DNA of 64,000 nt from the IMG/VR virus record IMGVR_UViG_3300020147_000065, positions 157,109 to 221,108 of that record; one strand, 5' to 3'. A program made the translations under genes and the position numbers. The notes below the pieces were generated by a model, which did not search any database, was not told the DNA's origin, and was given only the letters and a program-made list of their open reading frames with translations. Shown one piece after another: positions 1 through 64,000 of the stretch. How positions within the stretch are numbered: position 1 is the stretch's first letter; every line of letters starts with the position of its first letter.

Positions 1-169
1 CACTTGACGTTGTGTGCAAGCTGCCCACCCCCACCACGCAGCAGAAAACAACCCTGCTGCGTGGTGATCTGTTCCCTGGCGAACATTTATTATTTATACC
101 CTTGCACTTGCTATTGTGGCCTGATATACTGCTATGCAGTTGTTAAATTAAGCCATCCACGGAGATATT

Positions 170-382
170 ATGTTAGCCTACACAATGACCGACGAGACGA
201 CCTACACAGTGACCCGCAACGGTTCACCCGTTGGCACAATTCGCCTTGACGGTGCCTTCTATAGCGCCTATGGTGTGCGCGATAATTTTCTTGGTTCCAG
301 CAGCCGGAGCCTCGGAATTGAGAACGCGGTGCGTAATCAATTTGGCACCCGTCGCCCAAAGTGGGGCAGACGCGGACACTAA
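170..382 (+). CDS. hypothetical phage protein
   Basis: ORF with GGAG RBS downstream of a TTGCAC/TATACT-like promoter. Confidence 0.6.
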   Translation: MLAYTMTDETTYTVTRNGSPVGTIRLDGAFYSAYGVRDNFLGSSSRSLGIENAVRNQFGTRRPKWGRRGH

Positions 383-1104
383 AAATATTTCGGGCGCGAC
401 CTTGCACAGAGGTTGCGCCCCTGTTATACTATTGGTATAACCAATCAGGGAGAACGAAAATGTCCGACGGAAAAACGATCATCGAAGAAATTGACGAAAT
501 CGAAGAATTGGCAGCGATGGCCGACGAACACGACGCGCAAAACGAGTTCCACGATCAATTTGATGGACAGTGGAAAGTCTAACAAAACGGGCCGGCCCCT
601 ACGGGGAGCCGGCCCTCACTTTATCTGCCCCCCCCCCACTCATAAAATTTTCCATAAATTACTTGTATTTATATTCTGTTATGTTATACTTTCAGTATCA
701 CAATTAGGAGGTAGCAAAATGCTACTCGATTTATGGCCTTACTTAGTGGCCTCTTTTCCAATGACTGATATGCGGAATCGCATTGCACGTCAAATAATGA
801 AAAGGGCGATGCAACCAAAGGGTCTGGATGGCACAGTGTGGGGAACACTGACAGACAAATATGTTGATAAGTCGTTCGATAGCAACGCCCGGTATTAAAC
901 CGGGCGTTGTTGGTTTGTTTGCCCCCCCCACTCAAATTTAAGAAAATCTGCCCACCCCCGTGTTAATTTCTTCCCCTTTCGCTGCGCTATAATGGAAGAA
1001 GGAAAGTCAGGGAACTGGGTCAAAAATAAAAATAAATTTGACTTTCATTTGTCCCCGTGGTCTGCTATACTAATGTTAATTCTTTTAGGAGTGAGTTTAT
1101 CACC

Positions 1105-1605
1105 ATGAACACCACGTTAGTTAATCAGGCCGCCGCATTGAGCGCGAAACTCCGCAAAATCACCGGACGTTGCGGCGAAAACCATTCAGCCGACTATTTG
1201 AATCGCGCAGAACGCGCATATTCCCGCGCGTATGACCGCGCTATGCGTCGCGCGATGGCTGCGATGCCTTCGGCTGTTCCCGGTGTTATTCCCGTTGAGG
1301 CTATCAAATTGATGTCAGCAGCGACCTATTCTGTGCCCGTCGAATCGGTTAAAATCCTCAAAATTGAGCAGATTGCAGCCGACCATCCCGACCGCGTTAT
1401 TGACCGCGCGTGGAGTGTGCGACTGTTGGGCGAACGCACGGTTCGGGCGCGTGAACTTGATGGCGAAGATTACAGCCATGTTATCACGCATACCCACCTC
1501 GTAGAAACCCGTTATGGTCACGGTGTGCCAGAGTCCGGCAACGGTGCTTGGGGTTCGTTGTTCGGCATCACCGACAAAGGCGAATATCGCCTATGGTGTG
1601 ACTAA
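1105..1605 (+). CDS. hypothetical protein
   Basis: AGGAG RBS; start adjusted to MNTTLV. Confidence 0.7.
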   Translation: MNTTLVNQAAALSAKLRKITGRCGENHSADYLNRAERAYSRAYDRAMRRAMAAMPSAVPGVIPVEAIKLMSAATYSVPVESVKILKIEQIAADHPDRVIDRAWSVRLLGERTVRARELDGEDYSHVITHTHLVETRYGHGVPESGNGAWGSLFGITDKGEYRLWCD

Positions 1606-1709
1606 CACCACGCCTCACACCGCAAGGTGTGAGGTGCCCCCCCCCCACGCTTGCCATTTTATTTTGTTTGTGTCATACTATAGTTATCTTGATTGATGAG
1701 GTTAGTGAA

Positions 1710-2012
1710 ATGTATAAGACGGTCACTCTCGCAAAGTTACGCCGTTTGGTCGCAAACCACGGGGCAGACAGTGTTCACATTAAATTCGATGAATATGATG
1801 GGCCGGCCCGTTTGTCCATCCGAATCGGCACGACGATTTATCACACGCAATGGGTGGACTTATCAGTTCTTTGCGGTTCATTGCTCCGGTGGCGTAATTT
1901 GCGGGGTGTTAGTTGTTTCGCTAACAAAGGTCGCAATGTGGGACTCATTGGGCCTAAGAACTGGAAACTTCAAAAGGGACAGAAAAAAGAGTTCCACCCG
2001 GCTTATTTCTAA
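1710..2012 (+). CDS. hypothetical protein
   Basis: GAGG RBS, C-tract promoter, terminal hairpin. Confidence 0.65.
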   Translation: MYKTVTLAKLRRLVANHGADSVHIKFDEYDGPARLSIRIGTTIYHTQWVDLSVLCGSLLRWRNLRGVSCFANKGRNVGLIGPKNWKLQKGQKKEFHPAYF

Positions 2013-2183
2013 GCCGGGTTTGCCCCCCCCACCACGATTCAAACGCCAAAAATCGTGGTGGGGCAAGTGATCGCAATGGAAGAAGGAAAGCCAGGAAATC
2101 AGGTCAAAAATAAATTCCAAAATCACTTGTGTTTACTAAACTTTTGAGTTACACTAACACTATCTTGTTTGGAGGTTTTGGTT

Positions 2184-2495
2184 ATGTCTCTATTTGACCA
2201 CTCGATTAAAGGGCACCTGAATTGGAAAGAACAGCGCGTTGCTGTGGAATGGGCTTATCAGCGCCGCAAACAGAAAGTTCTTTTCCGTTCTCTTGAAGGC
2301 GAAGCTATCGCGTTAACAGGCGTGATATGTTTCAAAGAAACCAAGTCAGTAACCGTTGGCGGTGGTTATATGACTTTGAAGGGTCGTGACGGCCTCGCAT
2401 TACAAAATGCACCAAAGGTCGAACAATTTCCAGAGGCTCTCGTTGCGCTTGCTCGCAAAGTAATCGAACGATGGCCGGAAGAAGAAAGCGAGTGA
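2184..2495 (+). CDS. hypothetical protein
   Basis: GGAGG RBS. Confidence 0.7.
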   Translation: MSLFDHSIKGHLNWKEQRVAVEWAYQRRKQKVLFRSLEGEAIALTGVICFKETKSVTVGGGYMTLKGRDGLALQNAPKVEQFPEALVALARKVIERWPEEESE

Positions 2496-2772
2496 TTTTA
2501 CTTGCATTTGTTCTACTGGTAACAGCGCCCTTATTTATTGGCAAGCCTTATATTTTTTATGGTATCGTTATTCTGGTTGGTGTGCTTACCCTTTTAGGGT
2601 AGGCACATCGCCAGCGATGTGCCCCCCCCCTTGCATCACGATTGTAAAACTTCCTACTGGGGATCAAAATATGTGGAAGAAGGAAGGTCAGAAAATCAGG
2701 TCAAGAATAAAAAGATTTTTCACTTTGCCCCCCCCCCTTGTTGCCATCTTTATCATATGTAATAATTTAAGT

Positions 2773-3108
2773 ATGGAATTTAGCAACACGGACATCACCA
2801 AAGTTTTTGAGAACGTAAACGCTCCGGCTGTAAAGGCTCAGATTTCAACTCTTGGCGGTGCCGGTCGCCATAGTCTAATGATTACTATGTCATTGGACAA
2901 GCGCGAGGATTGGGTTGCTGGCATCCTTCACAATTCGCGCTATATGTTCTTTAGTTTATCACAGGGCGGTAAACTCGAACAATTCAACCGCGCCCACACA
3001 ATCGAGCCAAAGTTTCGCACTCGCACCGTTGGCAGTGTAGACGATGCCATTGCAAAGATTAACACATACATCGAAAAAGTTAAGGACGCCCCCGCTGCTG
3101 TCAAGTAG
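2773..3108 (+). CDS. hypothetical protein (leaderless)
   Basis: ATG 6 nt after the -10 of a C-tract promoter. Confidence 0.75.
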   Translation: MEFSNTDITKVFENVNAPAVKAQISTLGGAGRHSLMITMSLDKREDWVAGILHNSRYMFFSLSQGGKLEQFNRAHTIEPKFRTRTVGSVDDAIAKINTYIEKVKDAPAAVK

Positions 3109-3162
3109 CGGGGACGTGCCCCCCCCCCCTGCATCTTATTACAAATTTGATATACTCTGAAT

Positions 3163-3605
3163 ATGAAAATTCTTGTGGTGCATCATGTTGAAGAATCTTT
3201 TTGTGGTGACGAATGGCAACAAATGGATAATGCACAAAGTGTTGTCGCAAAATTTTACGTCATATCAACCGCACAAGTTATGATAAGATTATTCTGACCA
3301 CTATGGAGGCATCGAATAGTGGTTATCATGAACTCGATAAATATATCAGCGTGGTAGAAAATTGGTGGTTTGGTTATTCACCTGATGAAGTATCTGAATA
3401 TGATACCGAACCAATGGTTTATAATGAAGACCATGTTTATGAAGGTCACGAATGGCTGCGAGTTTATGACTGGATTAAAGAACTAAAAGGTCATCAAATT
3501 TCCGTTTGCGGTGGTTTTCGTAATGAGTGTTTCTTAGGTCTTACCTCTACACTTGACCATTTAGGTATCAAATATAAAACAATTGAGCAGTGCGTTTATG
3601 GTTGA
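3163..3605 (+). pseudogene. probably frameshifted gene, weakly isochorismatase-like
   Basis: Leaderless ATG 3163 (MKILVVHHVE) stops near 3297; a second frame continues KILRHINR...VCGGFRNEC to 3605. Confidence 0.45.
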
Positions 3606-3663
3606 TAACCATAAACGTGCCCCCCCCCCTTGTCGTGTCCCCGTGGTTTGTTAAAATAGAAGT

Positions 3664-3957
3664 ATGAATTTCTTACGCAACCCTCATTTTGTGGATTTTA
3701 TCATTGATTTCACACAATGCAAAGCAGACGAAAGCGAACGTTTTGCACTTGCTAAGGCTCAGGGTGTAGCCTTCGCAGACTGGCGAATGACCACCGACGC
3801 AGCCGACTTCGTTGTTGATTATTTCAACGCTTTACCCAAACAGGAACAGTTTCGGACGTTGGTTCGTGCCCGTCTCGATATGCGTCAACAGGCCGACGCA
3901 TTAAACGCAAGCGTTGCAGAGTTTACTCAGGTGATAAACGCAGCCCGGTCTATGTAG
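3664..3957 (+). CDS. hypothetical protein (leaderless)
   Basis: C-tract promoter; stop codon inside hairpin. Confidence 0.7.
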   Translation: MNFLRNPHFVDFIIDFTQCKADESERFALAKAQGVAFADWRMTTDAADFVVDYFNALPKQEQFRTLVRARLDMRQQADALNASVAEFTQVINAARSM

Positions 3958-4034
3958 ACCGGGCTTGCCCCCCCGCTTACAATCATTCTTTTTCGTGTTA
4001 TACTTGAATCAATTCAAGAGTTACGGAGAAAGCA

Positions 4035-4253
4035 ATGCGACACGCAAACCACGTAGTTTTACCAACGATCATCACTGAGACAGGAGATTATTTGACGCGC
4101 GGCGGTGAGGTCGTTAACATCACCTCGATTGTCCCTTACTCGGCTTATGGTGCTACCGGCACCTATCATTGTAATATCATAGACCATTGGGATGTTTCAG
4201 GTCGGCTTTATCCCAACATGATAAGTGATAATGATATTGTCGAACGGGTATAA
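4035..4253 (+). CDS. hypothetical protein
   Basis: GGAG RBS. Confidence 0.65.
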   Translation: MRHANHVVLPTIITETGDYLTRGGEVVNITSIVPYSAYGATGTYHCNIIDHWDVSGRLYPNMISDNDIVERV

Positions 4254-4360
4254 TGGACAGGGAACGAAAGTTCCCTGTCTGCCCCCCCCCCGCCGGCACC
4301 CCTTGCATTCTCCCCGTGGTTTGCTATACTCTCAGTATCTTTAGTTAGAGAGGTTACGAC

Positions 4361-4672
4361 ATGAACAACGATGTGAAGATTCGCGGAATCGAGACGCCCG
4401 AACTGTGCCTGTGCTGCGGCTGCCAGGCCGAAATCGAAATCACCACGCCTGATGGTGTGGAGAAAATGTGCTTTTCTGAGGCGTTGCGTCAGTATCCTGA
4501 CCATATGGCCGACTATGGCGAATCCATGTTTCGTGCTATGCAGGATGAGGCCGAAGTATTGGATGCGCAGTTGCAAGAGTTCCGCGCTGAGGCGTGGCAC
4601 GAAGAAAATACACCACCGGCATGGTTTATGGATGAGCCGAACCCTTATATGGGTATGGGCTGCGATTTTTAA
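4361..4672 (+). CDS. hypothetical acidic protein
   Basis: GAGG RBS, own promoter. Confidence 0.7.
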   Translation: MNNDVKIRGIETPELCLCCGCQAEIEITTPDGVEKMCFSEALRQYPDHMADYGESMFRAMQDEAEVLDAQLQEFRAEAWHEENTPPAWFMDEPNPYMGMGCDF

Positions 4673-4775
4673 AACCTGCGCACTTTCCTGTTGTTTGGGA
4701 AAGTGCTGCCCCCCCCCTTGCTCCCATCTTTCTTTTTGTTATACTTGTAGTATCTTAGTTAGAGAGGTTAGAGCA

Positions 4776-4994
4776 ATGACTGAAAGCTATAAGCAAGCCG
4801 CAGAATGGGCGCAACATGAGGCAGACGTAACCGGCGAACCGTTTGTCGTCGTTCGGATGCCCAACACAACCGCGTATGGTTGCGAAAGAATCAGCGATTA
4901 CGCAATGAAGATTCGCGGACGTGTCGCAGCAACAATTTATCTCGAAACGATTGTTCCGCAAGAGTGGCGGAAAGCAAGGAACGGTGAAAACTAA
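4776..4994 (+). CDS. hypothetical protein
   Basis: GAGG RBS; coupled to the next ORF. Confidence 0.6.
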   Translation: MTESYKQAAEWAQHEADVTGEPFVVVRMPNTTAYGCERISDYAMKIRGRVAATIYLETIVPQEWRKARNGEN

Positions 4995-5368
4995 TGGCTA
5001 TCTCACGCGGCGGTAAAATCCGCAATGGTTCCTATGACCATAAATCTTATGGCCGTCCTCAGTTCGGTGTTGGTGGTGGTAATCGTATTCTCACCAACGA
5101 TAACACGAAATGGGGAGAATGGAAACGGGGCCACAAATACTCCCTGCGTATTCAAGACGTATCGCAGCGCAAGAACGGGCAAGTTCATGTGCAAGTGAAA
5201 CCACACAAGGGCAACGGCGGCAGAGTCATTGAGAAAAAAGGTTTTGTGGAATTTTTAGACGGTGAACCACACATCACTGTAAATTGGCAGGGTAAACGCC
5301 TGACTATCGCTGAAATTCTCGCAATCGGCACACACTACGGAAATAAAGCGGCTCACTCTTCGGAGTGA
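4994..5368 (+). CDS. hypothetical protein
   Basis: TAATG overlap; UUCG hairpin at the stop. Confidence 0.7.
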   Translation: MAISRGGKIRNGSYDHKSYGRPQFGVGGGNRILTNDNTKWGEWKRGHKYSLRIQDVSQRKNGQVHVQVKPHKGNGGRVIEKKGFVEFLDGEPHITVNWQGKRLTIAEILAIGTHYGNKAAHSSE

Positions 5369-5840
5369 GCCTTGCCCCCCCCTTGCGCGATTTAAAGTTC
5401 TGCGTTATCCTTTATGTATCTTACGGAGGTTTATCATGTGTTCTGATTCTTTTGCGTCTGCTTGTGCTATTGCCGAAGAGAAATCAAAGGAAACACCAAA
5501 GTGTTTGCAGTGTGGTAAACCGATGGGGCCGGTTGAGGCCGCCATCAGCTCGACGTGTGGTAAATGTTGCCGTCTTAATCATCGTAAAGCGATGGGAAAA
5601 AATAATGCTCAGAAAAATTGCCTTTTGGCTTAATTACAATGATAAACGCGTCCCGCAATGGTTGCACAATCGCGTTTGTCGTGATCGTTGGACGTGTGAC
5701 GGGTGCTATCGTAAAATGGTGCCCCGTGGTGGAATGTATTTCGATAATGGCCCTTATTGTGGTCATTGCAACGGGAACTAATTAGTTCCCGTTGTGCCCC
5801 CCCCCTTGTGCTACTATTAATAGTGTGTAATAATTTAAGT

Positions 5841-6107
5841 ATGGCTAACCACTACGAACGCAATCGGACGTTTGCTCGGTTTCAACATAACGGAAAACAC
5901 TATACCATCCACGAGCGCAAACATAAACTCAGCGATGGAACATGGCACACAAGCCGTTTTATCTGTGATGCTGCCGGAGATTGGCAAGGATGGGCAAAAG
6001 GTGTAAAGGTTGCGCGTGAAGTGTTGGATGGCAAGCGCGATAAGCATACCGGCAAACTTCTTGACCCTGTCGCCGCAATTCACGAAGCTGTAGCAGCTCT
6101 CCCATAA
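5841..6107 (+). CDS. hypothetical protein (leaderless)
   Basis: C-tract promoter. Confidence 0.7.
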   Translation: MANHYERNRTFARFQHNGKHYTIHERKHKLSDGTWHTSRFICDAAGDWQGWAKGVKVAREVLDGKRDKHTGKLLDPVAAIHEAVAALP

Positions 6108-6187
6108 GGAGAGCTGCCCCCCCCCTTGCAGCTAACTACATTCTGAGGGATAATAGATATATCACCTTTAGTTACGGAGAGTTTATC

Positions 6188-6586
6188 ATGTCAGAAGTAA
6201 TCGCAAACGCCGACCTCGTGGGCCGCATCATGGAGATGGTGCAATGGGCCGTTGATAAAGATATGGGCATCCAAAAAGGTGCTTTTGGTCTTGTCATTCG
6301 CAATGGTCACTATGCCGTTGGCTCCTATGGCCACGTTTGCGCGTTGGGCGCGTGTATGCATGGTAAAGCTGTCACCGGCGGCAGTGTGCCCGATTCATTC
6401 GCAAAAGAATATGGTGTCACCGACACTTGGGCGTGGGAGTTTGCCTATGGGTTCGATAACCCGACTAATCCCTATGGCTACACGGTCACTGAGGCCGTAT
6501 TAACGGGCGCGGAAGTTCGCCGCCTATGCGATGAGCGCGGCATCGAAATAAAAGGCAGTCGAGACGTAAAAGACAAAGAGGATTAG
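6188..6586 (+). CDS. hypothetical protein
   Basis: GGAG RBS. Confidence 0.7.
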   Translation: MSEVIANADLVGRIMEMVQWAVDKDMGIQKGAFGLVIRNGHYAVGSYGHVCALGACMHGKAVTGGSVPDSFAKEYGVTDTWAWEFAYGFDNPTNPYGYTVTEAVLTGAEVRRLCDERGIEIKGSRDVKDKED

Positions 6587-7119
6587 CAACCCTCTGCCCC
6601 CCCCCTTGCTCTATTTACCATATTTGTTAGAATAGATATGTAAGTCCTGTAATCCGCAGTCCTGGGACATTAGGCAACCAACTTACCACGGGAGAATTAA
6701 ATGTCACTCAGAGAACGACCAATCCATCGCTATTCCTGCCTTGTTCGAATTCCCGGTTCTGCAATTGCTCATCGCTATTACTATGAGGATTACAATTCTC
6801 AAGGTGCGCGAGAAGCAATCAGACAGCAGGTAATCAATGCGTTTTCCCAAATTGATTCCCGTAAAATTAAAGTCAGCAAAGCTACAAGAGTCTAAGGATA
6901 AAATCATGCACAGATTTCGATTATTCAAAGACGGGGACATGTGGTGCGCGTTGACCGGGAGCAACATTCAAGAAGGGCGCGTTGGATTCGGAAAAACTCC
7001 ATCCGAAGCGGTTAAAAATTGGGAGAAGGACAAGCCCCTTCCATAGGGGCTTGTCGTTTTTAACCCCCCCTTGCGCTGATTCTCTACTTTGTTAAAATAT
7101 AAAGCGAGGAGAGAATTTC

Positions 7120-7359
7120 ATGCGTTATCCACTAATTTGTTTGCTGACTGCGTTTCTCGGATGGTTCCCAATGGCCGCGTTTGGTGTAGGGCTTTTCGTC
7201 CATGCGGTTATTCGTTCGGTTCAATTCTGGATGTATCCCACCGTGGGCGGTTTTCTGGTGACAGTCGTTTCGACTCTACTGATTGTCGCTTATATGAAAG
7301 TAACCGACCCCATCGCGGCATCGCTTTATAATCTGGAAACAGTAGCGAGTCTCTCTTGA
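7120..7359 (+). CDS. small membrane protein
   Basis: Two hydrophobic segments; AGGAG RBS. Confidence 0.65.
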   Translation: MRYPLICLLTAFLGWFPMAAFGVGLFVHAVIRSVQFWMYPTVGGFLVTVVSTLLIVAYMKVTDPIAASLYNLETVASLS

Positions 7360-7693
7360 GAGACTCGCCCCCCCCCCTTGCAGTTATTGAGCATCTGATA
7401 TAAAATATGTTATATGAAAAGTTTTTATGTTAAGCAGACAACAAGAAACTCCCGTCACGGAAGTTCAAGTTGGGGAACAGGTCACGTCTGCTCAACTTAT
7501 AGTGAACCAGTAGACTCCCTGTTTTTTGCAATTGTCCTTTATTTCGTCTATTTAATTACATTCGATACCGCGATCTGGAATTTGAGCATTAGATATGAAT
7601 GACGCCCCCCCCCCTTGGCAGTATTTAATTTCCGCAGTATAATCTAATTGTCGCTGAGAAATACGGCGAACAAAAAACAAGGTGAGGTTTACA

Positions 7694-7804
7694 ATGGGTG
7701 ATTTTCTTCTCGAAATGTTGGGCGAAGTGGACGAAGCGACGGTAGCGGCACAAGAGACACAATTAGCTGAAGTTGCGGAAACCAAAGACGCCGACGACGA
7801 CTAA
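7694..7804 (+). CDS. 36-aa acidic peptide MGDFLLEMLGEVDEATVAAQETQLAEVAETKDADDD
   Basis: GAGG RBS; similar to 8181..8312; too short for the ORF track. Confidence 0.65.
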   Translation: MGDFLLEMLGEVDEATVAAQETQLAEVAETKDADDD

Positions 7805-7938
7805 TTATAGTCACAAAGGGTAAAAACGATTCGCAATTATCGCGCGGGGGAATCCGAAAATTCTCCCGCTCCTTTGTGCCCCCCCCTTGCGTCAAGTGGT
7901 ATATTTGTTAAAATAAATGGTGAAAGTGAGGAAAACAA

Positions 7939-8079
7939 ATGGCTGCTTTGACTGATGAACAGAAGAAATTGGGTTGGGTCGAAGGCACTTCCGCAGAGTT
8001 TCTCGGACTCACACCCGAAGAAGAAGCTCAGGTGCTCGAAGAAATGGAAGGTAAACCAGAAGCAGAGGACTCGGAGTAA
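7939..8079 (+). CDS. 46-aa peptide resembling the N-terminus of XRE/HigA-type antitoxins
   Basis: MAALTDEQKKLGWVEGTSAEFLGLTPEEEAQVLEE...; GAGG RBS. Confidence 0.55.
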   Translation: MAALTDEQKKLGWVEGTSAEFLGLTPEEEAQVLEEMEGKPEAEDSE

Positions 8080-8180
8080 TCCGGGGACTCTGCCCCCCCC
8101 CTTGCGCAATATCTCAAAGAAGTTAAAATATATTATGTCAGTCAGCAATGACGACAAATCAAATCTTTGGAGAAGAAACC

Positions 8181-8312
8181 ATGTCCATGCTCGATTTTTT
8201 GGCCGATATGCTCGGCGGGGAAGCCACGATGAACGATGTCCAGGCCCAGGAAGCCGCTGTCCTTGCGGCTGCGCGAGAAAAAGACGCCGAAGATTACGAC
8301 GACGAGGATTAG
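8181..8312 (+). CDS. 43-aa acidic peptide MSMLDFLADMLGGEATMNDVQAQEAAVLAAAREKDAEDYDDED
   Basis: GGAG RBS; paralog of 7694..7804. Confidence 0.65.
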   Translation: MSMLDFLADMLGGEATMNDVQAQEAAVLAAAREKDAEDYDDED

Positions 8313-8682
8313 TTTATCACTAATCAGGGAAAGGGAAAGTCCGAAAGACTTTCCCTTTTCTTTTTTGTCTGCCCCCCCCCCTACCATCCCACTGATAAAA
8401 TCTCCCCGTGGGTGGCGATCATATGGAAGATGGAAGGCCAGTGAACCATGTCAAAAATAAAATCGAGAATCACTTTCACCTCCCCCTTGCAGCCATTGTC
8501 ACACCTTGTTAAAATTTAAGGTATGAAATGGCCCAAGATAATTATCACCACGCGGAAGTATATCTACGGTATCCAATCACAAACCCATTGTCAATGGTTG
8601 GTGATGTGCATAAACAGCATCTAAGGGAGTAGATGCTGCCCCCCCCCTTGCAGCACTTTCATAAATTGCGTATAATTTAATT

Positions 8683-8950
8683 GTGAGCGGCGGAGTGAGT
8701 AAGCAATAGGGCAGTGAGGTTGAGAGAGTAACGTATACGGCGCGGTGATGAGTGCGGAGCCAATCGGACATCGAGATGAGCAACTCCAAACAATACTCTA
8801 AGGCTATGGAACGAGGAAATCAAGATACATATACCTGCTGAGGCCCAAAGCTCCAACGTGAGCGTTTTCATAACAAGCAAAGATGCTGCGTAAGAAATTC
8901 CGCCCCGTGCGGTGAGATTCAAAGGCCACGAATCCTATATGCGTGGTATC
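8683..8950 (+). ncRNA. putative structured ncRNA module A
   Basis: C-tract promoter with no + strand ORF; GGCGGAGT(8689)/ATTCCGCC(8897) closing helix. Confidence 0.45.
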
Positions 8951-8999
8951 TTTGCCCCCCCCCCTTGCTCTATAATCCTTATCTGTTAAAATAGATTAT

Positions 9000-9233
9000 A
9001 TGAATTGCACAATCTGTGGAAAACCTGTCGTATTGGTGCCATCGGCTGAACATAGAGCCGCTAAAGATTGCACAGGTAAAACCGCTGCTTATTATCGTAG
9101 TTTGTTCACTACCCACGCGGATTGTGAACTCAAAAAGCGGCGCGAGGAATCATTGCCGCGTCCTCTCACAGATTTAGAACGTGTGCAGTATGCCGGTCGT
9201 GGTATCAATTTACCAAATAAAATAATCATATGA
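9000..9233 (+). CDS. small Cys/His protein
   Basis: CxxC...HxxC; leaderless. Confidence 0.7.
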   Translation: MNCTICGKPVVLVPSAEHRAAKDCTGKTAAYYRSLFTTHADCELKKRREESLPRPLTDLERVQYAGRGINLPNKIII

Positions 9234-9592
9234 CAAGAGTTTGGCGAGTAGAGAACTATCAAGGCTCCAGCCCGTTTGTGGAGCCTTATTTCGCTAATAA
9301 GCCACCCACGGGGTTACAGGTTGACCGACGTGATGATTTTGCTCATGTTAAAGAGTCCCTACCGTGGCGACGTGTTCGCTTCGGTATGACGACGCGTGAA
9401 AATCTCATCGAATGGTTTGGTTTCTCATTAGTGAAAGAGTTCTACAAAGAGGGTTATCGAATAGTTACCTATATTGTAGACGATAGATACGTGATGCACT
9501 CTAAGAGTCGTTATCAGTTAATGTTTGATTTAGACCACGCGAGATTAGATTATGAGGTAGAAGAAAATCAACTAATGTCAGTATGGCCTTAA
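9230..9592 (+). CDS. hypothetical protein
   Basis: ATGA overlap with the upstream gene. Confidence 0.7.
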   Translation: MTRVWRVENYQGSSPFVEPYFANKPPTGLQVDRRDDFAHVKESLPWRRVRFGMTTRENLIEWFGFSLVKEFYKEGYRIVTYIVDDRYVMHSKSRYQLMFDLDHARLDYEVEENQLMSVWP

Positions 9593-9640
9593 TGCCCCCC
9601 CCCCTTGACGTTCATCCCCGTGGATTGTAAAATAATTAAC

Positions 9641-9979
9641 ATGATTCAACCAGTAGCGGACGCATTACCCGGATTTATTAAAGCGGTCAACGAAAAAATG
9701 ACTGACTATTGGGCGCGGCATTATCCTAACTTAACTGCACGTCAAGTCAAAGTCGGTGGTGGTGAGAAGTATATCAAAATCGTTGAAGTCGAGCATGGCG
9801 AAGTGCGTAGCATCTACTGTTTTATTGATGCTTCCAATGGTGATGTGCTTATGCCAGCAAGTTTCAAAAAACCCGCAAAACACGCGCGGGGTAACATCCT
9901 GACCGGCGACCCTGTAAATGACGGGTGTTGTGGGCCTCATGGTGTGCGATACATGGGAACTACCTTCTCTTGGGAGTAG
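9641..9979 (+). CDS. conserved phage hypothetical protein
   Basis: KYIKIV...YCFID..NGDVL.PAS.KKPAKHARGNI motif; leaderless. Confidence 0.75.
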   Translation: MIQPVADALPGFIKAVNEKMTDYWARHYPNLTARQVKVGGGEKYIKIVEVEHGEVRSIYCFIDASNGDVLMPASFKKPAKHARGNILTGDPVNDGCCGPHGVRYMGTTFSWE

Positions 9980-10031
9980 GTAGTTGCCCCCCCCCCTTGT
10001 CAACAGAAATTATATGGATTAAAATATAAGC

Positions 10032-10715
10032 ATGGACAAAAAGATTGATGACGTTTTAAAGTTCGACCCGATTGACACCGCAGAAAAAATGATGGGCGGC
10101 GATAGAAGTGATGCTTCTATGTTTCTGGGCCTCGCTCTGGCAATGGAGAACAACGAACAAAAAGAGCGCGTTTTAAATGCGTCAGGCGATACGCATTTCA
10201 GCACCACGCTTGACCAATATATTTCTATTGTTCAGGGCATCGGTTTCGAGCAGGTTTTGTGCATCCCATTTGTCGGTGAAAAGTGGGGAAAAGAAACTGC
10301 CCCACAAGAGAAATTTTTCGTTTTCTTCGATAAGTCGCGCAGCATTTTGCTTACTTTCGACACCTATAACAGCGGCAAAGTCAACGGTGGCAAGTTTCTC
10401 TATAACATCAAGCCGAACAACGAAAAAAGTTTCTATAATGTTATTTCTTCCGGTGGCTACACGAAAGACAGTGACGGCAATTATGTTTGGGTTGGTGACC
10501 ATGACTGCCGCGAAGCCATCAAACACAAGATTGCACGTTTAGAAGAAAACGGGCAATTCTTAACCAAATGGTTAGAGCGCCCTTTTCTCTGGTTGCTTCA
10601 TTATATGGACACCAAAGACAAGAATTATGATTATCGCGCTATCAACGCGGAACGAATTGCAATGCTGCCGGATTACGTGCAAGAAGCAATCACACCGGCT
10701 CAGTCTTCGGACTGA
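10032..10715 (+). CDS. hypothetical protein
   Basis: 227-aa ORF, leaderless. Confidence 0.8.
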   Translation: MDKKIDDVLKFDPIDTAEKMMGGDRSDASMFLGLALAMENNEQKERVLNASGDTHFSTTLDQYISIVQGIGFEQVLCIPFVGEKWGKETAPQEKFFVFFDKSRSILLTFDTYNSGKVNGGKFLYNIKPNNEKSFYNVISSGGYTKDSDGNYVWVGDHDCREAIKHKIARLEENGQFLTKWLERPFLWLLHYMDTKDKNYDYRAINAERIAMLPDYVQEAITPAQSSD

Positions 10716-10765
10716 GCCTTGCCCCCCCCCTTGCTCTATGAAGTATTTATGGTAGAATATATTAC

Positions 10766-11155
10766 ATGACGACAGCCAAAGTTAATCTAATCGGACTCAT
10801 AACCTTTTCCGTTCGTATATCGTGGCAAGGCGACACACCAATAGAAACTTCACGTTTTCTTGATGAAGTAGAGAGTGCTATTCGGCGCTTCATCATCACA
10901 AAAAGGTTATATTTAACCGATGATTTAGCCTTGCGTGTCTCAAGCCGTCCGTTTGAAGGATGCACGGCTCTGCGTCGGATACATGATGTGGCTGATATTT
11001 ATGATGCTTTTGGTTATGTAGCTTATGAAGTAAATATGGACAATATAAGCAAACCTATTCCACTATGCAAACCATCATTGCGTAAAATATTTGGTCGCTT
11101 ACCAAATAACATCTATTTCGATATTTATAAGCGTTCGGCTGTCACCTCAGAGTGA
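10766..11155 (+). CDS. dispersed family B member 1
   Basis: C-terminal LCKPSLRKIFGRLPNNIYF. Confidence 0.7.
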   Translation: MTTAKVNLIGLITFSVRISWQGDTPIETSRFLDEVESAIRRFIITKRLYLTDDLALRVSSRPFEGCTALRRIHDVADIYDAFGYVAYEVNMDNISKPIPLCKPSLRKIFGRLPNNIYFDIYKRSAVTSE

Positions 11156-11206
11156 CAGCCTTGCCCCCCCCCTTGTGAACCTGCCCCGTGGTTGGTAAAA
11201 TATAAA

Positions 11207-11448
11207 GCGTTCGGTAGATAGCTTAGGAAAAAGGGAGTGACGACCCGAATAAACTTTGCGCTACTCACAATCTGACGGACTGTAAGAATAACTGCATACG
11301 TCGTGCAGGGTGTTCAAATGTCAGAGGGCCAGCAACGTGGCACAGTCCAACACAAAACAAGAGAGCCGGTGAGGAACCGGTGAGGTCGAAATTGAAATAA
11401 GTCGGGCCTCTAAAACCTGACAAAGATTCGGTGTAATGAGCCGAACGC
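11207..11448 (+). ncRNA. putative structured ncRNA module B
   Basis: Closing stem GCGTTCGG/CCGAACGC; internal pairs GGACTGT/ACAGTCC and TCTGAC/GTCAGA; no + strand ORF. Confidence 0.6.
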
Positions 11449-11532
11449 CTCTTACAAAAGTATCTGACTACAAAATCTCTTGAGTTGTGCCCCCCCCTTG
11501 TCTGATTCATAAATCTACGATAGAATTAAAGT

Positions 11533-11760
11533 ATGATTAAAACAGAAGAAATGGGCGAGTTTGAAATAGGTCAAACCCATCGTGGGTTTTATCTGTATGG
11601 AATACGGCAATCCACGGGGAAGAGTTTGTATTGGCAGGGTCGCAAACGTGGTTGGTGTAATGGAGCAATTCCTGACGGCTACTTTAAAAGTAAAGATCAT
11701 ATCTTTAACAGCGTCGGTGCAGTCCTTCAGCTTGTTGCTGACAAAACCTATCGAGTATAG
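11533..11760 (+). CDS. hypothetical protein
   Basis: Leaderless module. Confidence 0.65.
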   Translation: MIKTEEMGEFEIGQTHRGFYLYGIRQSTGKSLYWQGRKRGWCNGAIPDGYFKSKDHIFNSVGAVLQLVADKTYRV

Positions 11761-11812
11761 GTTTTGCCCCCCCCCCTTGCACCCTTTAAAACTTAGAGTT
11801 AGAATATATTAC

Positions 11813-12028
11813 ATGGAAACACAAGCGCCTGATTCGATTATCGTTTACCGTTCGCCAAGTGACAAGCTGATTGCCGAAACTCAATATGATATTATGATGG
11901 CAGTCGGCAACTTTTTCTGGGACAACTGGCTCGTGATTTTGGGTGGCCTCGGATTCGGAATCTTCCTTTTCGCTGTGCTGATTCCGTGGTTTCAAGACAG
12001 CGTAATTAAAGGTCGGGTTCGCCGCTAA
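11813..12028 (+). CDS. small membrane protein
   Basis: Leaderless; one transmembrane segment. Confidence 0.65.
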   Translation: METQAPDSIIVYRSPSDKLIAETQYDIMMAVGNFFWDNWLVILGGLGFGIFLFAVLIPWFQDSVIKGRVRR

Positions 12029-12099
12029 GCGGTGGGCCTTGCCCCCCCCCCTTGTGCAGCATAGTAAATTTGTTAAAATAAATAGTGAGGTTAATCATT

Positions 12100-12324
12100 A
12101 TGAAAATTGCTTCTGCTGCTCCGACAAACACTGGTGTAAATGTTCAGTTGTCCTCTCAGGTCGCCTACATTGGCCGCAATGCCAACATCGGGCGTCAGGC
12201 TAACATTGGCTGCAATGCCAACATCGGGCGTCAGGCTAACATTGGCCGCCCATTCAATGCTACCATGCAACAGGCCGCCGCGCATCGTCGCCGGATGATG
12301 CCCGTGCTGCGGCGCACGAAGTAA
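12100..12324 (+). CDS. small protein with five xANIGx hexapeptide repeats
   Basis: AYIGRNANIGRQANIGCNANIGRQANIGR; 36-nt tandem duplication at 12169-12240. Confidence 0.6.
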   Translation: MKIASAAPTNTGVNVQLSSQVAYIGRNANIGRQANIGCNANIGRQANIGRPFNATMQQAAAHRRRMMPVLRRTK

Positions 12325-12399
12325 GGAACGGGGAGCATAAAAGCTCCCCGTTCTGCCCCCCCCCTTGTCATAAATAACATATTTGATAAAATATATTAC

Positions 12400-12819
12400 A
12401 TGACAATCACAAGATTTCATCGCCCACCAAACGACAAGCCACTGCTCGCAATGTTAATTGTGGTATGCTTGATTCTCGGCATTGCCATCGCCCAAGCCTC
12501 AGAGCCACAAGTAACTCAACCTCAATTCAAACAAGAGTTTCGGTTCATGCCGTGGCAAGATCAGGGCGAACGAAATGTTCAGACGCAAATACCTCTCGCT
12601 AAATTCTTATGGGGAGAAGGCCCGACAGATCAAAACCTCGAAGATTTTGAAGATATGTGCCGACGCTTTGAGGAACCGGGCGGGTTTCAAAGTGAAGCTG
12701 AAATGGAAGCTGCCCGACGTGTTCTCGGTGTGCCGGAAGAACTTATGGATTTATACGTTGATGAAGGGTATGGAAAAGGGCACATTCCGATCAAATTACC
12801 AGCGACTCTCGATGTTTGA
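12400..12819 (+). CDS. membrane-anchored or secreted hypothetical protein
   Basis: N-terminal hydrophobic helix ending AQA. Confidence 0.7.
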   Translation: MTITRFHRPPNDKPLLAMLIVVCLILGIAIAQASEPQVTQPQFKQEFRFMPWQDQGERNVQTQIPLAKFLWGEGPTDQNLEDFEDMCRRFEEPGGFQSEAEMEAARRVLGVPEELMDLYVDEGYGKGHIPIKLPATLDV

Positions 12820-12870
12820 GAGTTTGCCCCCCCCTTGTTCAATAGTTTATTACGAGTTAAAATATATTAC

Positions 12871-13173
12871 ATGAAGAACGGTCATGTATATCCCGACGGT
12901 CATATTCTCATTGATGGACGGCAACACCAACTAATGCCACGCGCGGCATCTGTAGCAACCCGACTTGTGCGTGGTTTGGATAATCACACACTTGAAATTA
13001 CCACCGAAGAACCATCCTCATTTGATGTGTCACTACATAAGGTTGGTGGCCAAAATTGGATTAACTATCGTAGCCCGGTTTACGGTGATATGATGTTCTG
13101 TGACACAGGATTAATCAAGGTGTTCGGCACAATCCCTGAGAATATCTATGTGGCGGTAGTTCCTCAGCAATGA
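12871..13173 (+). CDS. dispersed family B member 2
   Basis: FCDTGLIKVFGTIPENIYV. Confidence 0.7.
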   Translation: MKNGHVYPDGHILIDGRQHQLMPRAASVATRLVRGLDNHTLEITTEEPSSFDVSLHKVGGQNWINYRSPVYGDMMFCDTGLIKVFGTIPENIYVAVVPQQ

Positions 13174-13224
13174 GGAATTGCCCCCCCCCTTGCAGCATCT
13201 ATTATCTAATGTTATCCTTTAATC

Positions 13225-13779
13225 ATGGAAAAGAACGACATCCTCGATATTTACCACAAAGGCGCTGCTGTTGGTATTGCTACTCCGTTTTCTGAACTGC
13301 CATTAGGCCGATATTTTTATGATGGTGGACAGGAATATAAAAAGGTCAGCGATGACACCGCATTCGGTAATCATTCGCGTCGTTTCAATCCTTCTTATTT
13401 GGTTGTAATTACGTTGGTTACACCGCTATTTAACTTTCATGATGTGGATAAAGTTTATCTGGCGATGTGTGACCATTTCGGCGTGTTTTTCCACAGACAG
13501 AACACCCGCGCAGACGTTGCCCGTGCCTTAATGAATTTGCCCGTGTTGGTGGTTACTGAGGTTGTAGCATGGGCAAAGATGAAATGGGCGCAAAAGATGT
13601 TCGAGGTCGAAACTCAGCGCGGCATCGGCAACCCCGAAAAGTTGGCCGAATTACAGCAGACGTGGAGTGCGCTTTATAATGCGATTGCAGCAAAGCATTA
13701 TCCGGCGGGGCGTTTCTACTGGGTGGAGTGTCGCGGCGATATTCGCCGCATTGACCCTTCGCGTTACCGTTCGCGGTAA
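13225..13779 (+). CDS. hypothetical protein
   Basis: Leaderless module. Confidence 0.75.
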   Translation: MEKNDILDIYHKGAAVGIATPFSELPLGRYFYDGGQEYKKVSDDTAFGNHSRRFNPSYLVVITLVTPLFNFHDVDKVYLAMCDHFGVFFHRQNTRADVARALMNLPVLVVTEVVAWAKMKWAQKMFEVETQRGIGNPEKLAELQQTWSALYNAIAAKHYPAGRFYWVECRGDIRRIDPSRYRSR

Positions 13780-13830
13780 CGCTTGCCCCCCCCCTTGTCA
13801 AAATCTATAAATGAGCGTATAATAATTATC

Positions 13831-14154
13831 ATGTTATTCTCGAAGCCAATCATTCTAACCGGACACTATAATGTGGGAGCAAAGTTCATTCGTTTAAACG
13901 GTAGAGCTTATGATTTGTTTGCTACTGCTGATTATGCAATTACAAATTTACTCCCCGCATATAAAGATGAAGCGGAAATTGCTCTTGTTCTATCGAATAG
14001 ACATATACAGGGCGGTTTAACCTTCAAACGAACCGTTGATGAGAACGGTGATATTTATTATGTCGGTTATGGTTATGAGGGGAGAGTTTGTAGACCCGCA
14101 TTAAAAGAGTTATTCGGCTATCTTCCACGCCGGTTATACCTAAAGTTCATTTAG
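13831..14154 (+). CDS. dispersed family B member 3
   Basis: VCRPALKELFGYLPRRLYL. Confidence 0.7.
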   Translation: MLFSKPIILTGHYNVGAKFIRLNGRAYDLFATADYAITNLLPAYKDEAEIALVLSNRHIQGGLTFKRTVDENGDIYYVGYGYEGRVCRPALKELFGYLPRRLYLKFI

Positions 14155-14201
14155 GTATTGCCCCCCCCTTGTTCCCCCGTGGTTTGCTTGATATAATTTA
14201 A

Positions 14202-14394
14202 TTGTCAGTGAGAGAGCGCATATAGTTTGATAAAGCGTAACGTGGCTCATGGTAGGACATAGGCCCCCTGCCAGTAAGGGTTCTTCGGAATCGTATAATG
14301 AGTTCCCCCGCCTAAATGGTGTCTATTCATTTCACTGGATAGGCCCAACATGAAAGCGCAGTGGTGAGTGAAAGCATCCTTCTCTCACTGACAA
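14202..14394 (+). ncRNA. putative structured ncRNA module C
   Basis: Perfect 14-bp closing stem TTGTCAGTGAGAGA/TCTCTCACTGACAA starting at the predicted TSS; no ORF. Confidence 0.65.
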
Positions 14395-14490
14395 GGTTTG
14401 GGCGTATGACCCAGTAATGAGGCGCACAGAGGCGTCTGCCCGTTGCCCCCCCCCCTTGCATTAACTAAAGAAAAGTAGGATAATAATAGT

Positions 14491-14811
14491 ATGGATAAAG
14501 TTAATGATGAACAACAACCCGCTGTTTCTATGGATTTGCAACTCGTTGCCTTCTCAAAAGACAATCAGGACGGCTCTGGCAGCGTTCACGTTTTCAACGA
14601 CACCGACGAACTTCGCAAACATTTTGATGAAGTTTACGACGCCGACATTGACGAAGAGTGCGCGAAAGAAGCAGAAGAAAAGTTCAACGTTGCCATCGCA
14701 GGTTCTCAACCCTACGAAGTTGGCACGGTTGAAACGAAAACCATCAAAGTGGTAGTCGAAAACGGCAAAGTGCGACTCGCTGAGTCCCTACACTTTAGCA
14801 CCGGACAATAG
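14491..14811 (+). CDS. acidic hypothetical protein
   Basis: Leaderless module. Confidence 0.7.
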   Translation: MDKVNDEQQPAVSMDLQLVAFSKDNQDGSGSVHVFNDTDELRKHFDEVYDADIDEECAKEAEEKFNVAIAGSQPYEVGTVETKTIKVVVENGKVRLAESLHFSTGQ

Positions 14812-15075
14812 TCCGGGGCTTGCCCCCCCCCTACCTTGACACCGGCTCCCTCATATGGTAGAATTTATATTAGGAGTCTCATATGTCTTTATTTATCGTG
14901 TTATTTGGGATAGCACTACTTTTTACGATGCCGGTTTTTGTGAATCTTAAACCACTTTATTACTTCTTATGGATGGTTGAAGCGATATTGATATTCACAA
15001 ACTAACTCGTAAGAGTTAGTGCCCCCCCCCTTGCGGCAAATATCGCAAACATATAAAATTTAATGTGGAAGTGCT

Positions 15076-15600
15076 ATGAGAAACATTGTTTTCAGAAACA
15101 GCCTCATAAGCGAGCATCGTGCAGGACAGTTGCTTCGCAGTTGGAAAAATCAGTTACGCGGCAAGTTAAGCCCTAAAAGACGTAAAGAAGTTAACGGTTT
15201 GCTTAACGATATGCGTAAAGCATTAAAGACCGTTGGCCCCTATGAGCGCGATGGTGTGTTTACTGTCGAAGAAGTTATGGCTTTAGTGGGAACAGGCCAC
15301 GGACACGTTAATCGTCGCCCTATTTCGTATGACACTAAACGTCTAAAAGTGTTCAAGCGAACGGGCACAGTATGTGTCGCGTGTGGTTTACCTGCCTCAC
15401 ACTTTGCTTTAGAGCGTTGCTGGGAACAAGATGGTGATTTGTGGCACTTCAATTTGTATGGTTTGAGAGACGGTAAAGAAATTCTCTTTACTCGTGACCA
15501 CATTAAACCACTTGCCAGGGGTGGAACCGATTGTCTCGATAATCAGGAAACAATGTGCTGCACTTGCAATTTCAAAAAGGGCGACAAGTGGGAAGAGTGA
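15076..15600 (+). CDS. HNH endonuclease
   Basis: CVAC...TRDHIKPLARGGTDCLDNQETMCCTCNFKKG. Confidence 0.9.
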   Translation: MRNIVFRNSLISEHRAGQLLRSWKNQLRGKLSPKRRKEVNGLLNDMRKALKTVGPYERDGVFTVEEVMALVGTGHGHVNRRPISYDTKRLKVFKRTGTVCVACGLPASHFALERCWEQDGDLWHFNLYGLRDGKEILFTRDHIKPLARGGTDCLDNQETMCCTCNFKKGDKWEE

Positions 15601-15658
15601 TCTTCCCCGTCTGCCCCCCCCCTTTGCACACATAGACAATTTTAAGTATCCTTTAAGT

Positions 15659-15994
15659 ATGGAAAGAACATTTAACGTAGAACTTCAGGGAACACTGTGG
15701 TATGTTGGTCATAATATGCTGATTCTCGAATCAGCACCGGCTCTGGATGAAATTCTGGGCGTAGAAGGAAAACGTAAACGCGTAACTGTCAGCGATAAGC
15801 ATTTCAAGGGTGCGACAAACACCCTGACAACCGTGCCAAAAGCAAAGCGCAATGACACCGTGCCGGAATTCCTCGCCTATTCGTTTCGCAAGGGCACCGA
15901 CAAATTCGTTTACATCTGTCCTAATGGCTTGATGTGTTACTTCCATGTGAACGAAAAGCCACCGCGCAGACTCTACATTAAAGTAGAAGATTAA
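15659..15994 (+). CDS. dispersed family B member 4
   Basis: ICPNGLMCYFHVNEKPPRRLYI. Confidence 0.65.
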   Translation: MERTFNVELQGTLWYVGHNMLILESAPALDEILGVEGKRKRVTVSDKHFKGATNTLTTVPKAKRNDTVPEFLAYSFRKGTDKFVYICPNGLMCYFHVNEKPPRRLYIKVED

Positions 15995-16058
15995 CCCGAA
16001 AGGGTTAATCTTGCCCCCCCCCTTGTCAACATTTAACTTTCGCAGTAAAATCTTAACC

Positions 16059-16490
16059 ATGAACAACATGAACGACGCTCTTTGCACGGCTGCCCGAATC
16101 AATCGCACGTATGGTTTGCAAATGGTTATCTGTCCCGCCATCGGTGGACGTTTCGACGTGACACAAGGCGTCAATCCTGAAACCGGAAACCCGCTGCGTA
16201 TGCTGGAAAGCGCAACACCGGCACAACTCGTTACGTGGCTTGACGGCTACGAAATGGCCCTGATTGGTGCCGAACTTCGCGCGGAAGATGCTAAGTCTTA
16301 CGACTTTCCCGGCGACAAAGGAGGGTTCGACTTTTCTTTCGATGAAATTTTCGGCTCACTAATGGAGCCGCAACCCGTCGCACAAATCGAAAGTATTAGT
16401 ATTGATTCCCGCATGGTTGCAGGGCCACAGGGTATCGAACGATTCACGATTATTGAGCGTGTTATTAACACGCTCTACACGATTCTCTAA
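16059..16490 (+). CDS. hypothetical protein
   Basis: Leaderless module. Confidence 0.7.
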   Translation: MNNMNDALCTAARINRTYGLQMVICPAIGGRFDVTQGVNPETGNPLRMLESATPAQLVTWLDGYEMALIGAELRAEDAKSYDFPGDKGGFDFSFDEIFGSLMEPQPVAQIESISIDSRMVAGPQGIERFTIIERVINTLYTIL

Positions 16491-16561
16491 GCGGCGGGGA
16501 GTTTCAAACTCCCCGCCTTGCCCCCCCTTGCGAGAATTAAGGAAATCGCTATACTATAACC

Positions 16562-16831
16562 ATGTCTAATCAAGAATGGCCGAAGTTTTGGCTTGAAACG
16601 AATCAGCGTTGGGGATGGGTAAGGTCGCGTGAAGAGTGGGAGGAAATGGTAAACGACACCATTCAGCCCAATTTGTGGGGATTTCGCACACGCGAAGAAA
16701 TTCTCGAATACTTCCTGACCTCACGACAGCACCGGGACGGAATCGCAAACTTCGGCCAATACACCTATGCCGAGCACACCGGGGAAAAGACCTTGCGAGA
16801 GTTCTTAGCGGAGCACGGTATCGAGCCGTGA
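16562..16831 (+). CDS. hypothetical protein
   Basis: Leaderless module. Confidence 0.7.
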   Translation: MSNQEWPKFWLETNQRWGWVRSREEWEEMVNDTIQPNLWGFRTREEILEYFLTSRQHRDGIANFGQYTYAEHTGEKTLREFLAEHGIEP

Positions 16832-17112
16832 TCTGCCCCCCCCCTTGCGTCTCCTAATAGAACTTGTTAGAATGTAATTCGTTAGTTCAATCGGGAGGGC
16901 GTTATGGATTCTGCGCTTGATTATGCGATTTACTTTGCTAACCGCTATCACATGATTATGATTATCGTGTTGATTGCTGCCAACGATTATCGGGCAATAC
17001 CTGAAGAGTGTAACGACTTAGGTTATCCCGTCATAGATAAGATTCTACCAAAGGATTAACAATGGCTAAAACCTTTGATTTCTTGTAGTTACCTTAAAGG
17101 AGGTTAACTACA

Positions 17113-17328
17113 ATGAAACACAATCACAGAACTGGTGATGTAAAGCGTCAGTGCCACAGCGGATGCTATTATGGAATGAAAGATTCTCTAAAACAGGACG
17201 AGAATTACCACCGTCGTGCAACCGAACGCCGTTTGATTTCCGACATTATGAAGGGTAAACTCGACCCTGATGAAGCCATCTTTCCTGTAAAGGGCATCCA
17301 TAGTTCCGATTGGTGGGATTGGGACTAA
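17113..17328 (+). CDS. hypothetical protein
   Basis: AAGGAGG RBS. Confidence 0.65.
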   Translation: MKHNHRTGDVKRQCHSGCYYGMKDSLKQDENYHRRATERRLISDIMKGKLDPDEAIFPVKGIHSSDWWDWD

Positions 17329-17417
17329 TAGATGCCCCCCCCCCTTGCTAATCAAATGACAAAAGCCTCTTCCTATGATATAATTCATCTGGAAGAGGCT
17401 TTAGTCCCGGAATTGGG

Positions 17418-18014
17418 TCATAAACTCAAGTCAAGTTTATCGTTAGCAGCCACACAATAGAATTGTGTGCCGTCAATGTTAGCAGTTCGATTAAAATGCC
17501 AATGACCAAATACCCATATTGCCGGACGGTGTATCTGTAACATGGTCATTAAAGCCAACGTGGTTTGCGTAGGCTTTACCGGCCCGTTTATCAGGCGAGG
17601 CATATTCATATGCTCGATTATACCAAACGGGGCATCGTGACTGATTACAATATCCGGCTTGGTGGCCTCATAGAGAGTAACAGCATTGGTTAAATCTTCC
17701 ATGCTTAATTGCTCATCTTTCCACCAACTTATACCCTCTCTACGACGGTATTGATCTATTGACCATGCACCGGATAGAAAGAATACGCCGTGCTTGTAAC
17801 CATAATCACCCAGATAAAGAGGATGGGCGCGGCACTCTTCGGGAGAATCATGATTACCACGTATGAAACCATCTATACCAGTAAAGACGGTTTCTCGATT
17901 GAAGTTACGAAAACCTAATCCCAAATCTCCCAAATGTAATGTCAAGTCTGCTTTTTCGGGATACCAAAAGCCAACCCGTTCTGCGTGAGAATCACCAAGA
18001 AATCTATAAATCAT
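17418..18014 (-). CDS. calcineurin-like metallophosphoesterase
   Basis: GDSH, LGD, GNHD, SHDAP and GHWH motifs. Confidence 0.9.
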   Translation of the reverse strand: MIYRFLGDSHAERVGFWYPEKADLTLHLGDLGLGFRNFNRETVFTGIDGFIRGNHDSPEECRAHPLYLGDYGYKHGVFFLSGAWSIDQYRRREGISWWKDEQLSMEDLTNAVTLYEATKPDIVISHDAPFGIIEHMNMPRLINGPVKPTQTTLALMTMLQIHRPAIWVFGHWHFNRTANIDGTQFYCVAANDKLDLSL

Positions 18015-19050
18015 AAATCTACTCCTAATGTGGCTTTAACCACCATTTTGTAAATATCCATTGAGTCTAACACACCTGCCAACCAATCTACAACCCTTTG
18101 AATGTGCTGAAACACACAAAAAGCGACATAAACCCCAACGAGTTTGTTCCTTATCCTACGTCTTAACCAACGGTAGTAAACATGGACTTTGCGACTCATG
18201 CTCTAAGTATACCAAAAAGCTATCCACGGGGCAAGGTCTGCCCCCCCCTTGCATTTAGATACGATTTAGAGTATCCTTTAATCATGGACGAACTAATCAG
18301 AGATAACGGGAAGCTGCGCCCGTGTAAAGGGAATTTCCAAAAGATGACAATTCCACAAATTATCTGGGAATTTCAAATCAAGCAGGGTCAGTTCTGGGAC
18401 GGTTTTACTTATGTTGATTACTGGGATATTCGTAACATTCTCTTAGTCGTCATCTTTGTTGCGCTGTTGCCCGTTTCTCTACCATTCTGCCTCTACATGA
18501 GAGCAAGGAGCCAAAAGAATTACTAATGACACCTGAAGAACAAGACCGTTTCGCTAAGGAATGGGCTGAATACATTAAAGCTGATACTGAGTATCAAGAC
18601 CGGAAATTTAAAGCATCAATCGCCCCGCAGTGGGCGGGGCTTATCGGTTCTGTTATACTCTGTGGTGTGTTTATTTGGTTGTTTTGGTTGACAACACCGA
18701 AAGGATAATATGAGCTTCCAACAAGATTTATACAACGACCAGCAGGAAATGTATCGCAGGATACATCGTGCGCGAATACACGGTTTCATTATCGGTATAA
18801 TTATAGCCGGACTAATTGTGGTTATCGTGGGTGCCCTCGTTGGCACCCACTAATGCCCCCCCCCCCTGACAAAGTAAATAATTATTTGTATAATAAAGAT
18901 ATGACAAAGAGAAGATTAGGGTTAATTATCACACTTTTGATATTGTGGATTATTGTCGGAATAAGCATTTTCTTATATCGGCAAAGTATGGGTATCCCTG
19001 TTTAATGCCCCCCCTTGTAGCAAAGTAAGAACTTTGTTACAATTTATTAT

Positions 19051-19206
19051 ATGAAAAGAAAAGGTTTTACCGTCATCGAACTGCTTGTCGTAATTGCTAT
19101 CTGCGCGATTCTCATTTCTGTCATCGTTACCGGCGTTCAACGTGCGCGTGGTGGAGCAACCCAAAGCCAGGAGCGCGTAGTCCCCCGTTTTCAGCCTCAA
19201 CGCTGA
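19051..19206 (+). CDS. 51-aa type IV pilin/pseudopilin-like peptide
   Basis: MKRKG|[28 protein letters not shown]: prepilin cleavage/N-methylation motif with E5; leaderless. Confidence 0.85.
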
Positions 19207-19265
19207 GCGGCGGGGCTTGCCCCCCCCCCTTGCTCCCTTACTAACTAATTCGTTATAATCTTAGT

Positions 19266-19649
19266 ATGTCACGATACAAGAAGTCAATGGGAACATGGAA
19301 AGAGATTTGTATTTGTATTAGAGGCGCATTTATCAATTTTGACGTTGTGCAAGCCACGGGACAAGTCTTTGATTTGTATTGTGATATTCATACTCACGTT
19401 GACGCTTACAGTGAAAAAATCGAGGGTGAAAAAGAACTGAACTGGAAAGTGGGTAAGAACTCATTATTCAAACACTGTCCAAAGAAGAAAATAGCGAAAC
19501 ACATCAAACGACTCTTTGAGTCCGATGATATTATGCTGTTTCCTTATCTCGATACAGATGATAAAGAAGCAGTTAAAGATGCAGCAGAAGATAGACAATT
19601 TCTCGAAAAGATGGCTCAGTTCTACGGGATTACACTCCCGGAGGACTGA
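19266..19649 (+). CDS. hypothetical protein
   Basis: Leaderless module. Confidence 0.7.
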   Translation: MSRYKKSMGTWKEICICIRGAFINFDVVQATGQVFDLYCDIHTHVDAYSEKIEGEKELNWKVGKNSLFKHCPKKKIAKHIKRLFESDDIMLFPYLDTDDKEAVKDAAEDRQFLEKMAQFYGITLPED

Positions 19650-19697
19650 TATGCCCCCCCCTTGCCCGTGGTTTGCTTTTTAGTTAGAATGTATTAC

Positions 19698-20015
19698 ATG
19701 AAATTAGATATTAACAAAGCGTTTATTTTGGTAACAGTCATTACCGAAAAGGGTAATTCTATTACCCTGCCGTGTCGCAAATATAGTTTCAGCAAACGAA
19801 ACGGCGAATCTGAACTGAATTTGAATAGTGCGATGGATGACGGTGTGACGCCATGTGAAGGCGTTAAAGAATATTACCGCAAAAATCCCACTGCTCCAGT
19901 CGGCACCGAAGTTCTTTTGAATATGTTGCTCGCGGAAGGTATTGCGTTGGTTTACAATACCGCGACGCTCATGTATAACGAACAAGGCGAGTTGTTCATT
20001 CCTGAGGAGGAATGA
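19698..20015 (+). CDS. hypothetical protein
   Basis: Leaderless module. Confidence 0.7.
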   Translation: MKLDINKAFILVTVITEKGNSITLPCRKYSFSKRNGESELNLNSAMDDGVTPCEGVKEYYRKNPTAPVGTEVLLNMLLAEGIALVYNTATLMYNEQGELFIPEEE

Positions 20016-20433
20016 GCCTTGCCCCCCCCTTGACTAATCCCCGTGGTGAGTTAAAATGTATTACATGAAAAAGAGCAAATCCAAACCTGAACACATGACG
20101 GTTGCCAACGCAGTTAAGGTCACAATGCCGCGTCAACACTGCCCAACGCGCACAATCGAACCTAAGCGTAACAAGTTGCGCGACAAGGTTTCCAAACGCG
20201 AATTTAAACGGGGTGATTATTGATGTTTGAAAAACTCATCGCCTTCGTTCTCGGTCTGGTGTGCTTAACATGCGCTTTTACAGTTATGACTATGTTTGTT
20301 AGCATAATCTGTAATCTCGGTTGGGATTGGCAACACGTTATGCGAACTTGGTTCTGGATTTTTATCGTTCTCGAAGTTCTGTTTTGGATTGGTGGCGGCC
20401 TTAGTCAATTCGACTAAGGTTTGCCCCCCCACC

Positions 20434-20673
20434 TCAGGGATAGGCCAGTGCCGGCGCTCCCTGAGTAAAGTAACGGAGTTTCTCTATTCCTTCAAACCTT
20501 ACTTCCAATACTTCTGCACCACTTTTACCGTCTTTACCGTATCGCTTGACAGAAACAATCTCGCCTGGTGTGTTTTCAGGGACTTCTACCGTCTTCATAT
20601 CGAGTCCCAATAACTCCATGCGAGCAACGATCTTATCACCCTGTTTGAAATTAACGTCCTCTGTAAATTGCAT
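20434..20673 (-). CDS. hypothetical protein
   Basis: Minus-strand TTGACT/TATACT promoter; leaderless MQFTEDV. Confidence 0.6.
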   Translation of the reverse strand: MQFTEDVNFKQGDKIVARMELLGLDMKTVEVPENTPGEIVSVKRYGKDGKSGAEVLEVRFEGIEKLRYFTQGAPALAYP

Positions 20674-20759
20674 GATATTAGTATATAGCCAACCACGGGG
20701 GTTAGTCAATGCCCCCCCCCCCATTGCACACTCTAAACAATAGCGGTAAAATATATTCC

Positions 20760-21182
20760 ATGAGCAAAACAAAAGTAACCCCGAACAGCGTAGCATTCAG
20801 CGCGTTGCAGGAAGTTGTCAAAGTTGGTAACACGAAACTGAAAGTTCTTTTCGTTGCCGAACGCGGCGTCCACGGTGCCGAAACCTACTGGAACGACGAA
20901 ATGCGCGGCAATGTCGGCAAAGAACTGACCGTGAGAGATTCCGACGCGAGCAGCAACGAATTTCAGCTTTCCGACGATTTCTGGTATCCTGCAATCTCCT
21001 TGTTTGCTGAACCCAAACAGCCGGTAGAAGTGTCGCTGCCTGATTACACGGCGACGGTGTATCCTACCCATCTCCAAGTTGGTTATCAGGAAATCACCAA
21101 AGAAATGGTTCTGGCAATCGTCAAGGGTGGACTGGATACGGGCTTCCTCTCCACATCAGATTTGGAGGGTCTGAATAAATAA
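20760..21182 (+). CDS. tandem family A paralog 1
   Basis: GVHG..W..M..WYPA..LPDY..VG.Q..TKEM.L.IV motif. Confidence 0.85.
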   Translation: MSKTKVTPNSVAFSALQEVVKVGNTKLKVLFVAERGVHGAETYWNDEMRGNVGKELTVRDSDASSNEFQLSDDFWYPAISLFAEPKQPVEVSLPDYTATVYPTHLQVGYQEITKEMVLAIVKGGLDTGFLSTSDLEGLNK

Positions 21183-21267
21183 GCCCCGGCTCCCTTCGGG
21201 GAGCTTTGCCCCCCCTTGCGCACAGCTCTAATCTTCTGTATAATTATTAGTAATAAGGAGGCCAACG

Positions 21268-21537
21268 ATGCCTAAATCAATGTTTCGTCCATCGGATGTA
21301 ATGGACAACGCGCATTTCAATGACCACACTAAGGTCTTGACTGTGACGTTTCAGAGTGGTTCGGTTTACGAGTATGAGAATGTGCCTGAGCGCGTTTTCA
21401 ATCGTTTAAACGCCGCTCCTTCTAAGGGACAGTTCTTTAATCAGAACATCCGTAATAAATACGCATTTAAGTGTGTGTTTAAACCCGCTAAGACAACTAC
21501 AGCGCCGCAGGTTCAGCCCGTGGCTGTCACTGTCTAA
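21268..21537 (+). CDS. KTSC domain protein
   Basis: LTVTFQSGSVYEYENVP..VF..L..A.SKGQFFNQNIR. Confidence 0.9.
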   Translation: MPKSMFRPSDVMDNAHFNDHTKVLTVTFQSGSVYEYENVPERVFNRLNAAPSKGQFFNQNIRNKYAFKCVFKPAKTTTAPQVQPVAVTV

Positions 21538-21634
21538 TGTTCCTCCTTACCGGGAAACGGAGGCTTCCGGGCCTCCGTTTCTTCGGTCTGCCCCCCCCTT
21601 GTCACAAGTAAATTAAAACGATATAATCTATTAC

Positions 21635-22051
21635 ATGAGTGAAACAAACAACGTGAACATTGCTGAACTGAGCCTGAACCAAATTGCATTCTTAAAGCTC
21701 GGCCTCAAAGAAGGCGACACCGTAAAGGTTGTTGCTAAAGTGCCAGAAGGCACACACGGTTCTGATATTTACTGGGAAACGAGTATGACCCGTAAAATCG
21801 GTAAAACCCAACGAGTAGTAGGTGCGCGGAACCATAGCCGAATCGAACTCGAAGATGGGTATTACTACCCTGCCCTCGCGCTGGAAAAAGTGAAAGTTGT
21901 CAAGGAAATTCGGCTCCCTGACTACACCGCTTTAGTCAGCGAAGATGGTGTATCCGTGGGTTGCCAAAACCTCACCAAAGAAATGGTGTTGGGTATCGTA
22001 AAAGCCGCAGTGGAAACGAACTTCATTTCACAGGAGGACTTGGAGTTCTAA
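21635..22051 (+). CDS. tandem family A paralog 2
   Basis: Same motif set. Confidence 0.85.
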   Translation: MSETNNVNIAELSLNQIAFLKLGLKEGDTVKVVAKVPEGTHGSDIYWETSMTRKIGKTQRVVGARNHSRIELEDGYYYPALALEKVKVVKEIRLPDYTALVSEDGVSVGCQNLTKEMVLGIVKAAVETNFISQEDLEF

Positions 22052-22125
22052 GCCGGGAGCCGTCGAAAGACGGCGACCTGCCCCCCCCCTTGTCACTACT
22101 CAAGAATAACAGTAAAATATATTCC

Positions 22126-22545
22126 ATGAGTGATAAAGTAAAGACAATGAATGATGTGGCTTTCGAGTTTCTCAATGAGAAATTCAAAGTTGGCGACAAA
22201 GTGCGAGTCACCATGCGGGTTGACTCTGGTGTGCAGGGTAATCGAATTGACTGGCTTGAGGGAATGGAAGAGGCTCTCAATTCGGGACTTCACACTATTC
22301 TGGATACCAACGAGTCGTATGGTGCGTTCCGACTGAGTTGTGGTTACTGGTTCCCGGCGTTGGCAATCAGCTCTGATGTTGGTAAAGTCACTGTCAAACT
22401 GCCCGACTACACAGCCGAAATCACCAAAGAAAAAGTCAACGTAGGTTGTCAAGTTCTGACAAAAGAGATGATTCTCAGTATCGTAAAGGCCGCAGTGGAC
22501 ACCGGCTTTTTAAATGAGGAGGATATTGCCTCACTTAAAGGTTAA
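22126..22545 (+). CDS. tandem family A paralog 3
   Basis: Same motif set; leaderless start. Confidence 0.85.
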   Translation: MSDKVKTMNDVAFEFLNEKFKVGDKVRVTMRVDSGVQGNRIDWLEGMEEALNSGLHTILDTNESYGAFRLSCGYWFPALAISSDVGKVTVKLPDYTAEITKEKVNVGCQVLTKEMILSIVKAAVDTGFLNEEDIASLKG

Positions 22546-22624
22546 GCGGCGGGGAGCTGCCTTCAGGCAGCGACCTCTTGCCCCCCCCTTGCACTAACCA
22601 ACTAAAAACGATAGAATATATTCC

Positions 22625-23050
22625 ATGAGTGATACAACAGCAAAGACGGTTAATGATGCAGCGTTTGAGATTCTCAGCGCAACGGTCAAAGAAGGCAGCA
22701 AGGTTCGCGTAATTCTTCGTATCCCAAAAGGTATGCATGGAAGCCGCATCTCATGGGTTGACTCGATGGACGGAAACGTGGGCGTCGGTATCCACACTGT
22801 AACCGATGTAAGCCCTCGCTACGGTGCTTTCGAGTTGGACAACGAAAAGTGGTATCCTGCGGTTGCTCTTTCGGCGGACGCGGAAACCGTTCGCGTCGCG
22901 CTCCCTGACTACGAAGCAGAAATTACCAAAGATGGTATCGTAGTCGCGGGGCAGAACCTCACCAAAGAGATGGTTCTCGGCATCGTGCAGGGTGCGCTCG
23001 ACACCGGATTCCTTGATAAAGGAGATGTAGCCACTATTAAGACTTCCTAA
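22625..23050 (+). CDS. tandem family A paralog 4
   Basis: Same motif set. Confidence 0.85.
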   Translation: MSDTTAKTVNDAAFEILSATVKEGSKVRVILRIPKGMHGSRISWVDSMDGNVGVGIHTVTDVSPRYGAFELDNEKWYPAVALSADAETVRVALPDYEAEITKDGIVVAGQNLTKEMVLGIVQGALDTGFLDKGDVATIKTS

Positions 23051-23130
23051 GCAACGGGGAGCCATCCACGGGTGGCGACCTTTTGCCCCCCCCCTTGCAC
23101 CAAAATAAGATAAGCGGTATAATTTATTAC

Positions 23131-23568
23131 ATGAGCGATACACAAACAACCCCCGAACTGACCGTGAACCAAGCCGCATTTAATGTTTTAAATGCGAAAG
23201 TGACCGAAGGCGACAAGATTCGCGTCGTCCTCAAAGTGCCTATTACCGTGCATGGTAGTGATGTGAACTGGGTCGAAGAGATGGACAACACCATCAACAA
23301 AACGCTTCGCGTTCGCCGCGTTGACGCAAGCAATGGTTCTTTCTATCTCAGCAACGGCTACTGGTATCCTGCCGTGGCACTCTCCACCGAAGTAGCAAAA
23401 ATCACCGTGCCGCTGCCGGATTACACGGCGGAAATCACCAAAGAACAGGTCAACGTCGGCTGCCAGATTTTGACCAAAGAAATGATTCTCGGCATCGTGC
23501 AAGGCGCGTTGGATGTAGGGTTTCTGAGCGAAGAGGATGTGAACCGCCTCGACACCAGAGAAGTATAA
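23131..23568 (+). CDS. tandem family A paralog 5
   Basis: Same motif set. Confidence 0.85.
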   Translation: MSDTQTTPELTVNQAAFNVLNAKVTEGDKIRVVLKVPITVHGSDVNWVEEMDNTINKTLRVRRVDASNGSFYLSNGYWYPAVALSTEVAKITVPLPDYTAEITKEQVNVGCQILTKEMILGIVQGALDVGFLSEEDVNRLDTREV

Positions 23569-23642
23569 CCGGGTGGACTCTTCGGAGTCCACCCTGCCCC
23601 CCCCCCTTGCGCTGATAGAATTTAAACAGTATAATTTATTCC

Positions 23643-24059
23643 ATGAGTGAAACAAGAAAGACGGTTAATGACGCGGCGTTTGAAATCCTCAACGCACAGT
23701 TGAACATTGGTGATAGAGTTCGTATTGTCGCCAAAATTGATGAGGGTGTCCACGGCAGCAAGACTGTTTGGACATCTCGCATGAATGATAGTGTGGGTCA
23801 GTTTATGACTATTCGCGGTGTTGAACCTGAGTATGGTGCTTTTCAGTTGGATAACTATTACTGGTATCCTGCCGTGGCACTCGATACTCAGGTGCATAAA
23901 GTGACGGTTAATCTGCCGGATTATTGCGCTGAAATCACCAAAGAAGGGGTGAACGTGGGTTGTCAGAACCTCACCAAAGAAATGATTCTGCAAATCGTGC
24001 AGGGCGCGTTAGACGTGGGTTTTCTCGATGCCGAGGACATCGAAAGTCTGAAAGTATAA
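23643..24059 (+). CDS. tandem family A paralog 6
   Basis: Same motif set. Confidence 0.85.
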   Translation: MSETRKTVNDAAFEILNAQLNIGDRVRIVAKIDEGVHGSKTVWTSRMNDSVGQFMTIRGVEPEYGAFQLDNYYWYPAVALDTQVHKVTVNLPDYCAEITKEGVNVGCQNLTKEMILQIVQGALDVGFLDAEDIESLKV

Positions 24060-24136
24060 GCGGCGGGGAGCTATCGAAAGATAGCGACCTTGCCCCCCCC
24101 TTGGCAACACTCAATATAAACAGTAAAATATAAGAC

Positions 24137-24535
24137 ATGAACATGAACCAAGCAGCATTCGAGACGTTGAAGGAAACGCGCGGCATCGGTGACAAAGTGA
24201 AGGTTGTCCTGCAAGTGGACAAAGGTGTGCATGGAAACCTCTTCCGTTGGGATTCCGGTATGACCGAACAAATCGGAAAAGTCTTGACAATCAAAGAGTT
24301 CGATTCTTCGGACAACACCATCCTGCTGTCAGATAGCCGTTATTATCCCGCACTCGCTTTGATGAGCGACAACGGCCCCATTATCGTGGAATTGCCCGAT
24401 TACAAGGCAGAAATCCACGCTGACCGTGTGCAAGTTGGTTGTCAGTGCCTCACCAAACAGATGGTGTTGGACATCGTGAAGGGTGCAGTATCTGTCGGGT
24501 TTATGAGCGAATCAGATTTGGAGGGTCTGCGATAA
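24137..24535 (+). CDS. tandem family A paralog 7
   Basis: Same motif set. Confidence 0.85.
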   Translation: MNMNQAAFETLKETRGIGDKVKVVLQVDKGVHGNLFRWDSGMTEQIGKVLTIKEFDSSDNTILLSDSRYYPALALMSDNGPIIVELPDYKAEIHADRVQVGCQCLTKQMVLDIVKGAVSVGFMSESDLEGLR

Positions 24536-24612
24536 GCCCCCGCGGACTCTTCGGAGTCCGCCTTGCCCCCCCCCCTTGCACAAGGTTCAAATTAAGGGGT
24601 ATAATTTATTCC

Positions 24613-25029
24613 ATGAGCAAACAAAAGACGTTACACGACATTGCATTTGAAGAACTGGGCATCGAAGAGGGCGACTTCGCTAAAGTCGTCCTTAAAGTGG
24701 ACGAAGACGTTCACGGTAACCCGCTCCGTTGGTCGCATGGTATGGAAGAAATGTTAGGTAAGACATTTCGCGTCACCAACATTGATACCAGCGACAACAC
24801 AATCGAACTGAACAACGGCGAATGGTTCTCGGCTATTTCGCTCGAAAAGGCAACCGGCGAAATCAAGGTGCAATTACCGGATTACACCGCAGTCGTAACC
24901 AAAGAAGGCATGGAAGTTGGTTGCCAGAAACTCGACAAAGACAAGGTTTTGGAAATCGTTCAGGCTGCAATCACCACCGGTATGATTGACCGCGATGATG
25001 TCGAAGACCTCGACTATCACGACGACTAA
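24613..25029 (+). CDS. tandem family A paralog 8
   Basis: Same motif set. Confidence 0.85.
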   Translation: MSKQKTLHDIAFEELGIEEGDFAKVVLKVDEDVHGNPLRWSHGMEEMLGKTFRVTNIDTSDNTIELNNGEWFSAISLEKATGEIKVQLPDYTAVVTKEGMEVGCQKLDKDKVLEIVQAAITTGMIDRDDVEDLDYHDD

Positions 25030-25104
25030 GCGGGGTGCTGCCTTCGGGCAGCACTCTTGCCCCCCCCCCTTGCCTTGTCCCCGTGGTTGGGTTATCCTTT
25101 ACAT

Positions 25105-25398
25105 ATGTCCGACGAATATCCTTTAACAGTTAAACAAGTAAACAAACTCATGGATGATGTTTTCAATACTGAGCCGCCAGAGCTTGTTCTTGCTCGTAAA
25201 CTTAAAGAAGCCGGTTTTACTGAGCATCAAGTATGGAGAATGTTTATTGCTCGTAATGATGAGCCGAAACCTTATGCCCCACACTTTGCAAGCTATATAA
25301 GTTCAAATGAAGCAATTCGTTTGAGAGTTTATAATTTTTTTCGTGACTTCGAACGTGGTGGAGTGTGTCGGCGGATAGATACCGGATTAATCAGTTAA
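25105..25398 (+). CDS. hypothetical protein
   Basis: Leaderless module. Confidence 0.65.
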   Translation: MSDEYPLTVKQVNKLMDDVFNTEPPELVLARKLKEAGFTEHQVWRMFIARNDEPKPYAPHFASYISSNEAIRLRVYNFFRDFERGGVCRRIDTGLIS

Positions 25399-25451
25399 TC
25401 CGGTTGCCCCCCCCCCTTGCATCGGTTAAATCTCTGAGTTATCCTTTATAT

Positions 25452-25961
25452 ATGATAACCGAACGCATCAACCATTCAGATATTGATTCTCGCCATGCTA
25501 ACGACTTCATTAACGCATGGTATAATGAAGTTGCCAAACGCGGCGAAATTTACGCCACAAACGCTGAAATTTTAGCGAAAGAAACCGCACTCGATTTGTT
25601 GTCAAAGGGTGCCGGTGAAATTGTTTACGGGCGCAAAAAGGACGATTTGTTGCGCGTTAACGATAAGGGTTTAATTCCCGAAAACAAAAAGTTGTTTTTT
25701 AAAGCCGTTGTCGGCTATGCTTATTTGTGGGGTATTGCTCTTAGTGTTGAAATATCGGAGCAGCTACCCACGGGCGCTAAAATCGAATATATTGCCGATG
25801 ACCTATGCCCCCATAAAGACCGGCAAGTGACGCAAGAATTTCAATGGAAATATCGCAAGCGTAGCGACGATGAAGAAATCGAAAAAGAGGCCGAAGCCGA
25901 CACACAAGACGAAGAAACGGCAGAAGTCGAACCCTGCCCCGCTGGGGAGGTGATCGAATAG
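25452..25961 (+). CDS. hypothetical protein with acidic tail
   Basis: Leaderless module. Confidence 0.7.
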   Translation: MITERINHSDIDSRHANDFINAWYNEVAKRGEIYATNAEILAKETALDLLSKGAGEIVYGRKKDDLLRVNDKGLIPENKKLFFKAVVGYAYLWGIALSVEISEQLPTGAKIEYIADDLCPHKDRQVTQEFQWKYRKRSDDEEIEKEAEADTQDEETAEVEPCPAGEVIE

Positions 25962-26014
25962 GGCGATTGCCCCCCCCCTTGGCAACTCATGAAAAAGGGA
26001 GTAAAATATTTAAC

Positions 26015-26293
26015 ATGAATCAAGAACATCAACAAATCGTTGTTTCTGCCGCTGAAAAACTCAATAAAATGGCGGGTATTGTTGGTGCAAGCACCATCCC
26101 ATTTCATCCTGCACTCAATGAAGATGAAGTGAACGACATTCTCAATGAGGCTCAAGCGTTCGGCTTGACTGCCGAACGCACTGATTTTCTGAATGACCAC
26201 GAGGGTCAGGACTTCACCAACATCACCTTTGAACTCGCCAACCGGCAGGGTGCCCATATGCTGGATGCTCTGCGTGGAGCCTCTCCTGTATAA
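26015..26293 (+). CDS. hypothetical protein
   Basis: Leaderless module. Confidence 0.7.
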   Translation: MNQEHQQIVVSAAEKLNKMAGIVGASTIPFHPALNEDEVNDILNEAQAFGLTAERTDFLNDHEGQDFTNITFELANRQGAHMLDALRGASPV

Positions 26294-26634
26294 GGAGAGT
26301 TTGCCCCCCCCTTGTAATACTCATAGAAATTGCGTATAATTTATTACATGACAAGCAACGGAATCATGAATCAGTTGGGCAAGTGCTACCGCGCCGTTTT
26401 CAATGGCAACGACAATTCTGCAACGTGGGCGAAAATTCATCGCCTCACCCGCCGTCACGAACGGGCGCTCGAAAAAGAGGCCGAGTCTGCGGAGCCTCAA
26501 ATCGAGGGAGCAGCCGAAGTAGACAATTAGTTGCTCTCTTGCTCATGCACCTCCGGCCACTACCTCAGTTTCGACTGGGGTAGTGTGCTGCCCCCCCCTT
26601 GTTCTATATTTGTTTGCTTGATATAATTATTATC

Positions 26635-27435
26635 ATGCTCTTAGAAAAAGAACAACCAAAACCAAAACCAAAGAAAAAGGTGCCGTCAAACTGTTATGAA
26701 GTTGTCATAACGGCCAACCACGGGGACGCAGACCATAGCGAAGAGAGAACAATTCGTATCCCTGACAGCCGCGAAGACCTCCTGAAGATGCTCTTGCATG
26801 ACATTGATGTAACAGAGCGTTATTATTCACATGACAATTTTGAAGAATCACCGTTTATGCGGAAATGGTGTGAAGACGGCGACGACGAATCTATCGTCAA
26901 TGAATGTCGAGAAATCAGCTTTACAGATTGGCCGCGCGACATCACTGCCGACCGGCAATTCCCCTGCACATTCTATTTTGGCCCTGATGTTTATTATTAT
27001 GATGAACAGGGTGAGCGTTTACACGTTACTGTAACTTATTCTGACGAAGAAAAAGCGACAGAAGAAGAGCGGTTAAAAGGGACGTGGGAAAAAACAAAGG
27101 CCGCAGTTATCGCAGAAGAAAAGGCCGAACGTGCCAATAAATCAGAGCAGAGATGCGCGGTTTGTGGGCAAACTCAGTGGTCGTATGGTGGGCCGCGCAA
27201 AACCTGTTCGAGTTGCGGTAGTGAACTGCTTTACACTCAGCGTCTTTTTGATGCTGACGGCGAAACGATTACTGATAATGACAATCCTTATCAGTCAATC
27301 GAAGACCTCCGCACTAAAATTCTGCCGGAATTGGATAAGTTGCGCGAAAACGACAATTCTCGCTATTTTCAGCGGTGGTGGTTCATAAACCGAAAAGTTG
27401 AGAACCACGACAAAGGTTTACCGGAAGACGCTTAG
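26635..27435 (+). CDS. hypothetical protein with Zn ribbon
   Basis: CAVC...CSSCG. Confidence 0.75.
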   Translation: MLLEKEQPKPKPKKKVPSNCYEVVITANHGDADHSEERTIRIPDSREDLLKMLLHDIDVTERYYSHDNFEESPFMRKWCEDGDDESIVNECREISFTDWPRDITADRQFPCTFYFGPDVYYYDEQGERLHVTVTYSDEEKATEEERLKGTWEKTKAAVIAEEKAERANKSEQRCAVCGQTQWSYGGPRKTCSSCGSELLYTQRLFDADGETITDNDNPYQSIEDLRTKILPELDKLRENDNSRYFQRWWFINRKVENHDKGLPEDA

Positions 27436-27493
27436 GCGTCTTCCTTGCCCCCCCCCTTGCGAACTTTCCCCGTGGTTGGTTAAAATCTATAAC

Positions 27494-28150
27494 ATGAATC
27501 GAGATTACCCACCGGCACCATATCGTTGCGAAATTGTTTGTTCTGATGATTTGCGCGTATCTGCTGAACTTGATAAAACTACAATCAATATCAGCTATCG
27601 TTTACATCACATCGCAACATATGAAAATGGGAGCCGTGATTTTTCTTTTATTCGCCGTGTGCCTACAATCGGTGAATTTATTGATATTATCCACGAATAC
27701 CCTTGCGAGTTACGAGATGATATTAACGACGGAAAACTCGCATCTCATGTGTTAGGTGGAATCTTTATATTTGAGAATCCACAAACTAAAGATTCTTTTG
27801 TATCATTCGCTCCCCTCAATGCCGAGACACTATATGAGCAAACAGCTAATGCTGTTCATTATGCTTCATTTGGTAGTGTAATTGAAGGTGAAGCTAATCG
27901 CGCATGGCGAGATAAGTTTGTGCAAGTAGCTGTCCTCGATCATAACGGCAACGGTTATAGCGTGTTAAGTAATAATCCTTTAGTTCCCGATGTTTGGTTT
28001 AATTCGGTTCGCCGCCGAACATTAAATCGCGCTGAGGCCGAAGAGCGTGTTCGCCGCATCTGTGCTGATAATCGTGATGTAGTTGTGCGCTGGTGCCCAA
28101 CTAATAACCTGCCACCGGACTGGTGTAATGAGCGCACGAAGATTATATAA
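27494..28150 (+). CDS. hypothetical protein
   Basis: Leaderless module. Confidence 0.75.
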   Translation: MNRDYPPAPYRCEIVCSDDLRVSAELDKTTINISYRLHHIATYENGSRDFSFIRRVPTIGEFIDIIHEYPCELRDDINDGKLASHVLGGIFIFENPQTKDSFVSFAPLNAETLYEQTANAVHYASFGSVIEGEANRAWRDKFVQVAVLDHNGNGYSVLSNNPLVPDVWFNSVRRRTLNRAEAEERVRRICADNRDVVVRWCPTNNLPPDWCNERTKII

Positions 28151-28641
28151 TCTTCGTGTTGCCCCCCCCCTTGCACCACCTAAACAACGGAGTTAAAATC
28201 TTTAGTGAAAGGAACAGACATGGCATCTGACATCACCAAAGAACAAAAACGGGCATATCGGCAAATGGGGCGCGAAGATGGACGCGCAGGGCGTTCCGCC
28301 TCAGAGTTCCACAACACACCACACGAATTGGTTCAAGCGTATAACTCCGGTCATAAATCCGGTAAACGCACACTGGAAAACGAAAAGGCACAGCGCGACT
28401 ATGAATTAAGCAAGTGGTAACGCCTTGACAGCACCTCTTAAACCTGTTATAATAAGAGTATGATATTCTTATGGGTAGGGGTGCTTTTCTTGGCTCCATT
28501 GTTTTGCATGGGGAATAAGACTGCCCTCGGTGTAATTTACGGTGCATTTGCCTTGTGGTTATTGTATAATGGAGTATGCTAACCACGGGGCAGGTGCCCC
28601 CCCCCCTTGATTAATGTAAAACAATTGATTAAAATAAAAGT

Positions 28642-29079
28642 ATGATTTCAGAAAAAGCGCGAGTGCTGAATTTACTTTTAGAACGTAATGAGGTATCAAA
28701 AATTGACTTTGAATTAGGTGGAGAAATCATTATAACTCTTTCCCCTAAGCTTACAAAGTTACAAGAACACAAAAAGATGCGAGAAAAGAAATATTCTGAA
28801 TCAGAAATTGGTGCATCGGTGGACGAGCGTGTTCGAGAAGTTTTATTGAAAGATAAACCAATGACTATACCTGAGATAACAGCAGCAGTAGGCTGCTGTT
28901 ATCAGAGGGCAAAAACCGCAATAGATGCGGCAACAATACACGGTGTTATTAATATCGTTGAATGTCGCACTGGTGAATTAAGAGGAAAACTCCCTCATCT
29001 TCATCAAATTACCGAAGACGGAAAGAAAAAATTAAACGAGGAAAGGTGGTGGATTTACCTCAAGAAACCTAAAAATTAG
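28642..29079 (+). CDS. putative winged-helix DNA-binding protein
   Basis: PMTIPEITAAVG...HQITEDGKKKL pattern. Confidence 0.55.
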   Translation: MISEKARVLNLLLERNEVSKIDFELGGEIIITLSPKLTKLQEHKKMREKKYSESEIGASVDERVREVLLKDKPMTIPEITAAVGCCYQRAKTAIDAATIHGVINIVECRTGELRGKLPHLHQITEDGKKKLNEERWWIYLKKPKN

Positions 29080-29132
29080 GTTTCTTGCCCCCCCCCTTGC
29101 ACGACCATAATAAAAGAGGTAGAATAATTACT

Positions 29133-29396
29133 ATGAATCCATTCAACACACGACTGTTCAGCGCAACCCGCGAGAAAATCAACGAATTTCTCTATGCTCG
29201 GCTATCGAATCCCGAAAATCCGAATAACGGCGAAGAAACACATCGTTACCACGGAAGCACCTTAAAACAGCGCAAGCGTCGCCTGTCTCACACAAATCCG
29301 GCATCGCATCACTATGCGAACTACACGAAGCGCAAGCGTCGCCAGAAACACGCGCGTAAGATGTTGGCAAAGCAACGCGCGGCGGCTGTTGCATAA
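29133..29396 (+). CDS. basic hypothetical protein
   Basis: Leaderless; K/R-rich. Confidence 0.6.
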   Translation: MNPFNTRLFSATREKINEFLYARLSNPENPNNGEETHRYHGSTLKQRKRRLSHTNPASHHYANYTKRKRRQKHARKMLAKQRAAAVA

Positions 29397-29468
29397 GTTC
29401 GCTCTCCGCTCCGGCGGAGAGCTTGCCCCCCCCTTGCATCCTTATAACTTCTGAGTTATATTTTAAGT

Positions 29469-30275
29469 ATGCAATTCAGAATCCTTGACCCTCAAACGGA
29501 CGGCGGCGGAGTCCTTCACATAACAGCGACCGGCACAGAAGAAATAAAGGCCGTGTTTGGTGTTTTTCATTGGCGGGACGAATCAACGGAAACCCTTAAA
29601 GCGCGTGTCACCGCTTTAGAATCCGGCCAATATAGCCTGATTTGCAACGATAAACGGAAATGGTATCGCAATGAAGTCGAATTGTCTGCCGATTGGGTTA
29701 GCCCATATATCGAAGAGTTGCAAAAACGAACGGGCTACAGTGGCGAACTTCCCGAACTCGATTTAATTGATTGTGTAAAGCGTATAACGCACACACATTT
29801 AATCGAATCTGTAAAACTCACAGACGGTAAATTGTCTGCGGTGATTTATGTAAAATCAGAAGATTACGCCGGTAAACCGGCTGTTGACCGTTCGCGCTGG
29901 TATTCGCGGGAATGTCTCGGAAACGACTTCGGGGCAACGCCTGTGCATAGTGAATATATCGAAACGAGCGCCGGAAACTACCGTAAAAATCCAGCGTGGG
30001 GACACTACCACAAACCGCGCCCCGCTTTAGCTAACGCGGCATTTTTCAACAAATTGTTTAAGTGGTGGCGGGATAACCACGCAACCGACTTACAAAAAGA
30101 CTTATTAGAACGCGGCCTAAAATATGGCCTCTATTCTAATAACTGGTTAATGACACAGGGGCACCAACAATGCGTGGATTTAGGGCACGGCGGTTTCCGA
30201 ATCACACCGAACGGCAACGGGCCTGACAGCTATAAATTTATGAGTTGGGAACAGTTCCGCGCGGTGGCTACGTAG
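29469..30275 (+). CDS. hypothetical protein
   Basis: 268-aa ORF. Confidence 0.8.
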   Translation: MQFRILDPQTDGGGVLHITATGTEEIKAVFGVFHWRDESTETLKARVTALESGQYSLICNDKRKWYRNEVELSADWVSPYIEELQKRTGYSGELPELDLIDCVKRITHTHLIESVKLTDGKLSAVIYVKSEDYAGKPAVDRSRWYSRECLGNDFGATPVHSEYIETSAGNYRKNPAWGHYHKPRPALANAAFFNKLFKWWRDNHATDLQKDLLERGLKYGLYSNNWLMTQGHQQCVDLGHGGFRITPNGNGPDSYKFMSWEQFRAVAT

Positions 30276-30329
30276 CCACCGCTTGCCCCCCCCTTGCAGA
30301 GATTAAACTAATTTGCGATAATATATTAC

Positions 30330-30917
30330 ATGAAATGGATTAAAGAGAAGTGGAAAGCCTTCCTCGCCCTGCTTAACGGTCAAGTTCACCGTTACCCCAA
30401 TGCCGACGCTCCCGCCAACATGGAAAAGAGCGACACCTGCCCTGCCGCAACTCTTGGTTGTAATTCGCGCGACTATGTAAGCGGCAAATCTTATCCGCCG
30501 CGTGGTAGTGTGGCCCGTTCTGCTGCCGAAAAGAAACCTCTACCACCTGAGCGCAAATTAAGTCAGACACCATACAGCGGTTATGTGGTTGATTCCGCGC
30601 CTCTCTCAATACCTTTCGTGCCTGAACCGACCTTTCAGCCATATCTTGACCCCATTGGCACCGAAAAGCTGTTGGAGGAAATTGATAAGATAATCTATCA
30701 GCCGACTGATTCAACTGCTGATGAAATGCGGGATAGTTATTCGCCACCCACGGTGGAAATACCGACTTATTCGGCTCCCGAACCTGTTTCGACACCAACT
30801 TTTGAATCCAGAAGCAGCGATTTTGGAGGCGGCGAATCCGGTGGAGGCGGAGCATCTGCTACATGGGACAGTTCACCTTCGGATAGTGGATCATGTGACA
30901 CTTCATCGAGTGACTAA
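30330..30917 (+). CDS. low-complexity protein with FGGGESGGGGAS..W tail
   Basis: Ser/Pro/Gly-rich ORF. Confidence 0.7.
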   Translation: MKWIKEKWKAFLALLNGQVHRYPNADAPANMEKSDTCPAATLGCNSRDYVSGKSYPPRGSVARSAAEKKPLPPERKLSQTPYSGYVVDSAPLSIPFVPEPTFQPYLDPIGTEKLLEEIDKIIYQPTDSTADEMRDSYSPPTVEIPTYSAPEPVSTPTFESRSSDFGGGESGGGGASATWDSSPSDSGSCDTSSSD

Positions 30918-30985
30918 CCGGTTTCCCTTCGGGGAAACCTGCCCCCCCCCTTGCTAAACAACATAATTAACAGTAAAATATAAGC

Positions 30986-31714
30986 ATGACTTCAATTCAG
31001 GAGCCACGTTATCTGCTCGGCATTGACCATAATCAAAAAACGATTAAGGGACAATCGCTCGGCTATCTTACTGGCATAATGTATATGGCACCTCATAGAG
31101 TGGCCGGGATTGGCAACGTCTGCCCGTTCGCTTCTACTGGTTGCGCGGCGGCTTGCCTTAATACTGCGGGGCGTGGAGTGTATAAAAAAGCACAGGACGC
31201 CCGAATTTTACGCACTCAGTTTTTCTATTCAAACCGTATTGCATTTTTAGAAAAACTCTATAAAGAAATTTCCGCGCTGATTCGTAAAGCAGAACGGGAC
31301 GAATTAACCCCAGTGGTTAGATTAAATGGCACTTCCGACCTCCCATTTGAGAATCTACCATTACGCGGCAAATCTCTAATAGAACACTTCCCAAACACAC
31401 AATTTTACGACTACACGAAAAACCCCCATCGTGCCGAAAAGTTTGCCAATGGAGAAATGCCCGACAATTACCATTTGACATTTTCACGCTCGGAATCAAA
31501 CGATAAACACGTCACAAAACTATTAGGGCGTGTTAATGTTGCTGTAGTGTTTGGTGGAACGATGCCGGAAAGTTGGCGGGGTGTGCCGGTTGTCAGTGGT
31601 GATAAAAACGACCTCAGATTTTTAGACGGCTCCGGTGTGGTAGTCGGCTTAAAAGCTAAGGGAAAGGGTAAGCGTGATAAATCCGGCTTTGTTATATATC
31701 CGCCGTCACCGTAA
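30986..31714 (+). CDS. GP88-like phage protein (CxxxxxxCxxxC), copy 1
   Basis: VCPFASTGCAAACL, RLNGTSD, FYDYTK, DLRFLD. Confidence 0.8.
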   Translation: MTSIQEPRYLLGIDHNQKTIKGQSLGYLTGIMYMAPHRVAGIGNVCPFASTGCAAACLNTAGRGVYKKAQDARILRTQFFYSNRIAFLEKLYKEISALIRKAERDELTPVVRLNGTSDLPFENLPLRGKSLIEHFPNTQFYDYTKNPHRAEKFANGEMPDNYHLTFSRSESNDKHVTKLLGRVNVAVVFGGTMPESWRGVPVVSGDKNDLRFLDGSGVVVGLKAKGKGKRDKSGFVIYPPSP

Positions 31715-31979
31715 GGTGACGGCTGCCCCCCCCCCTTGCGCTGATTAAATAAATGAAGGATAATAGATATATGCCAAATCAAGAGACGTTAGATTTACTT
31801 TATGAAGCACAACAGGCGATATTCAAAGCCGAACGTGCCATTGCCAAAGAAGAAAATCAGCGGGTTAATGAACCGATGTATAAAATGCGTATTGATTTAG
31901 CAGAAGTCATGCGCGTTTACATGGCTAATCAGCCAGTTTGCACACACGTCTTAGTTCGTGATTCAGTGGGGAAAAGATA

Positions 31980-32330
31980 ATGCCTAACGTAGAAGTAGAA
32001 GTCACTTCAGGGCGTGTAAGAATCGAGATGAAAAGTTATTCGCTCTTTTCAGACTATGCGGTTCTTTATGTTGACAATCAAAGATGTGGCTGGGGTGATA
32101 CAATCAGCACAGATAGGCGCGACCAATCTACTATTGAGAGAATGATTCGTATTGCTCTTGGTAGATATGAAGTTGACGTTGATCGCGCTTATTTAGATGA
32201 ACACGCTATCCCCGCTTATTATCATGCGTGGGATATGTTACAAGAAGCAAAAAAGAGAAAAGCTAAAAAATTAGCTGTTCCGCCACCTGATAACTTACCG
32301 CGCTGGGCATTACGTCTGTATAAGAGGTAA
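31980..32330 (+). CDS. hypothetical protein
   Basis: TAATG coupling to 31771..31980. Confidence 0.65.
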   Translation: MPNVEVEVTSGRVRIEMKSYSLFSDYAVLYVDNQRCGWGDTISTDRRDQSTIERMIRIALGRYEVDVDRAYLDEHAIPAYYHAWDMLQEAKKRKAKKLAVPPPDNLPRWALRLYKR

Positions 32331-32377
32331 CTGCCCCCCCCTTGTCATGATTAAACTTTAACGGTATAATTTATTAC

Positions 32378-32722
32378 ATGAACGCATTAATGACCATCGC
32401 ACCGTATTTCTCAAATGGCACTTGGGTATTCGATGACCCCGCTGCCGGTCTGACTCGTGAGCCGTTTGTTGCGGGTATTCCTGAAATGATTAACCTGCTC
32501 ACGGCGAACATTCCAGACGCAAAAGATGGTTTTCGCCTGACGTTCTCGGCTACGCCTTTTCCGGGTTACGACTTACACCTGAACTGGCAACGCGAAGAAC
32601 ACGGCGGAAACTGGTATTACGCCCAAACTCTCAAAATGGAGGGTTGGTTGTGCCCTGCGCTGTTTAAATACTTCCCCATCGCTCCAAGCGAAATCTACGT
32701 GAAAGCGGAGCCTCTGCATTAA
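32378..32722 (+). CDS. DUF6717-like protein
   Basis: WVFDD...L.REPFVAG...FSA.PFPG...GWLCPALFKYF. Confidence 0.75.
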   Translation: MNALMTIAPYFSNGTWVFDDPAAGLTREPFVAGIPEMINLLTANIPDAKDGFRLTFSATPFPGYDLHLNWQREEHGGNWYYAQTLKMEGWLCPALFKYFPIAPSEIYVKAEPLH

Positions 32723-32779
32723 TGCAGGGCTTTTGCCCCCCCCTTGCAGACTCTATAATTATTCGTTAGAATATAAGAC

Positions 32780-33202
32780 ATGAACACACAATTGCTTGGC
32801 TCTCTTATCGGTTTGGTTGCCTTTTTCGAGGCTATTCCAGGAATACACCACGATATGTATCGTAACGATGAATGGCTCATCGTTGACGAAACGCCTGATT
32901 ATTACTATGCTGTTCGCCTTAATGGTGCGGCAATCCACCGGCACCGCGAAACCTTTCCGAAGCGGGGCGAAGGTAAAAAGTGGCAAATTGCTCGCATCGA
33001 ACACAAACCGGATGCTGTTCGCGCAATGATTGCCGACAGTCGCGCGTGGTCACGCACTCCCAAAAAAGAGCGAACACAAATGGCACATTGCTACACCGAA
33101 GCGGCGCAACTCGCTAACAAGTGCGAAGAAGTTCTGAAACTGCGCGAACAAATCAATGGCTACCTGATTATTCAGGCGTTGGCAGCTTTTATCGTGAGAT
33201 AA
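32780..33202 (+). CDS. hypothetical protein
   Basis: Leaderless module. Confidence 0.7.
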   Translation: MNTQLLGSLIGLVAFFEAIPGIHHDMYRNDEWLIVDETPDYYYAVRLNGAAIHRHRETFPKRGEGKKWQIARIEHKPDAVRAMIADSRAWSRTPKKERTQMAHCYTEAAQLANKCEEVLKLREQINGYLIIQALAAFIVR

Positions 33203-33254
33203 GAGCTTTGCCCCCCCCCTTGCACTAACTAAAGTTTAGAGTTAGAATATAAAT

Positions 33255-33593
33255 ATGAAATCGTTTTATCGAGTTGGTAGCTTGACTGTAAAGCAAGGTC
33301 TATGGTATGACCCAAATGGAAATTTCACGGGGCACATTCACGGTAAATTTGATTTTTGCCTTAATCACACCTTGCGAATGGATTATGACCCTGAAATAGT
33401 AGGCTATCTATCGGCAACTGATAGCCTCGATGCTCTTTTCATGTGGTTTCCTAAAAATGATATTCTGCGTTTACAGCAGAATGATTACTTCATTTATCGT
33501 TATCTGGCAACCGATTGGAAATGGTATGCGCGTTTTAACCACTGGGTTATCAATCAAGAAACCTCGGTGCCTGTTGAGAGAATCCTTCTCTGA
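33255..33593 (+). CDS. hypothetical protein
   Basis: Leaderless module. Confidence 0.7.
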   Translation: MKSFYRVGSLTVKQGLWYDPNGNFTGHIHGKFDFCLNHTLRMDYDPEIVGYLSATDSLDALFMWFPKNDILRLQQNDYFIYRYLATDWKWYARFNHWVINQETSVPVERILL

Positions 33594-33643
33594 GCAGTGC
33601 CCCCCCCCTTGCTCATAATCAAATAAAGGGTTATAATTTAAGC

Positions 33644-33982
33644 ATGTTAGCAAATCAGTTATTCAATCAGACAATCAACCTGCGCAACCATGCTTTTGTG
33701 TATCAGCGTTCGGGGCCATACTTCCCAGTAATCTTAATTCCTTTTAGTCTTAATGATAGAAATTGGTTGTGTGATGCAACTTATCTTCATTTGACTCACC
33801 ACGGGGTAGTAACTGACATATTAAATGTAACGGCTGACCAGCTTTTCAGACTCGCACGGCCATTATGTGAGGATATGGAAGGTATTCATCAACTCAAAGT
33901 CGTAACGCGCGGCGAAGCGTTTGCTCTGGCAGCAGAAGTGATAGAGAATCGGAAAGCACAAAAAGGGAGCTATGATAGATAG
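33644..33982 (+). CDS. hypothetical protein
   Basis: Leaderless module. Confidence 0.7.
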   Translation: MLANQLFNQTINLRNHAFVYQRSGPYFPVILIPFSLNDRNWLCDATYLHLTHHGVVTDILNVTADQLFRLARPLCEDMEGIHQLKVVTRGEAFALAAEVIENRKAQKGSYDR

Positions 33983-33992
33983 CTCCCTTTTT
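33961..33992. terminator. bidirectional intrinsic terminator
   Basis: AAAAGGGAGCTA...TAGCTCCCTTTTT between convergent genes. Confidence 0.7.
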
Positions 33993-33995
33993 GGG

Positions 33996-34154
33996 TTATA
34001 ACACTCTTGTTCGACCGGCACTAAGCAGATCAATTAGAAATATAACAATAGCAGCCACAATCAAAATGTGGATGAAGGCTCCTACAGCATGTGTAAACCC
34101 GATAAATCCGAGTAACCACATAATCAATAGGATCAAAGCAATTGTACGTAACAT
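33996..34154 (-). CDS. lmo0937/DUF5670-like small membrane protein
   Basis: MLRTIALILLIMWLLGF...GAFIHILIVAAIV. Confidence 0.8.
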   Translation of the reverse strand: MLRTIALILLIMWLLGFIGFTHAVGAFIHILIVAAIVIFLIDLLSAGRTRVL

Positions 34155-34245
34155 GGCGACCACCTCTGTCTGGTAATGACGCAAATTCTGATCCAACGTG
34201 CCCCCCCCCCTTGCTCACTGAGTATTTTTAGGTTATCCTTTAATC

Positions 34246-34737
34246 ATGCTTAAAGAGTTAATCAATTGGATTAGGTTATTTTTCTGGCTCCGTAAAGAAA
34301 AAGAGTCAGTGGTAAAGGCGTGGAACTATTCATCTGAATTTGCCGACGTTTTACGCGGCTCCGTCGGCTATGAATCATTTGCAACCAATGATACTTTATG
34401 GAAACTCTGGGGTTTAACCCTTGAAGGTATCGAAGTATATCACCGATGGAATAATGAGAATCGTGCTAAAATGTATCATTTACAATTAGACATCCTTTCT
34501 CCACAAATCCAAAAGAAGGTCGAGAGATATGACGACGAGCCAGTTAATTATTGGGTGTTTAATCATTCACACTCACCCGAAGTCCCCGATAGAATTGTTG
34601 CTGGGCCTTATGGTCAAGAATTAACAGCACGAGCCAAGATTCACGAACTCGAACAACAGCCGTATAACTTCTTTACCTACTATTATATTCCATTTCCACA
34701 GGGTAAACGTCCGTTTGAGTTACCCCTCCCTGAGTAA
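34246..34737 (+). CDS. hypothetical protein
   Basis: Leaderless module. Confidence 0.7.
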   Translation: MLKELINWIRLFFWLRKEKESVVKAWNYSSEFADVLRGSVGYESFATNDTLWKLWGLTLEGIEVYHRWNNENRAKMYHLQLDILSPQIQKKVERYDDEPVNYWVFNHSHSPEVPDRIVAGPYGQELTARAKIHELEQQPYNFFTYYYIPFPQGKRPFELPLPE

Positions 34738-34869
34738 TCAGGGAGTTGCCCCCCCCTCGTCAAAAATGTGCGTAGGTGGTATAATACCTATTGGAAGAGG
34801 GATTGGTCGCACAATTTTGTCAGGAATAAAAACTTGACATACAATTAAAAGTGCGGTAAAATATATTGT

Positions 34870-35559
34870 ATGAAATTACTCTCACTTGACACAAACGCTA
34901 AGACAGTAAAGGGGCAAGCTAAAGGCTACATGACGGCCATTTTATATCTTGCGCCTGAAAAGCAAAGCGGTGTTATGAATGTTTGTGCTTTCGCTTCTAA
35001 TGGTTGCAAAAATGCTTGTTTATATACTGCCGGACGTGGACGCTTTACTAATGTGCAAGAGGCACGTATTGAGCGCACAAGGTTCTATAAACGTGATGCA
35101 CAAGCCTTTATCCAGCAACTAAAAGACGAAATAAGACGCTATAAAGCCTATGCTGAGAAAAAGGGTTATCAATTTTGTGTGCGATTGAACGGCACAAGTG
35201 ATATTCCCTGGGAAGCATACGGAATTATGCAAGAATTTCCTGATGTGAAATTTTACGATTACACAAAGAATGCTTTACGTGCTATCAAGTGGGCTAAGGG
35301 TGCTTTACCTGCTAACTATCATATCACGTTTAGCCGTTCCGAAGAAAACTGCACACAAGTTGACCAAGTTTTACACGCTGGCGGAAACGTCGCTGTAGTT
35401 TTTTCTAAGCCGTCATTCCCTGCTGAATATCTTGGTAAGCCGGTTGTGAATGGCGATGAAACGGACTTGCGTTTTCTTGACCCTAAGAATGTGATTGTAG
35501 GACTAAAGGCAAAAGGGGATGCGAAGAAAGACGAAAGCGGTTTCGTGGTTAAGGTTTAG
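34870..35559 (+). CDS. GP88-like phage protein, copy 2
   Basis: Paralog of 30986..31714 with the same motifs. Confidence 0.8.
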   Translation: MKLLSLDTNAKTVKGQAKGYMTAILYLAPEKQSGVMNVCAFASNGCKNACLYTAGRGRFTNVQEARIERTRFYKRDAQAFIQQLKDEIRRYKAYAEKKGYQFCVRLNGTSDIPWEAYGIMQEFPDVKFYDYTKNALRAIKWAKGALPANYHITFSRSEENCTQVDQVLHAGGNVAVVFSKPSFPAEYLGKPVVNGDETDLRFLDPKNVIVGLKAKGDAKKDESGFVVKV

Positions 35560-35621
35560 GCCAACCACGGGCTGCTGCCCCCCCCTTGTCAACTGTGTAA
35601 TAAAGAGTTAAAATATAAGAC

Positions 35622-35960
35622 ATGGAAACCTCAGAAGAATTAGTAACAGTGGGTAAATTTAATAGTGGAGATCAAGGTGGATGGGAAGTTGTAAAAGAAA
35701 TGGTTATGACTGTTCATCATGAAGCATTACCTACTTGGGTAATGGAGGGTTGTGCTGCTCAACGTTACATGAACGTATCAACTAATTATGTGATTTATAA
35801 TGGTGTGAAACGCAAAATTTATAAACACCAGCGACGTTGGGAACTACTGTTAGCATCTGATGAAGAAGCACCGGGAGAAAAAGAAAAGAAAATCCAAAAG
35901 CTACTCGAAGAACAACGTCAAATCAATGAAAAATTAGCAGAATTAGGTTATCATCCCTGA
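35622..35960 (+). CDS. hypothetical protein
   Basis: Leaderless module. Confidence 0.7.
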   Translation: METSEELVTVGKFNSGDQGGWEVVKEMVMTVHHEALPTWVMEGCAAQRYMNVSTNYVIYNGVKRKIYKHQRRWELLLASDEEAPGEKEKKIQKLLEEQRQINEKLAELGYHP

Positions 35961-36044
35961 TAACCTGCCCCCCCCCTTGACCCGAAACGCATTCTACTAT
36001 ATAATCTCTATGGAAGAAGAAATGGCCGATGAAAGGGAACAGAA

Positions 36045-36410
36045 ATGCAAGAAATAAATATCTCGACTCAAATTAAAACCGAAATTGACCTCAGCAACCT
36101 GACTGGTGGACAAGTAGCACAAGTGCTTTTTGATAGGCTCAACGAGCTACCAACCGCTGTAAACAATCATTTCGGGCCTGATTCAATGAATCCTGATAGC
36201 TCCATGCGAACATATGTAGTGCTCGAAAGACACGCTACCAGTGGTGCCCCGACAAAAACTCTCCATTTAACAAAAGCAAAAAGTCGGTGGCGAATCCATT
36301 GCATGATTAACAATGGACAGAATTATAAGTGGGGAAATCAGACCTCAAAGTTTGATTCAAAAATTAAGGCTTCTATTGAGGCTTTCATTGATAAAGATAT
36401 AGTACCATGA
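36045..36410 (+). CDS. hypothetical protein
   Basis: First of several coupled ORFs (36407, 36677, 36894). Confidence 0.65.
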   Translation: MQEINISTQIKTEIDLSNLTGGQVAQVLFDRLNELPTAVNNHFGPDSMNPDSSMRTYVVLERHATSGAPTKTLHLTKAKSRWRIHCMINNGQNYKWGNQTSKFDSKIKASIEAFIDKDIVP

Positions 36411-36893
36411 GTCAAGGTGATTTATTAACGGGTGAGTTTCCAGAAGAGCAACCCACGGGGACAATAAAAGCAGGGGCGCAGACAAAAGCGGCCCTGTTTT
36501 CTCGTATCTCAGGAGCAATCATCAGACACGTAAGGTCAGAGACAACCGACACAGAAGAACAAAAGAAAATGGCAGCGACAATGATAGCGCGAACCTTTCG
36601 GGAAGGTTCGCTATCATACACAGAATTACTTGAAAAGGTCTTGACAAACTTAAACAAAGACGGTAAAATATAATACATGGAAACGAAATTATCTCTCCGT
36701 GAATTTAACGACTTCTTGGCCGATTACCGTCGCAATCCAAACGGTTTACGATTGGGACAAATGTTCATCAATCGTTACATCAAAGGAACAAGCGAGTTAA
36801 TCAATAAACTCCATGCTGAAACCAACATGGACGTGGCGACACAGATTATCTACGATAACTTCGTAGATAAAAAAGAGAATCCGGTGGTTAGCC

Positions 36894-37250
36894 ATGAAGA
36901 GTAAACTATTCTTTAGTCACGAATTTCGTGGAAATCTGGAGCAAGATAATTCAGTGAAACAAACCATCGCTGATTTATTGTATCTGCGTACCGCATTAGT
37001 ATCTGCATTGGCTCACTTGCCACCCACTTACTATGATAAGGTCGTAACATCGGCAGAAATTGAGATTGCGCCTTATGTAGATTATCATAATCAAGGGGCC
37101 ATGGTTCATCTCAATGTTCAGAAGGAGAATAAACTGCGAGCAGTCTATGCTCTTGGCTGGGAACGTAAGACCAAAACCTACAGTGCAAAGAGACACGACA
37201 AGGCAATAGAGGATATAGAAACTTTTCAAAAAACTCTAAAATTCCCTTGA
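36894..37250 (+). CDS. hypothetical protein
   Basis: Overlaps the end of 36677..36904. Confidence 0.65.
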   Translation: MKSKLFFSHEFRGNLEQDNSVKQTIADLLYLRTALVSALAHLPPTYYDKVVTSAEIEIAPYVDYHNQGAMVHLNVQKENKLRAVYALGWERKTKTYSAKRHDKAIEDIETFQKTLKFP

Positions 37251-37293
37251 CGACTCCCCCGTGGTTTGGTATAATTTAATGTGAGGAAAAACA

Positions 37294-37680
37294 ATGAACA
37301 TTCAAAACGTAATCAATGAATTACAGAGCGCACGAGACTTATCCCTGCGCGAACGCGGCATCCTTGCCGCTTTAATCGAAATCCGCAATTCCGAACCAAA
37401 GCAAAGCGGACAGACGACCTCTGCCCCTGCACCTACCGTAAGAAGTGCTATTGCTCGGCCTGTTGATTATGCGGAGTTTCCTAATTCCACCAATTTGCGC
37501 GAAGCATCGTATGACCCAAATCAGCGTGAACTGGTTGTAACCTTTTTGTCCGGTTTGCGCTATGCTTACGAATCGGTTCCTGAGTATGTTTGGAACGGTT
37601 TAAAGAACGCGGCATCTGCCGGTGGTTATTACTCCCGCGAAATTCGTGGAAAGTATCAGTCGCAGCGTTTGGATGATTAA
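37294..37680 (+). CDS. KTSC domain protein
   Basis: STNLREASYD...LVVTFLSGLRYAYESVP..VW..L.NA.SAGGYY..EIR. Confidence 0.9.
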   Translation: MNIQNVINELQSARDLSLRERGILAALIEIRNSEPKQSGQTTSAPAPTVRSAIARPVDYAEFPNSTNLREASYDPNQRELVVTFLSGLRYAYESVPEYVWNGLKNAASAGGYYSREIRGKYQSQRLDD

Positions 37681-37731
37681 CTGTTTGTAAATTTCATGGA
37701 ACTCAGGTAGTAATCCTACTTCTTTAATTTC

Positions 37732-38262
37732 ATGAGAAAAGCCAAACAGCTAACCTGCGAAAACTGCGGAGAACCTTACTATACACAGGAGCGAGAAAGT
37801 AAATTCTGTTCTCGCTCCTGTGCTGGAAAGTTTAACAACAGAAATCGTGGGCCTCTCACAGAAGAACATAGAACAAAAATAAGTGAAAGTCTTCGTAAGT
37901 CTGATAAAGCTAATAAAAATCGGAGTGTAGGTGAAAAACACGTACAGGCTGTAGCAAAAGCTACCCGTGGTAAGTTTAATTCTCAATGTCCCGAAAGTTT
38001 GTTATCCTTATCTTCTCGAACGGTATCTAAGATATTATCGAGATTGGGAGCTTCTTGTTCCCGCTGTGGTTGGCATGAAGCAACTTGCGATATTCATCAT
38101 ATTAATGGTCGTAAGATTAAAGATGCTGATTCTCACACCAACCTAACTTTACTTTGTCCAAATTGTCACCGATTGGCTCATACAGGTAAAGTTAGAAAAG
38201 AGGAATTAATTCCTTTGTCAGTTTATATAGGTGATAAGTGGAAGCAATTCTACTTTGGTTAA
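37732..38262 (+). CDS. HNH endonuclease with Zn finger
   Basis: CENCG..FCSRSC; CSRCGW..DIHHI..NLTLLCPNCH. Confidence 0.9.
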   Translation: MRKAKQLTCENCGEPYYTQERESKFCSRSCAGKFNNRNRGPLTEEHRTKISESLRKSDKANKNRSVGEKHVQAVAKATRGKFNSQCPESLLSLSSRTVSKILSRLGASCSRCGWHEATCDIHHINGRKIKDADSHTNLTLLCPNCHRLAHTGKVRKEELIPLSVYIGDKWKQFYFG

Positions 38263-38265
38263 TAC

Positions 38266-38353
38266 GGGTCGGTAGGATAGCGGCGATTCCATGAGACTGT
38301 AAATCTCATACCCAAGCGGTTAAACAACGGCAGTTCGAGTCTGCCTCGGCCCT
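38266..38353 (+). tRNA. tRNA-Tyr(GTA)
   Basis: Cloverleaf, CTGTAAA loop, long variable arm. Confidence 0.9.
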
Positions 38354-38809
38354 TTATTATGGAAAGCAAAAGAAAAGCCTTTCTCTATAACGAAATAGTG
38401 AAAGCACTTGATAAAAAAGAACCTGTTACCGTTTTGTTCTATGGTCACGGAGCAAGAAGTGTTATAACAAATGTTCAACTTGCACCAGAGGGACTTCAGG
38501 TTACAATCAATAATGTTTTATTTACAATTTCCGAGAAAGACAGAGTTTTTGTCGAACGAATAATCGAATTGATTGAACCAGTTGAGGGCGAACATAGATT
38601 AGCAGCAAGCATAAAGAAAAGAGCAAAGACTAACTCCCAAAAGAGTTAGTCTTTTTGTTTGCCCCCCCCCCTCCTGCAACTGTAATGATGGTTTTACCAT
38701 TGTTATCATTACAGAAAAATACGAAGAAGTTTTTTGTAGGCACACGACAGTGCTATGGAAGAGGGATTGGTCGGGTAAACCGATCAGGAATAAAAATTAA
38801 AAGTCAAAA

Positions 38810-38880
38810 AGCCCGGTGCCGGGATTGAACCGACATCTTCTCTATACCACAGAGAAATCTTACCATTTAACGAACCGGGC
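38810..38880 (-). tRNA. tRNA-Thr(GGT), atypical G32
   Basis: TCTCT-GTGGTAT-AGAGA anticodon arm. Confidence 0.7.
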
Positions 38881-38884
38881 ACAA

Positions 38885-38957
38885 TAGGGGCAGAGGGATT
38901 TGAACCCCCGACCAAAGCATTATGAGTGCTGCGCACTAACCACCGTGCTATACCCCC
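38885..38957 (-). tRNA. tRNA-Ile2/Met(CAT)
   Basis: CTCATAA loop. Confidence 0.85.
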
Positions 38958-38965
38958 GTTTTTAA

Positions 38966-39040
38966 AGCCTGTGGAGGGATTTGAACCCCCGATTGTATGG
39001 ATTTGCAGTCCACTACCTTTGGCCACTCAGTCACACAGGC
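38966..39040 (-). tRNA. tRNA-Cys(GCA)
   Basis: CTGCAAA loop, U73. Confidence 0.9.
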
Positions 39041-39073
39041 GGAGCGAAGGAGGGGCTTTCACCCCTCGCTTCC

Positions 39074-39580
39074 TTACTGACTTCTCTTTCGCCAGTTGGT
39101 TGCCTTGCTTTTCTCGCGTCCTACTGCACGACGATAATCTGCATTGGCACGGTCAGCGCGAACTCGCTTGTCCCATTTCGCATCAGGAACTTCTAACGTC
39201 TGACGCAGGTTTGCTGCGTAGTTGTCAGGTAGCTGCCAGATTTCCTGCAAGTCTGCGTTGGGTAATTCCCAGTTGAAAAGATGGCGAGGATACTTCAACG
39301 AGGATTGGTCGCGCTGATAACGAGTATCACATTCGGGTAAATCGTGAGTGCGACGATGGATTGAAACGGCACCGGCTGAAACCCCTAACTTGGCCGCAAT
39401 GTCGGCGTTTCGCATATTCGCCCAATCTATACCATCCCATTTCGATTTGCGTGGTGCCCCATACTGCGCTCTTTTGTTAGCAACAGTTGGGCGGGAAAAA
39501 CCAGTTTCTCGCGCAATCTGCGCGTCCGTTTTGGTTTTCCAAGCAATACGTTTCCAGTTGACTGTTTGTTTTGTGCTCAT
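39074..39580 (-). CDS. repeated-HTH DNA-binding protein
   Basis: W...DAQIARETGFSRPTV; W...NADIAAKLGVSAGAV; a third degenerate repeat. Confidence 0.7.
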   Translation of the reverse strand: MSTKQTVNWKRIAWKTKTDAQIARETGFSRPTVANKRAQYGAPRKSKWDGIDWANMRNADIAAKLGVSAGAVSIHRRTHDLPECDTRYQRDQSSLKYPRHLFNWELPNADLQEIWQLPDNYAANLRQTLEVPDAKWDKRVRADRANADYRRAVGREKSKATNWRKRSQ

Positions 39581-39715
39581 GGTAATTATTATACTACCTC
39601 TCGTTACCCCTGTCAAGGGTAGTTTTAGTATATTTCTTCCAAACTTCCAAATCAAATTCTTGCGGTGTCTTCTCTGCTATGGTAGCATCGTAATGGTAAG
39701 GGTTAAATGGGTCTA

Positions 39716-39988
39716 TCATACAGGAATGTTTCCATGCCACTTTCGGGGAGGCGTGACAAACAAAAGATGTTCACCTCCACGATTGGTCAGGACGGTAGCA
39801 CGAAAGCCATGACGACGATAGAAACGGGCCGCAATGCAAAGAACTTCTTTATTGAAATTTGCACCATAATTGACCATTGTAGGCTCAGGTTTGGTGATTG
39901 GTTTTGCTAAAAGTTGTTCATTGTGCTCTTGAATCACATTGTAGGCATTCCGACACTTCACCTTCTTAATAAGTTGATTGATGTTCAT
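39716..39988 (-). CDS. hypothetical protein
   Basis: Inverted C-tract promoter; leaderless. Confidence 0.65.
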   Translation of the reverse strand: MNINQLIKKVKCRNAYNVIQEHNEQLLAKPITKPEPTMVNYGANFNKEVLCIAARFYRRHGFRATVLTNRGGEHLLFVTPPRKWHGNIPV

Positions 39989-40040
39989 GTAATAGATTAT
40001 ACAATTAACAGTAGGATTGTGCAAGGGGGGGGGGCAGAGG

Positions 40041-40727
40041 TCAATCGGGTTTATCCGATTGACTCAGTGCATAACGCATAAAATCAGGAAAGTATTCAGG
40101 TACGATAATCTTGAATCCATAGCGGTTAAGAATCCACCTAACCCACGCAGGTAATGAACTGTGTTTAAAAACAGTCAAAACAAGACACTGCTTTAATTCA
40201 TCGCGCTCATTGGACATTTTCTCATGTGCCAGATGTAACTTGGCGAGTTTAGCTTTGTGCGCGGCAGCCTGAACCTGTAAGGGGTCTGGCCCTTTAGGTT
40301 TAGATACCTTTGCTTCGTTTGCTGGCATCGGTGCCCCAGTCATACCCGCTTTGATTCGTTGTGCTTGCCAGTTTCTCCAAATATCACGTAATCCCTGTGG
40401 TAGTTGTGCTGGAATAACGCATGATTTATCCGGTCTGAAATCTATAATTAAATCACCTTTTAGCTCGTTACATCGTCGGCATAGCGGTTGTAAATTATCA
40501 ATCGAATTAGACGAAAGCGGATTGCTAACAGGAATGATGTGGTCGCGTGTGAGGTCGTCAATCTTCATGCCTTTATTACACGATAAGCAGCGAGAACCAT
40601 ATCTTTTGCATAGGTTTCGCCATTCGTTTGGCTGAGCCACGGCACCGGCACGTCCGAGGTTCTTATCTCGGTTAGTGTTAATGGGCGTGGTTTGAACGGG
40701 AGCCAACCCTTTCCATGATTTTGCCAT
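40041..40727 (-). CDS. HNH endonuclease
   Basis: CLSC..LTRDHIIP..NSIDNLQPLCRRCNELKG. Confidence 0.9.
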   Translation of the reverse strand: MAKSWKGLAPVQTTPINTNRDKNLGRAGAVAQPNEWRNLCKRYGSRCLSCNKGMKIDDLTRDHIIPVSNPLSSNSIDNLQPLCRRCNELKGDLIIDFRPDKSCVIPAQLPQGLRDIWRNWQAQRIKAGMTGAPMPANEAKVSKPKGPDPLQVQAAAHKAKLAKLHLAHEKMSNERDELKQCLVLTVFKHSSLPAWVRWILNRYGFKIIVPEYFPDFMRYALSQSDKPD

Positions 40728-40818
40728 ACTTAGATAATACTAAATAAATGGAGATGAAGCAAGGGGGGGGGGCAGATAAGAAAAAGCCCAGCAAGGTCGG
40801 AGGCCCTTGCTGGGTGCG

Positions 40819-40889
40819 TATGCGATAAAAGATTTGAACTCTTTCTTGGGCGTTCGAAGCACCCCGTGCATCCACTACACTAATCGCAC
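40819..40889 (-). tRNA. tRNA-Arg(TCG)
   Basis: CTTCGAA loop. Confidence 0.85.
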
Positions 40890-40891
40890 AT

Positions 40892-40943
40892 TGGTGGAGG
40901 ACTCTATTCTGATCTATTGGTATAGACCGTCGCCGTGTCCCCC
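40892..40943 (-). ncRNA. 52-nt armless tRNA-like RNA with Ala identity elements
   Basis: GGGGGAC/GTCCTCC-ACCA, G3:U70, single central hairpin. Confidence 0.5.
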
Positions 40944-41024
40944 AATCAGCGACCTTACTACGTAGCGTTCTAAAGCAGGGAAGTTCTTGCGAGAGTTTGC
41001 AACCTCTCGTTTTTCCTGCTTAGA

Positions 41025-41417
41025 TGGAGATGTGGGTAATTGAAACCCAGTCTTGAAGTAGTAACAAAGTAGTTTATAGGCTTAGACTGTCTTTTAGTTT
41101 AGCTTTCCACGGGGCGCAGTCGTTCTAATCGTATCGGAAAGCGAGTCACTAATTCATACCGACTAATGACTGTCGTTTGGTGCTTACATTAATTACCTCT
41201 ATCTTACATCGTAAGCAATTCAGTAGAGGTTTGCTTAAACTAAATTAAGCTGCGAGACGGGCCATCTGAGCCTTAGGAGCCATAACTCCACCGAACAAAG
41301 AAACACCCTGATTAAAAACGTTGCCGTTTATAGCATGTCAGCCGTTTAAGGTGTCTGCCAACGAACACCGCCTAAATTCCTTTGATAACAAATCTTCAAT
41401 CGAAACCTGTCATCCCC
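41025..41417 (-). ncRNA. ssrA: tmRNA
   Basis: 5' GGGGATGACAGGTTTCGA; 3' T-arm plus CATCTCCA with G3:U70; tag frame 41325..41245 GNVFNQGVSLFGGVMAPKAQMARLAA*. Confidence 0.93.
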
Positions 41418-41602
41418 AAATTAACGTCGTTTCTGTGCTGCTTTTACTGCATCGTTACACTCTTTGCAAATGCGTTTAGCGTAAGTCTTATGCGGTGGAA
41501 ATATATCCTCGAAATAAAGTAGTTTGCTACCCTTTCGTGGTTCCTTGTGCCAGCAGAAGTAACAACGTATTTTCATAACTTAATTATACTACAGCCGTTC
41601 CC

Positions 41603-42127
41603 TTATGTCAAGGGTTTTGGTTCCCCTGTCAAAAACTTCTTTGTTTTATGTAAGACTGAGAAATAACGCTCTATCTCAGGTAAATACCATTCCAGCGATT
41701 GATTATTCTGCCAACCGGCCTTTGTAGGGGCCGGTTGTCCTGTGCCGTTGCCAGTGTAAATTGACACGTATAACTTGCCTTGCGGGTCAATATATCTCTG
41801 AGCAAGTTGTAGCACTTCTTCTCTAATGTGTTGTTCTTTGATAACACACAGCACGTTGGATATTGTAACCGTCATTGGCCGGAATGTAAGCGCAAGTTCT
41901 AACGATGCGAGATTCATTTGCTGAGGCACGTTATAAGGGTCATAAGGTAAGTTAATAACCTGACGCTCACGTAACACCGCACTCATTAGTTGATAATACT
42001 TTCCTGCCCCAATATCGAGATTCCACTTCAAAGGAATCCACCCATCTTGTTTATCAATGTAACTGACAATAGCCGGAACATGGTTAATGCTGGTATTGGC
42101 AGATGTGTATTCTTGACCTTCAAACAT
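41603..42127 (-). CDS. SAM-dependent methyltransferase-like protein
   Basis: LDIGAGKY, YDPYN, SNVLCVI. Confidence 0.75.
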   Translation of the reverse strand: MFEGQEYTSANTSINHVPAIVSYIDKQDGWIPLKWNLDIGAGKYYQLMSAVLRERQVINLPYDPYNVPQQMNLASLELALTFRPMTVTISNVLCVIKEQHIREEVLQLAQRYIDPQGKLYVSIYTGNGTGQPAPTKAGWQNNQSLEWYLPEIERYFSVLHKTKKFLTGEPKPLT

Positions 42128-42140
42128 GGTATTTATTTTA

Positions 42141-42527
42141 TCACTTTCCACGGGTGCTGTCAAGCTCTATTACTTTCGCTTTTAGTTCATCAACAGCAGT
42201 TCGCCATTTGTGCCCCGGCTTAACTTCATCGGTGACCGGTGTGCATTCATGAGTAGCTGTTTGACCACTCCATGACATACGCCGACCTAAGAATTTAAAT
42301 ACCCGTGGTTTGTCCATCTTTTTAACCTCAACGATAAAGAATTGAGTAGGAAAGTATTCGGGGCCGATTGAACCCGGTAAAGTGCAGCTATGACCTGGAA
42401 CCTTCCAAAGCTCATACTTTCCTTTACGATACACAACTACGGGGTCTACTCCGTAATCAATGCCTATCGTTTCGATCTTTTTCTTATTGTCAAGGTAAGC
42501 CATGCTATACCAGTATCCCTGTGTCAT
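42141..42527 (-). CDS. hypothetical protein
   Basis: AAGGA RBS. Confidence 0.6.
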   Translation of the reverse strand: MTQGYWYSMAYLDNKKKIETIGIDYGVDPVVVYRKGKYELWKVPGHSCTLPGSIGPEYFPTQFFIVEVKKMDKPRVFKFLGRRMSWSGQTATHECTPVTDEVKPGHKWRTAVDELKAKVIELDSTRGK

Positions 42528-43026
42528 GTTATCCTTTCATCATCAGCGTAGATGCTGTAATCAATACGGCAGCAAACCAGTAGAGGGCATGAGCATAATC
42601 TTTGGCTAACAGATAACCAATGAAGCTGATGGCTTGAAGAAAGGTTATCAGCATAACCATCTTTGGTGCCCATAACGTCATAAATTCTTGCATTAGTATT
42701 TCTTCAACTCCTGAACCAAAGAGCCTTTGTCATTTTCAAGGGTGAGAATGAGATTATAACCAATAATTACATCATGAAACTCGATATGTGGAGCAGCCAG
42801 AAGTAAATTGAATACCTGATGTGCAAAAGAACCATCTTCTGTCACAAGAAGGGTAAACACTTCATCACTAATCCACTGCTTTTCAGCTTTTGCTTTGATT
42901 GTGAACATACATAGATTATACTGAATCGTGTGAGGCAGAGCAAGGGGGGGGGCAGACAAATAACTACGACCAGCCTTTTTGGGGCTGGTCGCGTTGCTCT
43001 ACCATCGAAACGATAGAGGGGTAATA

Positions 43027-43107
43027 TGGCACGGGCGGAGGGACTCGAACCCCCGTGTAGAATATTAGTTTTGGAGACTAACGCTGTCGCCGCTGAGCCA
43101 CGCCCGT
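43027..43107 (-). tRNA. tRNA-Trp(CCA)
   Basis: CTCCAAA loop, encoded CCA. Confidence 0.9.
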
Positions 43108-43118
43108 GTATAAAGAGA

Positions 43119-43230
43119 TCGGGTACCTTTCGTCGGAGAAGACGGAGGCTATTCGAGTGCCTGTTGTCCCTTCCTCTGGTAAGCCCAGAGGGCGCGGCGG
43201 CTCTCCCCTTCAAGGATTTCTCCTACCCGA
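43119..43230 (-). ncRNA. putative structured RNA between tRNAs
   Basis: TCGGGTA/TACCCGA closing stem; GC-rich inner hairpin. Confidence 0.4.
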
Positions 43231-43233
43231 AAT

Positions 43234-43308
43234 TGGTGCAACGAAAGGGAATCGAACCCTTATATCGTGCTTGGCAAGCACGTATCCTAACCGTTGAATG
43301 ACCGTTGC
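43234..43308 (-). tRNA. tRNA-Gly(GCC)
   Basis: TTGCCAA loop. Confidence 0.88.
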
Positions 43309-43379
43309 ATTTGTTCTTCCGTTTCTGCTGACCAGTTTCTTTCGAAACAATCATCGGCTGAGAGCAGTGGCGAGAACTA

Positions 43380-43451
43380 TGCGGCATATCAGAATCGAAC
43401 TGATAACTCAGGCTTGGAAGGCGCGTATTATAACCATTTAACTAATGCCGC
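43380..43451 (-). tRNA. tRNA-Gly(TCC)
   Basis: CTTCCAA loop. Confidence 0.85.
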
Positions 43452-43490
43452 AAGTGTGGATTTATACGGCTATCCACGGGCCGTGTTCCC

Positions 43491-43844
43491 TTAAATCGGG
43501 ATTACACACTTGATTTCAATATAATTCTCTGCGGGGCCATTATCTATGGCCCCTTTAAGCTGACTCATCACGTCTGCAAGACCCATTGACATAACGGACG
43601 CGTCATCCAACTTAATGATATTTTGTGGTTTTGCAATACGAGTGTTCCAGAAATCAATATCAATAGGTTTACCGTCATTCTCGATATAATCTGTGTCACC
43701 CATATAACCAGTATAACCACTGGGAGTTTTCTTAGTGATTACTCCTAATCTTAAACCTGCTGAGCGAGATTCAGGCTTAGCGTAAAATACCACGTCTCCG
43801 ACCTCTACAGGACGACCAAGAGCGTCTTTATGCCCGAAAGCCAT
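43491..43844 (-). CDS. hypothetical protein (DALGR..VGD.V type)
   Basis: N-terminus similar to 49708..50001. Confidence 0.7.
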   Translation of the reverse strand: MAFGHKDALGRPVEVGDVVFYAKPESRSAGLRLGVITKKTPSGYTGYMGDTDYIENDGKPIDIDFWNTRIAKPQNIIKLDDASVMSMGLADVMSQLKGAIDNGPAENYIEIKCVIPI

Positions 43845-44133
43845 TGCGAACCTCCTGAAGTTTATCGAAAATCACACGCGCTACTTCCTGACGTTCGTAA
43901 AAACCCTTATCGTGAAGGTCTGCCTTGATTTCAGCCTTTTGAAATTCACGAAGAAGAACCAGTTCACGAGAATCACACGACGTTGAAGCATTCGGTAACT
44001 TCGAGACATTGATTGGTTCTGGTCTCTCCATACTCATAGTTTCATCGTAGTAATACCGAAACAGAGCTTCAGTATTACGCAGCATCACCAGTTCTTTCAC
44101 ATCAACAATTGTCCACACAATATAATCCTCCAT
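43828..44133 (-). CDS. hypothetical protein
   Basis: ORF directly downstream of tRNA-Leu. Confidence 0.6.
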   Translation of the reverse strand: MEDYIVWTIVDVKELVMLRNTEALFRYYYDETMSMERPEPINVSKLPNASTSCDSRELVLLREFQKAEIKADLHDKGFYERQEVARVIFDKLQEVRNGFRA

Positions 44134-44207
44134 GTTGATGGCGGGACTCGAACCCGCAAAACTTACCCTCTCAAGATAAGGTGTCTGCCAAATTGCACCA
44201 CATCAAC
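44133..44207 (-). tRNA. tRNA-Leu(GAG), short variable loop
   Basis: TTGAGAG loop, Leu-type D-loop. Confidence 0.8.
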
Positions 44208-44409
44208 GAACAACTAATATTTTACACCATTCCGCGGCCCTTGTCAAGGTCTACAGAGCACTATTTTTAGGACCATAAATATGGCCACCAGAAAGTTAGC
44301 TCCACCTATCCATTGGGTATCGAATGAGGTATAATAAATTCCGCTGCAAACGTTTAATACGTATAGCACGATACCGAAGCTAATCTTATTCATGATGTCT
44401 TCTTTCAAG

Positions 44410-44483
44410 CGTGGAGTGAGGGATTCGAACCCCCGACCAAGAACTTAGAAGATTCCTGCTCTATTCCACTGAGCTAACCCCAC
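44410..44483 (-). tRNA. tRNA-Arg(TCT)
   Basis: CTTCTAA loop. Confidence 0.92.
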
Positions 44484-44590
44484 ATGAGAGACGGTAGAGG
44501 CAATCAACCTTAATAGCTAAAAGACATTCGGAAGGGTATGCGCTTTTAAACTACCGTCTCATCTGAGTATACAAACGTAGATGACTGTTG

Positions 44591-44896
44591 TCAAGCTCCC
44601 TGTGGTGCAAGAAAAACTCCATCTGGTGTATGGACAGCGAACGTGCTATGAACTTCCGAAGCAACTAAGGCAACAATAAGAGTGTGATTGCTTAGCTCGA
44701 AGGTTCTTAGGTCTACTAATCCTGTGCCGCTCGAATGCGGTTCGTATTCCCCAAACTGCTTAATAGCTTGCTGCTTCAGCTCTGTCAGTGTGTTATGTAT
44801 CAGCCTTTTGGCGAATAACGGATGACAGCCTCGTGGTAGATGAGGAACCGAACACCAGGGAATTTGATCTACTGTAACCACCGGTAATATTTGCAT
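44591..44896 (-). CDS. hypothetical protein
   Basis: TTGACA promoter; leaderless. Confidence 0.6.
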   Translation of the reverse strand: MQILPVVTVDQIPWCSVPHLPRGCHPLFAKRLIHNTLTELKQQAIKQFGEYEPHSSGTGLVDLRTFELSNHTLIVALVASEVHSTFAVHTPDGVFLAPQGA

Positions 44897-45038
44897 ACTT
44901 CAATCATATCGCAAACCACGGGGTTTGTCAAGGGTTCTCCAAAACTTTACCAATTAGTCACATGGTTGGGTAATGAGTGTGCAAGTAATGGAGAACAAGT
45001 TGACATTTGCAATCAAATTTGCTATAATCTTTCTATAT

Positions 45039-45109
45039 GCCTCAGTAGTTCAATGGTAGAACGACTCTTTCGTACAGAGTAAACGCGGATTCGATTTCTG
45101 TCTGGGGCT
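45039..45109 (+). tRNA. tRNA-Thr(CGT)
   Basis: TTCGTAC loop. Confidence 0.85.
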
Positions 45110-45146
45110 TGGAGGGTACCACTAATGATGATCGCAGAAAGAAACC

Positions 45147-45512
45147 ATGCATCCATCTTTTTTTGAACACTTGCACCCGTTTATCCAGAAACCAGTTGAG
45201 GTTTCTGTAGTAGTGAATGACAAACACATCGCCAGCGGCAAGCGTGGCGATGCCAGTAATTGCCCGTTATGTTTAGCAATAAAAGAACATCTTCTTAGTG
45301 GAGATGCGTTAGTTACTTCTAAACATGTCATGTTTTATGACAGGACGTTTGATCGTTCTGATATAGACATGATTCTGGGTAAAGGTCGAATTGCAATGGT
45401 ATTACTACCACCTGCAATAGCTGAACTAATCAAAGAGTACGAAGAAGGGGAGCACTTTGTCCCATTCAAGATAGAACTCAATTTTCCAGCACAACTCTTG
45501 ACATCTGGCTAA
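45147..45512 (+). CDS. hypothetical protein
   Basis: G.RGD...CP..LAI motif. Confidence 0.65.
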   Translation: MHPSFFEHLHPFIQKPVEVSVVVNDKHIASGKRGDASNCPLCLAIKEHLLSGDALVTSKHVMFYDRTFDRSDIDMILGKGRIAMVLLPPAIAELIKEYEEGEHFVPFKIELNFPAQLLTSG

Positions 45513-45545
45513 AGTGTTGCTATAATCAGATTCAGGAGACATAAG

Positions 45546-45884
45546 ATGTCATTTGAATCAAATTGGCGAGAATTTCTCGTAGAACATAAAGAACTTAATT
45601 ACGCAAACGTGCCCACTACCGACGAAGACTATTTTGTTAATAGTCGGGAGCTTCTTCACGAAGACTTGAAACAGATGGAAGACGAAGGTTCTATTGTCTT
45701 TCGCTTCTATCCGCCTCAAGATAAAGGCGCACTTCTGAATTATGATGAAAATCGGAGAATCCCCAGGTATTATGATATGCGTTTTCAGGCTTACGCACAC
45801 TACTTAGGGCAACAAGGAAAGACCTTAAATAAAGCGGAGAGATGGGTTGGGGAAACCCTTCACGTAGAGGTTTCCATAAGATAA
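45546..45884 (+). CDS. hypothetical protein
   Basis: TTGACA/TATAAT promoter; AGGAG RBS. Confidence 0.7.
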   Translation: MSFESNWREFLVEHKELNYANVPTTDEDYFVNSRELLHEDLKQMEDEGSIVFRFYPPQDKGALLNYDENRRIPRYYDMRFQAYAHYLGQQGKTLNKAERWVGETLHVEVSIR

Positions 45885-45961
45885 TGAGCCTCGCTAAGTC
45901 CATTTAATATCACTCCTAACTTAAAGATCGCCCAGCCCTGCGAGGGGGCTGGGCTTCTTAT

Positions 45962-46369
45962 TTACTTGTTCTTGCGCTTTGTTTCCACGCCTTTAGGCTT
46001 TCGTCCTTCGGCTACCCATACTTCGGCAGCTTCTTTAGCTTTTTCGAGGTCGTGAAGAACAAAGGTTTTGGAGTTCTTTCCATCAAGTTCAAGGGCAACG
46101 TGGTAGGTGCTGCGTCCAACGCTGATAAAAGCATCTCGCTTATTATCTTCGCAGACGGGCGTATAACCAATCATGGAGCCACTATCTACGACGCGCATAA
46201 CGCAGTCTCGTATTACCTGCACGTCTTTGTCTTTCTTTAGTGATACAGCTTCACTAAGAACACTGACTTCTTTTTGTGCTGCCGCCAACTGTGTGTTACT
46301 AAGGCTTAACGCAGCTTCCAAATGACTTGTTGTTTGGTTCAACAGATTAACTAAGATTTTGTTTTCCAT
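45962..46369 (-). CDS. hypothetical protein
   Basis: TTGACA/TATAAT promoter; leaderless. Confidence 0.7.
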   Translation of the reverse strand: MENKILVNLLNQTTSHLEAALSLSNTQLAAAQKEVSVLSEAVSLKKDKDVQVIRDCVMRVVDSGSMIGYTPVCEDNKRDAFISVGRSTYHVALELDGKNSKTFVLHDLEKAKEAAEVWVAEGRKPKGVETKRKNK

Positions 46370-46564
46370 GTAGTAAATTATACTAACTTACGTAGAATAT
46401 GTCAAGTGCGCTACCGCACAAAAATATTTTCTTTGGAACCTTGACAAGTGGTTGGTAGTTCAGTATAATCTATTATGTTCCTCTCCGAGATACGTGGTGT
46501 GCAAGTCAGGACTCTGCGCGGATAGAAGGCTGGGAAGGTGACTGGTCCCAGAAGGAACATCTTT

Positions 46565-46638
46565 TGCCCGGTGGTGCAGTGGTAGTTTCACGTCTGACTC
46601 TGGATCAGAAGACAGAGGTTCGAATCCTCTCTGGGCAG
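46565..46638 (+). tRNA. tRNA-Gln(CTG)
   Basis: CTCTGGA loop. Confidence 0.9.
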
Positions 46639-46684
46639 TAGACTTGACAAACTCCGTCAAGTGTAGTAAGATTAGTATCGTTAT

Positions 46685-46756
46685 TGAGGATTCGCCAAGT
46701 GGTAAGGCATCTGATTTTGGATCAGACATTCGGAGGTTCGAACCCTTCATCCTCAA
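46685..46756 (+). tRNA. tRNA-Gln(TTG)
   Basis: TTTTGGA loop. Confidence 0.9.
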
Positions 46757-46820
46757 TCGGTTTAGTTAGTTGTGCGCTATTGCAGACACAGCGGTAATCA
46801 CTCCGCCGACTAAACCTAAT

Positions 46821-46895
46821 GCCGGAGAAGCTAAGTGGCAAAGCACCACCTTTGTAACGTGGATTAAGTGGGTTCGATTCCCATCTCCGGCCCCA
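46821..46895 (+). tRNA. tRNA-Thr(TGT)
   Basis: TTTGTAA loop. Confidence 0.85.
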
Positions 46896-46962
46896 ATTCC
46901 CGTGGGTAGTAAAGGGTAATGTATGAGAGTATGTTACAAAGGGCTATCCACGGGGTTATAAC

Positions 46963-47056
46963 GGATGGTTGTCCGAGCGGTTTATGGAATGCGTTTGGAA
47001 AACGTATGAGGCATTTCATAGTGTCTCCGCAGGTTCGAATCCTGCACTATCCGCCA
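46963..47056 (+). tRNA. tRNA-Ser(GGA)
   Basis: TTGGAAA loop, long variable arm, GCCA. Confidence 0.9.
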
Positions 47057-47057
47057 A

Positions 47058-47110
47058 GAGAAGCTAACAGCATTAAAATGATTCAGCTTATATCAAAAAC
47101 AATGCTTCTC
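47058..47110 (+). ncRNA. ACAGCAA-stem RNA copy 1
   Basis: GAGAAGC-TA-ACAGCA...GCTTCTC directly after the tRNA-Ser CCA. Confidence 0.6.
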
Positions 47111-47156
47111 GACCTTGACAATTCAATAAAAGTGTAGTAAAATCTACTACATATCT

Positions 47157-47232
47157 GGTGGCGTAGAATAGCGGCTAATTCGCTTGTCTGTCGAACAAGT
47201 TATCGCGGGTTCGAGTCCCGTCGTCACCGCCA
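47157..47232 (+). tRNA. tRNA-Asp(GTC)
   Basis: CTGTCGA loop, GCCA. Confidence 0.9.
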
Positions 47233-47233
47233 G

Positions 47234-47384
47234 AAGAAGCGCACAGCAATCTGCAAAATAAAGCATTTGTGTGAAAAACAAAACAATGTAGGTTCGAATC
47301 CTACCCTGCCCACCAATTAGTGGCAACTACTATCTTAGTTGTATTCAACTGGGCAGGTAGCTAAACTGGAAAACAACGCTTCTT
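47234..47384 (+). ncRNA. ACAGCAA-stem RNA copy 2 enclosing a circularly permuted tRNA-Phe(GAA)-like domain
   Basis: AAGAAGCG/CGCTTCTT stem; 3' tRNA part 47261-47315 precedes 5' part 47351-47371. Confidence 0.75.
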
Positions 47385-47389
47385 GTCTT

Positions 47390-47463
47390 CGGGACGTGGG
47401 CCAAAGGTAGGCCGCAACATTTGGGATGTTGACATCGGGCGAGTTCGATTCTCGCCGTCCCGA
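47390..47463 (+). tRNA. tRNA-Pro(TGG)
   Basis: TTTGGGA loop. Confidence 0.88.
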
Positions 47464-47613
47464 TTTGCAGTAAATTAGACTTGTGGTGGCCGAGCGGAAT
47501 GGGACATTTGTAGCATAGCCGTTAACTGCTACTTGTCGTAAGGACATAAACCACTTCGACTTCCGACGGGAAGCGTTTTTCGAGAATTGGACGGTGTTCC
47601 GCAACTGCATATT

Positions 47614-47687
47614 GTCTCCGTAGTTCAGATGGACAGAACGACAACCTCCTAAGTTGTATGTCGCAGGTTCGAATCCTGCCGGGGTCA
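47614..47687 (+). tRNA. tRNA-Arg(CCT)
   Basis: CTCCTAA loop. Confidence 0.9.
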
Positions 47688-47699
47688 TTGGAGATTATA

Positions 47700-47963
47700 A
47701 TGTTTGGTGTAGCGAAAGAAAGATTAGTCAATGTCTTAGCTCTATTGCAACATAGTCGTTGCGCCTATGGTTCAAGTGTTAAAGAACCTACTCAGCGATG
47801 CGATTGCAAGTATGTAGCTAAAGACGCCGAAACGCTCGGACGTTTCGGCTCAGAGAGTGGGTCAACCTGTCCTGAGTTGTCTATGGCTTACGCGATCATC
47901 AATTCAATGACTGATCGAGAATACGAAAGATTTTGTAAACGGGCTGGAATTAGCTTGACATAG
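47700..47963 (+). CDS. Cys-rich hypothetical protein
   Basis: GGAG RBS; CDCKY...CPEL. Confidence 0.65.
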   Translation: MFGVAKERLVNVLALLQHSRCAYGSSVKEPTQRCDCKYVAKDAETLGRFGSESGSTCPELSMAYAIINSMTDREYERFCKRAGISLT

Positions 47964-47994
47964 CCCGTGGAAAGTGATATAATTTAAAGTAATT

Positions 47995-48070
47995 GGGGGC
48001 ACATGTTCCAAGGGGGCGAGGAACCTTTGCAAGGTTCATGTGAAGAGTTCGATTCTCTTTGTCTCCACCA
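47995..48070 (+). tRNA. tRNA-Ala(TGC)
   Basis: TTTGCAA loop, G3:U70. Confidence 0.85.
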
Positions 48071-48182
48071 ATTCAGATTCGCTGACTGCACTGGCCTGAA
48101 ATATCGGTTATCACGCGAATGAGGTTAAGGTAGGCGCCTATACTTAACGCTAAGGGGTAAGTTAATAAACTCCCTTACATTT

Positions 48183-48253
48183 GGGGCTTTCGTTCAAGGG
48201 GAGGACGGGAGTATGGCATACTCTCAATCTGGGTTCGAGTCCCAGTTGCTCCA
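48183..48253 (+). tRNA. tRNA-Ala(GGC)
   Basis: ATGGCAT loop, G3:U70. Confidence 0.8.
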
Positions 48254-48257
48254 TTTT

Positions 48258-48332
48258 GGAAGGCAGGGCAAATGGTCAGCCGTCTTCGTGACAAGAAGAA
48301 TATAGCAGGTTCGATTCCTGTGCCGTCCACCA
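48258..48332 (+). tRNA. tRNA-Val(GAC)
   Basis: GTGACAA loop, ACCA. Confidence 0.8.
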
Positions 48333-48528
48333 ATCCGACCAGTGAACTGAATCCCACTTCGGCTGTACAGCGAGGCGTGAAAGGTGGGTAAAGGATAGCC
48401 AAAGTTCACCCTGAATAAAACAGGACAAATTGATACTGAGAGTTCTATACAGGCTTTGAAGCGTGAACGACCCGCACCATCTTAGAAGGTAGGCAATCCT
48501 GTAAAGGTACTATAGAGGCTCTCATTAT

Positions 48529-48601
48529 GTCCGCGTAGTGAAACTGGACATCACGCAACTCTACGAAAGTTGTAATGTAGGTTCGAATCCTGCCGTGGAT
48601 A
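48529..48601 (+). tRNA. tRNA-Arg(ACG)
   Basis: CTACGAA loop. Confidence 0.9.
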
Positions 48602-48751
48602 TTTTAGCGTGGCCCTTGACAGGCCACGCGGAACGTAGTATAATCTATTGCGTTGTAAACAAAGTCATGGGAAAAAGCAGAAGTCCTTTTCAACAGAAAT
48701 GTTGGGATTTGAAAGTTAGGTATGGAGAGAAATCTTCCGACAATTTGGAAT

Positions 48752-48826
48752 AGCAGGGTACCGTTCACGGTGAGCCGGACTTGACTGTTAATCAAGGATA
48801 GATGGGTTCGATCCCCATCCCTGCTG
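48752..48826 (+). tRNA. tRNA-Asn(GTT)
   Basis: CTGTTAA loop; atypical D-arm. Confidence 0.8.
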
Positions 48827-48834
48827 TAAAACAT

Positions 48835-48911
48835 GGTGGATGAAGCTAACCGGTCAGGCGCTTGATTGTGGCTCAAGTACATAGGGAGTTCAATTCTCCT
48901 CATTCACCCCA
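48835..48911 (+). tRNA. tRNA-His(GTG)
   Basis: G-1:C73, TTGTGGC loop. Confidence 0.9.
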
Positions 48912-48915
48912 TTAT

Positions 48916-48988
48916 GCTCCGGTAGCTGAGATGGTTCAAGCATCCGCCTGAAAAGCGGAGGACGAGGTTTCGAGCACCTCTCGGAGTA
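48916..48988 (+). tRNA. tRNA-Phe(GAA)
   Basis: CTGAAAA loop. Confidence 0.85.
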
Positions 48989-49153
48989 CTTAGCAGATAA
49001 TGAGCGCGATTGGCCACCGTGGTGAGTTATCTGTAGGGATAGAAAACTTCTGTCAGCCCCTAACCATAAGACAGATAATGGCTGTGAGAGAGTGCCCCGA
49101 CGCTGGGTGAAGCAAACGGAGAAAGACACTTCCCTGCTGCTCTCACATTTTAT

Positions 49154-49222
49154 CGCAGGGAGGCAAGGCGCCCAACGTGGCTCATAACCATGTTCTTGTC
49201 GGTTCGATTCCGACCTCTGCAA
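49154..49222 (+). tRNA. tRNA-fMet-like (CAT)
   Basis: C1:A72 mismatch, CTCATAA loop, reduced D-arm. Confidence 0.7.
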
Positions 49223-49298
49223 TGGCCCTTAATGCAGACTAACGACCTGCTCGACGTGTAACCCACGCCGATCCTCTAAGTGTAGGAGACGGGACACT

Positions 49299-49372
49299 CG
49301 GAATGTGGCTCAGCTTGGTAGAGCACACGCATGGGGTGCGTGAGGTCGAAGGTTCAAATCCTTTCATTCCGA
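49299..49372 (+). tRNA. tRNA-Pro(GGG)
   Basis: ATGGGGT loop. Confidence 0.88.
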
Positions 49373-49441
49373 CGGTATCTCAGGCCACTTGCACATCAGT
49401 GTAGGTACGGGGAAGGCTTCAAGGCCTTCCCCTTTAAATTT

Positions 49442-49509
49442 GGCGGCTGCATAGGATGCGATCAGGAATCATAATCCAGATTTTAACAGTTCGAGTCTGT
49501 TAGCCGCTA
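49442..49509 (+). tRNA. atypical tRNA-Met(CAT), reduced D-arm
   Basis: GGCGGCT/AGCCGCT acceptor, ATCATAA loop. Confidence 0.55.
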
Positions 49510-49707
49510 TGTGGATAAAGAAACTATACAAGCCATATTAGTGACAGTTTTCTACGGAGTGTTATTTATATGGTTGTTCTGGTCAATTGGTCAGTCATTG
49601 AAGGATTGTGATTTTGGGCAGGGGCCTGATCCAAAAGGGAATAACGACTGGTGGTGATCTGCCCCCCCCCCTTGCAGAACCTTGAAAATCGGAGTATAAT
49701 TTAATAC

Positions 49708-50001
49708 ATGAAGCCACCATTAGATGCAACTGGAAGAGAAATCTCCGTGGGTAGCAAATTGATGTACTGTATTGATGATGTATGGTCTTTCGGTGAAGTC
49801 GTAGAACTCAAGGAAAGAAAAAGATGTTATCAAGAATACATCGGTGTCGTTGTGAGCAAATGTTCTGTTAATCCTTACTGGTCAGAAATAAAAGCCGGTA
49901 AATCTGAGTTAATGTTTCCTCAAAAAGCAATCATTGTAGAGAATTTTCTATTTCTTCCAAATGATTTCTTAAAAAGACTTGACGAGGCCCGTGAAAAGTG
50001 A
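49708..50001 (+). CDS. hypothetical protein
   Basis: C-tract promoter; leaderless. Confidence 0.7.
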   Translation: MKPPLDATGREISVGSKLMYCIDDVWSFGEVVELKERKRCYQEYIGVVVSKCSVNPYWSEIKAGKSELMFPQKAIIVENFLFLPNDFLKRLDEAREK

Positions 50002-50026
50002 TATAATCTTTAGTGGTGATGAAATT

Positions 50027-50191
50027 ATGATGGGTTTAGGTGGACAAGAACTTTGGATAGTATTAATAATTGTGATGGTTCTCTTTGGTGGCTCGAAAGT
50101 TCCACAGTTAATGAAGGGAATCGGTGAAGGTATCCGAGAATTACGTAAGGGTGCAGAATACGACCCTGAAACACAAAAGACCGGCATCTAA
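50027..50191 (+). CDS. tatA: twin-arginine translocase TatA/E family subunit
   Basis: MGLGGQELWIVLIIVMVLFGGSKVPQLMKGIGEGIRELRK. Confidence 0.92.
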   Translation: MMGLGGQELWIVLIIVMVLFGGSKVPQLMKGIGEGIRELRKGAEYDPETQKTGI

Positions 50192-50202
50192 GGATGCCAC
50201 AA

Positions 50203-50279
50203 CACGGCGTACTCAAGCGGTCTAAGAGGCAGGACTTTCAATCCTGTAATCACGGGTTCAAATCCCGTCGCCGTGACCA
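50203..50279 (+). tRNA. tRNA-Glu(TTC)
   Basis: CTTTCAA loop. Confidence 0.9.
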
Positions 50280-50358
50280 ATGGGAGATAAGCCTGTACCA
50301 CGCTTTGCTTAATGGTTGGTACCCATTATGTAAGGTGAGGTGATGCTCCCCTCAAAAT

Positions 50359-50432
50359 GGCCCTGTCGTCTAATTGGAACAGGATAACACCCTCTCAAGG
50401 TGTAGAACCGGGTTCGAAACCCGGTGGGGCTA
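50359..50432 (+). tRNA. tRNA-Glu(CTC)
   Basis: CTCTCAA loop. Confidence 0.88.
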
Positions 50433-50437
50433 TTGTT

Positions 50438-50512
50438 GGCCGGATAGCGCAATTGGCAGGAGGCGTTGGACTCAAAATCCAAACAGTGCGGGTTCGAATC
50501 CCGCTCCGGCTA
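50438..50512 (+). tRNA. tRNA-Leu(CAA), short variable loop
   Basis: CTCAAAA loop. Confidence 0.85.
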
Positions 50513-50600
50513 TGGGATGTTTCTCGATTCATCCATCCTACGAGTAGTGTCGAGGAAAATAAAATCTTTCCGAGTAGTGTCGAAAGATAAAAATCGTATT

Positions 50601-50672
50601 GCTCGGTATGTCAAATGGCGCGACAGCAGTTTTACACACTGTTCCAAGGGGGTTCGATTCCCTCACTGAGCA
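50601..50672 (+). tRNA. tRNA-Val(TAC), irregular anticodon loop
   Basis: GCAGT-TTACAC-ACTGT. Confidence 0.6.
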
Positions 50673-50726
50673 TTATTTTTCTGAAAGGGGTTGACAAAGC
50701 CATCCACGGGTGGTAAAATAAACACC

Positions 50727-51014
50727 ATGAAATTAGTTCTTATCGGAGAAACCAGTTCTGGGAACGAGGATGTACTTGGAGGCGTTTTCAACATCGAAAC
50801 AAAGTATCCTCAACTGGCCACGGATGGATTTCAACAACAGGCTTTGCTTGAAGAACTTCTCACAAACTTAGCGGAAGCTAAGATAATCAAAGATAAAATC
50901 GGCATGATTCTTCCGAGTCTTACCGAAGAAGAGCATGAAGCTCTTATTGAGAGTCCTTTCGAGGACAATATAGGTGGTCCACAAGACCCTTGCCGAGGAC
51001 GGACACTCGGATAA
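50727..51014 (+). CDS. hypothetical protein
   Basis: TTGACA promoter; leaderless. Confidence 0.65.
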   Translation: MKLVLIGETSSGNEDVLGGVFNIETKYPQLATDGFQQQALLEELLTNLAEAKIIKDKIGMILPSLTEEEHEALIESPFEDNIGGPQDPCRGRTLG

Positions 51015-51020
51015 ACAATT

Positions 51021-51093
51021 GCCGTCGTAACTCAGCGGTTAGAGTGGTTGACTCTTAATCAATTGGTCGTAGGTTCGAATCCTACCGGCGGTA
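51021..51093 (+). tRNA. tRNA-Lys(CTT)
   Basis: CTCTTAA loop. Confidence 0.92.
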
Positions 51094-51200
51094 TCAAACT
51101 GGCAAGCAGGTGCGTTCTAAGGTATACGGGTTCAGGGTATACACTGGATGCCTATAAGGTAACTTAGAATTGGGGGTTCGAGTCTCCCAGTGCGAGGCAA

Positions 51201-51381
51201 AAGGTAGACACAGCAAACTTTTCACATTACATAAATTGCTAAACTTTTGGTGCTTAGCGCACCTCCGTGAGAGCGGGGCCTCTGAAACCAGTGTGGTGGA
51301 TGAGGGAAACAACTCCGAGGACTCGGCCTCGTTAATCCAGGGCGTAGTAACGAGCTACGATAAAAGCGGAAAAGCTACCTT
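51201..51381 (+). ncRNA. ACAGCAA-stem RNA copy 3 (multi-hairpin cargo)
   Basis: AAGGTAG-AC-ACAGCAA...CTACCTT; follows a T-arm-bearing element at 51101-51199. Confidence 0.6.
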
Positions 51382-51449
51382 GATTTAAATTCTTTGGAGG
51401 ATTGGTAACGATGAAACGAAAACAAACTGAAGACCCAGCCAAAATTTAC

Positions 51450-51535
51450 GCCGTCGTTGTCAAGAGGCCGAAGATAGCAGACTTTTAATCTGACGAGCGA
51501 AAGCTCCACCGGGGGTTCGAATCCCTCCGACGGCA
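51450..51535 (+). tRNA. tRNA-Lys(TTT) with long variable arm
   Basis: CTTTTAA loop; GAGC-GAAA-GCTC variable arm. Confidence 0.8.
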
Positions 51536-51537
51536 AT

Positions 51538-51807
51538 ATGCAAAGAATCAAAGAGACAAACCAGTGGGAACACATTCAAGTCTTCATTGGTAAACGCAAG
51601 GTTGTTGACGGGGATAAAGTCAGATTACAATTCCCCAACGGAAGCACTGAAGTGTTCGTAGTTAAGATTAAACACAGAAATGCGACCGTCCACGATATGG
51701 GACATCGGTATGATGTCACTCAAGAGATTCCAACTGTAGTCATAGATTACAATGGTCTTAAAGTCGAACTGAAAGTCTCAGATTTCAAATTGGGAGAGTT
51801 CGTATAA
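51538..51807 (+). CDS. hypothetical protein
   Basis: ORF starts 2 nt after the tRNA end. Confidence 0.65.
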   Translation: MQRIKETNQWEHIQVFIGKRKVVDGDKVRLQFPNGSTEVFVVKIKHRNATVHDMGHRYDVTQEIPTVVIDYNGLKVELKVSDFKLGEFV

Positions 51808-51817
51808 TCTCCTTATT

Positions 51818-51889
51818 GCGCTTGTAGTTCAGTGGTAGAACACCGACTTCTAGATTCGGGTGTGGCGGGTTCGAATCCTGCCGAGCGCA
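51818..51889 (+). tRNA. amber suppressor tRNA (CTA)
   Basis: CCGAC-TTCTAGA-TTCGG arm in a canonical body. Confidence 0.7.
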
Positions 51890-52020
51890 CTTCATCTTAA
51901 TTAAGGAGCCTACAATGAGCAAGTAGATTGACTTCATGTAGCTGTGTTCAAATAAATCACCACCCGTGGTTAGCCAGATTTCACAAACAACTGACTGACA
52001 ACAAACGGAGATTTAATACA

Positions 52021-52395
52021 ATGAACACCTTAGGAACAGCGATCACGTCGCAATTTTACGTGAACCCTGAAACCGGCTATGCCGACATTACTGCTGCTTG
52101 GAAACAAGCTCTGGCTGACAAGACACCGATGAACGCAGGTTCGTATATGCTTTATGCTATCCTGCGCGGCAAGGATTGGAGAAAGGGAATTAGTCCCATC
52201 ACCAATCATAACAAAATCGCAAACGGCGGTTATTATAACTCTGCTATGTATAATATAGGTTATCCTACCAGGATTCCTGAGTACTTTGCAGAACACGTTA
52301 AACCCGAAGCTCTAGCAATCATCAAGCAGATGATTCCTTCCTTCGGTTTGGATCTGCCCTCCGAAGCGTATTGCGTCAAGGAGGCAGTGAGATGA
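52021..52395 (+). CDS. hypothetical protein
   Basis: GGAG RBS; YAILRGK motif. Confidence 0.7.
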   Translation: MNTLGTAITSQFYVNPETGYADITAAWKQALADKTPMNAGSYMLYAILRGKDWRKGISPITNHNKIANGGYYNSAMYNIGYPTRIPEYFAEHVKPEALAIIKQMIPSFGLDLPSEAYCVKEAVR

Positions 52396-52409
52396 CGTAG
52401 TGGGTTTAT

Positions 52410-52697
52410 GTGATAGTAAGAACTGATATTCCGGTGGAGAATCAATTCGCGCAGATGGGACATGCGTGTATCGAAGCTGGGAGAAAATGGCCGCAAGCCA
52501 CGGGTGCAAACATCGTTATCCTTCAAGCTAAGGATCAAAAAGAATTTGATAAATTCCAAAGCCGATGTGAGCGAGACGGTATTCAGTTCGTAACATTTGA
52601 GGAAACAGAACACCCTGTGGGGACATGGGCTGCTTGCAGCGAACCAGTTACCGCAGATCAGAGAAGAACCTTCCGTTGTTTTCTCCTTCATAAGTGA
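52410..52697 (+). CDS. peptidyl-tRNA hydrolase Pth2-like protein
   Basis: IVRTDI....AQMGHACIE...IVILQAKDQ..F. Confidence 0.7.
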   Translation: MIVRTDIPVENQFAQMGHACIEAGRKWPQATGANIVILQAKDQKEFDKFQSRCERDGIQFVTFEETEHPVGTWAACSEPVTADQRRTFRCFLLHK

Positions 52698-52788
52698 CGA
52701 AAAGGACACCTTTCGGGGTGTCCTTTTCTTTCTAAAAATCTTTCAATTGACCTTGACAAACCCCGTGGTTTGCAGTAAAATAAATACC

Positions 52789-53073
52789 ATGAAGCCATAC
52801 ATCTTACTTGATTTAATATGTCCTGACCGTGGTGCATTGATGCAGTGGGAGATTGCGGCTTTTCTAATGTTTCCAGAGCATCCACACCAAGCGCAGGTAG
52901 ATATGCCAAGTTCTTTACTTCAAGTGGCACCTGCTCCACTGGTAGACGTTAGTTACCAAGAAGCACATGCGTTCGGCACAGAAATGTTAGGCCGAGCGAG
53001 ACAATTAGGGATTGAATTATTTTTCAGTCCTGAGTGTAAGAGAACCTTTGACCAGTTATATAACTGGAAATAA
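52789..53073 (+). CDS. hypothetical protein
   Basis: TTGACA promoter; leaderless. Confidence 0.6.
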   Translation: MKPYILLDLICPDRGALMQWEIAAFLMFPEHPHQAQVDMPSSLLQVAPAPLVDVSYQEAHAFGTEMLGRARQLGIELFFSPECKRTFDQLYNWK

Positions 53074-53080
53074 GGTAATT

Positions 53081-53154
53081 GGCCACGTAGCGCAATTGGT
53101 AGAGGCGTTTGATTTAGGATCAAAATGTTGGGGGTTCGAATCCCTCCGTGGCTA
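53081..53154 (+). tRNA. tRNA-Leu(TAG), short variable loop
   Basis: TTTAGGA loop. Confidence 0.85.
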
Positions 53155-53159
53155 TTTAT

Positions 53160-53231
53160 GGAGCGGTCGCCAAGTGGTAAGGCATCAGTCTGATATGCTG
53201 ATATACGGGAGTTCGATTCTCTCTCGCTCTA
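53160..53231 (+). tRNA. tRNA-Ile(GAT)
   Basis: CTGATAT loop. Confidence 0.88.
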
Positions 53232-53236
53232 TTTTC

Positions 53237-53326
53237 GGAAGGTGGTTGTCACGGAGACAAACCAGCCTCGAACGCTGGGACGCGGTCCTTTATTGGATTG
53301 GGGTTCGATTCCTCTACCTTCCGCCA
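53237..53326 (+). tRNA. tRNA-Ser(CGA)
   Basis: CTCGAAC loop, variable arm, GCCA. Confidence 0.8.
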
Positions 53327-53330
53327 ATTC

Positions 53331-53420
53331 GGAGAGTAACTCAGCCAGGGTTGCTGAACTTGTTTGCTAAACATGTGGCTCGTCTTAAAAACGGGTGAGG
53401 TTCAAGTCCTCTGCTCTCCA
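53331..53420 (+). tRNA. tRNA-Ser(GCT)
   Basis: TTGCTAA loop, variable arm. Confidence 0.78.
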
Positions 53421-53674
53421 CTTGCCCCCCCCCCTTGCACCTTCTCCTCTTTTTCAGTATAATCTTGGTATGGAAAATCATACCTACACAATAAATGGTA
53501 ATCCCGACTTCATATTGAAGGTGAGGGATGAAGCCGCTAAAATGCACGTTCACTTATGTATTGACGACAACCTACGAAGTGTTAAGGTTGTTTGTGGTCA
53601 CAAGACCTATAAGAACATAATGTGCGCTGCCGAACAAGCCATTCTCGATTATAAGAAAGCAGAGGAAAAGACAG

Positions 53675-54199
53675 ATGAGCATGAAACCCTTCCTGATTGA
53701 AGAAGCAGAAGCGATGGAGTTTGTTCAAGAACGACACAATCCTAAACAGAAGTATGGTAAATATCCTTATTTCTTCCACCTCTATCAAGTCAATTCTGTT
53801 GCTAAAGAATTTAACTTAAACGACCGTGTTATCCTTCTTTCTACGTGGCTGCATGATGCGTTGGAAGATACTGCAACAAACCCAAGTGACCTATCACAAG
53901 CATTCGGTGAAGACGTAGCCAGGACAGTTTATTATGTTACCGATCATAAGGGTTGGAATAGGGCTGAGAGGCATGAAAGGCTTTATAGAGAGATGGTAAG
54001 CCATCCACGGGCTGTAGCAGTTAAGCTCTGTGACCGCTTGGCAAATGTTCGCTTCGGTAACACTGCTAAGGATGGCTGTTCTCCAAATTATAAACGCGAA
54101 TATGCTGACTTCAAAGGTTACCTGTGGGGTAAAGGTGGAGAATTTGAAGGACGGCTGGGAAAAATTTGGAATGAACTTGATTTACTTTTACTTCGATAA
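53675..54199 (+). CDS. HD-domain (p)ppGpp hydrolase-like (Mesh1/SAH)
   Basis: H..QKYG..PY..HL; LHDALEDT; VKLCDRLANVR. Confidence 0.85.
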   Translation: MSMKPFLIEEAEAMEFVQERHNPKQKYGKYPYFFHLYQVNSVAKEFNLNDRVILLSTWLHDALEDTATNPSDLSQAFGEDVARTVYYVTDHKGWNRAERHERLYREMVSHPRAVAVKLCDRLANVRFGNTAKDGCSPNYKREYADFKGYLWGKGGEFEGRLGKIWNELDLLLLR

Positions 54200-54604
54200 C
54201 GGGGAGGCTTTACGGCCTCCCCTTTTCTTTTGGGATCATGCCCCCCCCTTGCCATAAACCAAATAGAATAGTATAATCTATACCATGAAGCCACTACATG
54301 AACGATTCCCCTTCTTCTTTCCTACAGACATTAAAGAAGAAAACAAATACCTTCGGCATCCTAACATGGGATACGTCCATTGTTCCCGCGTGGTTGGCCC
54401 GTATCGTGTCTATAAATACGAATCGCATTATAGAACGGGAACAGGGCGTTATACTCGCATCAATGCTGCATTCATCTTCGTTTCTGATACACGAACAAAT
54501 GAAGTATGTATGCTCAATCCTGTAGCACAAGATGCTAACAAATTTATTGAAGTTCTTACAGAAAACCCTTGACGTGATTCAACGAAAGTGATATAATTTA
54601 TTCC

Positions 54605-55774
54605 ATGACAGCAATCCAACTCCCAACACTTTATTGTCGCCGTCAGGACGGCGGAATCAACCAGTGGACTATCGAAGTTGATGGTAGCCGCAAAAGAACT
54701 ATCTCAGGTAAGGTTGGCGGAAAACTCGTCGAATCTGCATGGGAACAATGTGTAGTAAAGAACGAAGGTCGCTCTAATGCGACCACACCCGAATCACAGG
54801 CTTTAGCACAGGCTCAGTCTGACTGGAATAAGAAAAAGGCACGAAAGTATTCGGAGAGTCCCGATACCGTTGATACTGATAAAATTTATCAGTGTATGTT
54901 AGCGAAAGACGTTCGCGGTGAATGGGATAAGAAAACCGAAACGTGGAAGAAACCCCACTGGCCGAAGATTGAGAAGGCATTGAATGAGGGGCAGAAAATC
55001 TTTGTTCAAGCTAAACTTGATGGTATTCGTTGTATCGCCAATAAAGATGGTTTATGGTCGCGTGAAGGAAAGAGATTCGTTTCTTGTCCTCACATCGAAG
55101 AAGCACTCAAACCTTTGTTTGCTGGACAACCCGATTTGATTCTCGACGGTGAGCTATTCAACTTTGAACTGCGTAACGACTTCAATAAAATCGCTTCGCT
55201 TATCAAGCGTCAGAAACCAACAGCAGAGGATATTGCTGAAACTGCTGAAAATGTGCAGTATCATATTTACGACGTTCCTTCTGTGGATGAATTGTTTGAG
55301 AAGCGGTGTCGTGGCTATAATGCGCTCTGCCGTGTTGCTGATAAACCTTTCATCGTTCCAGTCGAAACTTACGAAGTTAGCTCTCTGCAAGAGATTCACG
55401 ACCTCTACGACCTCTTTGCTGAGACACACAAACAGGAAGGCGCGATTATTCGCTTCAACGTGAAGTATCTGAATAAGCGCACCGACCAACTTCTGAAATA
55501 CAAGGTTTTCGTGGACGAAGAATTTGTAATTGTGGACGTTCACAGCGGAGTAGGTAAAGCCGCTGACCTCGCTTGTAAAATGTCCTTCGTGAATGAGGAC
55601 GGTAATCCTTTTGAGGCGACAACAACAGGTAGTGCAGAAACCCGACAGGGTTATCTAAAAGACCGCAATAATTTAATCGGTAAACGTGCAACGGTGCGTT
55701 ACGGAAATCGAACTCCTGATAAGAATGTCCCGCGTTGGGGAAGAATAATCGCTATACGTGATTACGAAAGTTAG
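54605..55774 (+). CDS. ATP-dependent DNA ligase
   Basis: QAKLDGIRC, LDGELF, YHIYDV, EGAIIR, LLKYK. Confidence 0.95.
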   Translation: MTAIQLPTLYCRRQDGGINQWTIEVDGSRKRTISGKVGGKLVESAWEQCVVKNEGRSNATTPESQALAQAQSDWNKKKARKYSESPDTVDTDKIYQCMLAKDVRGEWDKKTETWKKPHWPKIEKALNEGQKIFVQAKLDGIRCIANKDGLWSREGKRFVSCPHIEEALKPLFAGQPDLILDGELFNFELRNDFNKIASLIKRQKPTAEDIAETAENVQYHIYDVPSVDELFEKRCRGYNALCRVADKPFIVPVETYEVSSLQEIHDLYDLFAETHKQEGAIIRFNVKYLNKRTDQLLKYKVFVDEEFVIVDVHSGVGKAADLACKMSFVNEDGNPFEATTTGSAETRQGYLKDRNNLIGKRATVRYGNRTPDKNVPRWGRIIAIRDYES

Positions 55775-56503
55775 TTAGATGGCGAGAGATGTTAAGGCAT
55801 CTCTCGCCTCTTCTGGTGTAGAAAATCCGGTCTTTGCGTATCTTATTCCGTTAATTTTCTTTGCATATAACCATTTATCTCTCTTGTTATAATACACATT
55901 CGGATAAACATGTTGCTTTTTAACAGGAAGAGAAAAACCATCTTTTATTTCTTTCATGTAATTTTCTCGATTACTTGGAAAATTTAATCTTGCTTCTTTA
56001 CCGTAAAGTAATAGTGCTAATTTATCATAATGTTCTGCGGCTTCTTCCTCTGATAAGAAATCACAACGATAATATTCTTTTCCGTTTTTATCTCTTATAA
56101 ATGCTCTCCATTTTTCACTGGATGCATTATGTAAACAAACCCCCACATATCTTTTATTTGAGTTTTTCTTTACTCCTTGTTGACTGGTGGTAGAATTACC
56201 AAAACGAACATCTGCTGGGTTTCTAATTAAGTTATATCCGAATCTTCTGTCCCAAGACTTTAGCTCATTTATCCAGAAATACTCTCTGTCTTTTGCTTTA
56301 TCAAAATCTACAGTTTCTATAGGCTCAATCATAAAATTGTTTATACCATGAGAAGCCATTGCTTTATGTATAATTGTCTTAGCTCTATGACGAGCAAAAC
56401 TTTTGTGACCATTAAATCTAATATTAATTGGTTGGGTTGTTGAACCAATATAAATTTTCCCATTGAGTAGATTTGTGATCTTGTAGATATTGATCTGTTT
56501 CAT
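55775..56503 (-). CDS. GIY-YIG homing endonuclease with AP2 domains
   Basis: IYKITNLLNGKIYIGST; YVGV...WRAFI...EEEAAEHYD...LNFP. Confidence 0.9.
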   Translation of the reverse strand: MKQINIYKITNLLNGKIYIGSTTQPINIRFNGHKSFARHRAKTIIHKAMASHGINNFMIEPIETVDFDKAKDREYFWINELKSWDRRFGYNLIRNPADVRFGNSTTSQQGVKKNSNKRYVGVCLHNASSEKWRAFIRDKNGKEYYRCDFLSEEEAAEHYDKLALLLYGKEARLNFPSNRENYMKEIKDGFSLPVKKQHVYPNVYYNKRDKWLYAKKINGIRYAKTGFSTPEEARDALTSLAI

Positions 56504-56573
56504 ATAAATCCATACGGTTTACACTTGACATTGGTTCCGAAGTTTAGTAAAATAGTATATACAGGAGAAGAAA

Positions 56574-57887
56574 ATGCCACAAATAATTGATGAAGCGCGT
56601 CTGATATGTGCTAAATTCAAAGACGGGAAGTTAGTACATAATAAATTTTACAACATGACATTATACGACGACAACCGAGTGCGAATTTGGTATGGGCGAT
56701 ATGTTGAGGATGGCAGCGGTGGACTGAAAACACAGAGCGACGAAACGGTTCCTGGCGGTCGCGCTTTGTTTGATTCAAAATATCGTGAAAAGACCGGCCC
56801 AAGAAAAGGTTACAAGCCGCTCCCAGTCGTAGCGAACACAACTTCAGATAGTAAAATAGTTGTGGCTAAAGGCACACTTGCTGAGATTGCAGCAAAGCAA
56901 ATCAAGACTAACTCCGATGAAGTGTTTATGCTTATCAAACATCTCGCAGATGTTAATGTGCATCAAATTACTTCACAAACCTCTATCAAGTATGACGCAG
57001 CAACGGGTAGCTTTTCAACACCTTATGGTCTTGTTACTTCTAATGGTATTGATAAGGGGCGGACACTTTTAGGTGAGATTCATAGTCTGCTAACCACGGG
57101 CACCTTCGATAAGCGTTTTGAGACACTTGTTGAAGAATATATGACAATCATTCCACAAAGTGTTGGTCGCCGTTCAATCGGCCCGAAAGAAGTCTTTCCT
57201 AATCTTGATAAAGTCAAGTCACAAAACGACGTGCTTGATGCTCTTGAAGCATCTTTAACCGAGGCCAATAAACCTAAGAAGGAAGAAAAGAGCGACGAAG
57301 CGCAGGAAGTTGAGAAGTTGTTCGACTGCGTATTAGAGATTGTCACAGACCCCGCAGAATATAACCGCGTGGAAAGCCTTTATACTTCTTCTCGTAAAGA
57401 AATGCACGTAGCAGCACGTTTAAAACTACGTAAGGTTTACCGTGTTGTTATTAACCACATGACGCAAGCCTACAATAACCGTAAGGTTAAAGGTAATGAG
57501 CAAGAGTTATGGCATGGAACATCACCGGCTAACGTGCTTTCGATTCTTAAATCAGGCTTCATGATTTCGCCGCCTTCAACGGCGGCAATCGCGGGTAAAA
57601 ACTTTGGTTACGGTGTTTATTTCGCTAATGCCTCAACCAAGAGTTTAAACTACGCACACGGTTATTGGTCAGGCACTTATGCTCGGAAATGCTTCTTGTT
57701 TTTAAACAACGTGGCTCTTGGTAACTATTATGTTCCTGAGAACACCACGCGAAGCAATCCACCAAAAGGCTACGATTCATACTGGGCACAGGCGGGTAAA
57801 TCCTCCTGGTTACAGAATGATGAGATTGTGATTTTCGACACAACTCAGATTGAGCCTACTTACTTGCTGGAATTTGAGGACAACTAA
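56574..57887 (+). CDS. PARP-like ADP-ribosyltransferase (WGR + helical + catalytic)
   Basis: NKFY..WYGR; LWHGT; FGYGVYFA; NDEIVIF (H-Y-E triad). Confidence 0.92.
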   Translation: MPQIIDEARLICAKFKDGKLVHNKFYNMTLYDDNRVRIWYGRYVEDGSGGLKTQSDETVPGGRALFDSKYREKTGPRKGYKPLPVVANTTSDSKIVVAKGTLAEIAAKQIKTNSDEVFMLIKHLADVNVHQITSQTSIKYDAATGSFSTPYGLVTSNGIDKGRTLLGEIHSLLTTGTFDKRFETLVEEYMTIIPQSVGRRSIGPKEVFPNLDKVKSQNDVLDALEASLTEANKPKKEEKSDEAQEVEKLFDCVLEIVTDPAEYNRVESLYTSSRKEMHVAARLKLRKVYRVVINHMTQAYNNRKVKGNEQELWHGTSPANVLSILKSGFMISPPSTAAIAGKNFGYGVYFANASTKSLNYAHGYWSGTYARKCFLFLNNVALGNYYVPENTTRSNPPKGYDSYWAQAGKSSWLQNDEIVIFDTTQIEPTYLLEFEDN

Positions 57888-57952
57888 CCTTCGGGTTAGT
57901 TGTCTGCCCCCCCCCCTTGGCAACGACTCCATAATACTATATAATTTATTCC

Positions 57953-59077
57953 ATGAGCACAGAATATCACCATCCAGACGACAAAGCACTTATGGATTTA
58001 CAGGCAGGGGAAATCAAGATTATCAAACCTGATGAACCTCCCTTCTTAGTTGAACTCGATGAACTTGAAAGAGCAGCCGAACCCTTCTTTTTCGATATGA
58101 AATTCATCTTTCCTTACCAACATCACTTGAATGATGTTGAGGGACATATATTAGGGATTCAATACGATGGAGTTACCATTGCAAAATTCCAACAAGTTCA
58201 TGGTGGATTCTTTCGCCTCGCATGGACTAACGACCAACGACAGGAAGATATTCCGTGGGAAGTTCACGGTCTTTGTGTTGGCTGTGTAATCAGTTTCGAC
58301 CAACTTCTATTTGCAGTGAAATGGGCTTCATTCGCTAACAAATTGAAGTATAAACGCGGAACACGTTTCCTTAGTGATGGTGACGTGAAAAATCAATTAA
58401 ATAATCCAGAAAAGGGGTTGACACCACCCACGGAAAGTGGTAAAATAAATGGTGTTAAAGGAGAAAATATGTGTTTGGTAAATCCTCTGCAAAATGATGT
58501 GCAGACAGTTGTGAACGAGTTTGTTTCTCAGGGTAAATCTTTTACCGCTTTCGATGTGACCGTAGAAGTAGGCAACCGTGTAGGAATGAAGGTGCCTCAT
58601 CGCTACGTGAAGCCAGAGGTTGTCAATGCTCTGGAAACGCTACCCACGGGGTATGATGTGCGAATCCGCACCGACATTAACGGACAACCGCGCGAGTGGT
58701 ATAAGACGCAACCGGCAGCAGTAGCTACTCCGGCAACCGCTGCTGTTAAAGCGCCCGTGGCAAGCACAAATGTTGGTGTCGCAAAGAATGAAGATGGCAC
58801 TCGCCTTCGCGTTTTTCGTGACGCCCTTGAATCCGTTGGCTTCAAACCAGGTGAGAAAGTTCGTGCTGTATTCTCGCCTTCCATGAAAGCAGTATTTGTC
58901 ATTCCGACAACTTCTGTGTTTTCAACCAATGACCCTGACAAGAAGGATGCAGAGTATTCTGTGGACGTTCGACAGAATCTTCGCCTTCAACTGTCAACAC
59001 TTGGAATCCCTTCTGCCTCACAGGTAAGCGGTGTTTCTAAGGTTCAAGATAAAGTTTTGCAAATTTCTTTGCAATAA
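57953..59077 (+). CDS. hypothetical protein; probable internal gene start at 58469
   Basis: Internal TTGACA/TAAAAT promoter at ~58418 and AAGGAG RBS in frame. Confidence 0.65.
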   Translation: MSTEYHHPDDKALMDLQAGEIKIIKPDEPPFLVELDELERAAEPFFFDMKFIFPYQHHLNDVEGHILGIQYDGVTIAKFQQVHGGFFRLAWTNDQRQEDIPWEVHGLCVGCVISFDQLLFAVKWASFANKLKYKRGTRFLSDGDVKNQLNNPEKGLTPPTESGKINGVKGENMCLVNPLQNDVQTVVNEFVSQGKSFTAFDVTVEVGNRVGMKVPHRYVKPEVVNALETLPTGYDVRIRTDINGQPREWYKTQPAAVATPATAAVKAPVASTNVGVAKNEDGTRLRVFRDALESVGFKPGEKVRAVFSPSMKAVFVIPTTSVFSTNDPDKKDAEYSVDVRQNLRLQLSTLGIPSASQVSGVSKVQDKVLQISLQ

Positions 59078-59141
59078 CCCCTTGACAAACTTGCAGGAAC
59101 CACGTATAATATCTTACGTGCTAATGCATACATGATAAAAA

Positions 59142-59215
59142 GCTAAGACGTATGCGACAGGTAAAGCAGCTAAAAGCGGTGTGTTTTGCGGGTTCGATTC
59201 CCGCCGTCTTAGTCA
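59142..59215 (+). ncRNA. tRNA-like unit lacking a normal anticodon arm
   Basis: CTAAGACG/CGTCTTAG acceptor-like stem plus GCGGG-TTCGATT-CCCGC T-arm. Confidence 0.55.
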
Positions 59216-59216
59216 T

Positions 59217-59279
59217 AAGGTTCTAACAGCAAACAATCAAAATTGTTTACCATTTAATCAAACAAATCAAATGAACCTT
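59217..59279 (+). ncRNA. ACAGCAA-stem RNA copy 4
   Basis: AAGGTTC-TA-ACAGCAA...GAACCTT. Confidence 0.7.
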
Positions 59280-59285
59280 GAATTT

Positions 59286-59353
59286 AGGGGAGTAGCTCAC
59301 CGTTAGAGCGTCCGTCTGGAAGGTAGCAGGTTAAATTCCTGCCTCCCCTACCA
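59286..59353 (+). ncRNA. tRNA-like unit with truncated anticodon arm and CCA end
   Basis: AGGGGAG/CTCCCCT-ACCA; D and T arms intact; anticodon arm only TCC-GTCT-GGA. Confidence 0.7.
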
Positions 59354-59354
59354 A

Positions 59355-59455
59355 AAGATAGTTACAGCAATCTTTACAGCATAGCTTAATGGATAAGCAA
59401 AAGTCTTCAAAACTTTAGATTGCGGGTTCGACTCCCGCTGCAATAAAACTATCTT
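59355..59455 (+). ncRNA. ACAGCAA-stem RNA copy 5 carrying an acceptor-less tRNA(UCA) mimic
   Basis: AAGATAGTT/AACTATCTT stem; D-arm, AAAGT-CTTCAAA-ACTTT and T-arm inside. Confidence 0.75.
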
Positions 59456-59461
59456 GTAAAT

Positions 59462-59542
59462 TGGGATGAAGTTCTGAGGTGTTCGGAATATAGGCTCTCC
59501 GCGGAGTCGAAGGGGTAGGTTAAACTCCTACCGTCCCAGCCA
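59462..59542 (+). ncRNA. tRNA-like unit with 6-nt anticodon loop and CCA end
   Basis: TGGGATG/CGTCCCA-GCCA; GGCTC-TCCGCG-GAGTC. Confidence 0.6.
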
Positions 59543-59543
59543 A

Positions 59544-59613
59544 AAGGTCGAGACAGCAACTTAAAACGCATTTCACTGTTAATGAACGACGACGGGTTCG
59601 ACTCCCCTTACCA
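59544..59613 (+). ncRNA. ACAGCAA RNA copy 6 with the 3' part of a tRNA-Asn(GTT)-like unit
   Basis: AAGGTCG-AG-ACAGCAA, TTCA-CTGTTAA-TGAA, GGG-TTCGACT-CCC, ACCA; closing strand not found. Confidence 0.5.
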
Positions 59614-59665
59614 CCCCTTGACAACCCCCCGCGGTTAGTAGTATAATTACTTTGGTTTTGAAAGA

Positions 59666-59699
59666 AAGGTGCGAACAACAACAATACCAATAGCACCTT
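59666..59699 (+). promoter_or_regulatory. ACA(A)CAA-stem copy 7 in the 5' UTR, abutting the RBS of the DUF2828 gene
   Basis: AAGGTGC-GA-ACAACAA...GCACCTT-GGAGG-AATTATG. Confidence 0.65.
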
Positions 59700-59708
59700 G
59701 GAGGAATT

Positions 59709-61190
59709 ATGGCACGAATGAATAGCCTTGTGGCTGCGCTCAACACGACTGTAACTGAGAAGGGCGCTCTCACCAACCGCTCAAGCGGTTCTGCAATGTT
59801 GGATTTCTACGGACAGATGGGCGCTATGCGCGGTCAGTCTGACTCCAACGTAAACTCTACGTTCTCCGCGGCTTTTGCTGCTGAGCGAGCACTTGCTCTC
59901 CGTTCTCTCTTCTATCTCCGTGACGTTCGCGGTGGTAAGGGTGAGCGAAAGACCTTCCGCACCATCCTTGATTGGTTGGTAAAGAATGACCCACAGGTTG
60001 TAATCAATAACCTCGATAACATCTCGTTCTATGGTCGTTACGACGACCTTGCCCGTTTGATTAACTGCGGAAACACTAAGGTGAAGAACGCAGTGGTCGC
60101 AAAGGTCAAGGCTCAGCTTGCGGCTGACAAGAACGACGAACACCCTTCGCTCTTGGCTAAGTGGATGCCCTCCATTAACGCCTCGTCCACAGAGTCTAAG
60201 TCTCTGGCGAAGAAGTGGATTCGTGCTCTCGGTATGTCCGAGGCCGAATATCGTAAGACTCTTTCTGCGCTTCGTGCTCAGATTAAGGTTGTCGAGCGTT
60301 ATATGTGCGCCCGTGATTGGGATTCGATTAACTTCGAGCACGTCCCATCGAACGCTGCAAAGCTGTATCGTAAGGCGTTTAAGACCCGCGCACCTGAGCG
60401 TTACTCTGAGTATCTCGGTGCCGTAGAGAAGGGTGAGAAGACCATCAAGGCTTCTACTCTTTACCCCTACGACCTCGTTCGTCCTTACTTGAAGGCCGGT
60501 GGCTATTACGGTGGACGTGTAAGCGTTGACCGCACTATCGAAGCACAGTGGAAGGCTCTGCCTAACTACCTCGCTGACGATGACACCGACTTCTTGGTAA
60601 TCGCGGACACTTCGGGTTCGATGTTCGACCACTCGTTGGATTTCTTGCCCATCTGCGTATCAGTGTCTTTGGCACTATACTCGGCTGAGCGTAACCGTGG
60701 AGCCTTCAAGGGCTTCTGGATGAACTTCTCAACTTCTCCTACTTTCCAGCAGGTTCGTGGTGAGACTTTGGCTGACAAGATTAGCAACATGGACTACTCT
60801 AACTGGTGTGGTTCTACCAACGTTGACAAGGCTTTCGAGTTGATTCTTTCTCGCGCTCGCGCGGCGAATGTTCCAGCCGACGAAATGCCTAAGATGTTGA
60901 TGGTCATTAGTGATATGCAGTTTGACGGTCACTGCACCGTGACGAACCTTGAGACTTGGAAGAAGAAGTTCGCAACCTACGGTTACGAGGCTCCAACCAT
61001 CGTCTTCTGGAACGTAAACGCACGTCCTGGCCAGTCGCCAATTACTGTAAACGACAAGGGTGTAATGCTTGTTAGCGGTGCGTCCGCAGAGACATTCCGC
61101 GCTGTCCTTTCCGGTAAGAACTTGTCGGCTTACGACGCAATGGTTAATACTCTCAGCAATGAGCGTTACGACCGTGTTGTTGTAGACTAA
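59709..61190 (+). CDS. DUF2828 / TROVE-like vWA domain protein (Ro60-like architecture)
   Basis: TEKGA..SSG..LDF; LFYLRDVRGGKGER; LAKWMPS; LYPYDLV; ADTSGSM; SDMQFD; FWNV. Confidence 0.9.
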   Translation: MARMNSLVAALNTTVTEKGALTNRSSGSAMLDFYGQMGAMRGQSDSNVNSTFSAAFAAERALALRSLFYLRDVRGGKGERKTFRTILDWLVKNDPQVVINNLDNISFYGRYDDLARLINCGNTKVKNAVVAKVKAQLAADKNDEHPSLLAKWMPSINASSTESKSLAKKWIRALGMSEAEYRKTLSALRAQIKVVERYMCARDWDSINFEHVPSNAAKLYRKAFKTRAPERYSEYLGAVEKGEKTIKASTLYPYDLVRPYLKAGGYYGGRVSVDRTIEAQWKALPNYLADDDTDFLVIADTSGSMFDHSLDFLPICVSVSLALYSAERNRGAFKGFWMNFSTSPTFQQVRGETLADKISNMDYSNWCGSTNVDKAFELILSRARAANVPADEMPKMLMVISDMQFDGHCTVTNLETWKKKFATYGYEAPTIVFWNVNARPGQSPITVNDKGVMLVSGASAETFRAVLSGKNLSAYDAMVNTLSNERYDRVVVD

Positions 61191-61207
61191 TCCGGTGTTG
61201 GGCGGGG

Positions 61208-61242
61208 AAAGGGGCAGCTTTCGGGCTGCCCCTTTTCTTTTT
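61208..61242 (+). terminator. intrinsic terminator
   Basis: GGGGCAGC-TTTCGG-GCTGCCCC followed by a T-tract. Confidence 0.8.
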
Positions 61243-61316
61243 GTGATCCTGCCCCCCCCCCTTGCACTAAGTCACCAAAGACGGTATAATTTATTACATG
61301 AGAGGGAGACACTATA

Positions 61317-61661
61317 ATGCACAACGATCAAGAACCGCAGAATGCTCAAGAAACCAGAGTGCATCTCGAATCGGCTAAAAAGCGAGTAGAGCAACTCGAA
61401 GCCCGGCTTCGGGGCTTCGAGCAGAGATGTAACAACGGAAATCATAATTGGGGTCAACCTAAGTATGATCCAATTCATCACGAAGCTTATACTAGTCCCG
61501 GCGACCGGCCCGGCACAATGGGTGTAGACTGGCGAGGCCCAACATACGTCCCTGCTCGAACAGAAGACAGATGGGTTCGAGAATGCCGCGACTGTGGACT
61601 CAAACAAACAACAAAGTATTCGACCAAGAAAGTTACTGAAACCAAGATACCGAGCTTCTAA
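61317..61661 (+). CDS. hypothetical protein
   Basis: GGAG RBS; C..H.W...W.RECRDCG. Confidence 0.7.
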   Translation: MHNDQEPQNAQETRVHLESAKKRVEQLEARLRGFEQRCNNGNHNWGQPKYDPIHHEAYTSPGDRPGTMGVDWRGPTYVPARTEDRWVRECRDCGLKQTTKYSTKKVTETKIPSF

Positions 61662-61987
61662 TGGAACTATGGGAAATTTTAGTCCCCACAGAAATGGAGC
61701 GGGACGGGCTTGTAAAGCCCATCAAAACGCGGTATCATAAGGTGTGGGATTCCAAGGTTCGAGAGATCGCCGGAGGATTAACAATTTCCCCTCCGCATAA
61801 AGGTCAGTGGTTATCCCCCAGTGGTGAGCTATTCGCAGAGCGAATGATTCCAGTGAGGATAGCTTGTACAGAAGAACAGATGGAGAAGATAATGGACTTC
61901 ACCATGACCTACTATAACCAACTTGCAGTGTTAGCATATAGAGTATCGGATAAGGTATTATATAAAGAGAAAGGAGCTATAAAATGA
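61661..61987 (+). CDS. conserved phage hypothetical protein
   Basis: TAATG coupling; GGLTI...GQW.SP.GE...ERMIPVRI. Confidence 0.75.
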   Translation: MELWEILVPTEMERDGLVKPIKTRYHKVWDSKVREIAGGLTISPPHKGQWLSPSGELFAERMIPVRIACTEEQMEKIMDFTMTYYNQLAVLAYRVSDKVLYKEKGAIK

Positions 61988-62463
61988 AAGCTATCCACGG
62001 GTGTTATTACGTCCATCGGTCTGCATGGACACAATTACCAAACAAAGCGGCAATCGTAAGCGCATGGCAACAGACACCTTTTGATTTTATATTTGAGATG
62101 ATTAAATATAACTCTGTTACTGGAGCTGTTACGTTTTCAGAATGTCATGATTGGGACACCGCGTGGGAACCGACACAAGGCGATTCATGGTTAATCCGTT
62201 CCGATGGTAGCACGAAGTTCATAAAACAACCGAAAGACCCTTTCGTTTATCATCACAAACATCTGTTTGTTGATTCAACATATACAGGCTTTGATATAGA
62301 CAAAAGCAAAGCCCGTTCTGAAGCAATGTCAGAGGTTATATTGAAACTCGATAAACCCTACATTGGCCGTAAGTCGTGGTGGGAGACTTTACTGGGAGCC
62401 GAAGTCTGGCGAAATAAAAAGCCCGTAAAAGTCCGTGAAATACTTGACGCCGCTACTCAGTAG
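61984..62463 (+). CDS. hypothetical protein resembling the accessory domain of DNA-phosphorothioation-associated methyltransferases
   Basis: YVHRSA...D.A.EP...YHHKHLFV..Y (recognised by eye). Confidence 0.5.
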   Translation: MKAIHGCYYVHRSAWTQLPNKAAIVSAWQQTPFDFIFEMIKYNSVTGAVTFSECHDWDTAWEPTQGDSWLIRSDGSTKFIKQPKDPFVYHHKHLFVDSTYTGFDIDKSKARSEAMSEVILKLDKPYIGRKSWWETLLGAEVWRNKKPVKVREILDAATQ

Positions 62464-62489
62464 TGGTAAAATATATTGTGAGGAAAATA

Positions 62490-62786
62490 ATGATACGAAC
62501 AAACACAAACACAGGCGCATTTGTCGCCCGATTCAATCACGAATCACCAAACGAACAGCACCGTGGCAAGTCCACCTTTGAACTGGAACAAGAGTTCGGT
62601 GAAGGTAACGCTCTCCAACTCTCCAAAGTAGAAGTAAATGTCCATGAAGGCGACCAGTTCTGTCGTCGAACAGGCCGACGAATCGCTTTCCGTCATGCGA
62701 TGCGAACGCTACGGCACAACAAAGTGCTTGGCCGACCAGAGCGAAAAGCTATTGGTGATGCCATTCGACAGAAAGTTAAGTTGTAA
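62490..62786 (+). CDS. hypothetical protein
   Basis: DQFCRRTGRRIAF motif; GAGG RBS. Confidence 0.7.
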   Translation: MIRTNTNTGAFVARFNHESPNEQHRGKSTFELEQEFGEGNALQLSKVEVNVHEGDQFCRRTGRRIAFRHAMRTLRHNKVLGRPERKAIGDAIRQKVKL

Positions 62787-62871
62787 GGAAAAAGGGCACC
62801 TTTCGGGGTGCCCTTTTCTGCGCTGCCCCCCCCCCTTGCAGGTATCTAACTTCTAAGGTATAATATATTCC

Positions 62872-63447
62872 ATGACACACATCACAAAAGACGTTAATGG
62901 ACTTCCTTTCACTGTTGTTCATGCTTCTGCTCTCGATATTCCTGCTGACTCTATAGTAAACGCGGCCAATTCTGGTCTAAGAGCCGGTAGCGGTATCTGT
63001 GGGGCGATTTATAAAGCCGCAGGTGCCGAAATCCTGAATCGTTATGTCCAAACTCGATTCCCTAATGGGAGTAATACCGGACAATCTGTTATTACCCCTG
63101 CTTTTGGACTTCAAAATCACAGGCGTATTATCCACTCTGTCGGCCCACGATACGATGACCATACTCCACAGGAAGCGGCGCATTATCTGACAATGGCTTA
63201 TTCCTCTGCTATCTATGCTGCTAATTTGGTTGGTAATTCCGTAACGTTCTGTGGGCTATCCACGGGGATTTACGGATACCCTCTTGATGAAGCCGCGTGG
63301 GTTGCTATAAACACTGTAGCCTCACACCTTTATGGTATTGGCTCAAATATGGTTGTGAACTTTGCTCTATTTCAACCAGAAGAGTATCAGGCTTTTGCTA
63401 CTGCTCTCATAAACTGTCAATTTGGTGGGATTACAAGTAATGCCTGA
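62872..63447 (+). CDS. macrodomain ADP-ribose hydrolase
   Basis: IVNAANSGL..GSGICGAIYKAAG; IIHSVGP; LSTGIYGYP. Confidence 0.93.
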   Translation: MTHITKDVNGLPFTVVHASALDIPADSIVNAANSGLRAGSGICGAIYKAAGAEILNRYVQTRFPNGSNTGQSVITPAFGLQNHRRIIHSVGPRYDDHTPQEAAHYLTMAYSSAIYAANLVGNSVTFCGLSTGIYGYPLDEAAWVAINTVASHLYGIGSNMVVNFALFQPEEYQAFATALINCQFGGITSNA

Positions 63448-63871
63448 CCCTAAGCGCGATAGTAAATTCATGGATTTGGCGTTTAAATACGCTGCTGATA
63501 CGCCTCAATTCGCATGTGCGCGAGTTGGGGCTATCCTCGTTATTCGTAATGAGGTGATCGCTTATGGTTTTAATACTGATAAGAAGCATCCTCTTGCTGT
63601 TAAACACCAGAAATGCGAAGGTGCGATTTATCCTCATGCAGAAGTAATGGCGGTTTATAATGCAGCTAAGAGACTTACATGGAGAGAATTTCAAAAGAGC
63701 ACTCTCTATGTGGCAAGGGCTAAACAAACCATCCACGGGGAAACAATTAAAGGTCTTGCAAAACCTTGTGTGGGTTGTCAGGGTTTGATTGAGCAGTTTA
63801 GAATAAAACGTGTCGTCTGGACGGACGACACTATTTTCTGCGATTGGTCGCGCGGTGACCCGTGGGACTAA
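63440..63871 (+). CDS. cytidine/dCMP deaminase family protein
   Basis: HAE...PCVGC. Confidence 0.9.
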   Translation: MPDPKRDSKFMDLAFKYAADTPQFACARVGAILVIRNEVIAYGFNTDKKHPLAVKHQKCEGAIYPHAEVMAVYNAAKRLTWREFQKSTLYVARAKQTIHGETIKGLAKPCVGCQGLIEQFRIKRVVWTDDTIFCDWSRGDPWD

Positions 63872-63934
63872 TTGCCCCCCCCCCTCGGACAACACTTGAC
63901 ACGATAGGTAAAAAACGATAAAATATATATTGCT

Positions 63935-64000
63935 ATGATTTTCGACAAGATGATTGGACAAGAACAAGCCAAAGATTTACTCCAATTCTATCTTGAGGCG
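63935..64000 (+). CDS. partial ORF, possible AAA+ ATPase N-terminus
   Basis: MIFDKMIGQEQAKDLL; truncated by the window end. Confidence 0.45.
   Translation, partial: MIFDKMIGQEQAKDLLQFYLEA

What the first reader, a model, noticed from the sequence alone, without database searches (positions are those of the whole stretch)
1053..63866. Over-represented CCACGGG/CCCGTGG motif in promoter spacers and coding DNA
Seen: about 45 copies by eye, versus roughly 4 expected for this 7-mer on two strands at an estimated ~43% GC. They occur about every 1-2 kb in both orientations, often as AACCACGGGG or TATCCACGGG. About 18 sit between -35 and -10 (e.g. 3640, 9617, 11185, 20039, 37258, 47963, 50704, 52762); many others lie inside ORFs. 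Inference: binding site of a genome-wide phage protein (repressor, nucleoid or segregation factor) or a methylation mark. The repeated-HTH protein at 39074..39580 is one candidate reader.
Basis: partly seen in the sequence, partly recalled or inferred. Interest (0 to 1): 0.68.

Follow-up and report, generated by a model that had tools for sequence, protein, structure and literature searches.

The report
Strand-specific 12-base signal across phage
An uncultivated 221-kb phage carries about 137 copies of a 12-base word, kept on both DNA strands by selection and spaced so that same-direction copies avoid each other, which points to a directional DNA signal of a kind not yet described for this phage group.

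Summary
CCACGGG/CCCGTGG occurs 49 times in the window against 5.4 expected. It occurs 138 times in the whole 221,108-base virus contig against about 15-17 expected. After the poly-G/poly-C run it is the most enriched 7-mer.

The full word is about 12 bases: (C)CCGTGG-W-T-D-G-C, with G at +10 in 128 of 138 copies. Inside genes it lies in all three codon phases and on both strands. There are 87 genic copies against 15.4 expected after synonymous-codon shuffling, so the selection acts on the DNA.

About 18 window copies sit in sigma-70-like promoter spacers, nearly always reading with transcription.

The new result is that neighbouring copies alternate in orientation (94 of 137). Same-orientation pairs closer than 1 kb are depleted (18 against about 35-43 expected), but opposite-orientation pairs are not. 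No other comparable word in the genome behaves this way. Each strand's copies therefore act as a separate, directional signal.

My best guess (about 0.3) is a Chi-like signal for a DNA-tracking helicase-nuclease. Operator sites, nick sites and priming sites remain open. I found no methyltransferase, and the proposed HTH reader is unsupported. No relative shares the word and the host is unknown.

The parts
1054..63865 (.). All 49 window copies of the 7-base core. CCCGTGG reads on the + strand at 1054, 3640, 4313, 5723, 8405, 9617, 11185, 14176, 19665, 20040, 21517, 25080, 27469, 37258, 37964, 42302, 46899, 47964, 51963, 52762, 58754, 63859. The other 27 copies read on the - strand.
3630..3657 (+). 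Poly-C early promoter (TTGTCG, 16 nt, TAAAAT) with a sense copy in the spacer at 3640-3646; a leaderless ATG follows.
9605..9633 (+). Poly-C early promoter with a sense copy in the spacer (9617-9623).
11173..11201 (+). Poly-C early promoter with a sense copy in the spacer (11185-11191).
19662..19690 (+). Poly-C early promoter in which the copy (19665-19671) overlaps the -35 hexamer.
20030..20057 (+). Poly-C early promoter (TTGACT, 16 nt, TAAAAT) with a sense copy at 20040-20046.
27457..27486 (+). Poly-C early promoter with a sense copy at 27469-27475.
37247..37275 (+). Promoter without a poly-C tract (TTGACG, 17 nt, TATAAT) with a sense copy at 37258-37264.
42135..42163 (-). Second promoter class: TTGACA, 3 nt, the word, 7 nt, then the -10 hexamer. 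The copy at 42148-42154 is sense on the - strand.
44903..44931 (-). Second promoter class with a sense copy at 44916-44922.
47955..47983 (+). Second promoter class with a sense copy at 47964-47970, upstream of a tRNA cluster.
52753..52781 (+). Second promoter class with a sense copy at 52762-52768.
20680..20709 (-). Minus-strand promoter-like site next to a poly-G tract, with a copy at 20693-20699 that is sense to that strand.
50691..50719 (+). The one strong promoter whose spacer holds the word in antisense orientation (50704-50710).
46899..46954 (.). Convergent pair 49 nt apart (start to start), between tRNA-Thr and tRNA-Ser. It is one of five such close pairs in the genome, all convergent.
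18224..18230 (-). Copy 5-13 nt upstream of a poly-C tract, reversed relative to the + strand promoter. The same arrangement occurs at 23066, 28583 and 35565.
41107..41113 (-). Copy inside the phage tmRNA gene (41022-41417, - strand).

Best explanation
The word (C)CCGTGG-W-T-D-G-C is a strand-specific, direction-dependent cis signal. Selection maintains it separately on each strand at about one copy per 3.2-3.5 kb per strand. It is most likely read by a machine that moves along the DNA or acts on one strand.

The specific mechanism I commit to is a Chi-like signal. A RecBCD/AddAB-type helicase-nuclease, probably the host's, enters at a break or a genome end and meets a correctly oriented copy. 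It then stops degrading the DNA and hands it to RecA, which the phage itself encodes. Because the assembly closes into a circle, ends or breaks could arise anywhere and enzyme entry could come from either direction, so copies would be needed in both orientations.

Shown: the enrichment, the DNA-level selection, the 12-base extent, the strand-specific short-range exclusion and the promoter subset. On this reading the promoter-spacer copies are placed in the only sequence-free stretch of the densely packed early cassettes, and they spread when those cassettes duplicated.
For: 1. Enrichment of 8-9 fold genome-wide.
2. There are 87 genic copies against 15.4 +/- 3.4 after synonymous shuffling, in all three phases and both orientations.
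3. Neighbouring copies alternate in orientation in 94 of 137 cases, permutation P < 5e-5. This holds outside the early region too (58 of 82).
4. Below 1 kb there are 18 same-orientation pairs against 51 opposite-orientation pairs. Label permutation gives a mean of 34.5 +/- 4.1 same-orientation pairs, P < 5e-5. Below 250 bp there is 1 same-orientation pair against 10.7 expected.
5. Among 1,146 strand-balanced 6/7-mers of similar copy number, this word ranks first for alternation and first for same-orientation depletion.
6. The 3' half is G/T-rich and the core ends in GTGG, as in E. coli Chi (sequences quoted in 10.1101/2020.08.13.249359).
7. The phage encodes a bacterial-type RecA. Six-frame Pfam searches found no PDDEXK_1 nuclease or UvrD-type helicase domain, i.e. 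no recognisable RecB/AddA-type helicase-nuclease of its own.
8. The genome is heavily shaped by defence evasion. Nineteen of 64 palindromic hexamers are absent and an Apyc1 homologue is present.
9. There is precedent: lambdoid phage LLS carries 23 Chi, one per 1.86 kb, under selection (PMC12315714).
Against: 1. Known Chi words are contiguous and 5-8 bases long. This word spans 12 bases with a gap pattern that suits a protein on duplex DNA.
2. In promoter-like spans there are 16 sense copies against 2 antisense. A Chi function does not predict this and needs a side argument.
3. In Chi-rich phages the copies cluster and share one orientation. Here same-orientation copies avoid each other.
4. Long gaps are not rarer than chance. 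The largest same-strand gaps are 11.5 and 14.2 kb, P 0.2-0.3. The regularity is therefore short-range exclusion, not coverage.
5. The nearest relative (TerL 50% identical) has no copy in 23.8 kb and no analogous word.
6. The host is unknown, so the key prediction is untested. E. coli K-12 has only 16 copies of the 12-base pattern in 4.6 Mb. Known Chi words of E. coli, B. subtilis, L. lactis and S. aureus are not enriched in the phage.
Confidence: 0.3

Rival explanations
1. The copies are operator sites for a phage-encoded protein, most simply a monomer given the asymmetric site, that binds the 12-bp duplex site. In promoter spacers it represses or tunes a subset of early and tRNA promoters. 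Inside genes it acts as a directional roadblock, like the stoperators of cluster A mycobacteriophages.
For: The site is 12 bp and gapped, and it tolerates changes at the first core base but not at the T-G-G. Sixteen sense copies lie in promoter-like spans, about five times the already high genome density, at preferred offsets of 11-14 nt to the -10 hexamer. A near-identical promoter class carries the word at a fixed place. The density of one per 1.6 kb matches that of stoperators (my own knowledge of L5 gp71). The word is absent from a relative, as expected for a private reader.
Against: At least 63% of copies are inside genes, in both orientations relative to transcription (36 sense, 51 antisense). 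An orientation-blind binder does not predict that only same-orientation pairs are depleted. No reader was identified. The HTH candidate is sub-threshold, and the ten genes tested downstream of word-bearing promoters show no DNA-binding domain.
Confidence: 0.27
2. The copies are recognition sites of a phage nicking or strand-specific endonuclease, as in the localized nicks of T5, phiKMV-like phages and phage tf. Alternatively they are hot spots that start recombination-dependent replication. Close direct copies would be unstable and so are selected out.
For: Nick motifs in known phages are asymmetric, 9-19 nt long and strongly over-represented. Phage tf has 14 copies of a 9-mer in 46 kb, one per 3.3 kb on its strand, which equals the per-strand density seen here (PMC3517423). 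The genome holds several HNH and GIY-YIG endonuclease genes. Orientation-specific, distance-dependent exclusion fits deletion between direct repeats at breakage-prone sites.
Against: In every described case the sites lie on one strand only. Here both strands carry them, and eight opposite-strand pairs lie within 130 bp, which would amount to double-strand breaks if both were nicked. No reads were available to look for molecule ends.
Confidence: 0.12
3. The copies are priming sites. The phage Prim-Pol protein has a C-terminal winged-helix domain that recognises the word, and it starts DNA synthesis on one strand. The result is one priming site every few kb on each strand.
For: The protein has a Prim-Pol domain plus HTH_24/MarR-like winged helix. 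Its gene carries a convergent pair of copies near its 5' end. The strand-specific and short-range-redundant pattern fits priming.
Against: Replicative primases recognise about 3 bases; 12-base specificity is known to me only for origin-bound enzymes. Same-strand gaps of up to 14 kb would be long for lagging-strand fragments. I did not check whether another primase is present.
Confidence: 0.07
4. The word is a methylation or other base-modification target.
For: It is an asymmetric word of the length typical for some modification enzymes.
Against: Six-frame search found no N6/N4, C5 or Dam-type methyltransferase and no TGT/DpdA. Modification targets are not normally enriched. The extreme restriction-site avoidance argues that the DNA is unprotected by modification.
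Confidence: 0.04
5. The word is a DNA-uptake-type or other host-genome word mirrored by the phage.
For: It resembles uptake sequences in density, in occurring in both orientations and all frames, and in being spaced more evenly than chance (the even spacing of H. influenzae uptake sequences is my recollection, not checked here).
Against: Known uptake words are not enriched. A lytic-looking phage gains nothing obvious from uptake. The close inverted pairs lie inside genes rather than forming terminators.
Confidence: 0.04
6. The enrichment is a by-product of composition, codon usage, restriction-site avoidance or repeated cassettes.
For: Four one-base neighbours of the core contain avoided restriction sites. 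Some promoter copies are probably duplicates of one cassette.
Against: The enrichment survives order-1 and order-3 Markov models and synonymous shuffling. The one-base neighbours that do not contain an avoided restriction site occur at roughly chance level, not depleted. The conserved flank, with G at +10 in 93% of copies, and the orientation pattern cannot arise this way.
Confidence: 0.01

Closest known systems
Chi sites accumulated by phages (lambdoid phage LLS and relatives; PMC12315714, PMC3784561)
   Same: A short, asymmetric, G/T-rich word is enriched many-fold by selection. Its density is about one per 1.6-1.9 kb, it sits inside genes, and its function is direction-dependent.
   Different: This word spans 12 bases with a gap instead of 5-8 contiguous bases. 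Both orientations are equally common and alternate, where Chi-rich phages show one orientation clustered near an end. A promoter-embedded subset exists. The host, and whether the host genome carries the word at high density, are unknown.
Stoperators of cluster A mycobacteriophages (L5 gp71 sites; from my own knowledge)
   Same: An asymmetric 12-13 bp site occurs dozens of times across the genome at about one per 1.5-2 kb, with some copies overlapping an early promoter.
   Different: Stoperators are mostly intergenic and all point one way relative to transcription. Here most copies are genic and both directions occur in the same gene blocks. No repressor gene was recognised, and the phage looks lytic.
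Localized nick motifs of phages tf, T5 and phiKMV-like phages (PMC3517423)
   Same: An asymmetric consensus of 9 or more bases is strongly over-represented. The per-strand density equals that of phage tf.
   Different: Known nick motifs are confined to one strand. Here both strands carry the word, sometimes only 38-67 bp apart.
DNA uptake sequences of Pasteurellaceae and Neisseriaceae (PMC3458573, PMC1939737)
   Same: The word occurs genome-wide in both orientations and all reading frames at about one per kb.
   Different: The sequence is different. The carrier is a phage of unknown host. No link to competence is known, and the close inverted pairs are not terminators.

Membership tests
Chi (crossover hotspot instigator) sites | Asymmetric word strongly over-represented against composition and codon usage | tested here: met
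   138 copies against 15-17 expected; 87 genic against 15.4 after synonymous shuffling
Chi (crossover hotspot instigator) sites | Contiguous word of 5-8 bases | tested here: not met
   Information spans 12 positions, with G at +10 in 128 of 138 copies and T at +8 in 87
Chi (crossover hotspot instigator) sites | Orientation-dependent action reflected in the arrangement of copies | tested here: inconclusive
   There is no global strand bias (63 against 75), but the two orientations behave as separate classes
Chi (crossover hotspot instigator) sites | Same word over-represented and skewed in the host chromosome | not testable with these tools
   The host is unknown and no prokaryote genome handle was obtainable. 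E. coli K-12 is negative
Chi (crossover hotspot instigator) sites | Attenuates RecBCD/AddAB nuclease activity | not testable with these tools
   Needs biochemistry
Stoperator-type operator sets | Asymmetric site of about 13 bp repeated across the genome, one overlapping an early promoter | tested here: met
Stoperator-type operator sets | Single orientation relative to transcription | tested here: not met
   36 sense against 51 antisense genic copies
Stoperator-type operator sets | Predominantly intergenic | tested here: not met
   87 of 138 copies lie inside my conservative gene calls, which cover 77% of the genome
Stoperator-type operator sets | Cognate repressor encoded by the phage | tested here: inconclusive
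   The only candidates are a sub-threshold HTH ORF and the Prim-Pol winged helix. The proteome was not fully scanned
Phage localized-nick motifs | Asymmetric consensus of 9 or more bases, over-represented | tested here: met
   compare
Phage localized-nick motifs | Sites restricted to one DNA strand | tested here: not met
   63 copies on one strand and 75 on the other
Phage localized-nick motifs | Physical nick at the site in virion DNA | not testable with these tools
Methylation or modification motif | Cognate DNA methyltransferase or base-exchange enzyme encoded | tested here: not met
   No PF01555, PF00145, PF02086 or PF01702 match in six frames. Other enzyme families were not searched
DNA uptake sequences | Both orientations, all frames, about one per kb | tested here: met
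DNA uptake sequences | Word shared with a naturally competent host | not testable with these tools
   The host is unknown. Known uptake words are not enriched

The most novel reading that the evidence does not exclude
The word is a private 'self' code of this phage lineage. On this reading a strand-specific 12-base signal is read by a phage-encoded tracking or strand-specific enzyme, not by the host. This would be a phage-owned analogue of Chi, with copies of like orientation kept more than about 1 kb apart.
Probability: 0.15. Interest if true: 0.85.

Novelty: new variant of a known kind. Interest (0 to 1): 0.66.

Why it matters
Genome-wide directional words such as Chi, KOPS and uptake sequences are rare, and each one revealed a machine that reads DNA while moving along it. 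Here such a word is found in an uncultivated jumbo phage with no close relatives. Its orientation pattern, alternation with short-range exclusion of like-oriented copies, was not mentioned in the papers on phage Chi and nick motifs that I consulted. If it is Chi-like, it would give the Chi word of an unknown host and show a large lytic phage using Chi mimicry alongside extreme restriction-site avoidance. Either way the word is a ready handle for DAP-seq, nick mapping or nuclease assays.

Tried and rejected
- **Relatives.**
  - Megablast and tblastn against GenBank phages gave nothing close.
  - IMG/VR pattern and protein scans gave only single chance matches.
  - One of those, L056, has 4 copies in 38 kb but lacks the flank.
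  - The protein word search on the terminase found one relative at 50% identity. That search sees only proteins of 0.55-1.75 times the query length.
  - Its 23.8-kb locus has no copy of the word. The candidate words there (TGATGGT, CACCAGT) follow gene sense, so they reflect codon usage.
  - The rest of that record is not held.
  - Fifteen more distant portal relatives from metagenomes are not enriched.
- **Host.**
  - Both genome-contig scans found nothing.
  - The PAS/PP2C protein has only hits of 39% identity or less, with source names from several phyla.
- **Known words.** Chi, uptake, KOPS and HIP1 words are not enriched.
- **Mutational by-product.** Rejected. The one-base neighbours that do not contain an avoided restriction site are at about chance level.
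- **Late or middle promoter.** Rejected. Copies alternate in orientation inside the one-directional structural gene block.
- **Protein motif.** Rejected. Copies occur in all three phases and both strands.
- **Position within genes.** There is no significant 5' or 3' bias.
- **Literature.** Searches for the word itself gave nothing relevant.


Full report
**Setting.** The window is the last 64 kb of a single 221,108-base contig. That contig is an IMG/VR virus record estimated by CheckV to be 89% complete. It is identical to metagenome contig Ga0196976_1000013. Its first 187 bases recur at the end with one poly-C length difference, so the assembly closes on itself and one copy of the word is counted twice.

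The genome has the gene set of a large tailed phage:
- rIIA, a DnaB-type helicase and a family B polymerase;
- a terminase that carries an intein;
- a 2,423-residue ORF in the structural gene block;
- a bacterial-type RecA and an Apyc1 homologue;
- a class II ribonucleotide reductase;
- 36 tRNA genes and a tmRNA gene in the window.

**The observation.** CCACGGG/CCCGTGG occurs 49 times in the window against 5.39 +/- 2.28 in shuffles. It occurs 138 times in the genome against 14.9-16.8 under order-1 and order-3 Markov models. Only the poly-G/C runs are more enriched. Density is similar along the whole genome.

I made a crude gene prediction that covers 77% of the genome. By that prediction 87 copies are genic. 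They fall in all three codon phases, 36 in sense and 51 in antisense. Shuffling synonymous codons within each gene gives 15.4 +/- 3.4 copies. The word is therefore kept at the DNA level, through codon choice. Because the gene calls are conservative, the count of 51 intergenic copies is an upper bound.

**Extent of the word.** I aligned all copies.
- C precedes the core in half of them.
- T lies at +8 in 87 copies, G at +10 in 128, and C at +11 in 80.
- With the .T.GC flank as anchor, cores changed at the first base, or G to C at the fourth, are still enriched 15-40 fold. Changes in the final T-G-G never occur with the flank.

The signal is thus about 12 bases long: (C)CCGTGG-W-T-D-G-C. One-base neighbours of the core are at about chance level unless they contain an avoided restriction site. 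This argues against a mutational or conversion origin.

**Promoter subset.** The window and the first 8 kb of the genome hold about 90 nearly uniform early cassettes. Each has a hairpin, TG, 8-11 C, TTGCAN, a 17-nt spacer, a TATAAT-like hexamer and, about 7 nt later, an ATG.

- Eleven of these cassettes carry the word in the spacer, all in sense. Five more have it reversed just upstream of the poly-C tract.
- A second, near-identical promoter class lacks poly-C and places the word exactly 3 nt after TTGACA. It has five copies in the window's tRNA region and one at genome position 92,033.
- Strong -10 hexamers start 11-16 nt after the word's first base (mostly at 12 or 14 nt) in 20 copies, against about 1.3 expected.
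- A uniform scan finds 16 sense and 2 antisense copies inside promoter-like spans, against about 3.3 expected per orientation at the genome's own density.
- The tool's scan agrees for the four cases in 19000-28700.

The ten genes I tested downstream of such promoters give no DNA-binding family.

**Orientation pattern (new).** Pooled spacing looks Poisson-like, with CV 0.95, but orientation is not random.

- Neighbouring copies alternate in 94 of 137 cases (permutation P < 5e-5). This holds in every part of the genome, including 58 of 82 between 8 and 154 kb.
- Same-strand gaps are more regular than chance, with CV 0.68 and 0.84.
- Same-orientation pairs are depleted at short range:

| Distance | Same-orientation pairs | Expected |
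|---|---|---|
| under 250 bp | 1 | 10.7 |
| 250-500 bp | 5 | 10.7 |
| 500-1000 bp | 12 | 21.4 |

- Opposite-orientation pairs are not depleted: 51 below 1 kb against 42.8 expected.
- Keeping positions fixed and permuting the orientation labels gives 34.5 +/- 4.1 same-orientation pairs under 1 kb, against 18 observed (P < 5e-5).
- As an empirical control I took 1,146 strand-balanced 6/7-mers with 90-220 copies. This word ranks first for alternation (0.686 against 0.471 +/- 0.052) and first for same-orientation depletion. Its own sub-word has the second-highest alternation.
- Long gaps are not rarer than chance, so the feature is short-range exclusion rather than even coverage.
- The five closest pairs, 38-67 nt apart, are all convergent. 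The four of them that lie in genes sit within 180 nt of the start codon. With so few cases I treat this as a note only.

**What this means.** The two orientations behave as independent classes. This is expected if the word is read on one strand or by something travelling along the DNA. It is not expected for an orientation-blind duplex binder. Copies occur in both directions inside long one-directional gene blocks. The traveller is therefore unlikely to be RNA polymerase. An enzyme entering from breaks or ends in either direction, a replisome-associated activity, or a strand-specific nuclease would fit better.

**Choice among mechanisms.** I rank a Chi-like signal first, at about 0.3. The reasons for it are:
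- the strength of the DNA-level selection;
- the G/T-rich core ending in GTGG;
- the phage-encoded RecA, with no recognisable RecB/AddA-type helicase-nuclease of the phage's own (no PDDEXK_1 or UvrD-helicase match);
- the heavy imprint of defence evasion on this genome;
- the precedent of phages that accumulate Chi at one per 1.86 kb.

Against it stand:
- the 12-base gapped form;
- the sense bias in promoters;
- the exclusion of like-oriented copies, where Chi-rich phages show clustering;
- the lack of any analogous word in the nearest relative.

An operator set for a phage protein (0.27) explains the form of the site and the promoter subset. It does not explain the genic majority or the orientation pattern. 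Nick sites (0.12) match in motif type and per-strand density, but in all known cases they lie on one strand only. Site-specific priming by the Prim-Pol/winged-helix protein is possible but without precedent at this specificity.

A methylation mark is unlikely. I found no methyltransferase of three major families and no TGT-type enzyme. The genome also removes restriction sites rather than protecting them.

**Comparison and novelty.** No relative shares the word. This covers one relative at 50% terminase identity, 15 distant portal relatives and the IMG/VR pattern scans. E. coli K-12 has 16 copies of the 12-base pattern in 4.6 Mb. Literature searches for the word found nothing relevant. I file it as a new variant of the known kind 'genome-wide directional DNA word in a phage'. 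It meets some defining features of Chi sets, stoperators and nick motifs, but for each family at least one tested feature is not met. I therefore do not claim membership of any of them.

**Limits.** The analysis rests on one metagenome-assembled genome. There were no reads, the host is unknown, the gene calls are crude, and I did not scan the whole proteome for DNA-binding proteins.

Noticed in passing
window 600-63900 and genome 1-8000 (e.g. window 22581-22640): About 90 near-uniform early cassettes: a hairpin, TG, a run of 8-11 C, TTGCAN, a 17-nt spacer, a TATAAT-like hexamer and an ATG about 7 nt later. This implies leaderless early mRNAs. All 99 poly-C/G tracts of 7 or more bases lie between 154 and 221 kb or in the first 8 kb of the genome.
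   Followed up: partly
whole genome; also L016: Extreme restriction-site avoidance. Nineteen of 64 palindromic hexamers are absent and 28 have at most 2 copies. CTAG occurs 14 times against 583 expected. The non-palindromic words CCCGAG, GCACGC, GCAGGC and GCCCGC are also absent. The 50%-identity relative shows the same avoidance (CTAG 0 against 84 expected, GATC 0 against 89).
   Followed up: partly
window 41022-41417 (-): A phage-encoded tmRNA (Rfam RF00023, 89 bits) that ARAGORN did not report. Its predicted tag is long and ends in LAA.
   Followed up: partly
window 38266-59447: Thirty-six tRNA genes, including two with stop-codon-reading anticodons: CTA at 51818-51890 and TCA at 59374-59447. 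The latter and a further tRNA-like hit at 59286-59350 lie just upstream of a Ro-like RNA-binding protein gene (59709-61190). This recalls Ro/Y-RNA pairs.
   Followed up: no
window 13181-13240, 25060-25110, 25407-25460, 34201-34260: Several poly-C cassettes have GTTATCCTTTA in place of a TATAAT-like hexamer, before the ATG. This may be a second promoter type.
   Followed up: no
genome 1-187 and 220923-221108 (window 63815-64000): The contig ends overlap by about 186 bases and differ only in poly-C length (11 against 10). The genome is therefore probably complete and circular in assembly, although IMG/VR classes it as linear.
   Followed up: yes
L008:6183-8930 (-) and L016:10001-13786: The large terminase carries a LAGLIDADG intein. 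The relative's copy is 1,261 residues long and shows an additional intein-splicing domain hit.
   Followed up: no
L003:8992-9987 (-), L003:12959-14530 (+), L005:14551-15375 (-), L004:14382-15398 (+): An anti-Pycsar Apyc1 homologue, a PAS-PAS-SpoIIE (PP2C) phosphatase, a second PP2C and a bacterial-type RecA are encoded outside the window.
   Followed up: partly
genome 7899/7955, 61434/61472, 84204/84271, 96330/96393; window 46899/46948: The five closest pairs of the word are all convergent. The four that lie in genes sit within 180 nt of the start codon. One of these genes encodes the Prim-Pol protein.
   Followed up: partly

What the first reader, a model, noticed from the sequence alone, without database searches (positions are those of the whole stretch)
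2727..62860. Two promoter classes: C-tract promoters have a degenerate -35, tract-less promoters have TTGACA
Seen: after C-tracts the -35 is mostly TTGCAC, TTGCTC, TTGCAG, TTGTCA or TTGCGC. Promoters with no tract (e.g. ~34834, 36641, 45000, 46441, 47114, 47955, 50691, 52752, 56525, 59082) are TTGACA. Inference: the C-tract at about -36 to -46, where an AT-rich UP element normally sits, compensates as a site for an activator or modified sigma (MotA-box-like logic). Slippage in tract length could tune individual genes.
Basis: partly seen in the sequence, partly recalled or inferred. Interest (0 to 1): 0.7.

Follow-up and report, generated by a model that had tools for sequence, protein, structure and literature searches.

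The report
C-run cassette promoters in a phage
In a new 221-kb soil phage, about 85 small accessory genes each start behind the same junction (hairpin, run of 7-11 C, promoter with only half a -35 box, leaderless start), while tRNAs and core genes use ordinary consensus promoters. The two classes are real, but what reads the C run is not known.

Summary
The phage genome has 98 C runs of 7 or more bases and no A or T run of 8 or more. TTG directly abuts 75 of these runs, followed by a 16-18 bp spacer and a TAtAAT box. When promoters are picked by their -10 region alone, exact TTGACA occurs in 0 of 68 run promoters and 25 of 50 run-less ones (p = 5e-12).

"Degenerate" is imprecise. Position 4 of the -35 box is C or T, with A depleted; positions 5 and 6 are free.

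An invariant TG precedes the run. A stable hairpin ends 0-4 nt before the run in 72 of 75 cases. ATG lies 6-7 nt after the -10 box, which implies leaderless mRNAs.

The elements are junctions of single-gene cassettes, mostly ORFans. They resemble the PeSL terminator/promoter cassettes of T4-type phages. Two related metagenomic lineages keep the run fused to TTG: C4AC3 in one, C13-16 in the other.

The run also occurs at divergent junctions and after canonical terminators, so it most likely acts on DNA as part of the promoter. MotA-like activation and tuning by slippage remain unproven. There are no MotA or AsiA homologues. Run length varies between samples but does not track any promoter feature. 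No RNA data exist.

The parts
2728..36010 (+). Array of about 70 single-gene cassettes. Each junction reads: hairpin, TG, C7-11, TTG(C/T)nn, 16-18 bp, TAtAAT, 6-7 nt, ATG.
24542..24561 (+). Example junction: 8-bp hairpin with a TTCG loop that ends the upstream paralog's transcript, followed by a 4-nt linker ending in TG.
24566..24575 (+). Example junction: C10 run, about -37 to -46 of the next promoter (this one has an 18-bp spacer). It is C11 in a re-assembly of the source run.
24576..24615 (+). Example junction: -35 TTGCAC (24576-81), 18-bp spacer, -10 TATAAT (24600-05), 7 nt, ATG at 24613 (leaderless start of gene 24613-25029).
20760..25029 (+). Eight tandem genes. The seven tested (21635-25029) are paralogs at 36-56% aa identity. 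All eight carry a C run (C8-11) and promoter, and the seven folded junctions also have the hairpin.
34834..34872 (+). Example run-less promoter: cTTGACA, 17 bp, TAAAAT, 7 nt, ATG (GP88 gene 34870-35559).
44900..53330 (+). tRNA cluster served by run-less cTTGAC(A/G) promoters (-35 at 45000, 46441, 47115, 47955, 48616, 49979, 50691, 52753). One run promoter lies inside it at 49662.
53425..62872 (+). Mixed region. Run promoters at 53425, 54241, 57907, 61252, 62826. Run-less promoters before the ligase (-35 at 54569), PARP (56525), a suppressor-type tRNA (59082) and the DUF2828 gene (59618).
40025..40034 (-). Run promoter on the minus strand (a G run on +). Others lie at 40763-40772 and 42944-42952.
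18241..18248 (+). C8 run at a divergent junction. A minus-strand promoter lies on its other side, so no co-directional upstream gene and no separate hairpin.
20712..20722 (+). C11 run at a second divergent junction, lying between two back-to-back promoters.
61190..61300 (+). Canonical terminator (hairpin plus T run), then TG-C10-TTGCAC promoter. The orthologous junction is C4AC3 in L190 and C4 in L191.
628..637 (+). Orphan TG-C run with no promoter abutting it. Other orphans: 922-929, 1637-1646, 2023-2030, 2622-2630, 4282-4291, 8372-8381, 17335-17344, 20424-20430, 38662-38671. Two similar runs have a cTTGACA promoter only 4-10 nt downstream (14823-14831, 63875-63884).
39074..39580 (-). 168-aa protein with two sub-threshold helix-turn-helix matches, expressed from a run-less leaderless promoter. 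It is only a candidate regulator.

Best explanation
The C runs are the middle piece of a three-part junction between single-gene cassettes in the hyperplastic early region of a novel phage of about 221 kb. Part 1 is a stable hairpin, usually without a T run, that closes the upstream transcript as an attenuator and 3' protector. Part 2 is TG plus 7-11 C, covering about -36 to -47 of the next promoter. Part 3 is a primary-sigma-type promoter with only a half -35 box (TTG plus a pyrimidine), a strong -10 box, and an ATG placed so that transcription starts on its A (leaderless mRNA). The run most likely works on the DNA as a -35-proximal promoter element. It stands in for the missing ACA half of the -35 box and for an UP element, giving these promoters their own mode of recognition by the host polymerase, with or without a helper protein. 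Core genes and tRNAs use ordinary cTTGAC(A/G)-17-TAtAAT promoters instead. Shown here: the anatomy, the statistics, conservation in relatives, and maintenance by selection. Inferred: the start sites, hairpin function, action at the DNA level, and the compensation itself.
For: The run and a full -35 box are mutually exclusive (0/68 against 25/50 exact TTGACA). Position 4 is selected for C/T rather than drifting. The run abuts TTG with no gap in 75 cases here. It also does so in two relatives: L190 at 73% aa identity and L191-193 at 53%. This holds even though run length (C4AC3, C13-16) and the 5' flank (TG or CA) differ. Runs are present at two divergent junctions (18241, 20712), where neither neighbouring promoter transcribes them. 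Runs are also present just after canonical hairpin-plus-T-run terminators (7064, 7879, 54241, 61252, 62826; L191:3216), where a role in termination would be redundant. Run-less promoters directly follow stop codons without any run (59082, 54569), so the run goes with promoter type, not with gene ends. Short C runs (3-5) accompany the few TTGC-type promoters elsewhere in the genome, and 30 of 32 consensus promoters have C at -36. Spacers and upstream flanks are unrelated in sequence (0.32 and 0.27 pairwise identity against 0.28 and 0.25 when shuffled). Paralogs at 36-56% aa identity keep the module, so it is held by selection rather than recent copying. Both classes share the -10 box, discriminator and ATG spacing.
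Against: There are no transcript data, so start sites, strengths and timing are all inferred. Fourteen runs have no abutting promoter, several of them at ends of gene arrays (17335, 38662), so TG-C(n) may have a function of its own. The hairpin ends 0-4 nt before the run in 72 of 75 cases, and the run stays unpaired. That looks like a two-part RNA signal and is not needed by a pure DNA model. In the L191 lineage the three run promoters have near-consensus -35 boxes (TTGACG, TTGACT, TTGTCG), so the complementarity is not seen there (n = 3). C runs upstream of -35 boxes are not generally enriched in phage promoters, and G8 is commoner than C8 in IMG/VR. The host is unknown, and no run-binding protein has been identified.
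Confidence: 0.5

Rival explanations
1. The run is the site of a phage-encoded, injected or host activator, or of a sigma-remodelling pair. The run class would then be a separately timed (delayed) class, switched on by a product of the consensus-promoter class.
For: TG plus the run is centred near -41.5, the class II activator position. A at position 4 and full TTGACA are avoided, as expected if these promoters must be off without the factor. A double helix-turn-helix protein (39074-39580) and an ECF-like sigma (genome about 35.5-36.0 kb) are each preceded by a run-less consensus-type promoter.
Against: No MotA, AsiA or KH-domain homologue is found. TTG remains at -35 with a 17-bp spacer, unlike MotA boxes at -30. 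Run genes are ORFans of the kind that are immediate-early in T4-type phages, while the consensus class serves tRNAs, ligase and replication genes. Run length varies from 7 to 16 across promoters and lineages, which is awkward for a sequence-specific site of fixed size. The helix-turn-helix hits are below threshold.
Confidence: 0.22
2. The signal works in RNA. Hairpin plus unpaired C run would be a factor-dependent terminator or processing site. One example is a core Rho loading site, with the hairpin protecting the trimmed 3' end. This would keep every leaderless gene monocistronic, and the fusion to the next promoter would only reflect compaction.
For: The hairpin ends 0-4 nt before the run in 72 of 75 cases. 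Mean folding energy is -18.0 against -10.9 kcal/mol for shuffles, and the run Cs are less paired than in shuffles. Most junctions lack a T run. Orphan runs sit at gene ends, including the ends of arrays. Internal cistrons without a Shine-Dalgarno sequence would be untranslated on read-through RNA. Poly(C) is the classical Rho ligand (my own knowledge).
Against: The run is present at divergent junctions where it is not transcribed, and after canonical terminators. It is absent from junctions that have consensus promoters. The exact zero-gap contact with TTG, kept in two lineages, is not required by this model. Ten C are far shorter than known Rho loading sites. An rC:dG hybrid opposes intrinsic termination (my own knowledge).
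Confidence: 0.15
3. The run has no direct regulatory role. With TTG and the -10 block it would serve as shared microhomology that lets cassettes recombine, duplicate and be lost (PeSL-style shuffling). The -35 difference would then reflect the separate ancestry of mobile cassette promoters and resident core promoters.
For: The run class is tied to ORFan cassettes and a tandem paralog array; the consensus class is tied to conserved genes. There is a cassette indel exactly at the 61252 junction between the window and L190. PeSLs in T4-type phages mediate such shuffling (PMC2839356).
Against: Positions 5 and 6 and the spacers are fully randomised, yet position 4 and the run are kept, even among paralogs at 36-56% identity. 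This points to selection on the motif itself. Microhomology does not explain the avoidance of A at position 4, nor the minimum run length of 7.
Confidence: 0.1
4. The runs are sequencing or assembly artefacts.
For: Run lengths differ by 1-3 bases between assemblies.
Against: There are 98 runs with fixed flanks, oriented with the genes. They are found in an independent assembler's contigs, in a second soil sample and in two other lineages from other projects.
Confidence: 0.01

Closest known systems
PeSL (promoter-early stem-loop) composite terminator/promoter cassettes of T4-type phages (PMC2839356, PMC4122927)
   Same: Repeated intergenic modules in hyperplastic regions, each combining a stem-loop with a sigma-70-type early promoter. 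They flank small ORFans, one per gene, and are linked to cassette indels. RB49 stem-loops are made of poly-G and poly-C. nt-1/KVP40 PeSL promoters have the -35 consensus TTGYVH, like the TTG(C/T)nn seen here.
   Different: Here a separate, unpaired run of 7-11 C lies between the hairpin and the -35 box, where PeSLs have an AT-rich upstream region. Starts are leaderless rather than Shine-Dalgarno-led. Hairpin sequences are all different. The phage is not T4-like: its terminase and polymerase are only remotely related to those of any cultured phage.
Homopolymer tracts next to the -35 box acting as rheostats (H. pylori sabA T-tract, PMC4081817)
   Same: A slippage-prone homopolymer directly upstream of the -35 box. 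It lies outside the -35/-10 spacer, and its length varies in populations.
   Different: [quoted passage not shown] Here no AT-rich UP-like partner exists upstream. The tract is C, not T or A. About 85 promoters in one genome carry it, and run length shows no correlation with any promoter feature.
T4 middle promoters (MotA box with AsiA sigma appropriation)
   Same: A good -10 box combined with a non-consensus upstream element, in a phage that also has consensus promoters.
   Different: The MotA box (TGCTT) is centred at -30 and replaces the -35 box. Here TTG stays at -35 with a 17-bp spacer. No MotA or AsiA homologues are found.
UP element / alpha-CTD proximal subsite
   Same: Same position, about -38 to -46.
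   Different: UP elements are A/T-rich with a narrow minor groove; a C·G run is the opposite.
Phase-variable poly-C/poly-G promoter tracts of Bordetella fim and Neisseria opc/porA (my own knowledge; PMC1891110 was seen by title and abstract only)
   Same: Poly-C runs of similar length inside promoter regions that are prone to slippage.
   Different: There the tract sets the distance between the -10 box and the activator site or -35 box, giving on/off switching. Here the spacing between the -35 and -10 boxes does not depend on the run.

Membership tests
Primary-sigma (sigma-70-type) promoter | -10 TATAAT-like hexamer with invariant A at position 2 and T at position 6 | tested here: met
   Among 75 run promoters, T 69, A 75, t 41, A 68, A 66, T 75. 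The consensus class has the same box.
Primary-sigma (sigma-70-type) promoter | -35 TTGACA-like hexamer 16-18 bp upstream of the -10 box | tested here: met
   Run-less class: cTTGAC(A/G), with a 17-bp spacer in 32 of 32. Run class: only TTG plus a pyrimidine is kept, with a 17-bp spacer in 60 of 75.
Primary-sigma (sigma-70-type) promoter | Transcripts start 6-8 nt after the -10 box | not testable with these tools
   No RNA run was listed.
Leaderless mRNA genes | Start codon at the transcript's 5' end | tested here: inconclusive
   ATG lies 5-8 nt after the -10 box in 59 of 75 run promoters (7 nt in 35, 6 nt in 23), mostly preceded by a pyrimidine. In the -10-ascertained sets the figures are 53 of 68 run and 15 of 32 consensus promoters. 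Chance would give about 6%. Start sites have not been mapped.
PeSL composite terminator/promoter cassette | Stem-loop plus early promoter in one repeated intergenic module | tested here: met
   A hairpin ends 0-4 nt before the run in 72 of 75 cases. Upstream folding energy is -10 kcal/mol or lower in 63 of 75.
PeSL composite terminator/promoter cassette | Concentrated in hyperplastic regions and flanking ORFans | tested here: met
   Of 20 run-driven proteins scanned have no Pfam match at E 0.01 or below. Genes are 40-270 aa, one per promoter.
PeSL composite terminator/promoter cassette | Recombination between modules produces cassette indels or mini-circles | tested here: inconclusive
   One cassette indel lies at the orthologous 61252 junction compared with L190. 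There are too few relatives to judge.
PeSL composite terminator/promoter cassette | Stem-loop terminates transcription | not testable with these tools
   Most hairpins lack a T run.
T4-type middle (MotA/AsiA) promoter | MotA box centred at -30 in place of the -35 box | tested here: not met
   TTG sits at the -35 position with a 16-18 bp spacer.
T4-type middle (MotA/AsiA) promoter | motA and asiA genes in the phage | tested here: not met
   PF09114 and PF09010 give no match in any of the six frames.
UP element | A/T-rich sequence from -40 to -60 | tested here: not met
   The region holds a C run, then a GC-rich hairpin, with no A/T enrichment.
Phase-variable (contingency) promoter repeat | Repeat length polymorphic within or between populations | tested here: inconclusive
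   Contig-end overlap: C11 against C10. Re-assembly of the source run: +1 C at 2 of about 30 runs. Second soil sample: +1 C and -2 C, with no other differences listed. L191-193: 14/14/15, 13/16 and 13/16. Only contigs were available, not reads, so sequencing error is not excluded.
Phase-variable (contingency) promoter repeat | Length change alters promoter geometry or output | tested here: not met
   The run lies outside the -35/-10 spacer. Its length does not correlate with the spacer, the -10 score or the -35 score. Output itself cannot be tested here.
Intrinsic (Rho-independent) terminator | GC-rich hairpin followed by a U run | tested here: not met
   The hairpin is present, but it is followed by C, not T, at most junctions. 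Only about 8 junctions have a T run.
Integron attC cassette array | Conserved attC core sites and a tyrosine integrase | tested here: not met
   The hairpins share no sequence. There is no PF00589 match.

The most novel reading that the evidence does not exclude
A homopolymeric C·G run fused to a TTG half-site defines a new promoter class. It would be read by an unknown phage or host factor, or by an unusual host sigma or alpha contact. Because the runs are hypermutable, about 85 accessory genes of a virus would behave as contingency loci whose expression differs from virion to virion. The hairpin plus C run might also be a new kind of factor-dependent terminator and insulator.
Probability: 0.2. 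Interest if true: 0.8.

Novelty: new variant of a known kind. Interest (0 to 1): 0.6.

Why it matters
If the run substitutes for half of the -35 box, it is a simple new rule for reading promoters in uncultured phages, and possibly in their hosts. One genome supplies about 85 natural variants of the rule. The phage also expresses most of its accessory genes as predicted leaderless, single-gene transcripts from PeSL-like cassettes. That extends the cassette-shuffling model well beyond T4-type phages. If run length proves to vary in reads, it would be a rare case of contingency-type repeats in a virus. For annotation, the motif marks gene starts precisely in this clade.

Tried and rejected
- **IMG/VR pattern scans for the run promoter.** They gave only single hits in unrelated contigs. 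Relatives were found through proteins instead.
- **G8 control scan.** C runs upstream of -35 boxes are not a general phage feature.
- **Protein routes to relatives.** The ligase in IMG/VR gave nothing. GP88 in JGI metagenomes gave only marine phages at 50% identity or less, without runs. Two contigs of the closest relative (JGI 3300045391) could not be served as DNA, although one has the same 48-53 nt gene spacing.
- **Cultured relatives.** None are close. The polymerase is at most 37% identical, the terminase at most 26%, and rIIA at most 31%. Arthrobacter phage Racecar shares only a tRNA and has no runs. The host remains unknown.
- **DNA base-modification idea.** No TGT/DpdA and no thymidylate-synthase-like gene was found.
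- **Run pairing with upstream G.** Rejected, because the run Cs are less paired than in shuffles.
- **Integron-like array.** Rejected.
- **ECF-like phage sigma as reader of run promoters.** Unlikely, since both classes share a housekeeping-type -10 box.
- **Late-promoter motif.** A search by eye in crude upstream sets found nothing clear.
- **RNA runs.** None was listed.
- **Complex prediction.** I did not run one for the helix-turn-helix candidate, because the specificity of such models for DNA is too weak to decide anything.

Full report
**Source.** The window is the last 64 kb of a 221,108-bp IMG/VR phage contig. The contig's two ends overlap by 187 bp, and the only difference in the overlap is C11 against C10 in a C run. 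The genome is therefore probably complete and circularly permuted or terminally redundant, at about 220.9 kb. It encodes rIIA, a DnaB-type helicase, ribonucleotide reductase, a DNA polymerase and a very divergent terminase. No cultured phage is close. It comes from a soil metagenome. The host is unknown.

**The observation.** The window has 88 C runs of 7 or more bases on the + strand and 3 on the minus strand. Genome-wide there are 98 such runs, against no A or T run of 8 or more. Eighty-four are followed by a promoter at canonical spacing. In 75 of these, TTG abuts the run directly.

I therefore re-ascertained promoters from a matrix of the -10 and discriminator region alone.
- Exact TTGACA is 0/68 with a run and 25/50 without (p = 5e-12).
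- A at position 4 is 2/68 against 34/50 (p = 4e-15).
- A reversed-sequence control gave TTG in 7 of 169 hits.
- The C run before TTG is bimodal in length, 0-5 or 7-11.

The run class is not simply degenerate. Position 4 is C 64% or T 25%, with A depleted (p = 5e-8), whereas positions 5 and 6 carry no information.

- The run is preceded by an almost invariant TG: T in 72 of 75 and G in 74 of 75.
- A stable hairpin (8-12 bp stem, mostly four-base loops such as GAAA or TTCG) ends 0-4 nt before the run in 72 of 75 cases. The TG is often the last pair of the stem.
- Mean folding energy of the 45 nt upstream plus the run is -18.0 against -10.9 kcal/mol for shuffles (p = 4e-13). The run itself is paired less than in shuffles.
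- The stop codon of the upstream gene lies 2-14 nt before the run, often inside the hairpin. Alternatively it lies before a hairpin in a 26-61 nt gap.
- Only about eight junctions have a canonical hairpin plus T run.
- Run-less promoters have no systematic hairpin: -8.3 against -6.4 kcal/mol.
- In 59 of 75 run promoters an ATG opening a real ORF lies 5-8 nt after the -10 box, 6 or 7 nt in 58 of them, mostly behind a pyrimidine. This predicts transcripts that begin on the A of ATG. The remaining genes have leaders with GGAG-type ribosome sites.
- The genes are small, with a median of 112 aa, and there is one per promoter. Of the 20 products scanned have no Pfam match. Known domains among run-driven genes are two HNH nucleases, a Macro domain and one GP88 copy.

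**What it resembles.** This is the layout of the PeSL composite terminator/promoter cassettes that fill the hyperplastic regions of T4-type phages and mediate ORFan shuffling (PMC2839356, PMC4122927). In RB49 the stem-loops are made of poly-G and poly-C. In nt-1/KVP40 the PeSL -35 consensus is TTGYVH. What is new here is a separate unpaired C run in place of the AT-rich upstream region, the leaderless starts, and the strict split from a second promoter class.

The second class, cTTGAC(A/G)-17-TAtAAT, is the phage's ordinary promoter. It serves the tRNA cluster of 36 tRNAs, the ligase, the PARP gene, a GP88 copy and both rII genes. It is found all over the rest of the genome, sometimes with TTGACA in the loop of a terminator hairpin.

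**Selection and relatives.**
- Spacers and upstream flanks of run promoters are unrelated to each other: 0.32 and 0.27 pairwise identity against 0.28 and 0.25 for shuffles.
- Seven tandem paralogs at 36-56% aa identity each keep the hairpin, a C8-10 run, TTG and the leaderless start. The module is therefore maintained by selection, not recently copied.
- Pattern scans of IMG/VR found no other contig with many such promoters. Homologues of the DUF2828 protein led to two related lineages.
- L190 (73% aa identity) has, at the orthologous junction, a canonical terminator and then TG, CCCCACCC, TTGCCG, 17 bp, TATAAT, 7 nt and ATG.
- L191-193 (53% identity, with ligase, PARP and DUF2828 in the same order) have three promoters of the form CA, C13-16, TTG, 17 bp, -10 box, 6 nt, ATG, plus one orphan run.
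- At the junction after DUF2828 the run is C10, C4AC3 and C4 in the three lineages, always with a non-consensus -35 box.
- More distant DUF2828 phages have no runs.

**DNA or RNA?** Four observations favour a role on DNA as part of the promoter:
- the zero-gap fusion to TTG in all three lineages, despite different run lengths and 5' flanks;
- runs at two divergent junctions (18241, 20712), where neither neighbouring promoter transcribes them;
- runs directly after canonical terminators;
- junctions with consensus promoters that carry no run at all.

Three observations favour an additional or alternative role. The hairpin is tightly adjacent. The run stays unpaired. There are also 14 orphan runs, several of them at the ends of gene arrays.

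I therefore rank the explanations as follows:
1. A -35-proximal promoter element, with a hairpin attenuator in front of it.
3. An RNA-level terminator or Rho-type signal.
4. Mere recombination microhomology.

No MotA, AsiA or KH-domain protein is found. The phage does encode an ECF-like sigma, preceded by a run-less consensus-type promoter. There is also a 168-aa protein with two weak helix-turn-helix matches. However, both promoter classes share the same -10 box, so the same sigma region 2 should read both.

Run length shows no correlation with the spacer, the -10 score or the -35 score. Lengths do differ between data sets:
- by 1 at the contig overlap;
- by +1 at 2 of about 30 runs in a re-assembly of the source run;
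- by +1 and -2 in a second soil sample, with no other differences listed;
- by up to 3 among three samples of the L191 lineage.

Only contigs, not reads, were available, so true heterogeneity and homopolymer error cannot be separated. No RNA run was listed.

**Verdict.** The feature is a new variant of PeSL-type cassette junctions, with an unexplained C-run element.

Noticed in passing
whole genome; in the window e.g. 3640, 9617, 11185, 20040, 25080, 27469, 37258, 47964, 52762: The motif CCCGTGG-N3-G(C) occurs 137 times in the 221-kb genome, against about 15 expected for the 7-mer. It is found in both orientations, in all reading frames, and is evenly spread. At least a dozen copies lie in the -35/-10 spacers of both promoter classes at variable register, and several others are followed 4-6 nt later by TAnnnT. 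It is absent from the relatives' loci. Its function is unknown; an operator, a Chi-like site and a modification site are all possible.
   Followed up: partly
window 41022-41417 (-): A phage-encoded tmRNA (Rfam RF00023, 89 bits) that ARAGORN missed. By my own reading of the alignment, the tag reading frame is unusually long (about 26 codons) and ends in LAA.
   Followed up: partly
window 51818-51890 and 59374-59447 (+): Two suppressor-type tRNAs, with anticodons CTA (amber) and TCA (opal), among the 36 tRNAs. The second appears to have its own consensus promoter at 59082. Early genes use all three stop codons normally.
   Followed up: no
window 54605-63447: A module for ADP-ribosylation and nucleic-acid repair: an ATP-dependent DNA ligase, a eukaryote-like PARP (WGR, regulatory and catalytic domains), a DUF2828/DUF7788 protein and a Macro-domain protein. 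Ligase, PARP and DUF2828 are syntenic in L191, and PARP and DUF2828 recur in more distant large phages (L194, L196).
   Followed up: partly
window 5406, 13213, 15647, 18272, 25093, 25440, 34234 (-10 boxes): Seven run promoters share an odd -10 box, TATCCT, followed by TTA. This may be a sub-class within the run class.
   Followed up: no
genome 1-187 and 220922-221108 (window 63814-64000): The contig ends overlap by 187 bp, so the record that IMG/VR calls linear and 89% complete is probably a complete genome.
   Followed up: yes
genome about 35515-36033 (-), outside the window: An ECF-like sigma factor of 172 aa (regions 2 and 4), preceded by a run-less TTGACG promoter. It is presumably for late genes. 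No late-promoter motif was found by eye.
   Followed up: partly
window 48609-48628; genome about 43.5 kb and 67.8 kb: Compact composites in which TTGACA (or TTGAC) forms the loop of a GC-rich hairpin. This is a terminator-like stem overlapping the -35 box of the next promoter.
   Followed up: no
L032, L041, L052 (IMGVR_UViG_3300021255_002928): An unrelated 60-kb viral contig carries three copies of a promoter with a T run, then C9, then TTG, 17-18 bp and a -10 box. This may be an independent case of a C run fused to a -35 box.
   Followed up: no
IMG/VR scan, loci L081-L160: G8 directly upstream of TTG(N19-21)TANAAT gave 108 hits. Of the 80 fetched, 65 have TTGAC and 59 have TATAAT. G runs before consensus promoters are therefore commoner than C runs in viral contigs, for reasons unknown.
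   Followed up: no
window 2023-2070, 2622-2665, 8372-8415: Three orphan C runs precede small ORFs with similar N-termini (MEEGK, MWKKEG, MEDGR). Two of the three are followed by CACGATT, and at 2023 this forms a CACGATT / AATCGTG hairpin. These genes lack a normal -35/-10 pair, so this small set may be controlled differently.
   Followed up: no

What the first reader, a model, noticed from the sequence alone, without database searches (positions are those of the whole stretch)
47058..61190. Candidate new RNP system: ACAGCAA-stem RNA family with tRNA-mimic cargo plus a DUF2828/TROVE-like protein
Seen: seven elements share one grammar: a 7-nt stem strand, 2 nt, ACAGCAA, variable cargo, then the complementary strand. 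They are 47058 GAGAAGC/GCTTCTC, 47234 AAGAAGC/GCTTCTT, 51201 AAGGTAG/CTACCTT, 59217 AAGGTTC/GAACCTT, 59355 AAGATAG/CTATCTT, 59544 AAGGTCG (closing strand not found) and 59666 AAGGTGC/GCACCTT (ACAACAA variant). The stems covary while the heptamer is nearly fixed. Six start 1-2 nt after a tRNA or tRNA-like 3' end, and four lie directly upstream of the DUF2828 gene. Established: Ro60/TROVE-vWA proteins bind Y RNAs through a terminal stem, and bacterial YrlA RNAs carry a tRNA-like module. Inference: this is an analogous but sequence-distinct handle-plus-cargo RNA family for the uncharacterised DUF2828 clade, for example anticodon-nuclease decoys, ribosome rescue or RNA repair.
Basis: partly seen in the sequence, partly recalled or inferred. 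Interest (0 to 1): 0.92.

Follow-up and report, generated by a model that had tools for sequence, protein, structure and literature searches.

The report
Y-RNA-like partners of phage Ro60-like protein
This phage, and hundreds of others, carry small RNA genes with one shared "handle" (a short stem plus ACAGCAA) next to the gene for a Ro60-shaped RNA-binding protein; they are probably that protein's undescribed partner RNAs.

Summary
Six of the seven elements fit the stated grammar; the seventh (59544) is degenerate. They belong to a very large, strand-specific RNA family: a 7-9 bp terminal stem with a conserved base (R-A-G-R ... Y-C-U-Y), 0-2 nt, ACAGCAA, a variable insert, an A-rich strand, then the closing strand.

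The family is tightly linked to DUF2828/DUF7788 genes in both directions.
- In 80 viral loci chosen by the protein, 173 elements lie on the gene strand and 6 on the other. Most are within 500 nt of the gene.
- In 80 loci chosen by the RNA pattern alone, 48 hold the gene, always on the same strand.

The predicted protein fold matches Ro60/TROVE-vWA structures. HMMER and Pfam TROVE do not detect this. No Rfam family matches the window's copies. One mycobacteriophage relative gives a sub-threshold YrlA hit.

Best reading: these are Y-RNA-like partner RNAs of a divergent Ro60 clade. They are excised from tRNA-punctuated transcripts. One copy sits in the gene's own leader, against the ribosome-binding site. 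Binding and function are inferred, not shown.

Two papers already guessed that such phages have Y RNAs, but none defines this handle. I rate it a new variant of a known kind.

The parts
47058..47110 (+). Element 1. Stem GAGAAGC/GCTTCTC, spacer TA, heptamer ACAGCAT, 30-nt A/U-rich insert. Starts 1 nt after tRNA-Ser(GGA). A TTGACA-type promoter follows it.
   Evidence: 36.5 bits, but it was in the model seed
47234..47384 (+). Element 2. Stem AAGAAGCG/CGCTTCTT and ACAGCAA. The 127-nt insert runs in YrlA-like order: T arm, an acceptor-like helix capped by a hairpin, UA, then a GG-containing D-like loop. It lies between tRNA-Asp and tRNA-Pro.
   Evidence: partial tRNA hit at 47253-47304; z -3.8; 20.1 bits
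51097..51199 (+). tRNA-like sequence with a T arm, ending GGCA, directly upstream of element 3. Not called by ARAGORN or Rfam.
51201..51381 (+). Element 3. Stem AAGGTAG/CTACCTT, spacer AC, ACAGCAA. The 158-nt G+C-rich insert is of unknown nature.
   Evidence: not found by the covariance model because of the long insert
59082..59110 (+). Perfect sigma-70-type promoter (TTGACA, 17 nt, TATAAT) that would drive the RNA array.
59143..59215 (+). tRNA-like element 1. It has an 8-bp acceptor-like stem and a T arm but no anticodon arm, and ends GUCA.
   Evidence: weak tmRNA-type T-arm hit
59216..59280 (+). Element 4. Stem (T)AAGGTTC/GAACCTT(G), spacer TA, ACAGCAA, 40-nt insert with a small hairpin. The relative L002 has the same stem and spacer at 8758.
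   Evidence: 39.8 bits, E 5e-7
59286..59353 (+). tRNA-like element 2. Cloverleaf with a vestigial 3-bp anticodon arm, ending ACCA.
   Evidence: (Rfam tRNA, 47 bits)
59355..59455 (+). Element 5. Stem AAGATAGTT/AACTATCTT and ACAGCAA. The insert is a whole tRNA-like body with anticodon loop CUUCAAA (UCA). Its own acceptor stem has two mismatches.
   Evidence: 29.5 bits
59463..59542 (+). tRNA-like element 3. It has a 5-bp acceptor stem, two hairpins and a T arm, and ends GCCA.
59544..59619 (+). Element 6, degenerate. AAGGTCG AG ACAGCAA is followed by an Asn-like anticodon hairpin (loop CUGUUAA) and a weak T arm. There is no canonical closing strand, only GUCGAG/CUUGAC.
   Evidence: not found by the model
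59618..59647 (+). Second perfect sigma-70-type promoter, for the gene's mRNA.
59666..59699 (+). Element 7, a hairpin in the 5' leader. Stem AAGGTGC/GCACCTT, spacer GA, ACAACAA, 11-nt insert. It ends directly against the GGAGG ribosome-binding site. Two relatives keep it, with compensatory stem changes.
   Evidence: z -2.75; 19.4 bits
59709..61190 (+). Gene for the 493-aa DUF2828 + DUF7788 protein (PHROG 850 'RNA-binding protein'). The predicted fold is a Ro60-like HEAT ring plus a vWA domain, and the MIDAS residues are invariant.
61204..61239 (+). Intrinsic terminator after the gene.

Best explanation
The elements are genes for small non-coding RNAs that play the part of Y RNAs for a divergent, mostly phage-borne clade of Ro60-like proteins (DUF2828/DUF7788, PHROG 850).

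Shown:
- Each RNA closes on itself through a 7-9 bp terminal stem. The two conserved pairs at its base are A-U and G-C (5' R-A-G-R ... Y-C-U-Y 3'); the inner pairs covary.
- The 5' strand is followed, after 0-2 nt, by a nearly invariant ACAGCAA and then a G-poor stretch.
- The 3' strand is preceded by an A-rich stretch.
- Between them sits a freely variable module: a plain hairpin, an anticodon-stem-loop look-alike, a T arm, or a whole tRNA-like body.

Inferred:
- The stem base plus ACAGCAA is the protein's binding site (the 'handle'). The variable module is what the particle displays to other factors, as in Ro60-Y RNA particles.
- In this phage the RNAs are transcribed from consensus promoters in arrays interleaved with tRNAs or anticodon-less tRNA-like elements. 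RNase P and tRNA 3'-end processing would therefore cut them out with ends at the foot of the stem.
- One copy lies in the 5' leader of the protein's own mRNA, with its 3' strand touching the ribosome-binding site. This suggests that excess protein represses its own translation.
- By analogy with Rsr-YrlA-RtcB, and from the RNA-ligase/RtcB neighbours in relatives, the particle probably acts on tRNA or other structured RNA during infection: quality control, repair, or countering host defences.
For: Linkage, protein to RNA:
- 80 IMG/VR loci with homologs at 36-48% identity hold 173 elements on the gene strand against 6 on the other.
- 66 of the 80 loci have at least one.
- 67 elements lie within 500 nt upstream of the gene and 28 within about 500 nt downstream.
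- The pattern repeats in 80 bacterial/archaeal assembly loci: 165 against 7.

Linkage, RNA to protein:
- A 22-base RNA-only pattern found at least 113 viral stretches.
- 48 of 80 fetched loci hold a homolog, and all 50 elements there share its strand, mostly less than 300 nt away.
- Only 704 of 50,697 phage records have the gene at all.

Cultured phages from unrelated hosts show the same thing:
- Felixounavirus wV8
- Mycobacterium phage AvadaKedavra
- Listeria P100-like LP-124 and cka15, where a promoter is followed by three tandem elements and then the gene

RNA-level structure:
- Stem pairs 5-8 covary while the heptamer is fixed.
- Single G-U mismatches outnumber A-C by 39 to 15.

Protein:
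- The AlphaFold2 model has mean pLDDT 83.
- The eight best PDB matches are all Ro60/TROVE structures, aligned full length, with E from 5e-8 to 2e-5.
- The MIDAS residues D300, S302, S304, T370 and D402 are invariant.

Other support:
- One relative's element with a tRNA-like insert hits Rfam YrlA across the full model at 39.8 bits.
- The leader hairpin is kept with compensatory changes in the window, L282 (73% identity) and L002 (53% identity), always abutting GGAGG.
- 91 of 411 elements have a T loop within 45 nt upstream, against 15 at random positions.
- Literature: Bas63 gp130 is Ro60-like, sits directly upstream of the tRNA genes, and counters a defence system (PMC11482910). CKA15_055 is Rsr-like by HHpred, with abundant non-coding RNAs upstream (PMC12282133).
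Against: - No experiment shows that the protein binds these RNAs, or that discrete RNAs of this size exist. No RNA data were available for this phage.
- Co-location could reflect co-regulation or a shared processing pathway rather than binding.
- The canonical Ro60 recognition motif (GNCGAAN0-1G) is absent. Sequence methods do not link the protein to Ro60, so the analogy rests on a predicted fold.
- The covariation alignment was chosen by requiring complementarity, which inflates its paired fraction.
- Three window copies (47058, 47234, 51201) lie 8-12 kb from the gene. 32 of the 80 pattern-found loci showed no gene in the DNA held, although many had short flanks.
Confidence: 0.7

Rival explanations
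1. The elements are cis-acting processing or stability signals of tRNA-cluster transcripts: a nuclease entry site or a protective 3' hairpin. A host or other phage factor reads them, and the DUF2828 gene merely shares the neighbourhood.
For: Six window copies start 1-2 nt after a tRNA or tRNA-like 3' end. T loops within 45 nt upstream are enriched family-wide. wV8 copies sit between tRNA genes.
Against: Most family members (320 of 411) are not preceded by a tRNA-like end. In the Listeria phages and the mycobacteriophage the copies sit between a promoter or the gene and nothing tRNA-like. Only a handful of the window's roughly 38 tRNAs are followed by one. The heptamer is the same in phages of Actinobacteria, Firmicutes, Proteobacteria and in archaeal bins, which argues for a phage-borne reader. 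The positional peak is at the gene, not at tRNAs.
Confidence: 0.12
2. The elements are only cis-regulatory leaders or attenuators that control expression of the downstream DUF2828 gene.
For: The last copy regularly abuts the ribosome-binding site. The density peak is in the 500 nt upstream of the gene.
Against: There are several tandem copies per locus. Copies also lie downstream of the gene and kilobases away. Inserts as large as tRNA-like bodies, and copies bounded by tRNAs that would be cut out, do not suit a leader.
Confidence: 0.06
3. The elements are self-cleaving ribozymes that trim tRNA 3' trailers, like the HDV-like theta ribozymes reported next to phage tRNAs.
For: They start immediately after tRNA 3' ends. 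The phage carries suppressor-type tRNAs.
Against: No ribozyme family was hit, even at E up to 5. Only seven loop nucleotides and two stem pairs are conserved. The insert varies from 9 to more than 200 nt with no common core. The closing strand is followed at once by the next gene, leaving no room for an HDV-type nested fold.
Confidence: 0.03
4. The elements are DNA-level repeats, such as a protein operator, a recombination site or a mobile-element end, and not an RNA.
For: They are inverted repeats flanking variable DNA, in many copies.
Against: The strand bias is extreme: 173 to 6 and 165 to 7. G-T mismatches are favoured over A-C. Arm spacing varies from 24 to 230 nt. The asymmetric heptamer is always on the 5' arm of the gene strand. 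The copies lie downstream of promoters.
Confidence: 0.03

Closest known systems
Bacterial and phage YrlA / Y RNAs bound by Ro60 (Rsr); Rfam RF02553; Chen et al. 2014, PMC4201824
   Same: Both are small RNAs encoded next to, and on the same strand as, a ring-shaped TROVE-vWA-fold protein. Both have a terminal stem formed by the 5' and 3' ends, with a conserved motif on the 5' side and a large A-rich internal loop. The distal module in some members is a tRNA look-alike (T arm, capped acceptor helix, D-like loop). There are often several copies per locus. Both can be linked to RNA ligase or RtcB genes.
   Different: The conserved motif is ACAGCAA after an R-A-G-R stem base, not GNCGAAN0-1G. No window copy reaches any Rfam score. 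The best relative scores 39.8 bits against a threshold of 69. Most members have no tRNA-like domain at all. The partner protein is not detected as TROVE by Pfam or HMMER. One copy is embedded in the protein's own leader.
Thermus phage phiLo Ro60 with Yrl1/Yrl2 (PMC12135203; PDB 9KOP, 9L5Y)
   Same: A phage-encoded Ro60-fold protein with partner RNAs encoded just upstream. 9KOP is the best structural match to the window's protein model.
   Different: The phiLo RNAs were picked by the CGAA motif, and that protein is a recognisable Ro60 homolog. Here the sequence identity of the structural alignment is only 14%, and the RNA motif differs.
Published guesses for this same protein family: Bas63 gp130 (PMC11482910) and Listeria phage CKA15_055 (PMC12282133)
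   Same: Both are the same protein family in Felixounavirus and P100-like phages. Both papers note the Ro60/Rsr resemblance and suggest that nearby 'tRNA genes' or abundant non-coding transcripts may be Y RNAs.
   Different: Neither paper identifies the RNAs or a motif. The elements described here are not the annotated tRNAs. In cka15 they lie at locus L088 6612-6876, which is not the 26,236-26,727 region that paper highlights.
tRNA-punctuated small RNAs (for example mascRNA-type processing, or phage T4 stable RNAs in its tRNA cluster). Recalled from general knowledge.
   Same: Small RNAs are released from a polycistronic precursor by tRNA-processing enzymes acting on flanking tRNA-like structures.
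   Different: This is only an analogy for biogenesis. It was not tested here, and there is no shared sequence.

Membership tests
YrlA / bacterial Y RNA (Rfam RF02553) | Scores at or above the Rfam gathering threshold (69 bits) | tested here: not met
   The window gave no YrlA hit at E up to 5. A mycobacteriophage relative scored 39.8 bits.
YrlA / bacterial Y RNA (Rfam RF02553) | GNCGAAN0-1G motif near the 5' end (PMC4201824) | tested here: not met
   The sequences show ACAGCAA or a variant instead. None of the seven handles contains CGAA.
YrlA / bacterial Y RNA (Rfam RF02553) | tRNA-like domain with T arm, capped acceptor-like helix and D arm | tested here: inconclusive
   Present in elements 2 and 5, partly in 6, and absent in 1, 4 and 7. 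Family-wide, 69 of 412 inserts have a T loop.
YrlA / bacterial Y RNA (Rfam RF02553) | Encoded within a few kb of, and on the same strand as, the Ro60-type gene | tested here: met
   with the DUF2828-type protein in the place of Ro60.
YrlA / bacterial Y RNA (Rfam RF02553) | Physically bound by the Ro60-type protein | not testable with these tools
   Needs immunoprecipitation or gel shift.
Ro60 / TROVE protein family | Pfam TROVE domain or HMMER-detectable similarity to solved Ro60 sequences | tested here: not met
   Pfam gives only DUF2828 and DUF7788. A profile of 30 homologs found no Ro60 chain at E up to 10.
Ro60 / TROVE protein family | HEAT-repeat ring followed by a vWA domain with a MIDAS motif | tested here: met
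   This rests on a predicted model only (pLDDT 83). The top 8 Foldseek PDB hits are Ro60 structures at probability 1.0. DxSxS...T...D is invariant.
HDV-like (theta) or other self-cleaving ribozymes next to phage tRNAs | Conserved catalytic core and nested fold; match to a ribozyme covariance model | tested here: not met
   No ribozyme hit. The inserts share no common core.

The most novel reading that the evidence does not exclude
The family may be a modular 'bait library'. A constant handle loads each RNA onto the Ro60-like ring. The variable module often copies the anticodon stem-loop of a particular tRNA. With covarying 5-bp stems, CUUUUAA (tRNA-Lys UUU) is the commonest loop and CUGUUAA (tRNA-Asn GUU) the second. 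These are the kinds of loops that bacterial anticodon nucleases cut.

The particle would then decoy, sense or help repair damage from host tRNA-cleaving defences. Some relatives package the protein in the virion (PMC12282133), so it could act from the first minute of infection.
Probability: 0.2. Interest if true: 0.85.

Novelty: new variant of a known kind. Interest (0 to 1): 0.72.

Why it matters
PHROG 850 / DUF2828 is one of the commoner 'RNA-binding protein' families of large phages. It occurs in 704 of 50,697 phage records, more than 7,500 protein clusters matched the window's protein, and members include FelixO1-like, P100/A511-like, cluster-level mycobacteriophages and many gut phages. 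Its RNA partners have not been defined.

A simple, searchable handle gives candidate ligands in model phages of E. coli, Listeria and Mycobacterium. That makes several questions directly testable:
- what a phage Ro60-like particle binds
- how it is regulated
- whether it explains the reported counter-defence activity of Bas63 gp130

It also shows that Ro60-type proteins can use a recognition motif quite unlike the one conserved from bacteria to humans. Many 'intergenic' stretches and spurious small ORFs in phage tRNA regions would be re-annotated as RNA genes.

Tried and rejected
- Known RNA families: Rfam at gathering and at E up to 5 gave only tRNAs, a tmRNA and noise on the window's elements.
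- Ribozyme reading (HDV-like/theta, hatchet and others): rejected on architecture and for lack of any hit.
- Close relatives in the GenBank phage collection by DNA: none; only tRNA-sized matches.
- Single-protein locus search: returned only the window's own contig. An alignment query was needed.
- Profile against PDB sequences: nothing. Only fold comparison showed the Ro60 link.
- RNA-seq for this phage: only soil DNA runs hold it, plus one unrelated wastewater RNA run with 5% of the words.
- Supplementary tables of Chen et al. 2014, to see which phages they covered: not held.
- Extra model hits at 31504-31553 (-) and 17671-17742 (+): both are antisense inside long ORFs, so I treated them as chance.
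- The contig of the closest relative, P0002: no DNA could be fetched.
- Closing strand for the 59544 copy: only a 4-bp AAGG/CCTT or a 6-bp GUCGAG/CUUGAC pairing was found.

Full report
WHAT IS IN THE WINDOW

The window is the last 64 kb of a 221-kb viral contig, IMGVR_UViG_3300020147_000065. It holds about 38 tRNA genes and a tmRNA.

The seven reported elements are at the stated places.
- Six follow the grammar exactly: a stem strand starting R-A-G-R, then 0-2 nt, a heptamer, an insert, then the complementary strand.
- The heptamer is ACAGCAA in five copies, ACAGCAT at 47058 and ACAACAA at 59666.
- The copy at 59544 has the 5' half but no proper closing strand. Folding offers only GUCGAG/CUUGAC, which overlaps the next promoter's -35 box.

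IS IT MORE THAN CHANCE?

- The heptamer alone is not enriched: 10 found against 9 expected.
- The grammar is. AAG-N6-ACAGCAA occurs five times, all on the + strand within 12 kb.
- With a closing stem required, the + strand has 10 sites and the - strand 3. Dinucleotide shuffles give 3.2 for both strands together.
- I built a covariance model from 62 short elements, 61 of them from other phages. With filters off it recovers 59217 (39.8 bits, E 5e-7), 59355 (29.5 bits), 47234 (20.1 bits) and 59666 (19.4 bits). It also recovers 47058, which was in the seed.
- The model misses the long-insert copy at 51201 and the degenerate 59544.
- Two further weak hits are antisense inside long ORFs and look like chance.

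LOCAL ANATOMY

- A perfect TTGACA-17-TATAAT promoter lies at 59082-59110.
- After it come, in order: tRNA-like element 1, element 4, tRNA-like element 2, element 5, tRNA-like element 3 and element 6.
- A second perfect promoter at 59618-59647 precedes element 7, GGAGG, the ATG at 59709, the stop at 61190 and a strong terminator at 61204-61239.
- The tRNA-like elements fold as cloverleaves with a T arm and an acceptor stem, but with a vestigial anticodon arm or none. Only one of them is called as a tRNA, by Rfam.
- Elements 1 and 2 sit between ordinary tRNAs (Ser, Asp, Pro). Element 3 follows another tRNA-like sequence.
- Every element therefore begins 1-2 nt after a tRNA-type 3' end. Most end a few nt before the next tRNA-type 5' end or a promoter.

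THE FAMILY ELSEWHERE

The 493-aa protein is DUF2828 + DUF7788 and PHROG 850 'RNA-binding protein'.

A 53%-identical, syntenic relative (L002: RNA ligase, ligase, PARP, then the gene) has the same elements upstream of its gene. One of them has the identical stem and spacer as element 4. It also has a leader hairpin abutting GGAGG.

I then took 80 viral loci chosen only by protein similarity (36-48% identity) and scanned them for stem + heptamer + closing strand.
- 173 elements with the conserved stem base were on the gene strand and 6 on the other.
- 66 of the 80 loci had at least one.
- There was a sharp peak in the 500 nt upstream of the start codon (67 elements) and a second peak just after the stop (28 elements).

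Eighty loci from bacterial and archaeal assemblies gave 165 against 7, with 67 of 80 loci positive.

In the reverse direction, a 22-base RNA-only pattern (one particular stem, the heptamer and its closing strand) hit at least 113 viral stretches.
- In 48 of the 80 loci fetched, a DUF2828 homolog lay in the DNA held.
- All 50 elements there shared the gene's strand, mostly within 300 nt of it.
- The gene occurs in only 1.4% of GenBank phage records, so the association is very strong both ways.

Cultured phages show the same:
- Felixounavirus wV8 has four copies in the tRNA cluster that starts right after the gene.
- Mycobacterium phage AvadaKedavra has three copies after its 'Ro-like RNA binding protein' gene.
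- Listeria phages LP-124 and cka15 have a sigma-A promoter, three tandem copies and then the gene, with RtcB and an RNA ligase downstream.

CONSENSUS OF THE HANDLE

- In the 62-sequence alignment the second and third stem pairs are nearly invariant: A-U and G-C in 59 of 62.
- The next four pairs switch freely among C-G, U-A, G-C and A-U. The heptamer core CAGCA is invariant.
- These rows were chosen by requiring complementarity. The paired fraction is therefore partly built in, but the variety of pair types is not.
- Over 412 unique elements, ACAGCAA accounts for 329 and UCAGCAA for 49.
- The 7 nt after the heptamer hold only 3-5% G. The 5 nt before the closing strand are 42-60% A.
- Single G-U mismatches outnumber A-C by 39 to 15, as expected for pairing in an RNA of that strand.

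THE PROTEIN

- HMMER sees no solved relative.
- An AlphaFold2 model built on 30 homologs (mean pLDDT 83) has Ro60 structures as its eight best PDB matches. These are the Thermus phage phiLo Ro60, Xenopus Ro60 with RNAs, and Deinococcus Rsr, aligned over the full length with E from 5e-8 to 2e-5.
- The next matches are isolated vWA/MIDAS domains.
- The MIDAS residues are invariant in the family.
- The protein is therefore a sequence-divergent Ro60-fold protein. This agrees with database labels such as 'Ro-like RNA binding protein'.

RELATION TO KNOWN Y RNAs

- Canonical bacterial Y RNAs (YrlA) carry GNCGAAN0-1G near the 5' end and a tRNA-like domain (PMC4201824). The elements here have a different motif.
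- Only a subset carry tRNA-like parts: 69 of 412 inserts have a T loop.
- One such relative, in the mycobacteriophage, aligns to the whole Rfam YrlA model at 39.8 bits, below the threshold of 69.
- Element 2 of the window has the YrlA order of modules: T arm, capped acceptor-like helix, UA, then a GG-containing loop.
- The family thus works like Y RNAs and overlaps YrlA at its edge. It fails the defining sequence features of YrlA, so I do not file it as a member.

THE INSERTS

- About two thirds are plain A/U-rich hairpins.
- Hairpins with a 5-bp stem and a 7-nt loop of anticodon-loop form occur in cargo at 4.0 per kb. The rest of the same strands, which include real tRNA genes, have 1.44 per kb.
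- The commonest loops are CUUUUAA (16 cases, Lys-UUU type) and CUGUUAA (10 cases, Asn-GUU type), on many different covarying stems.
- Element 6 carries CUGUUAA. Element 5 carries a whole tRNA-like body with anticodon UCA and a mismatched acceptor stem.
- This makes an 'anticodon-loop bait' idea worth testing, but it is a minority feature and remains an inference.

MECHANISM I COMMIT TO

Shown:
- the RNA-level motif
- its covariation and strand bias
- its two-way linkage to the gene
- the Ro60-like predicted fold
- the promoters and tRNA-type flanks
- the conserved leader copy at the ribosome-binding site, with compensatory changes in three relatives

Inferred:
- The handle is the protein's binding site.
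- tRNA-processing enzymes excise the RNAs.
- The leader copy gives autogenous translational control.
- The particle acts on tRNA or structured RNA in the contest with host defences.

The literature fits this reading but does not prove it. Bas63 gp130 is a Ro60-like protein directly upstream of the tRNA genes and counters the ppl defence system (PMC11482910). CKA15_055 is Rsr-like, is found in virions, and lies downstream of very abundant non-coding transcripts (PMC12282133).

NOVELTY

- Full-text searches for DUF2828, for the heptamer with 'phage', and for Ro-like/Y RNA/phage found no paper that defines these RNAs.
- The general idea has been voiced twice, and the paradigm (Ro60 plus Y RNA, including in phages) is established.
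- I therefore rate this a new variant of a known kind.
- Its practical value is that it gives concrete candidate ligands in several model phages.

Noticed in passing
window 51818-51890 and 51917-51950: There is an amber-suppressor-type tRNA (anticodon CTA). Just after it comes an RBS-ATG start whose frame meets TAG at codons 4 and 9. Together with the UCA tRNA-like body in element 5, this hints at stop-codon reassignment in part of the genome.
   Followed up: no
window 41022-41417 (-): A full-length tmRNA gene (Rfam, 89 bits). The relative L002 also has one, at 15783-16193.
   Followed up: no
window 56574-57887 (+), 62872-63447 (+), 53675-54199 (+): Three genes flank the RNA array: a PARP-like protein (WGR, PARP regulatory and catalytic domains), a Macro-domain protein and an HD_4 hydrolase. 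Together they look like an ADP-ribosylation toolkit. The PARP and HD_4 genes are syntenic in L002.
   Followed up: partly
window 55775-56503 (-): A GIY-YIG plus AP2 homing-endonuclease-like gene is inserted on the opposite strand, between the ligase and the PARP gene.
   Followed up: no
window 57953-59077 (+): A 374-aa ORF directly upstream of the RNA array has no Pfam or PHROG match.
   Followed up: partly
L088 5438-5929 (cka15 record 26,236-26,727): This roughly 490-nt region is reported as the most abundant transcript of Listeria phage CKA15. It has its own TTGACA promoter and contains none of the ACAGCAA elements. It is therefore a different, still unexplained non-coding RNA.
   Followed up: partly
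L202 1412-1659, L216 3792-3913: Contigs binned as Promethearchaeota (Asgard archaea) carry a DUF2828 homolog with ACAGCAA elements upstream. They may be viral contigs in archaeal bins.
   Followed up: no
L090 122-714 (-): A 15.6-kb contig labelled as a giant-virus MAG has three tandem elements with the identical AAGACAC stem. No DUF2828 homolog was found in the DNA held.
   Followed up: no
L087 9404-13116; L002 1362-2453: Relatives place RtcB-type and Rnl-type RNA ligases, a HAD protein and a phosphoesterase within a few kb downstream or upstream of the gene. This echoes the bacterial rsr-yrlA-rtcBA arrangement.
   Followed up: partly
window 48012-48070 (+): A weak Rfam tmRNA-type hit (22 bits) in the tRNA cluster, possibly another tRNA-like fragment.
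   Followed up: no
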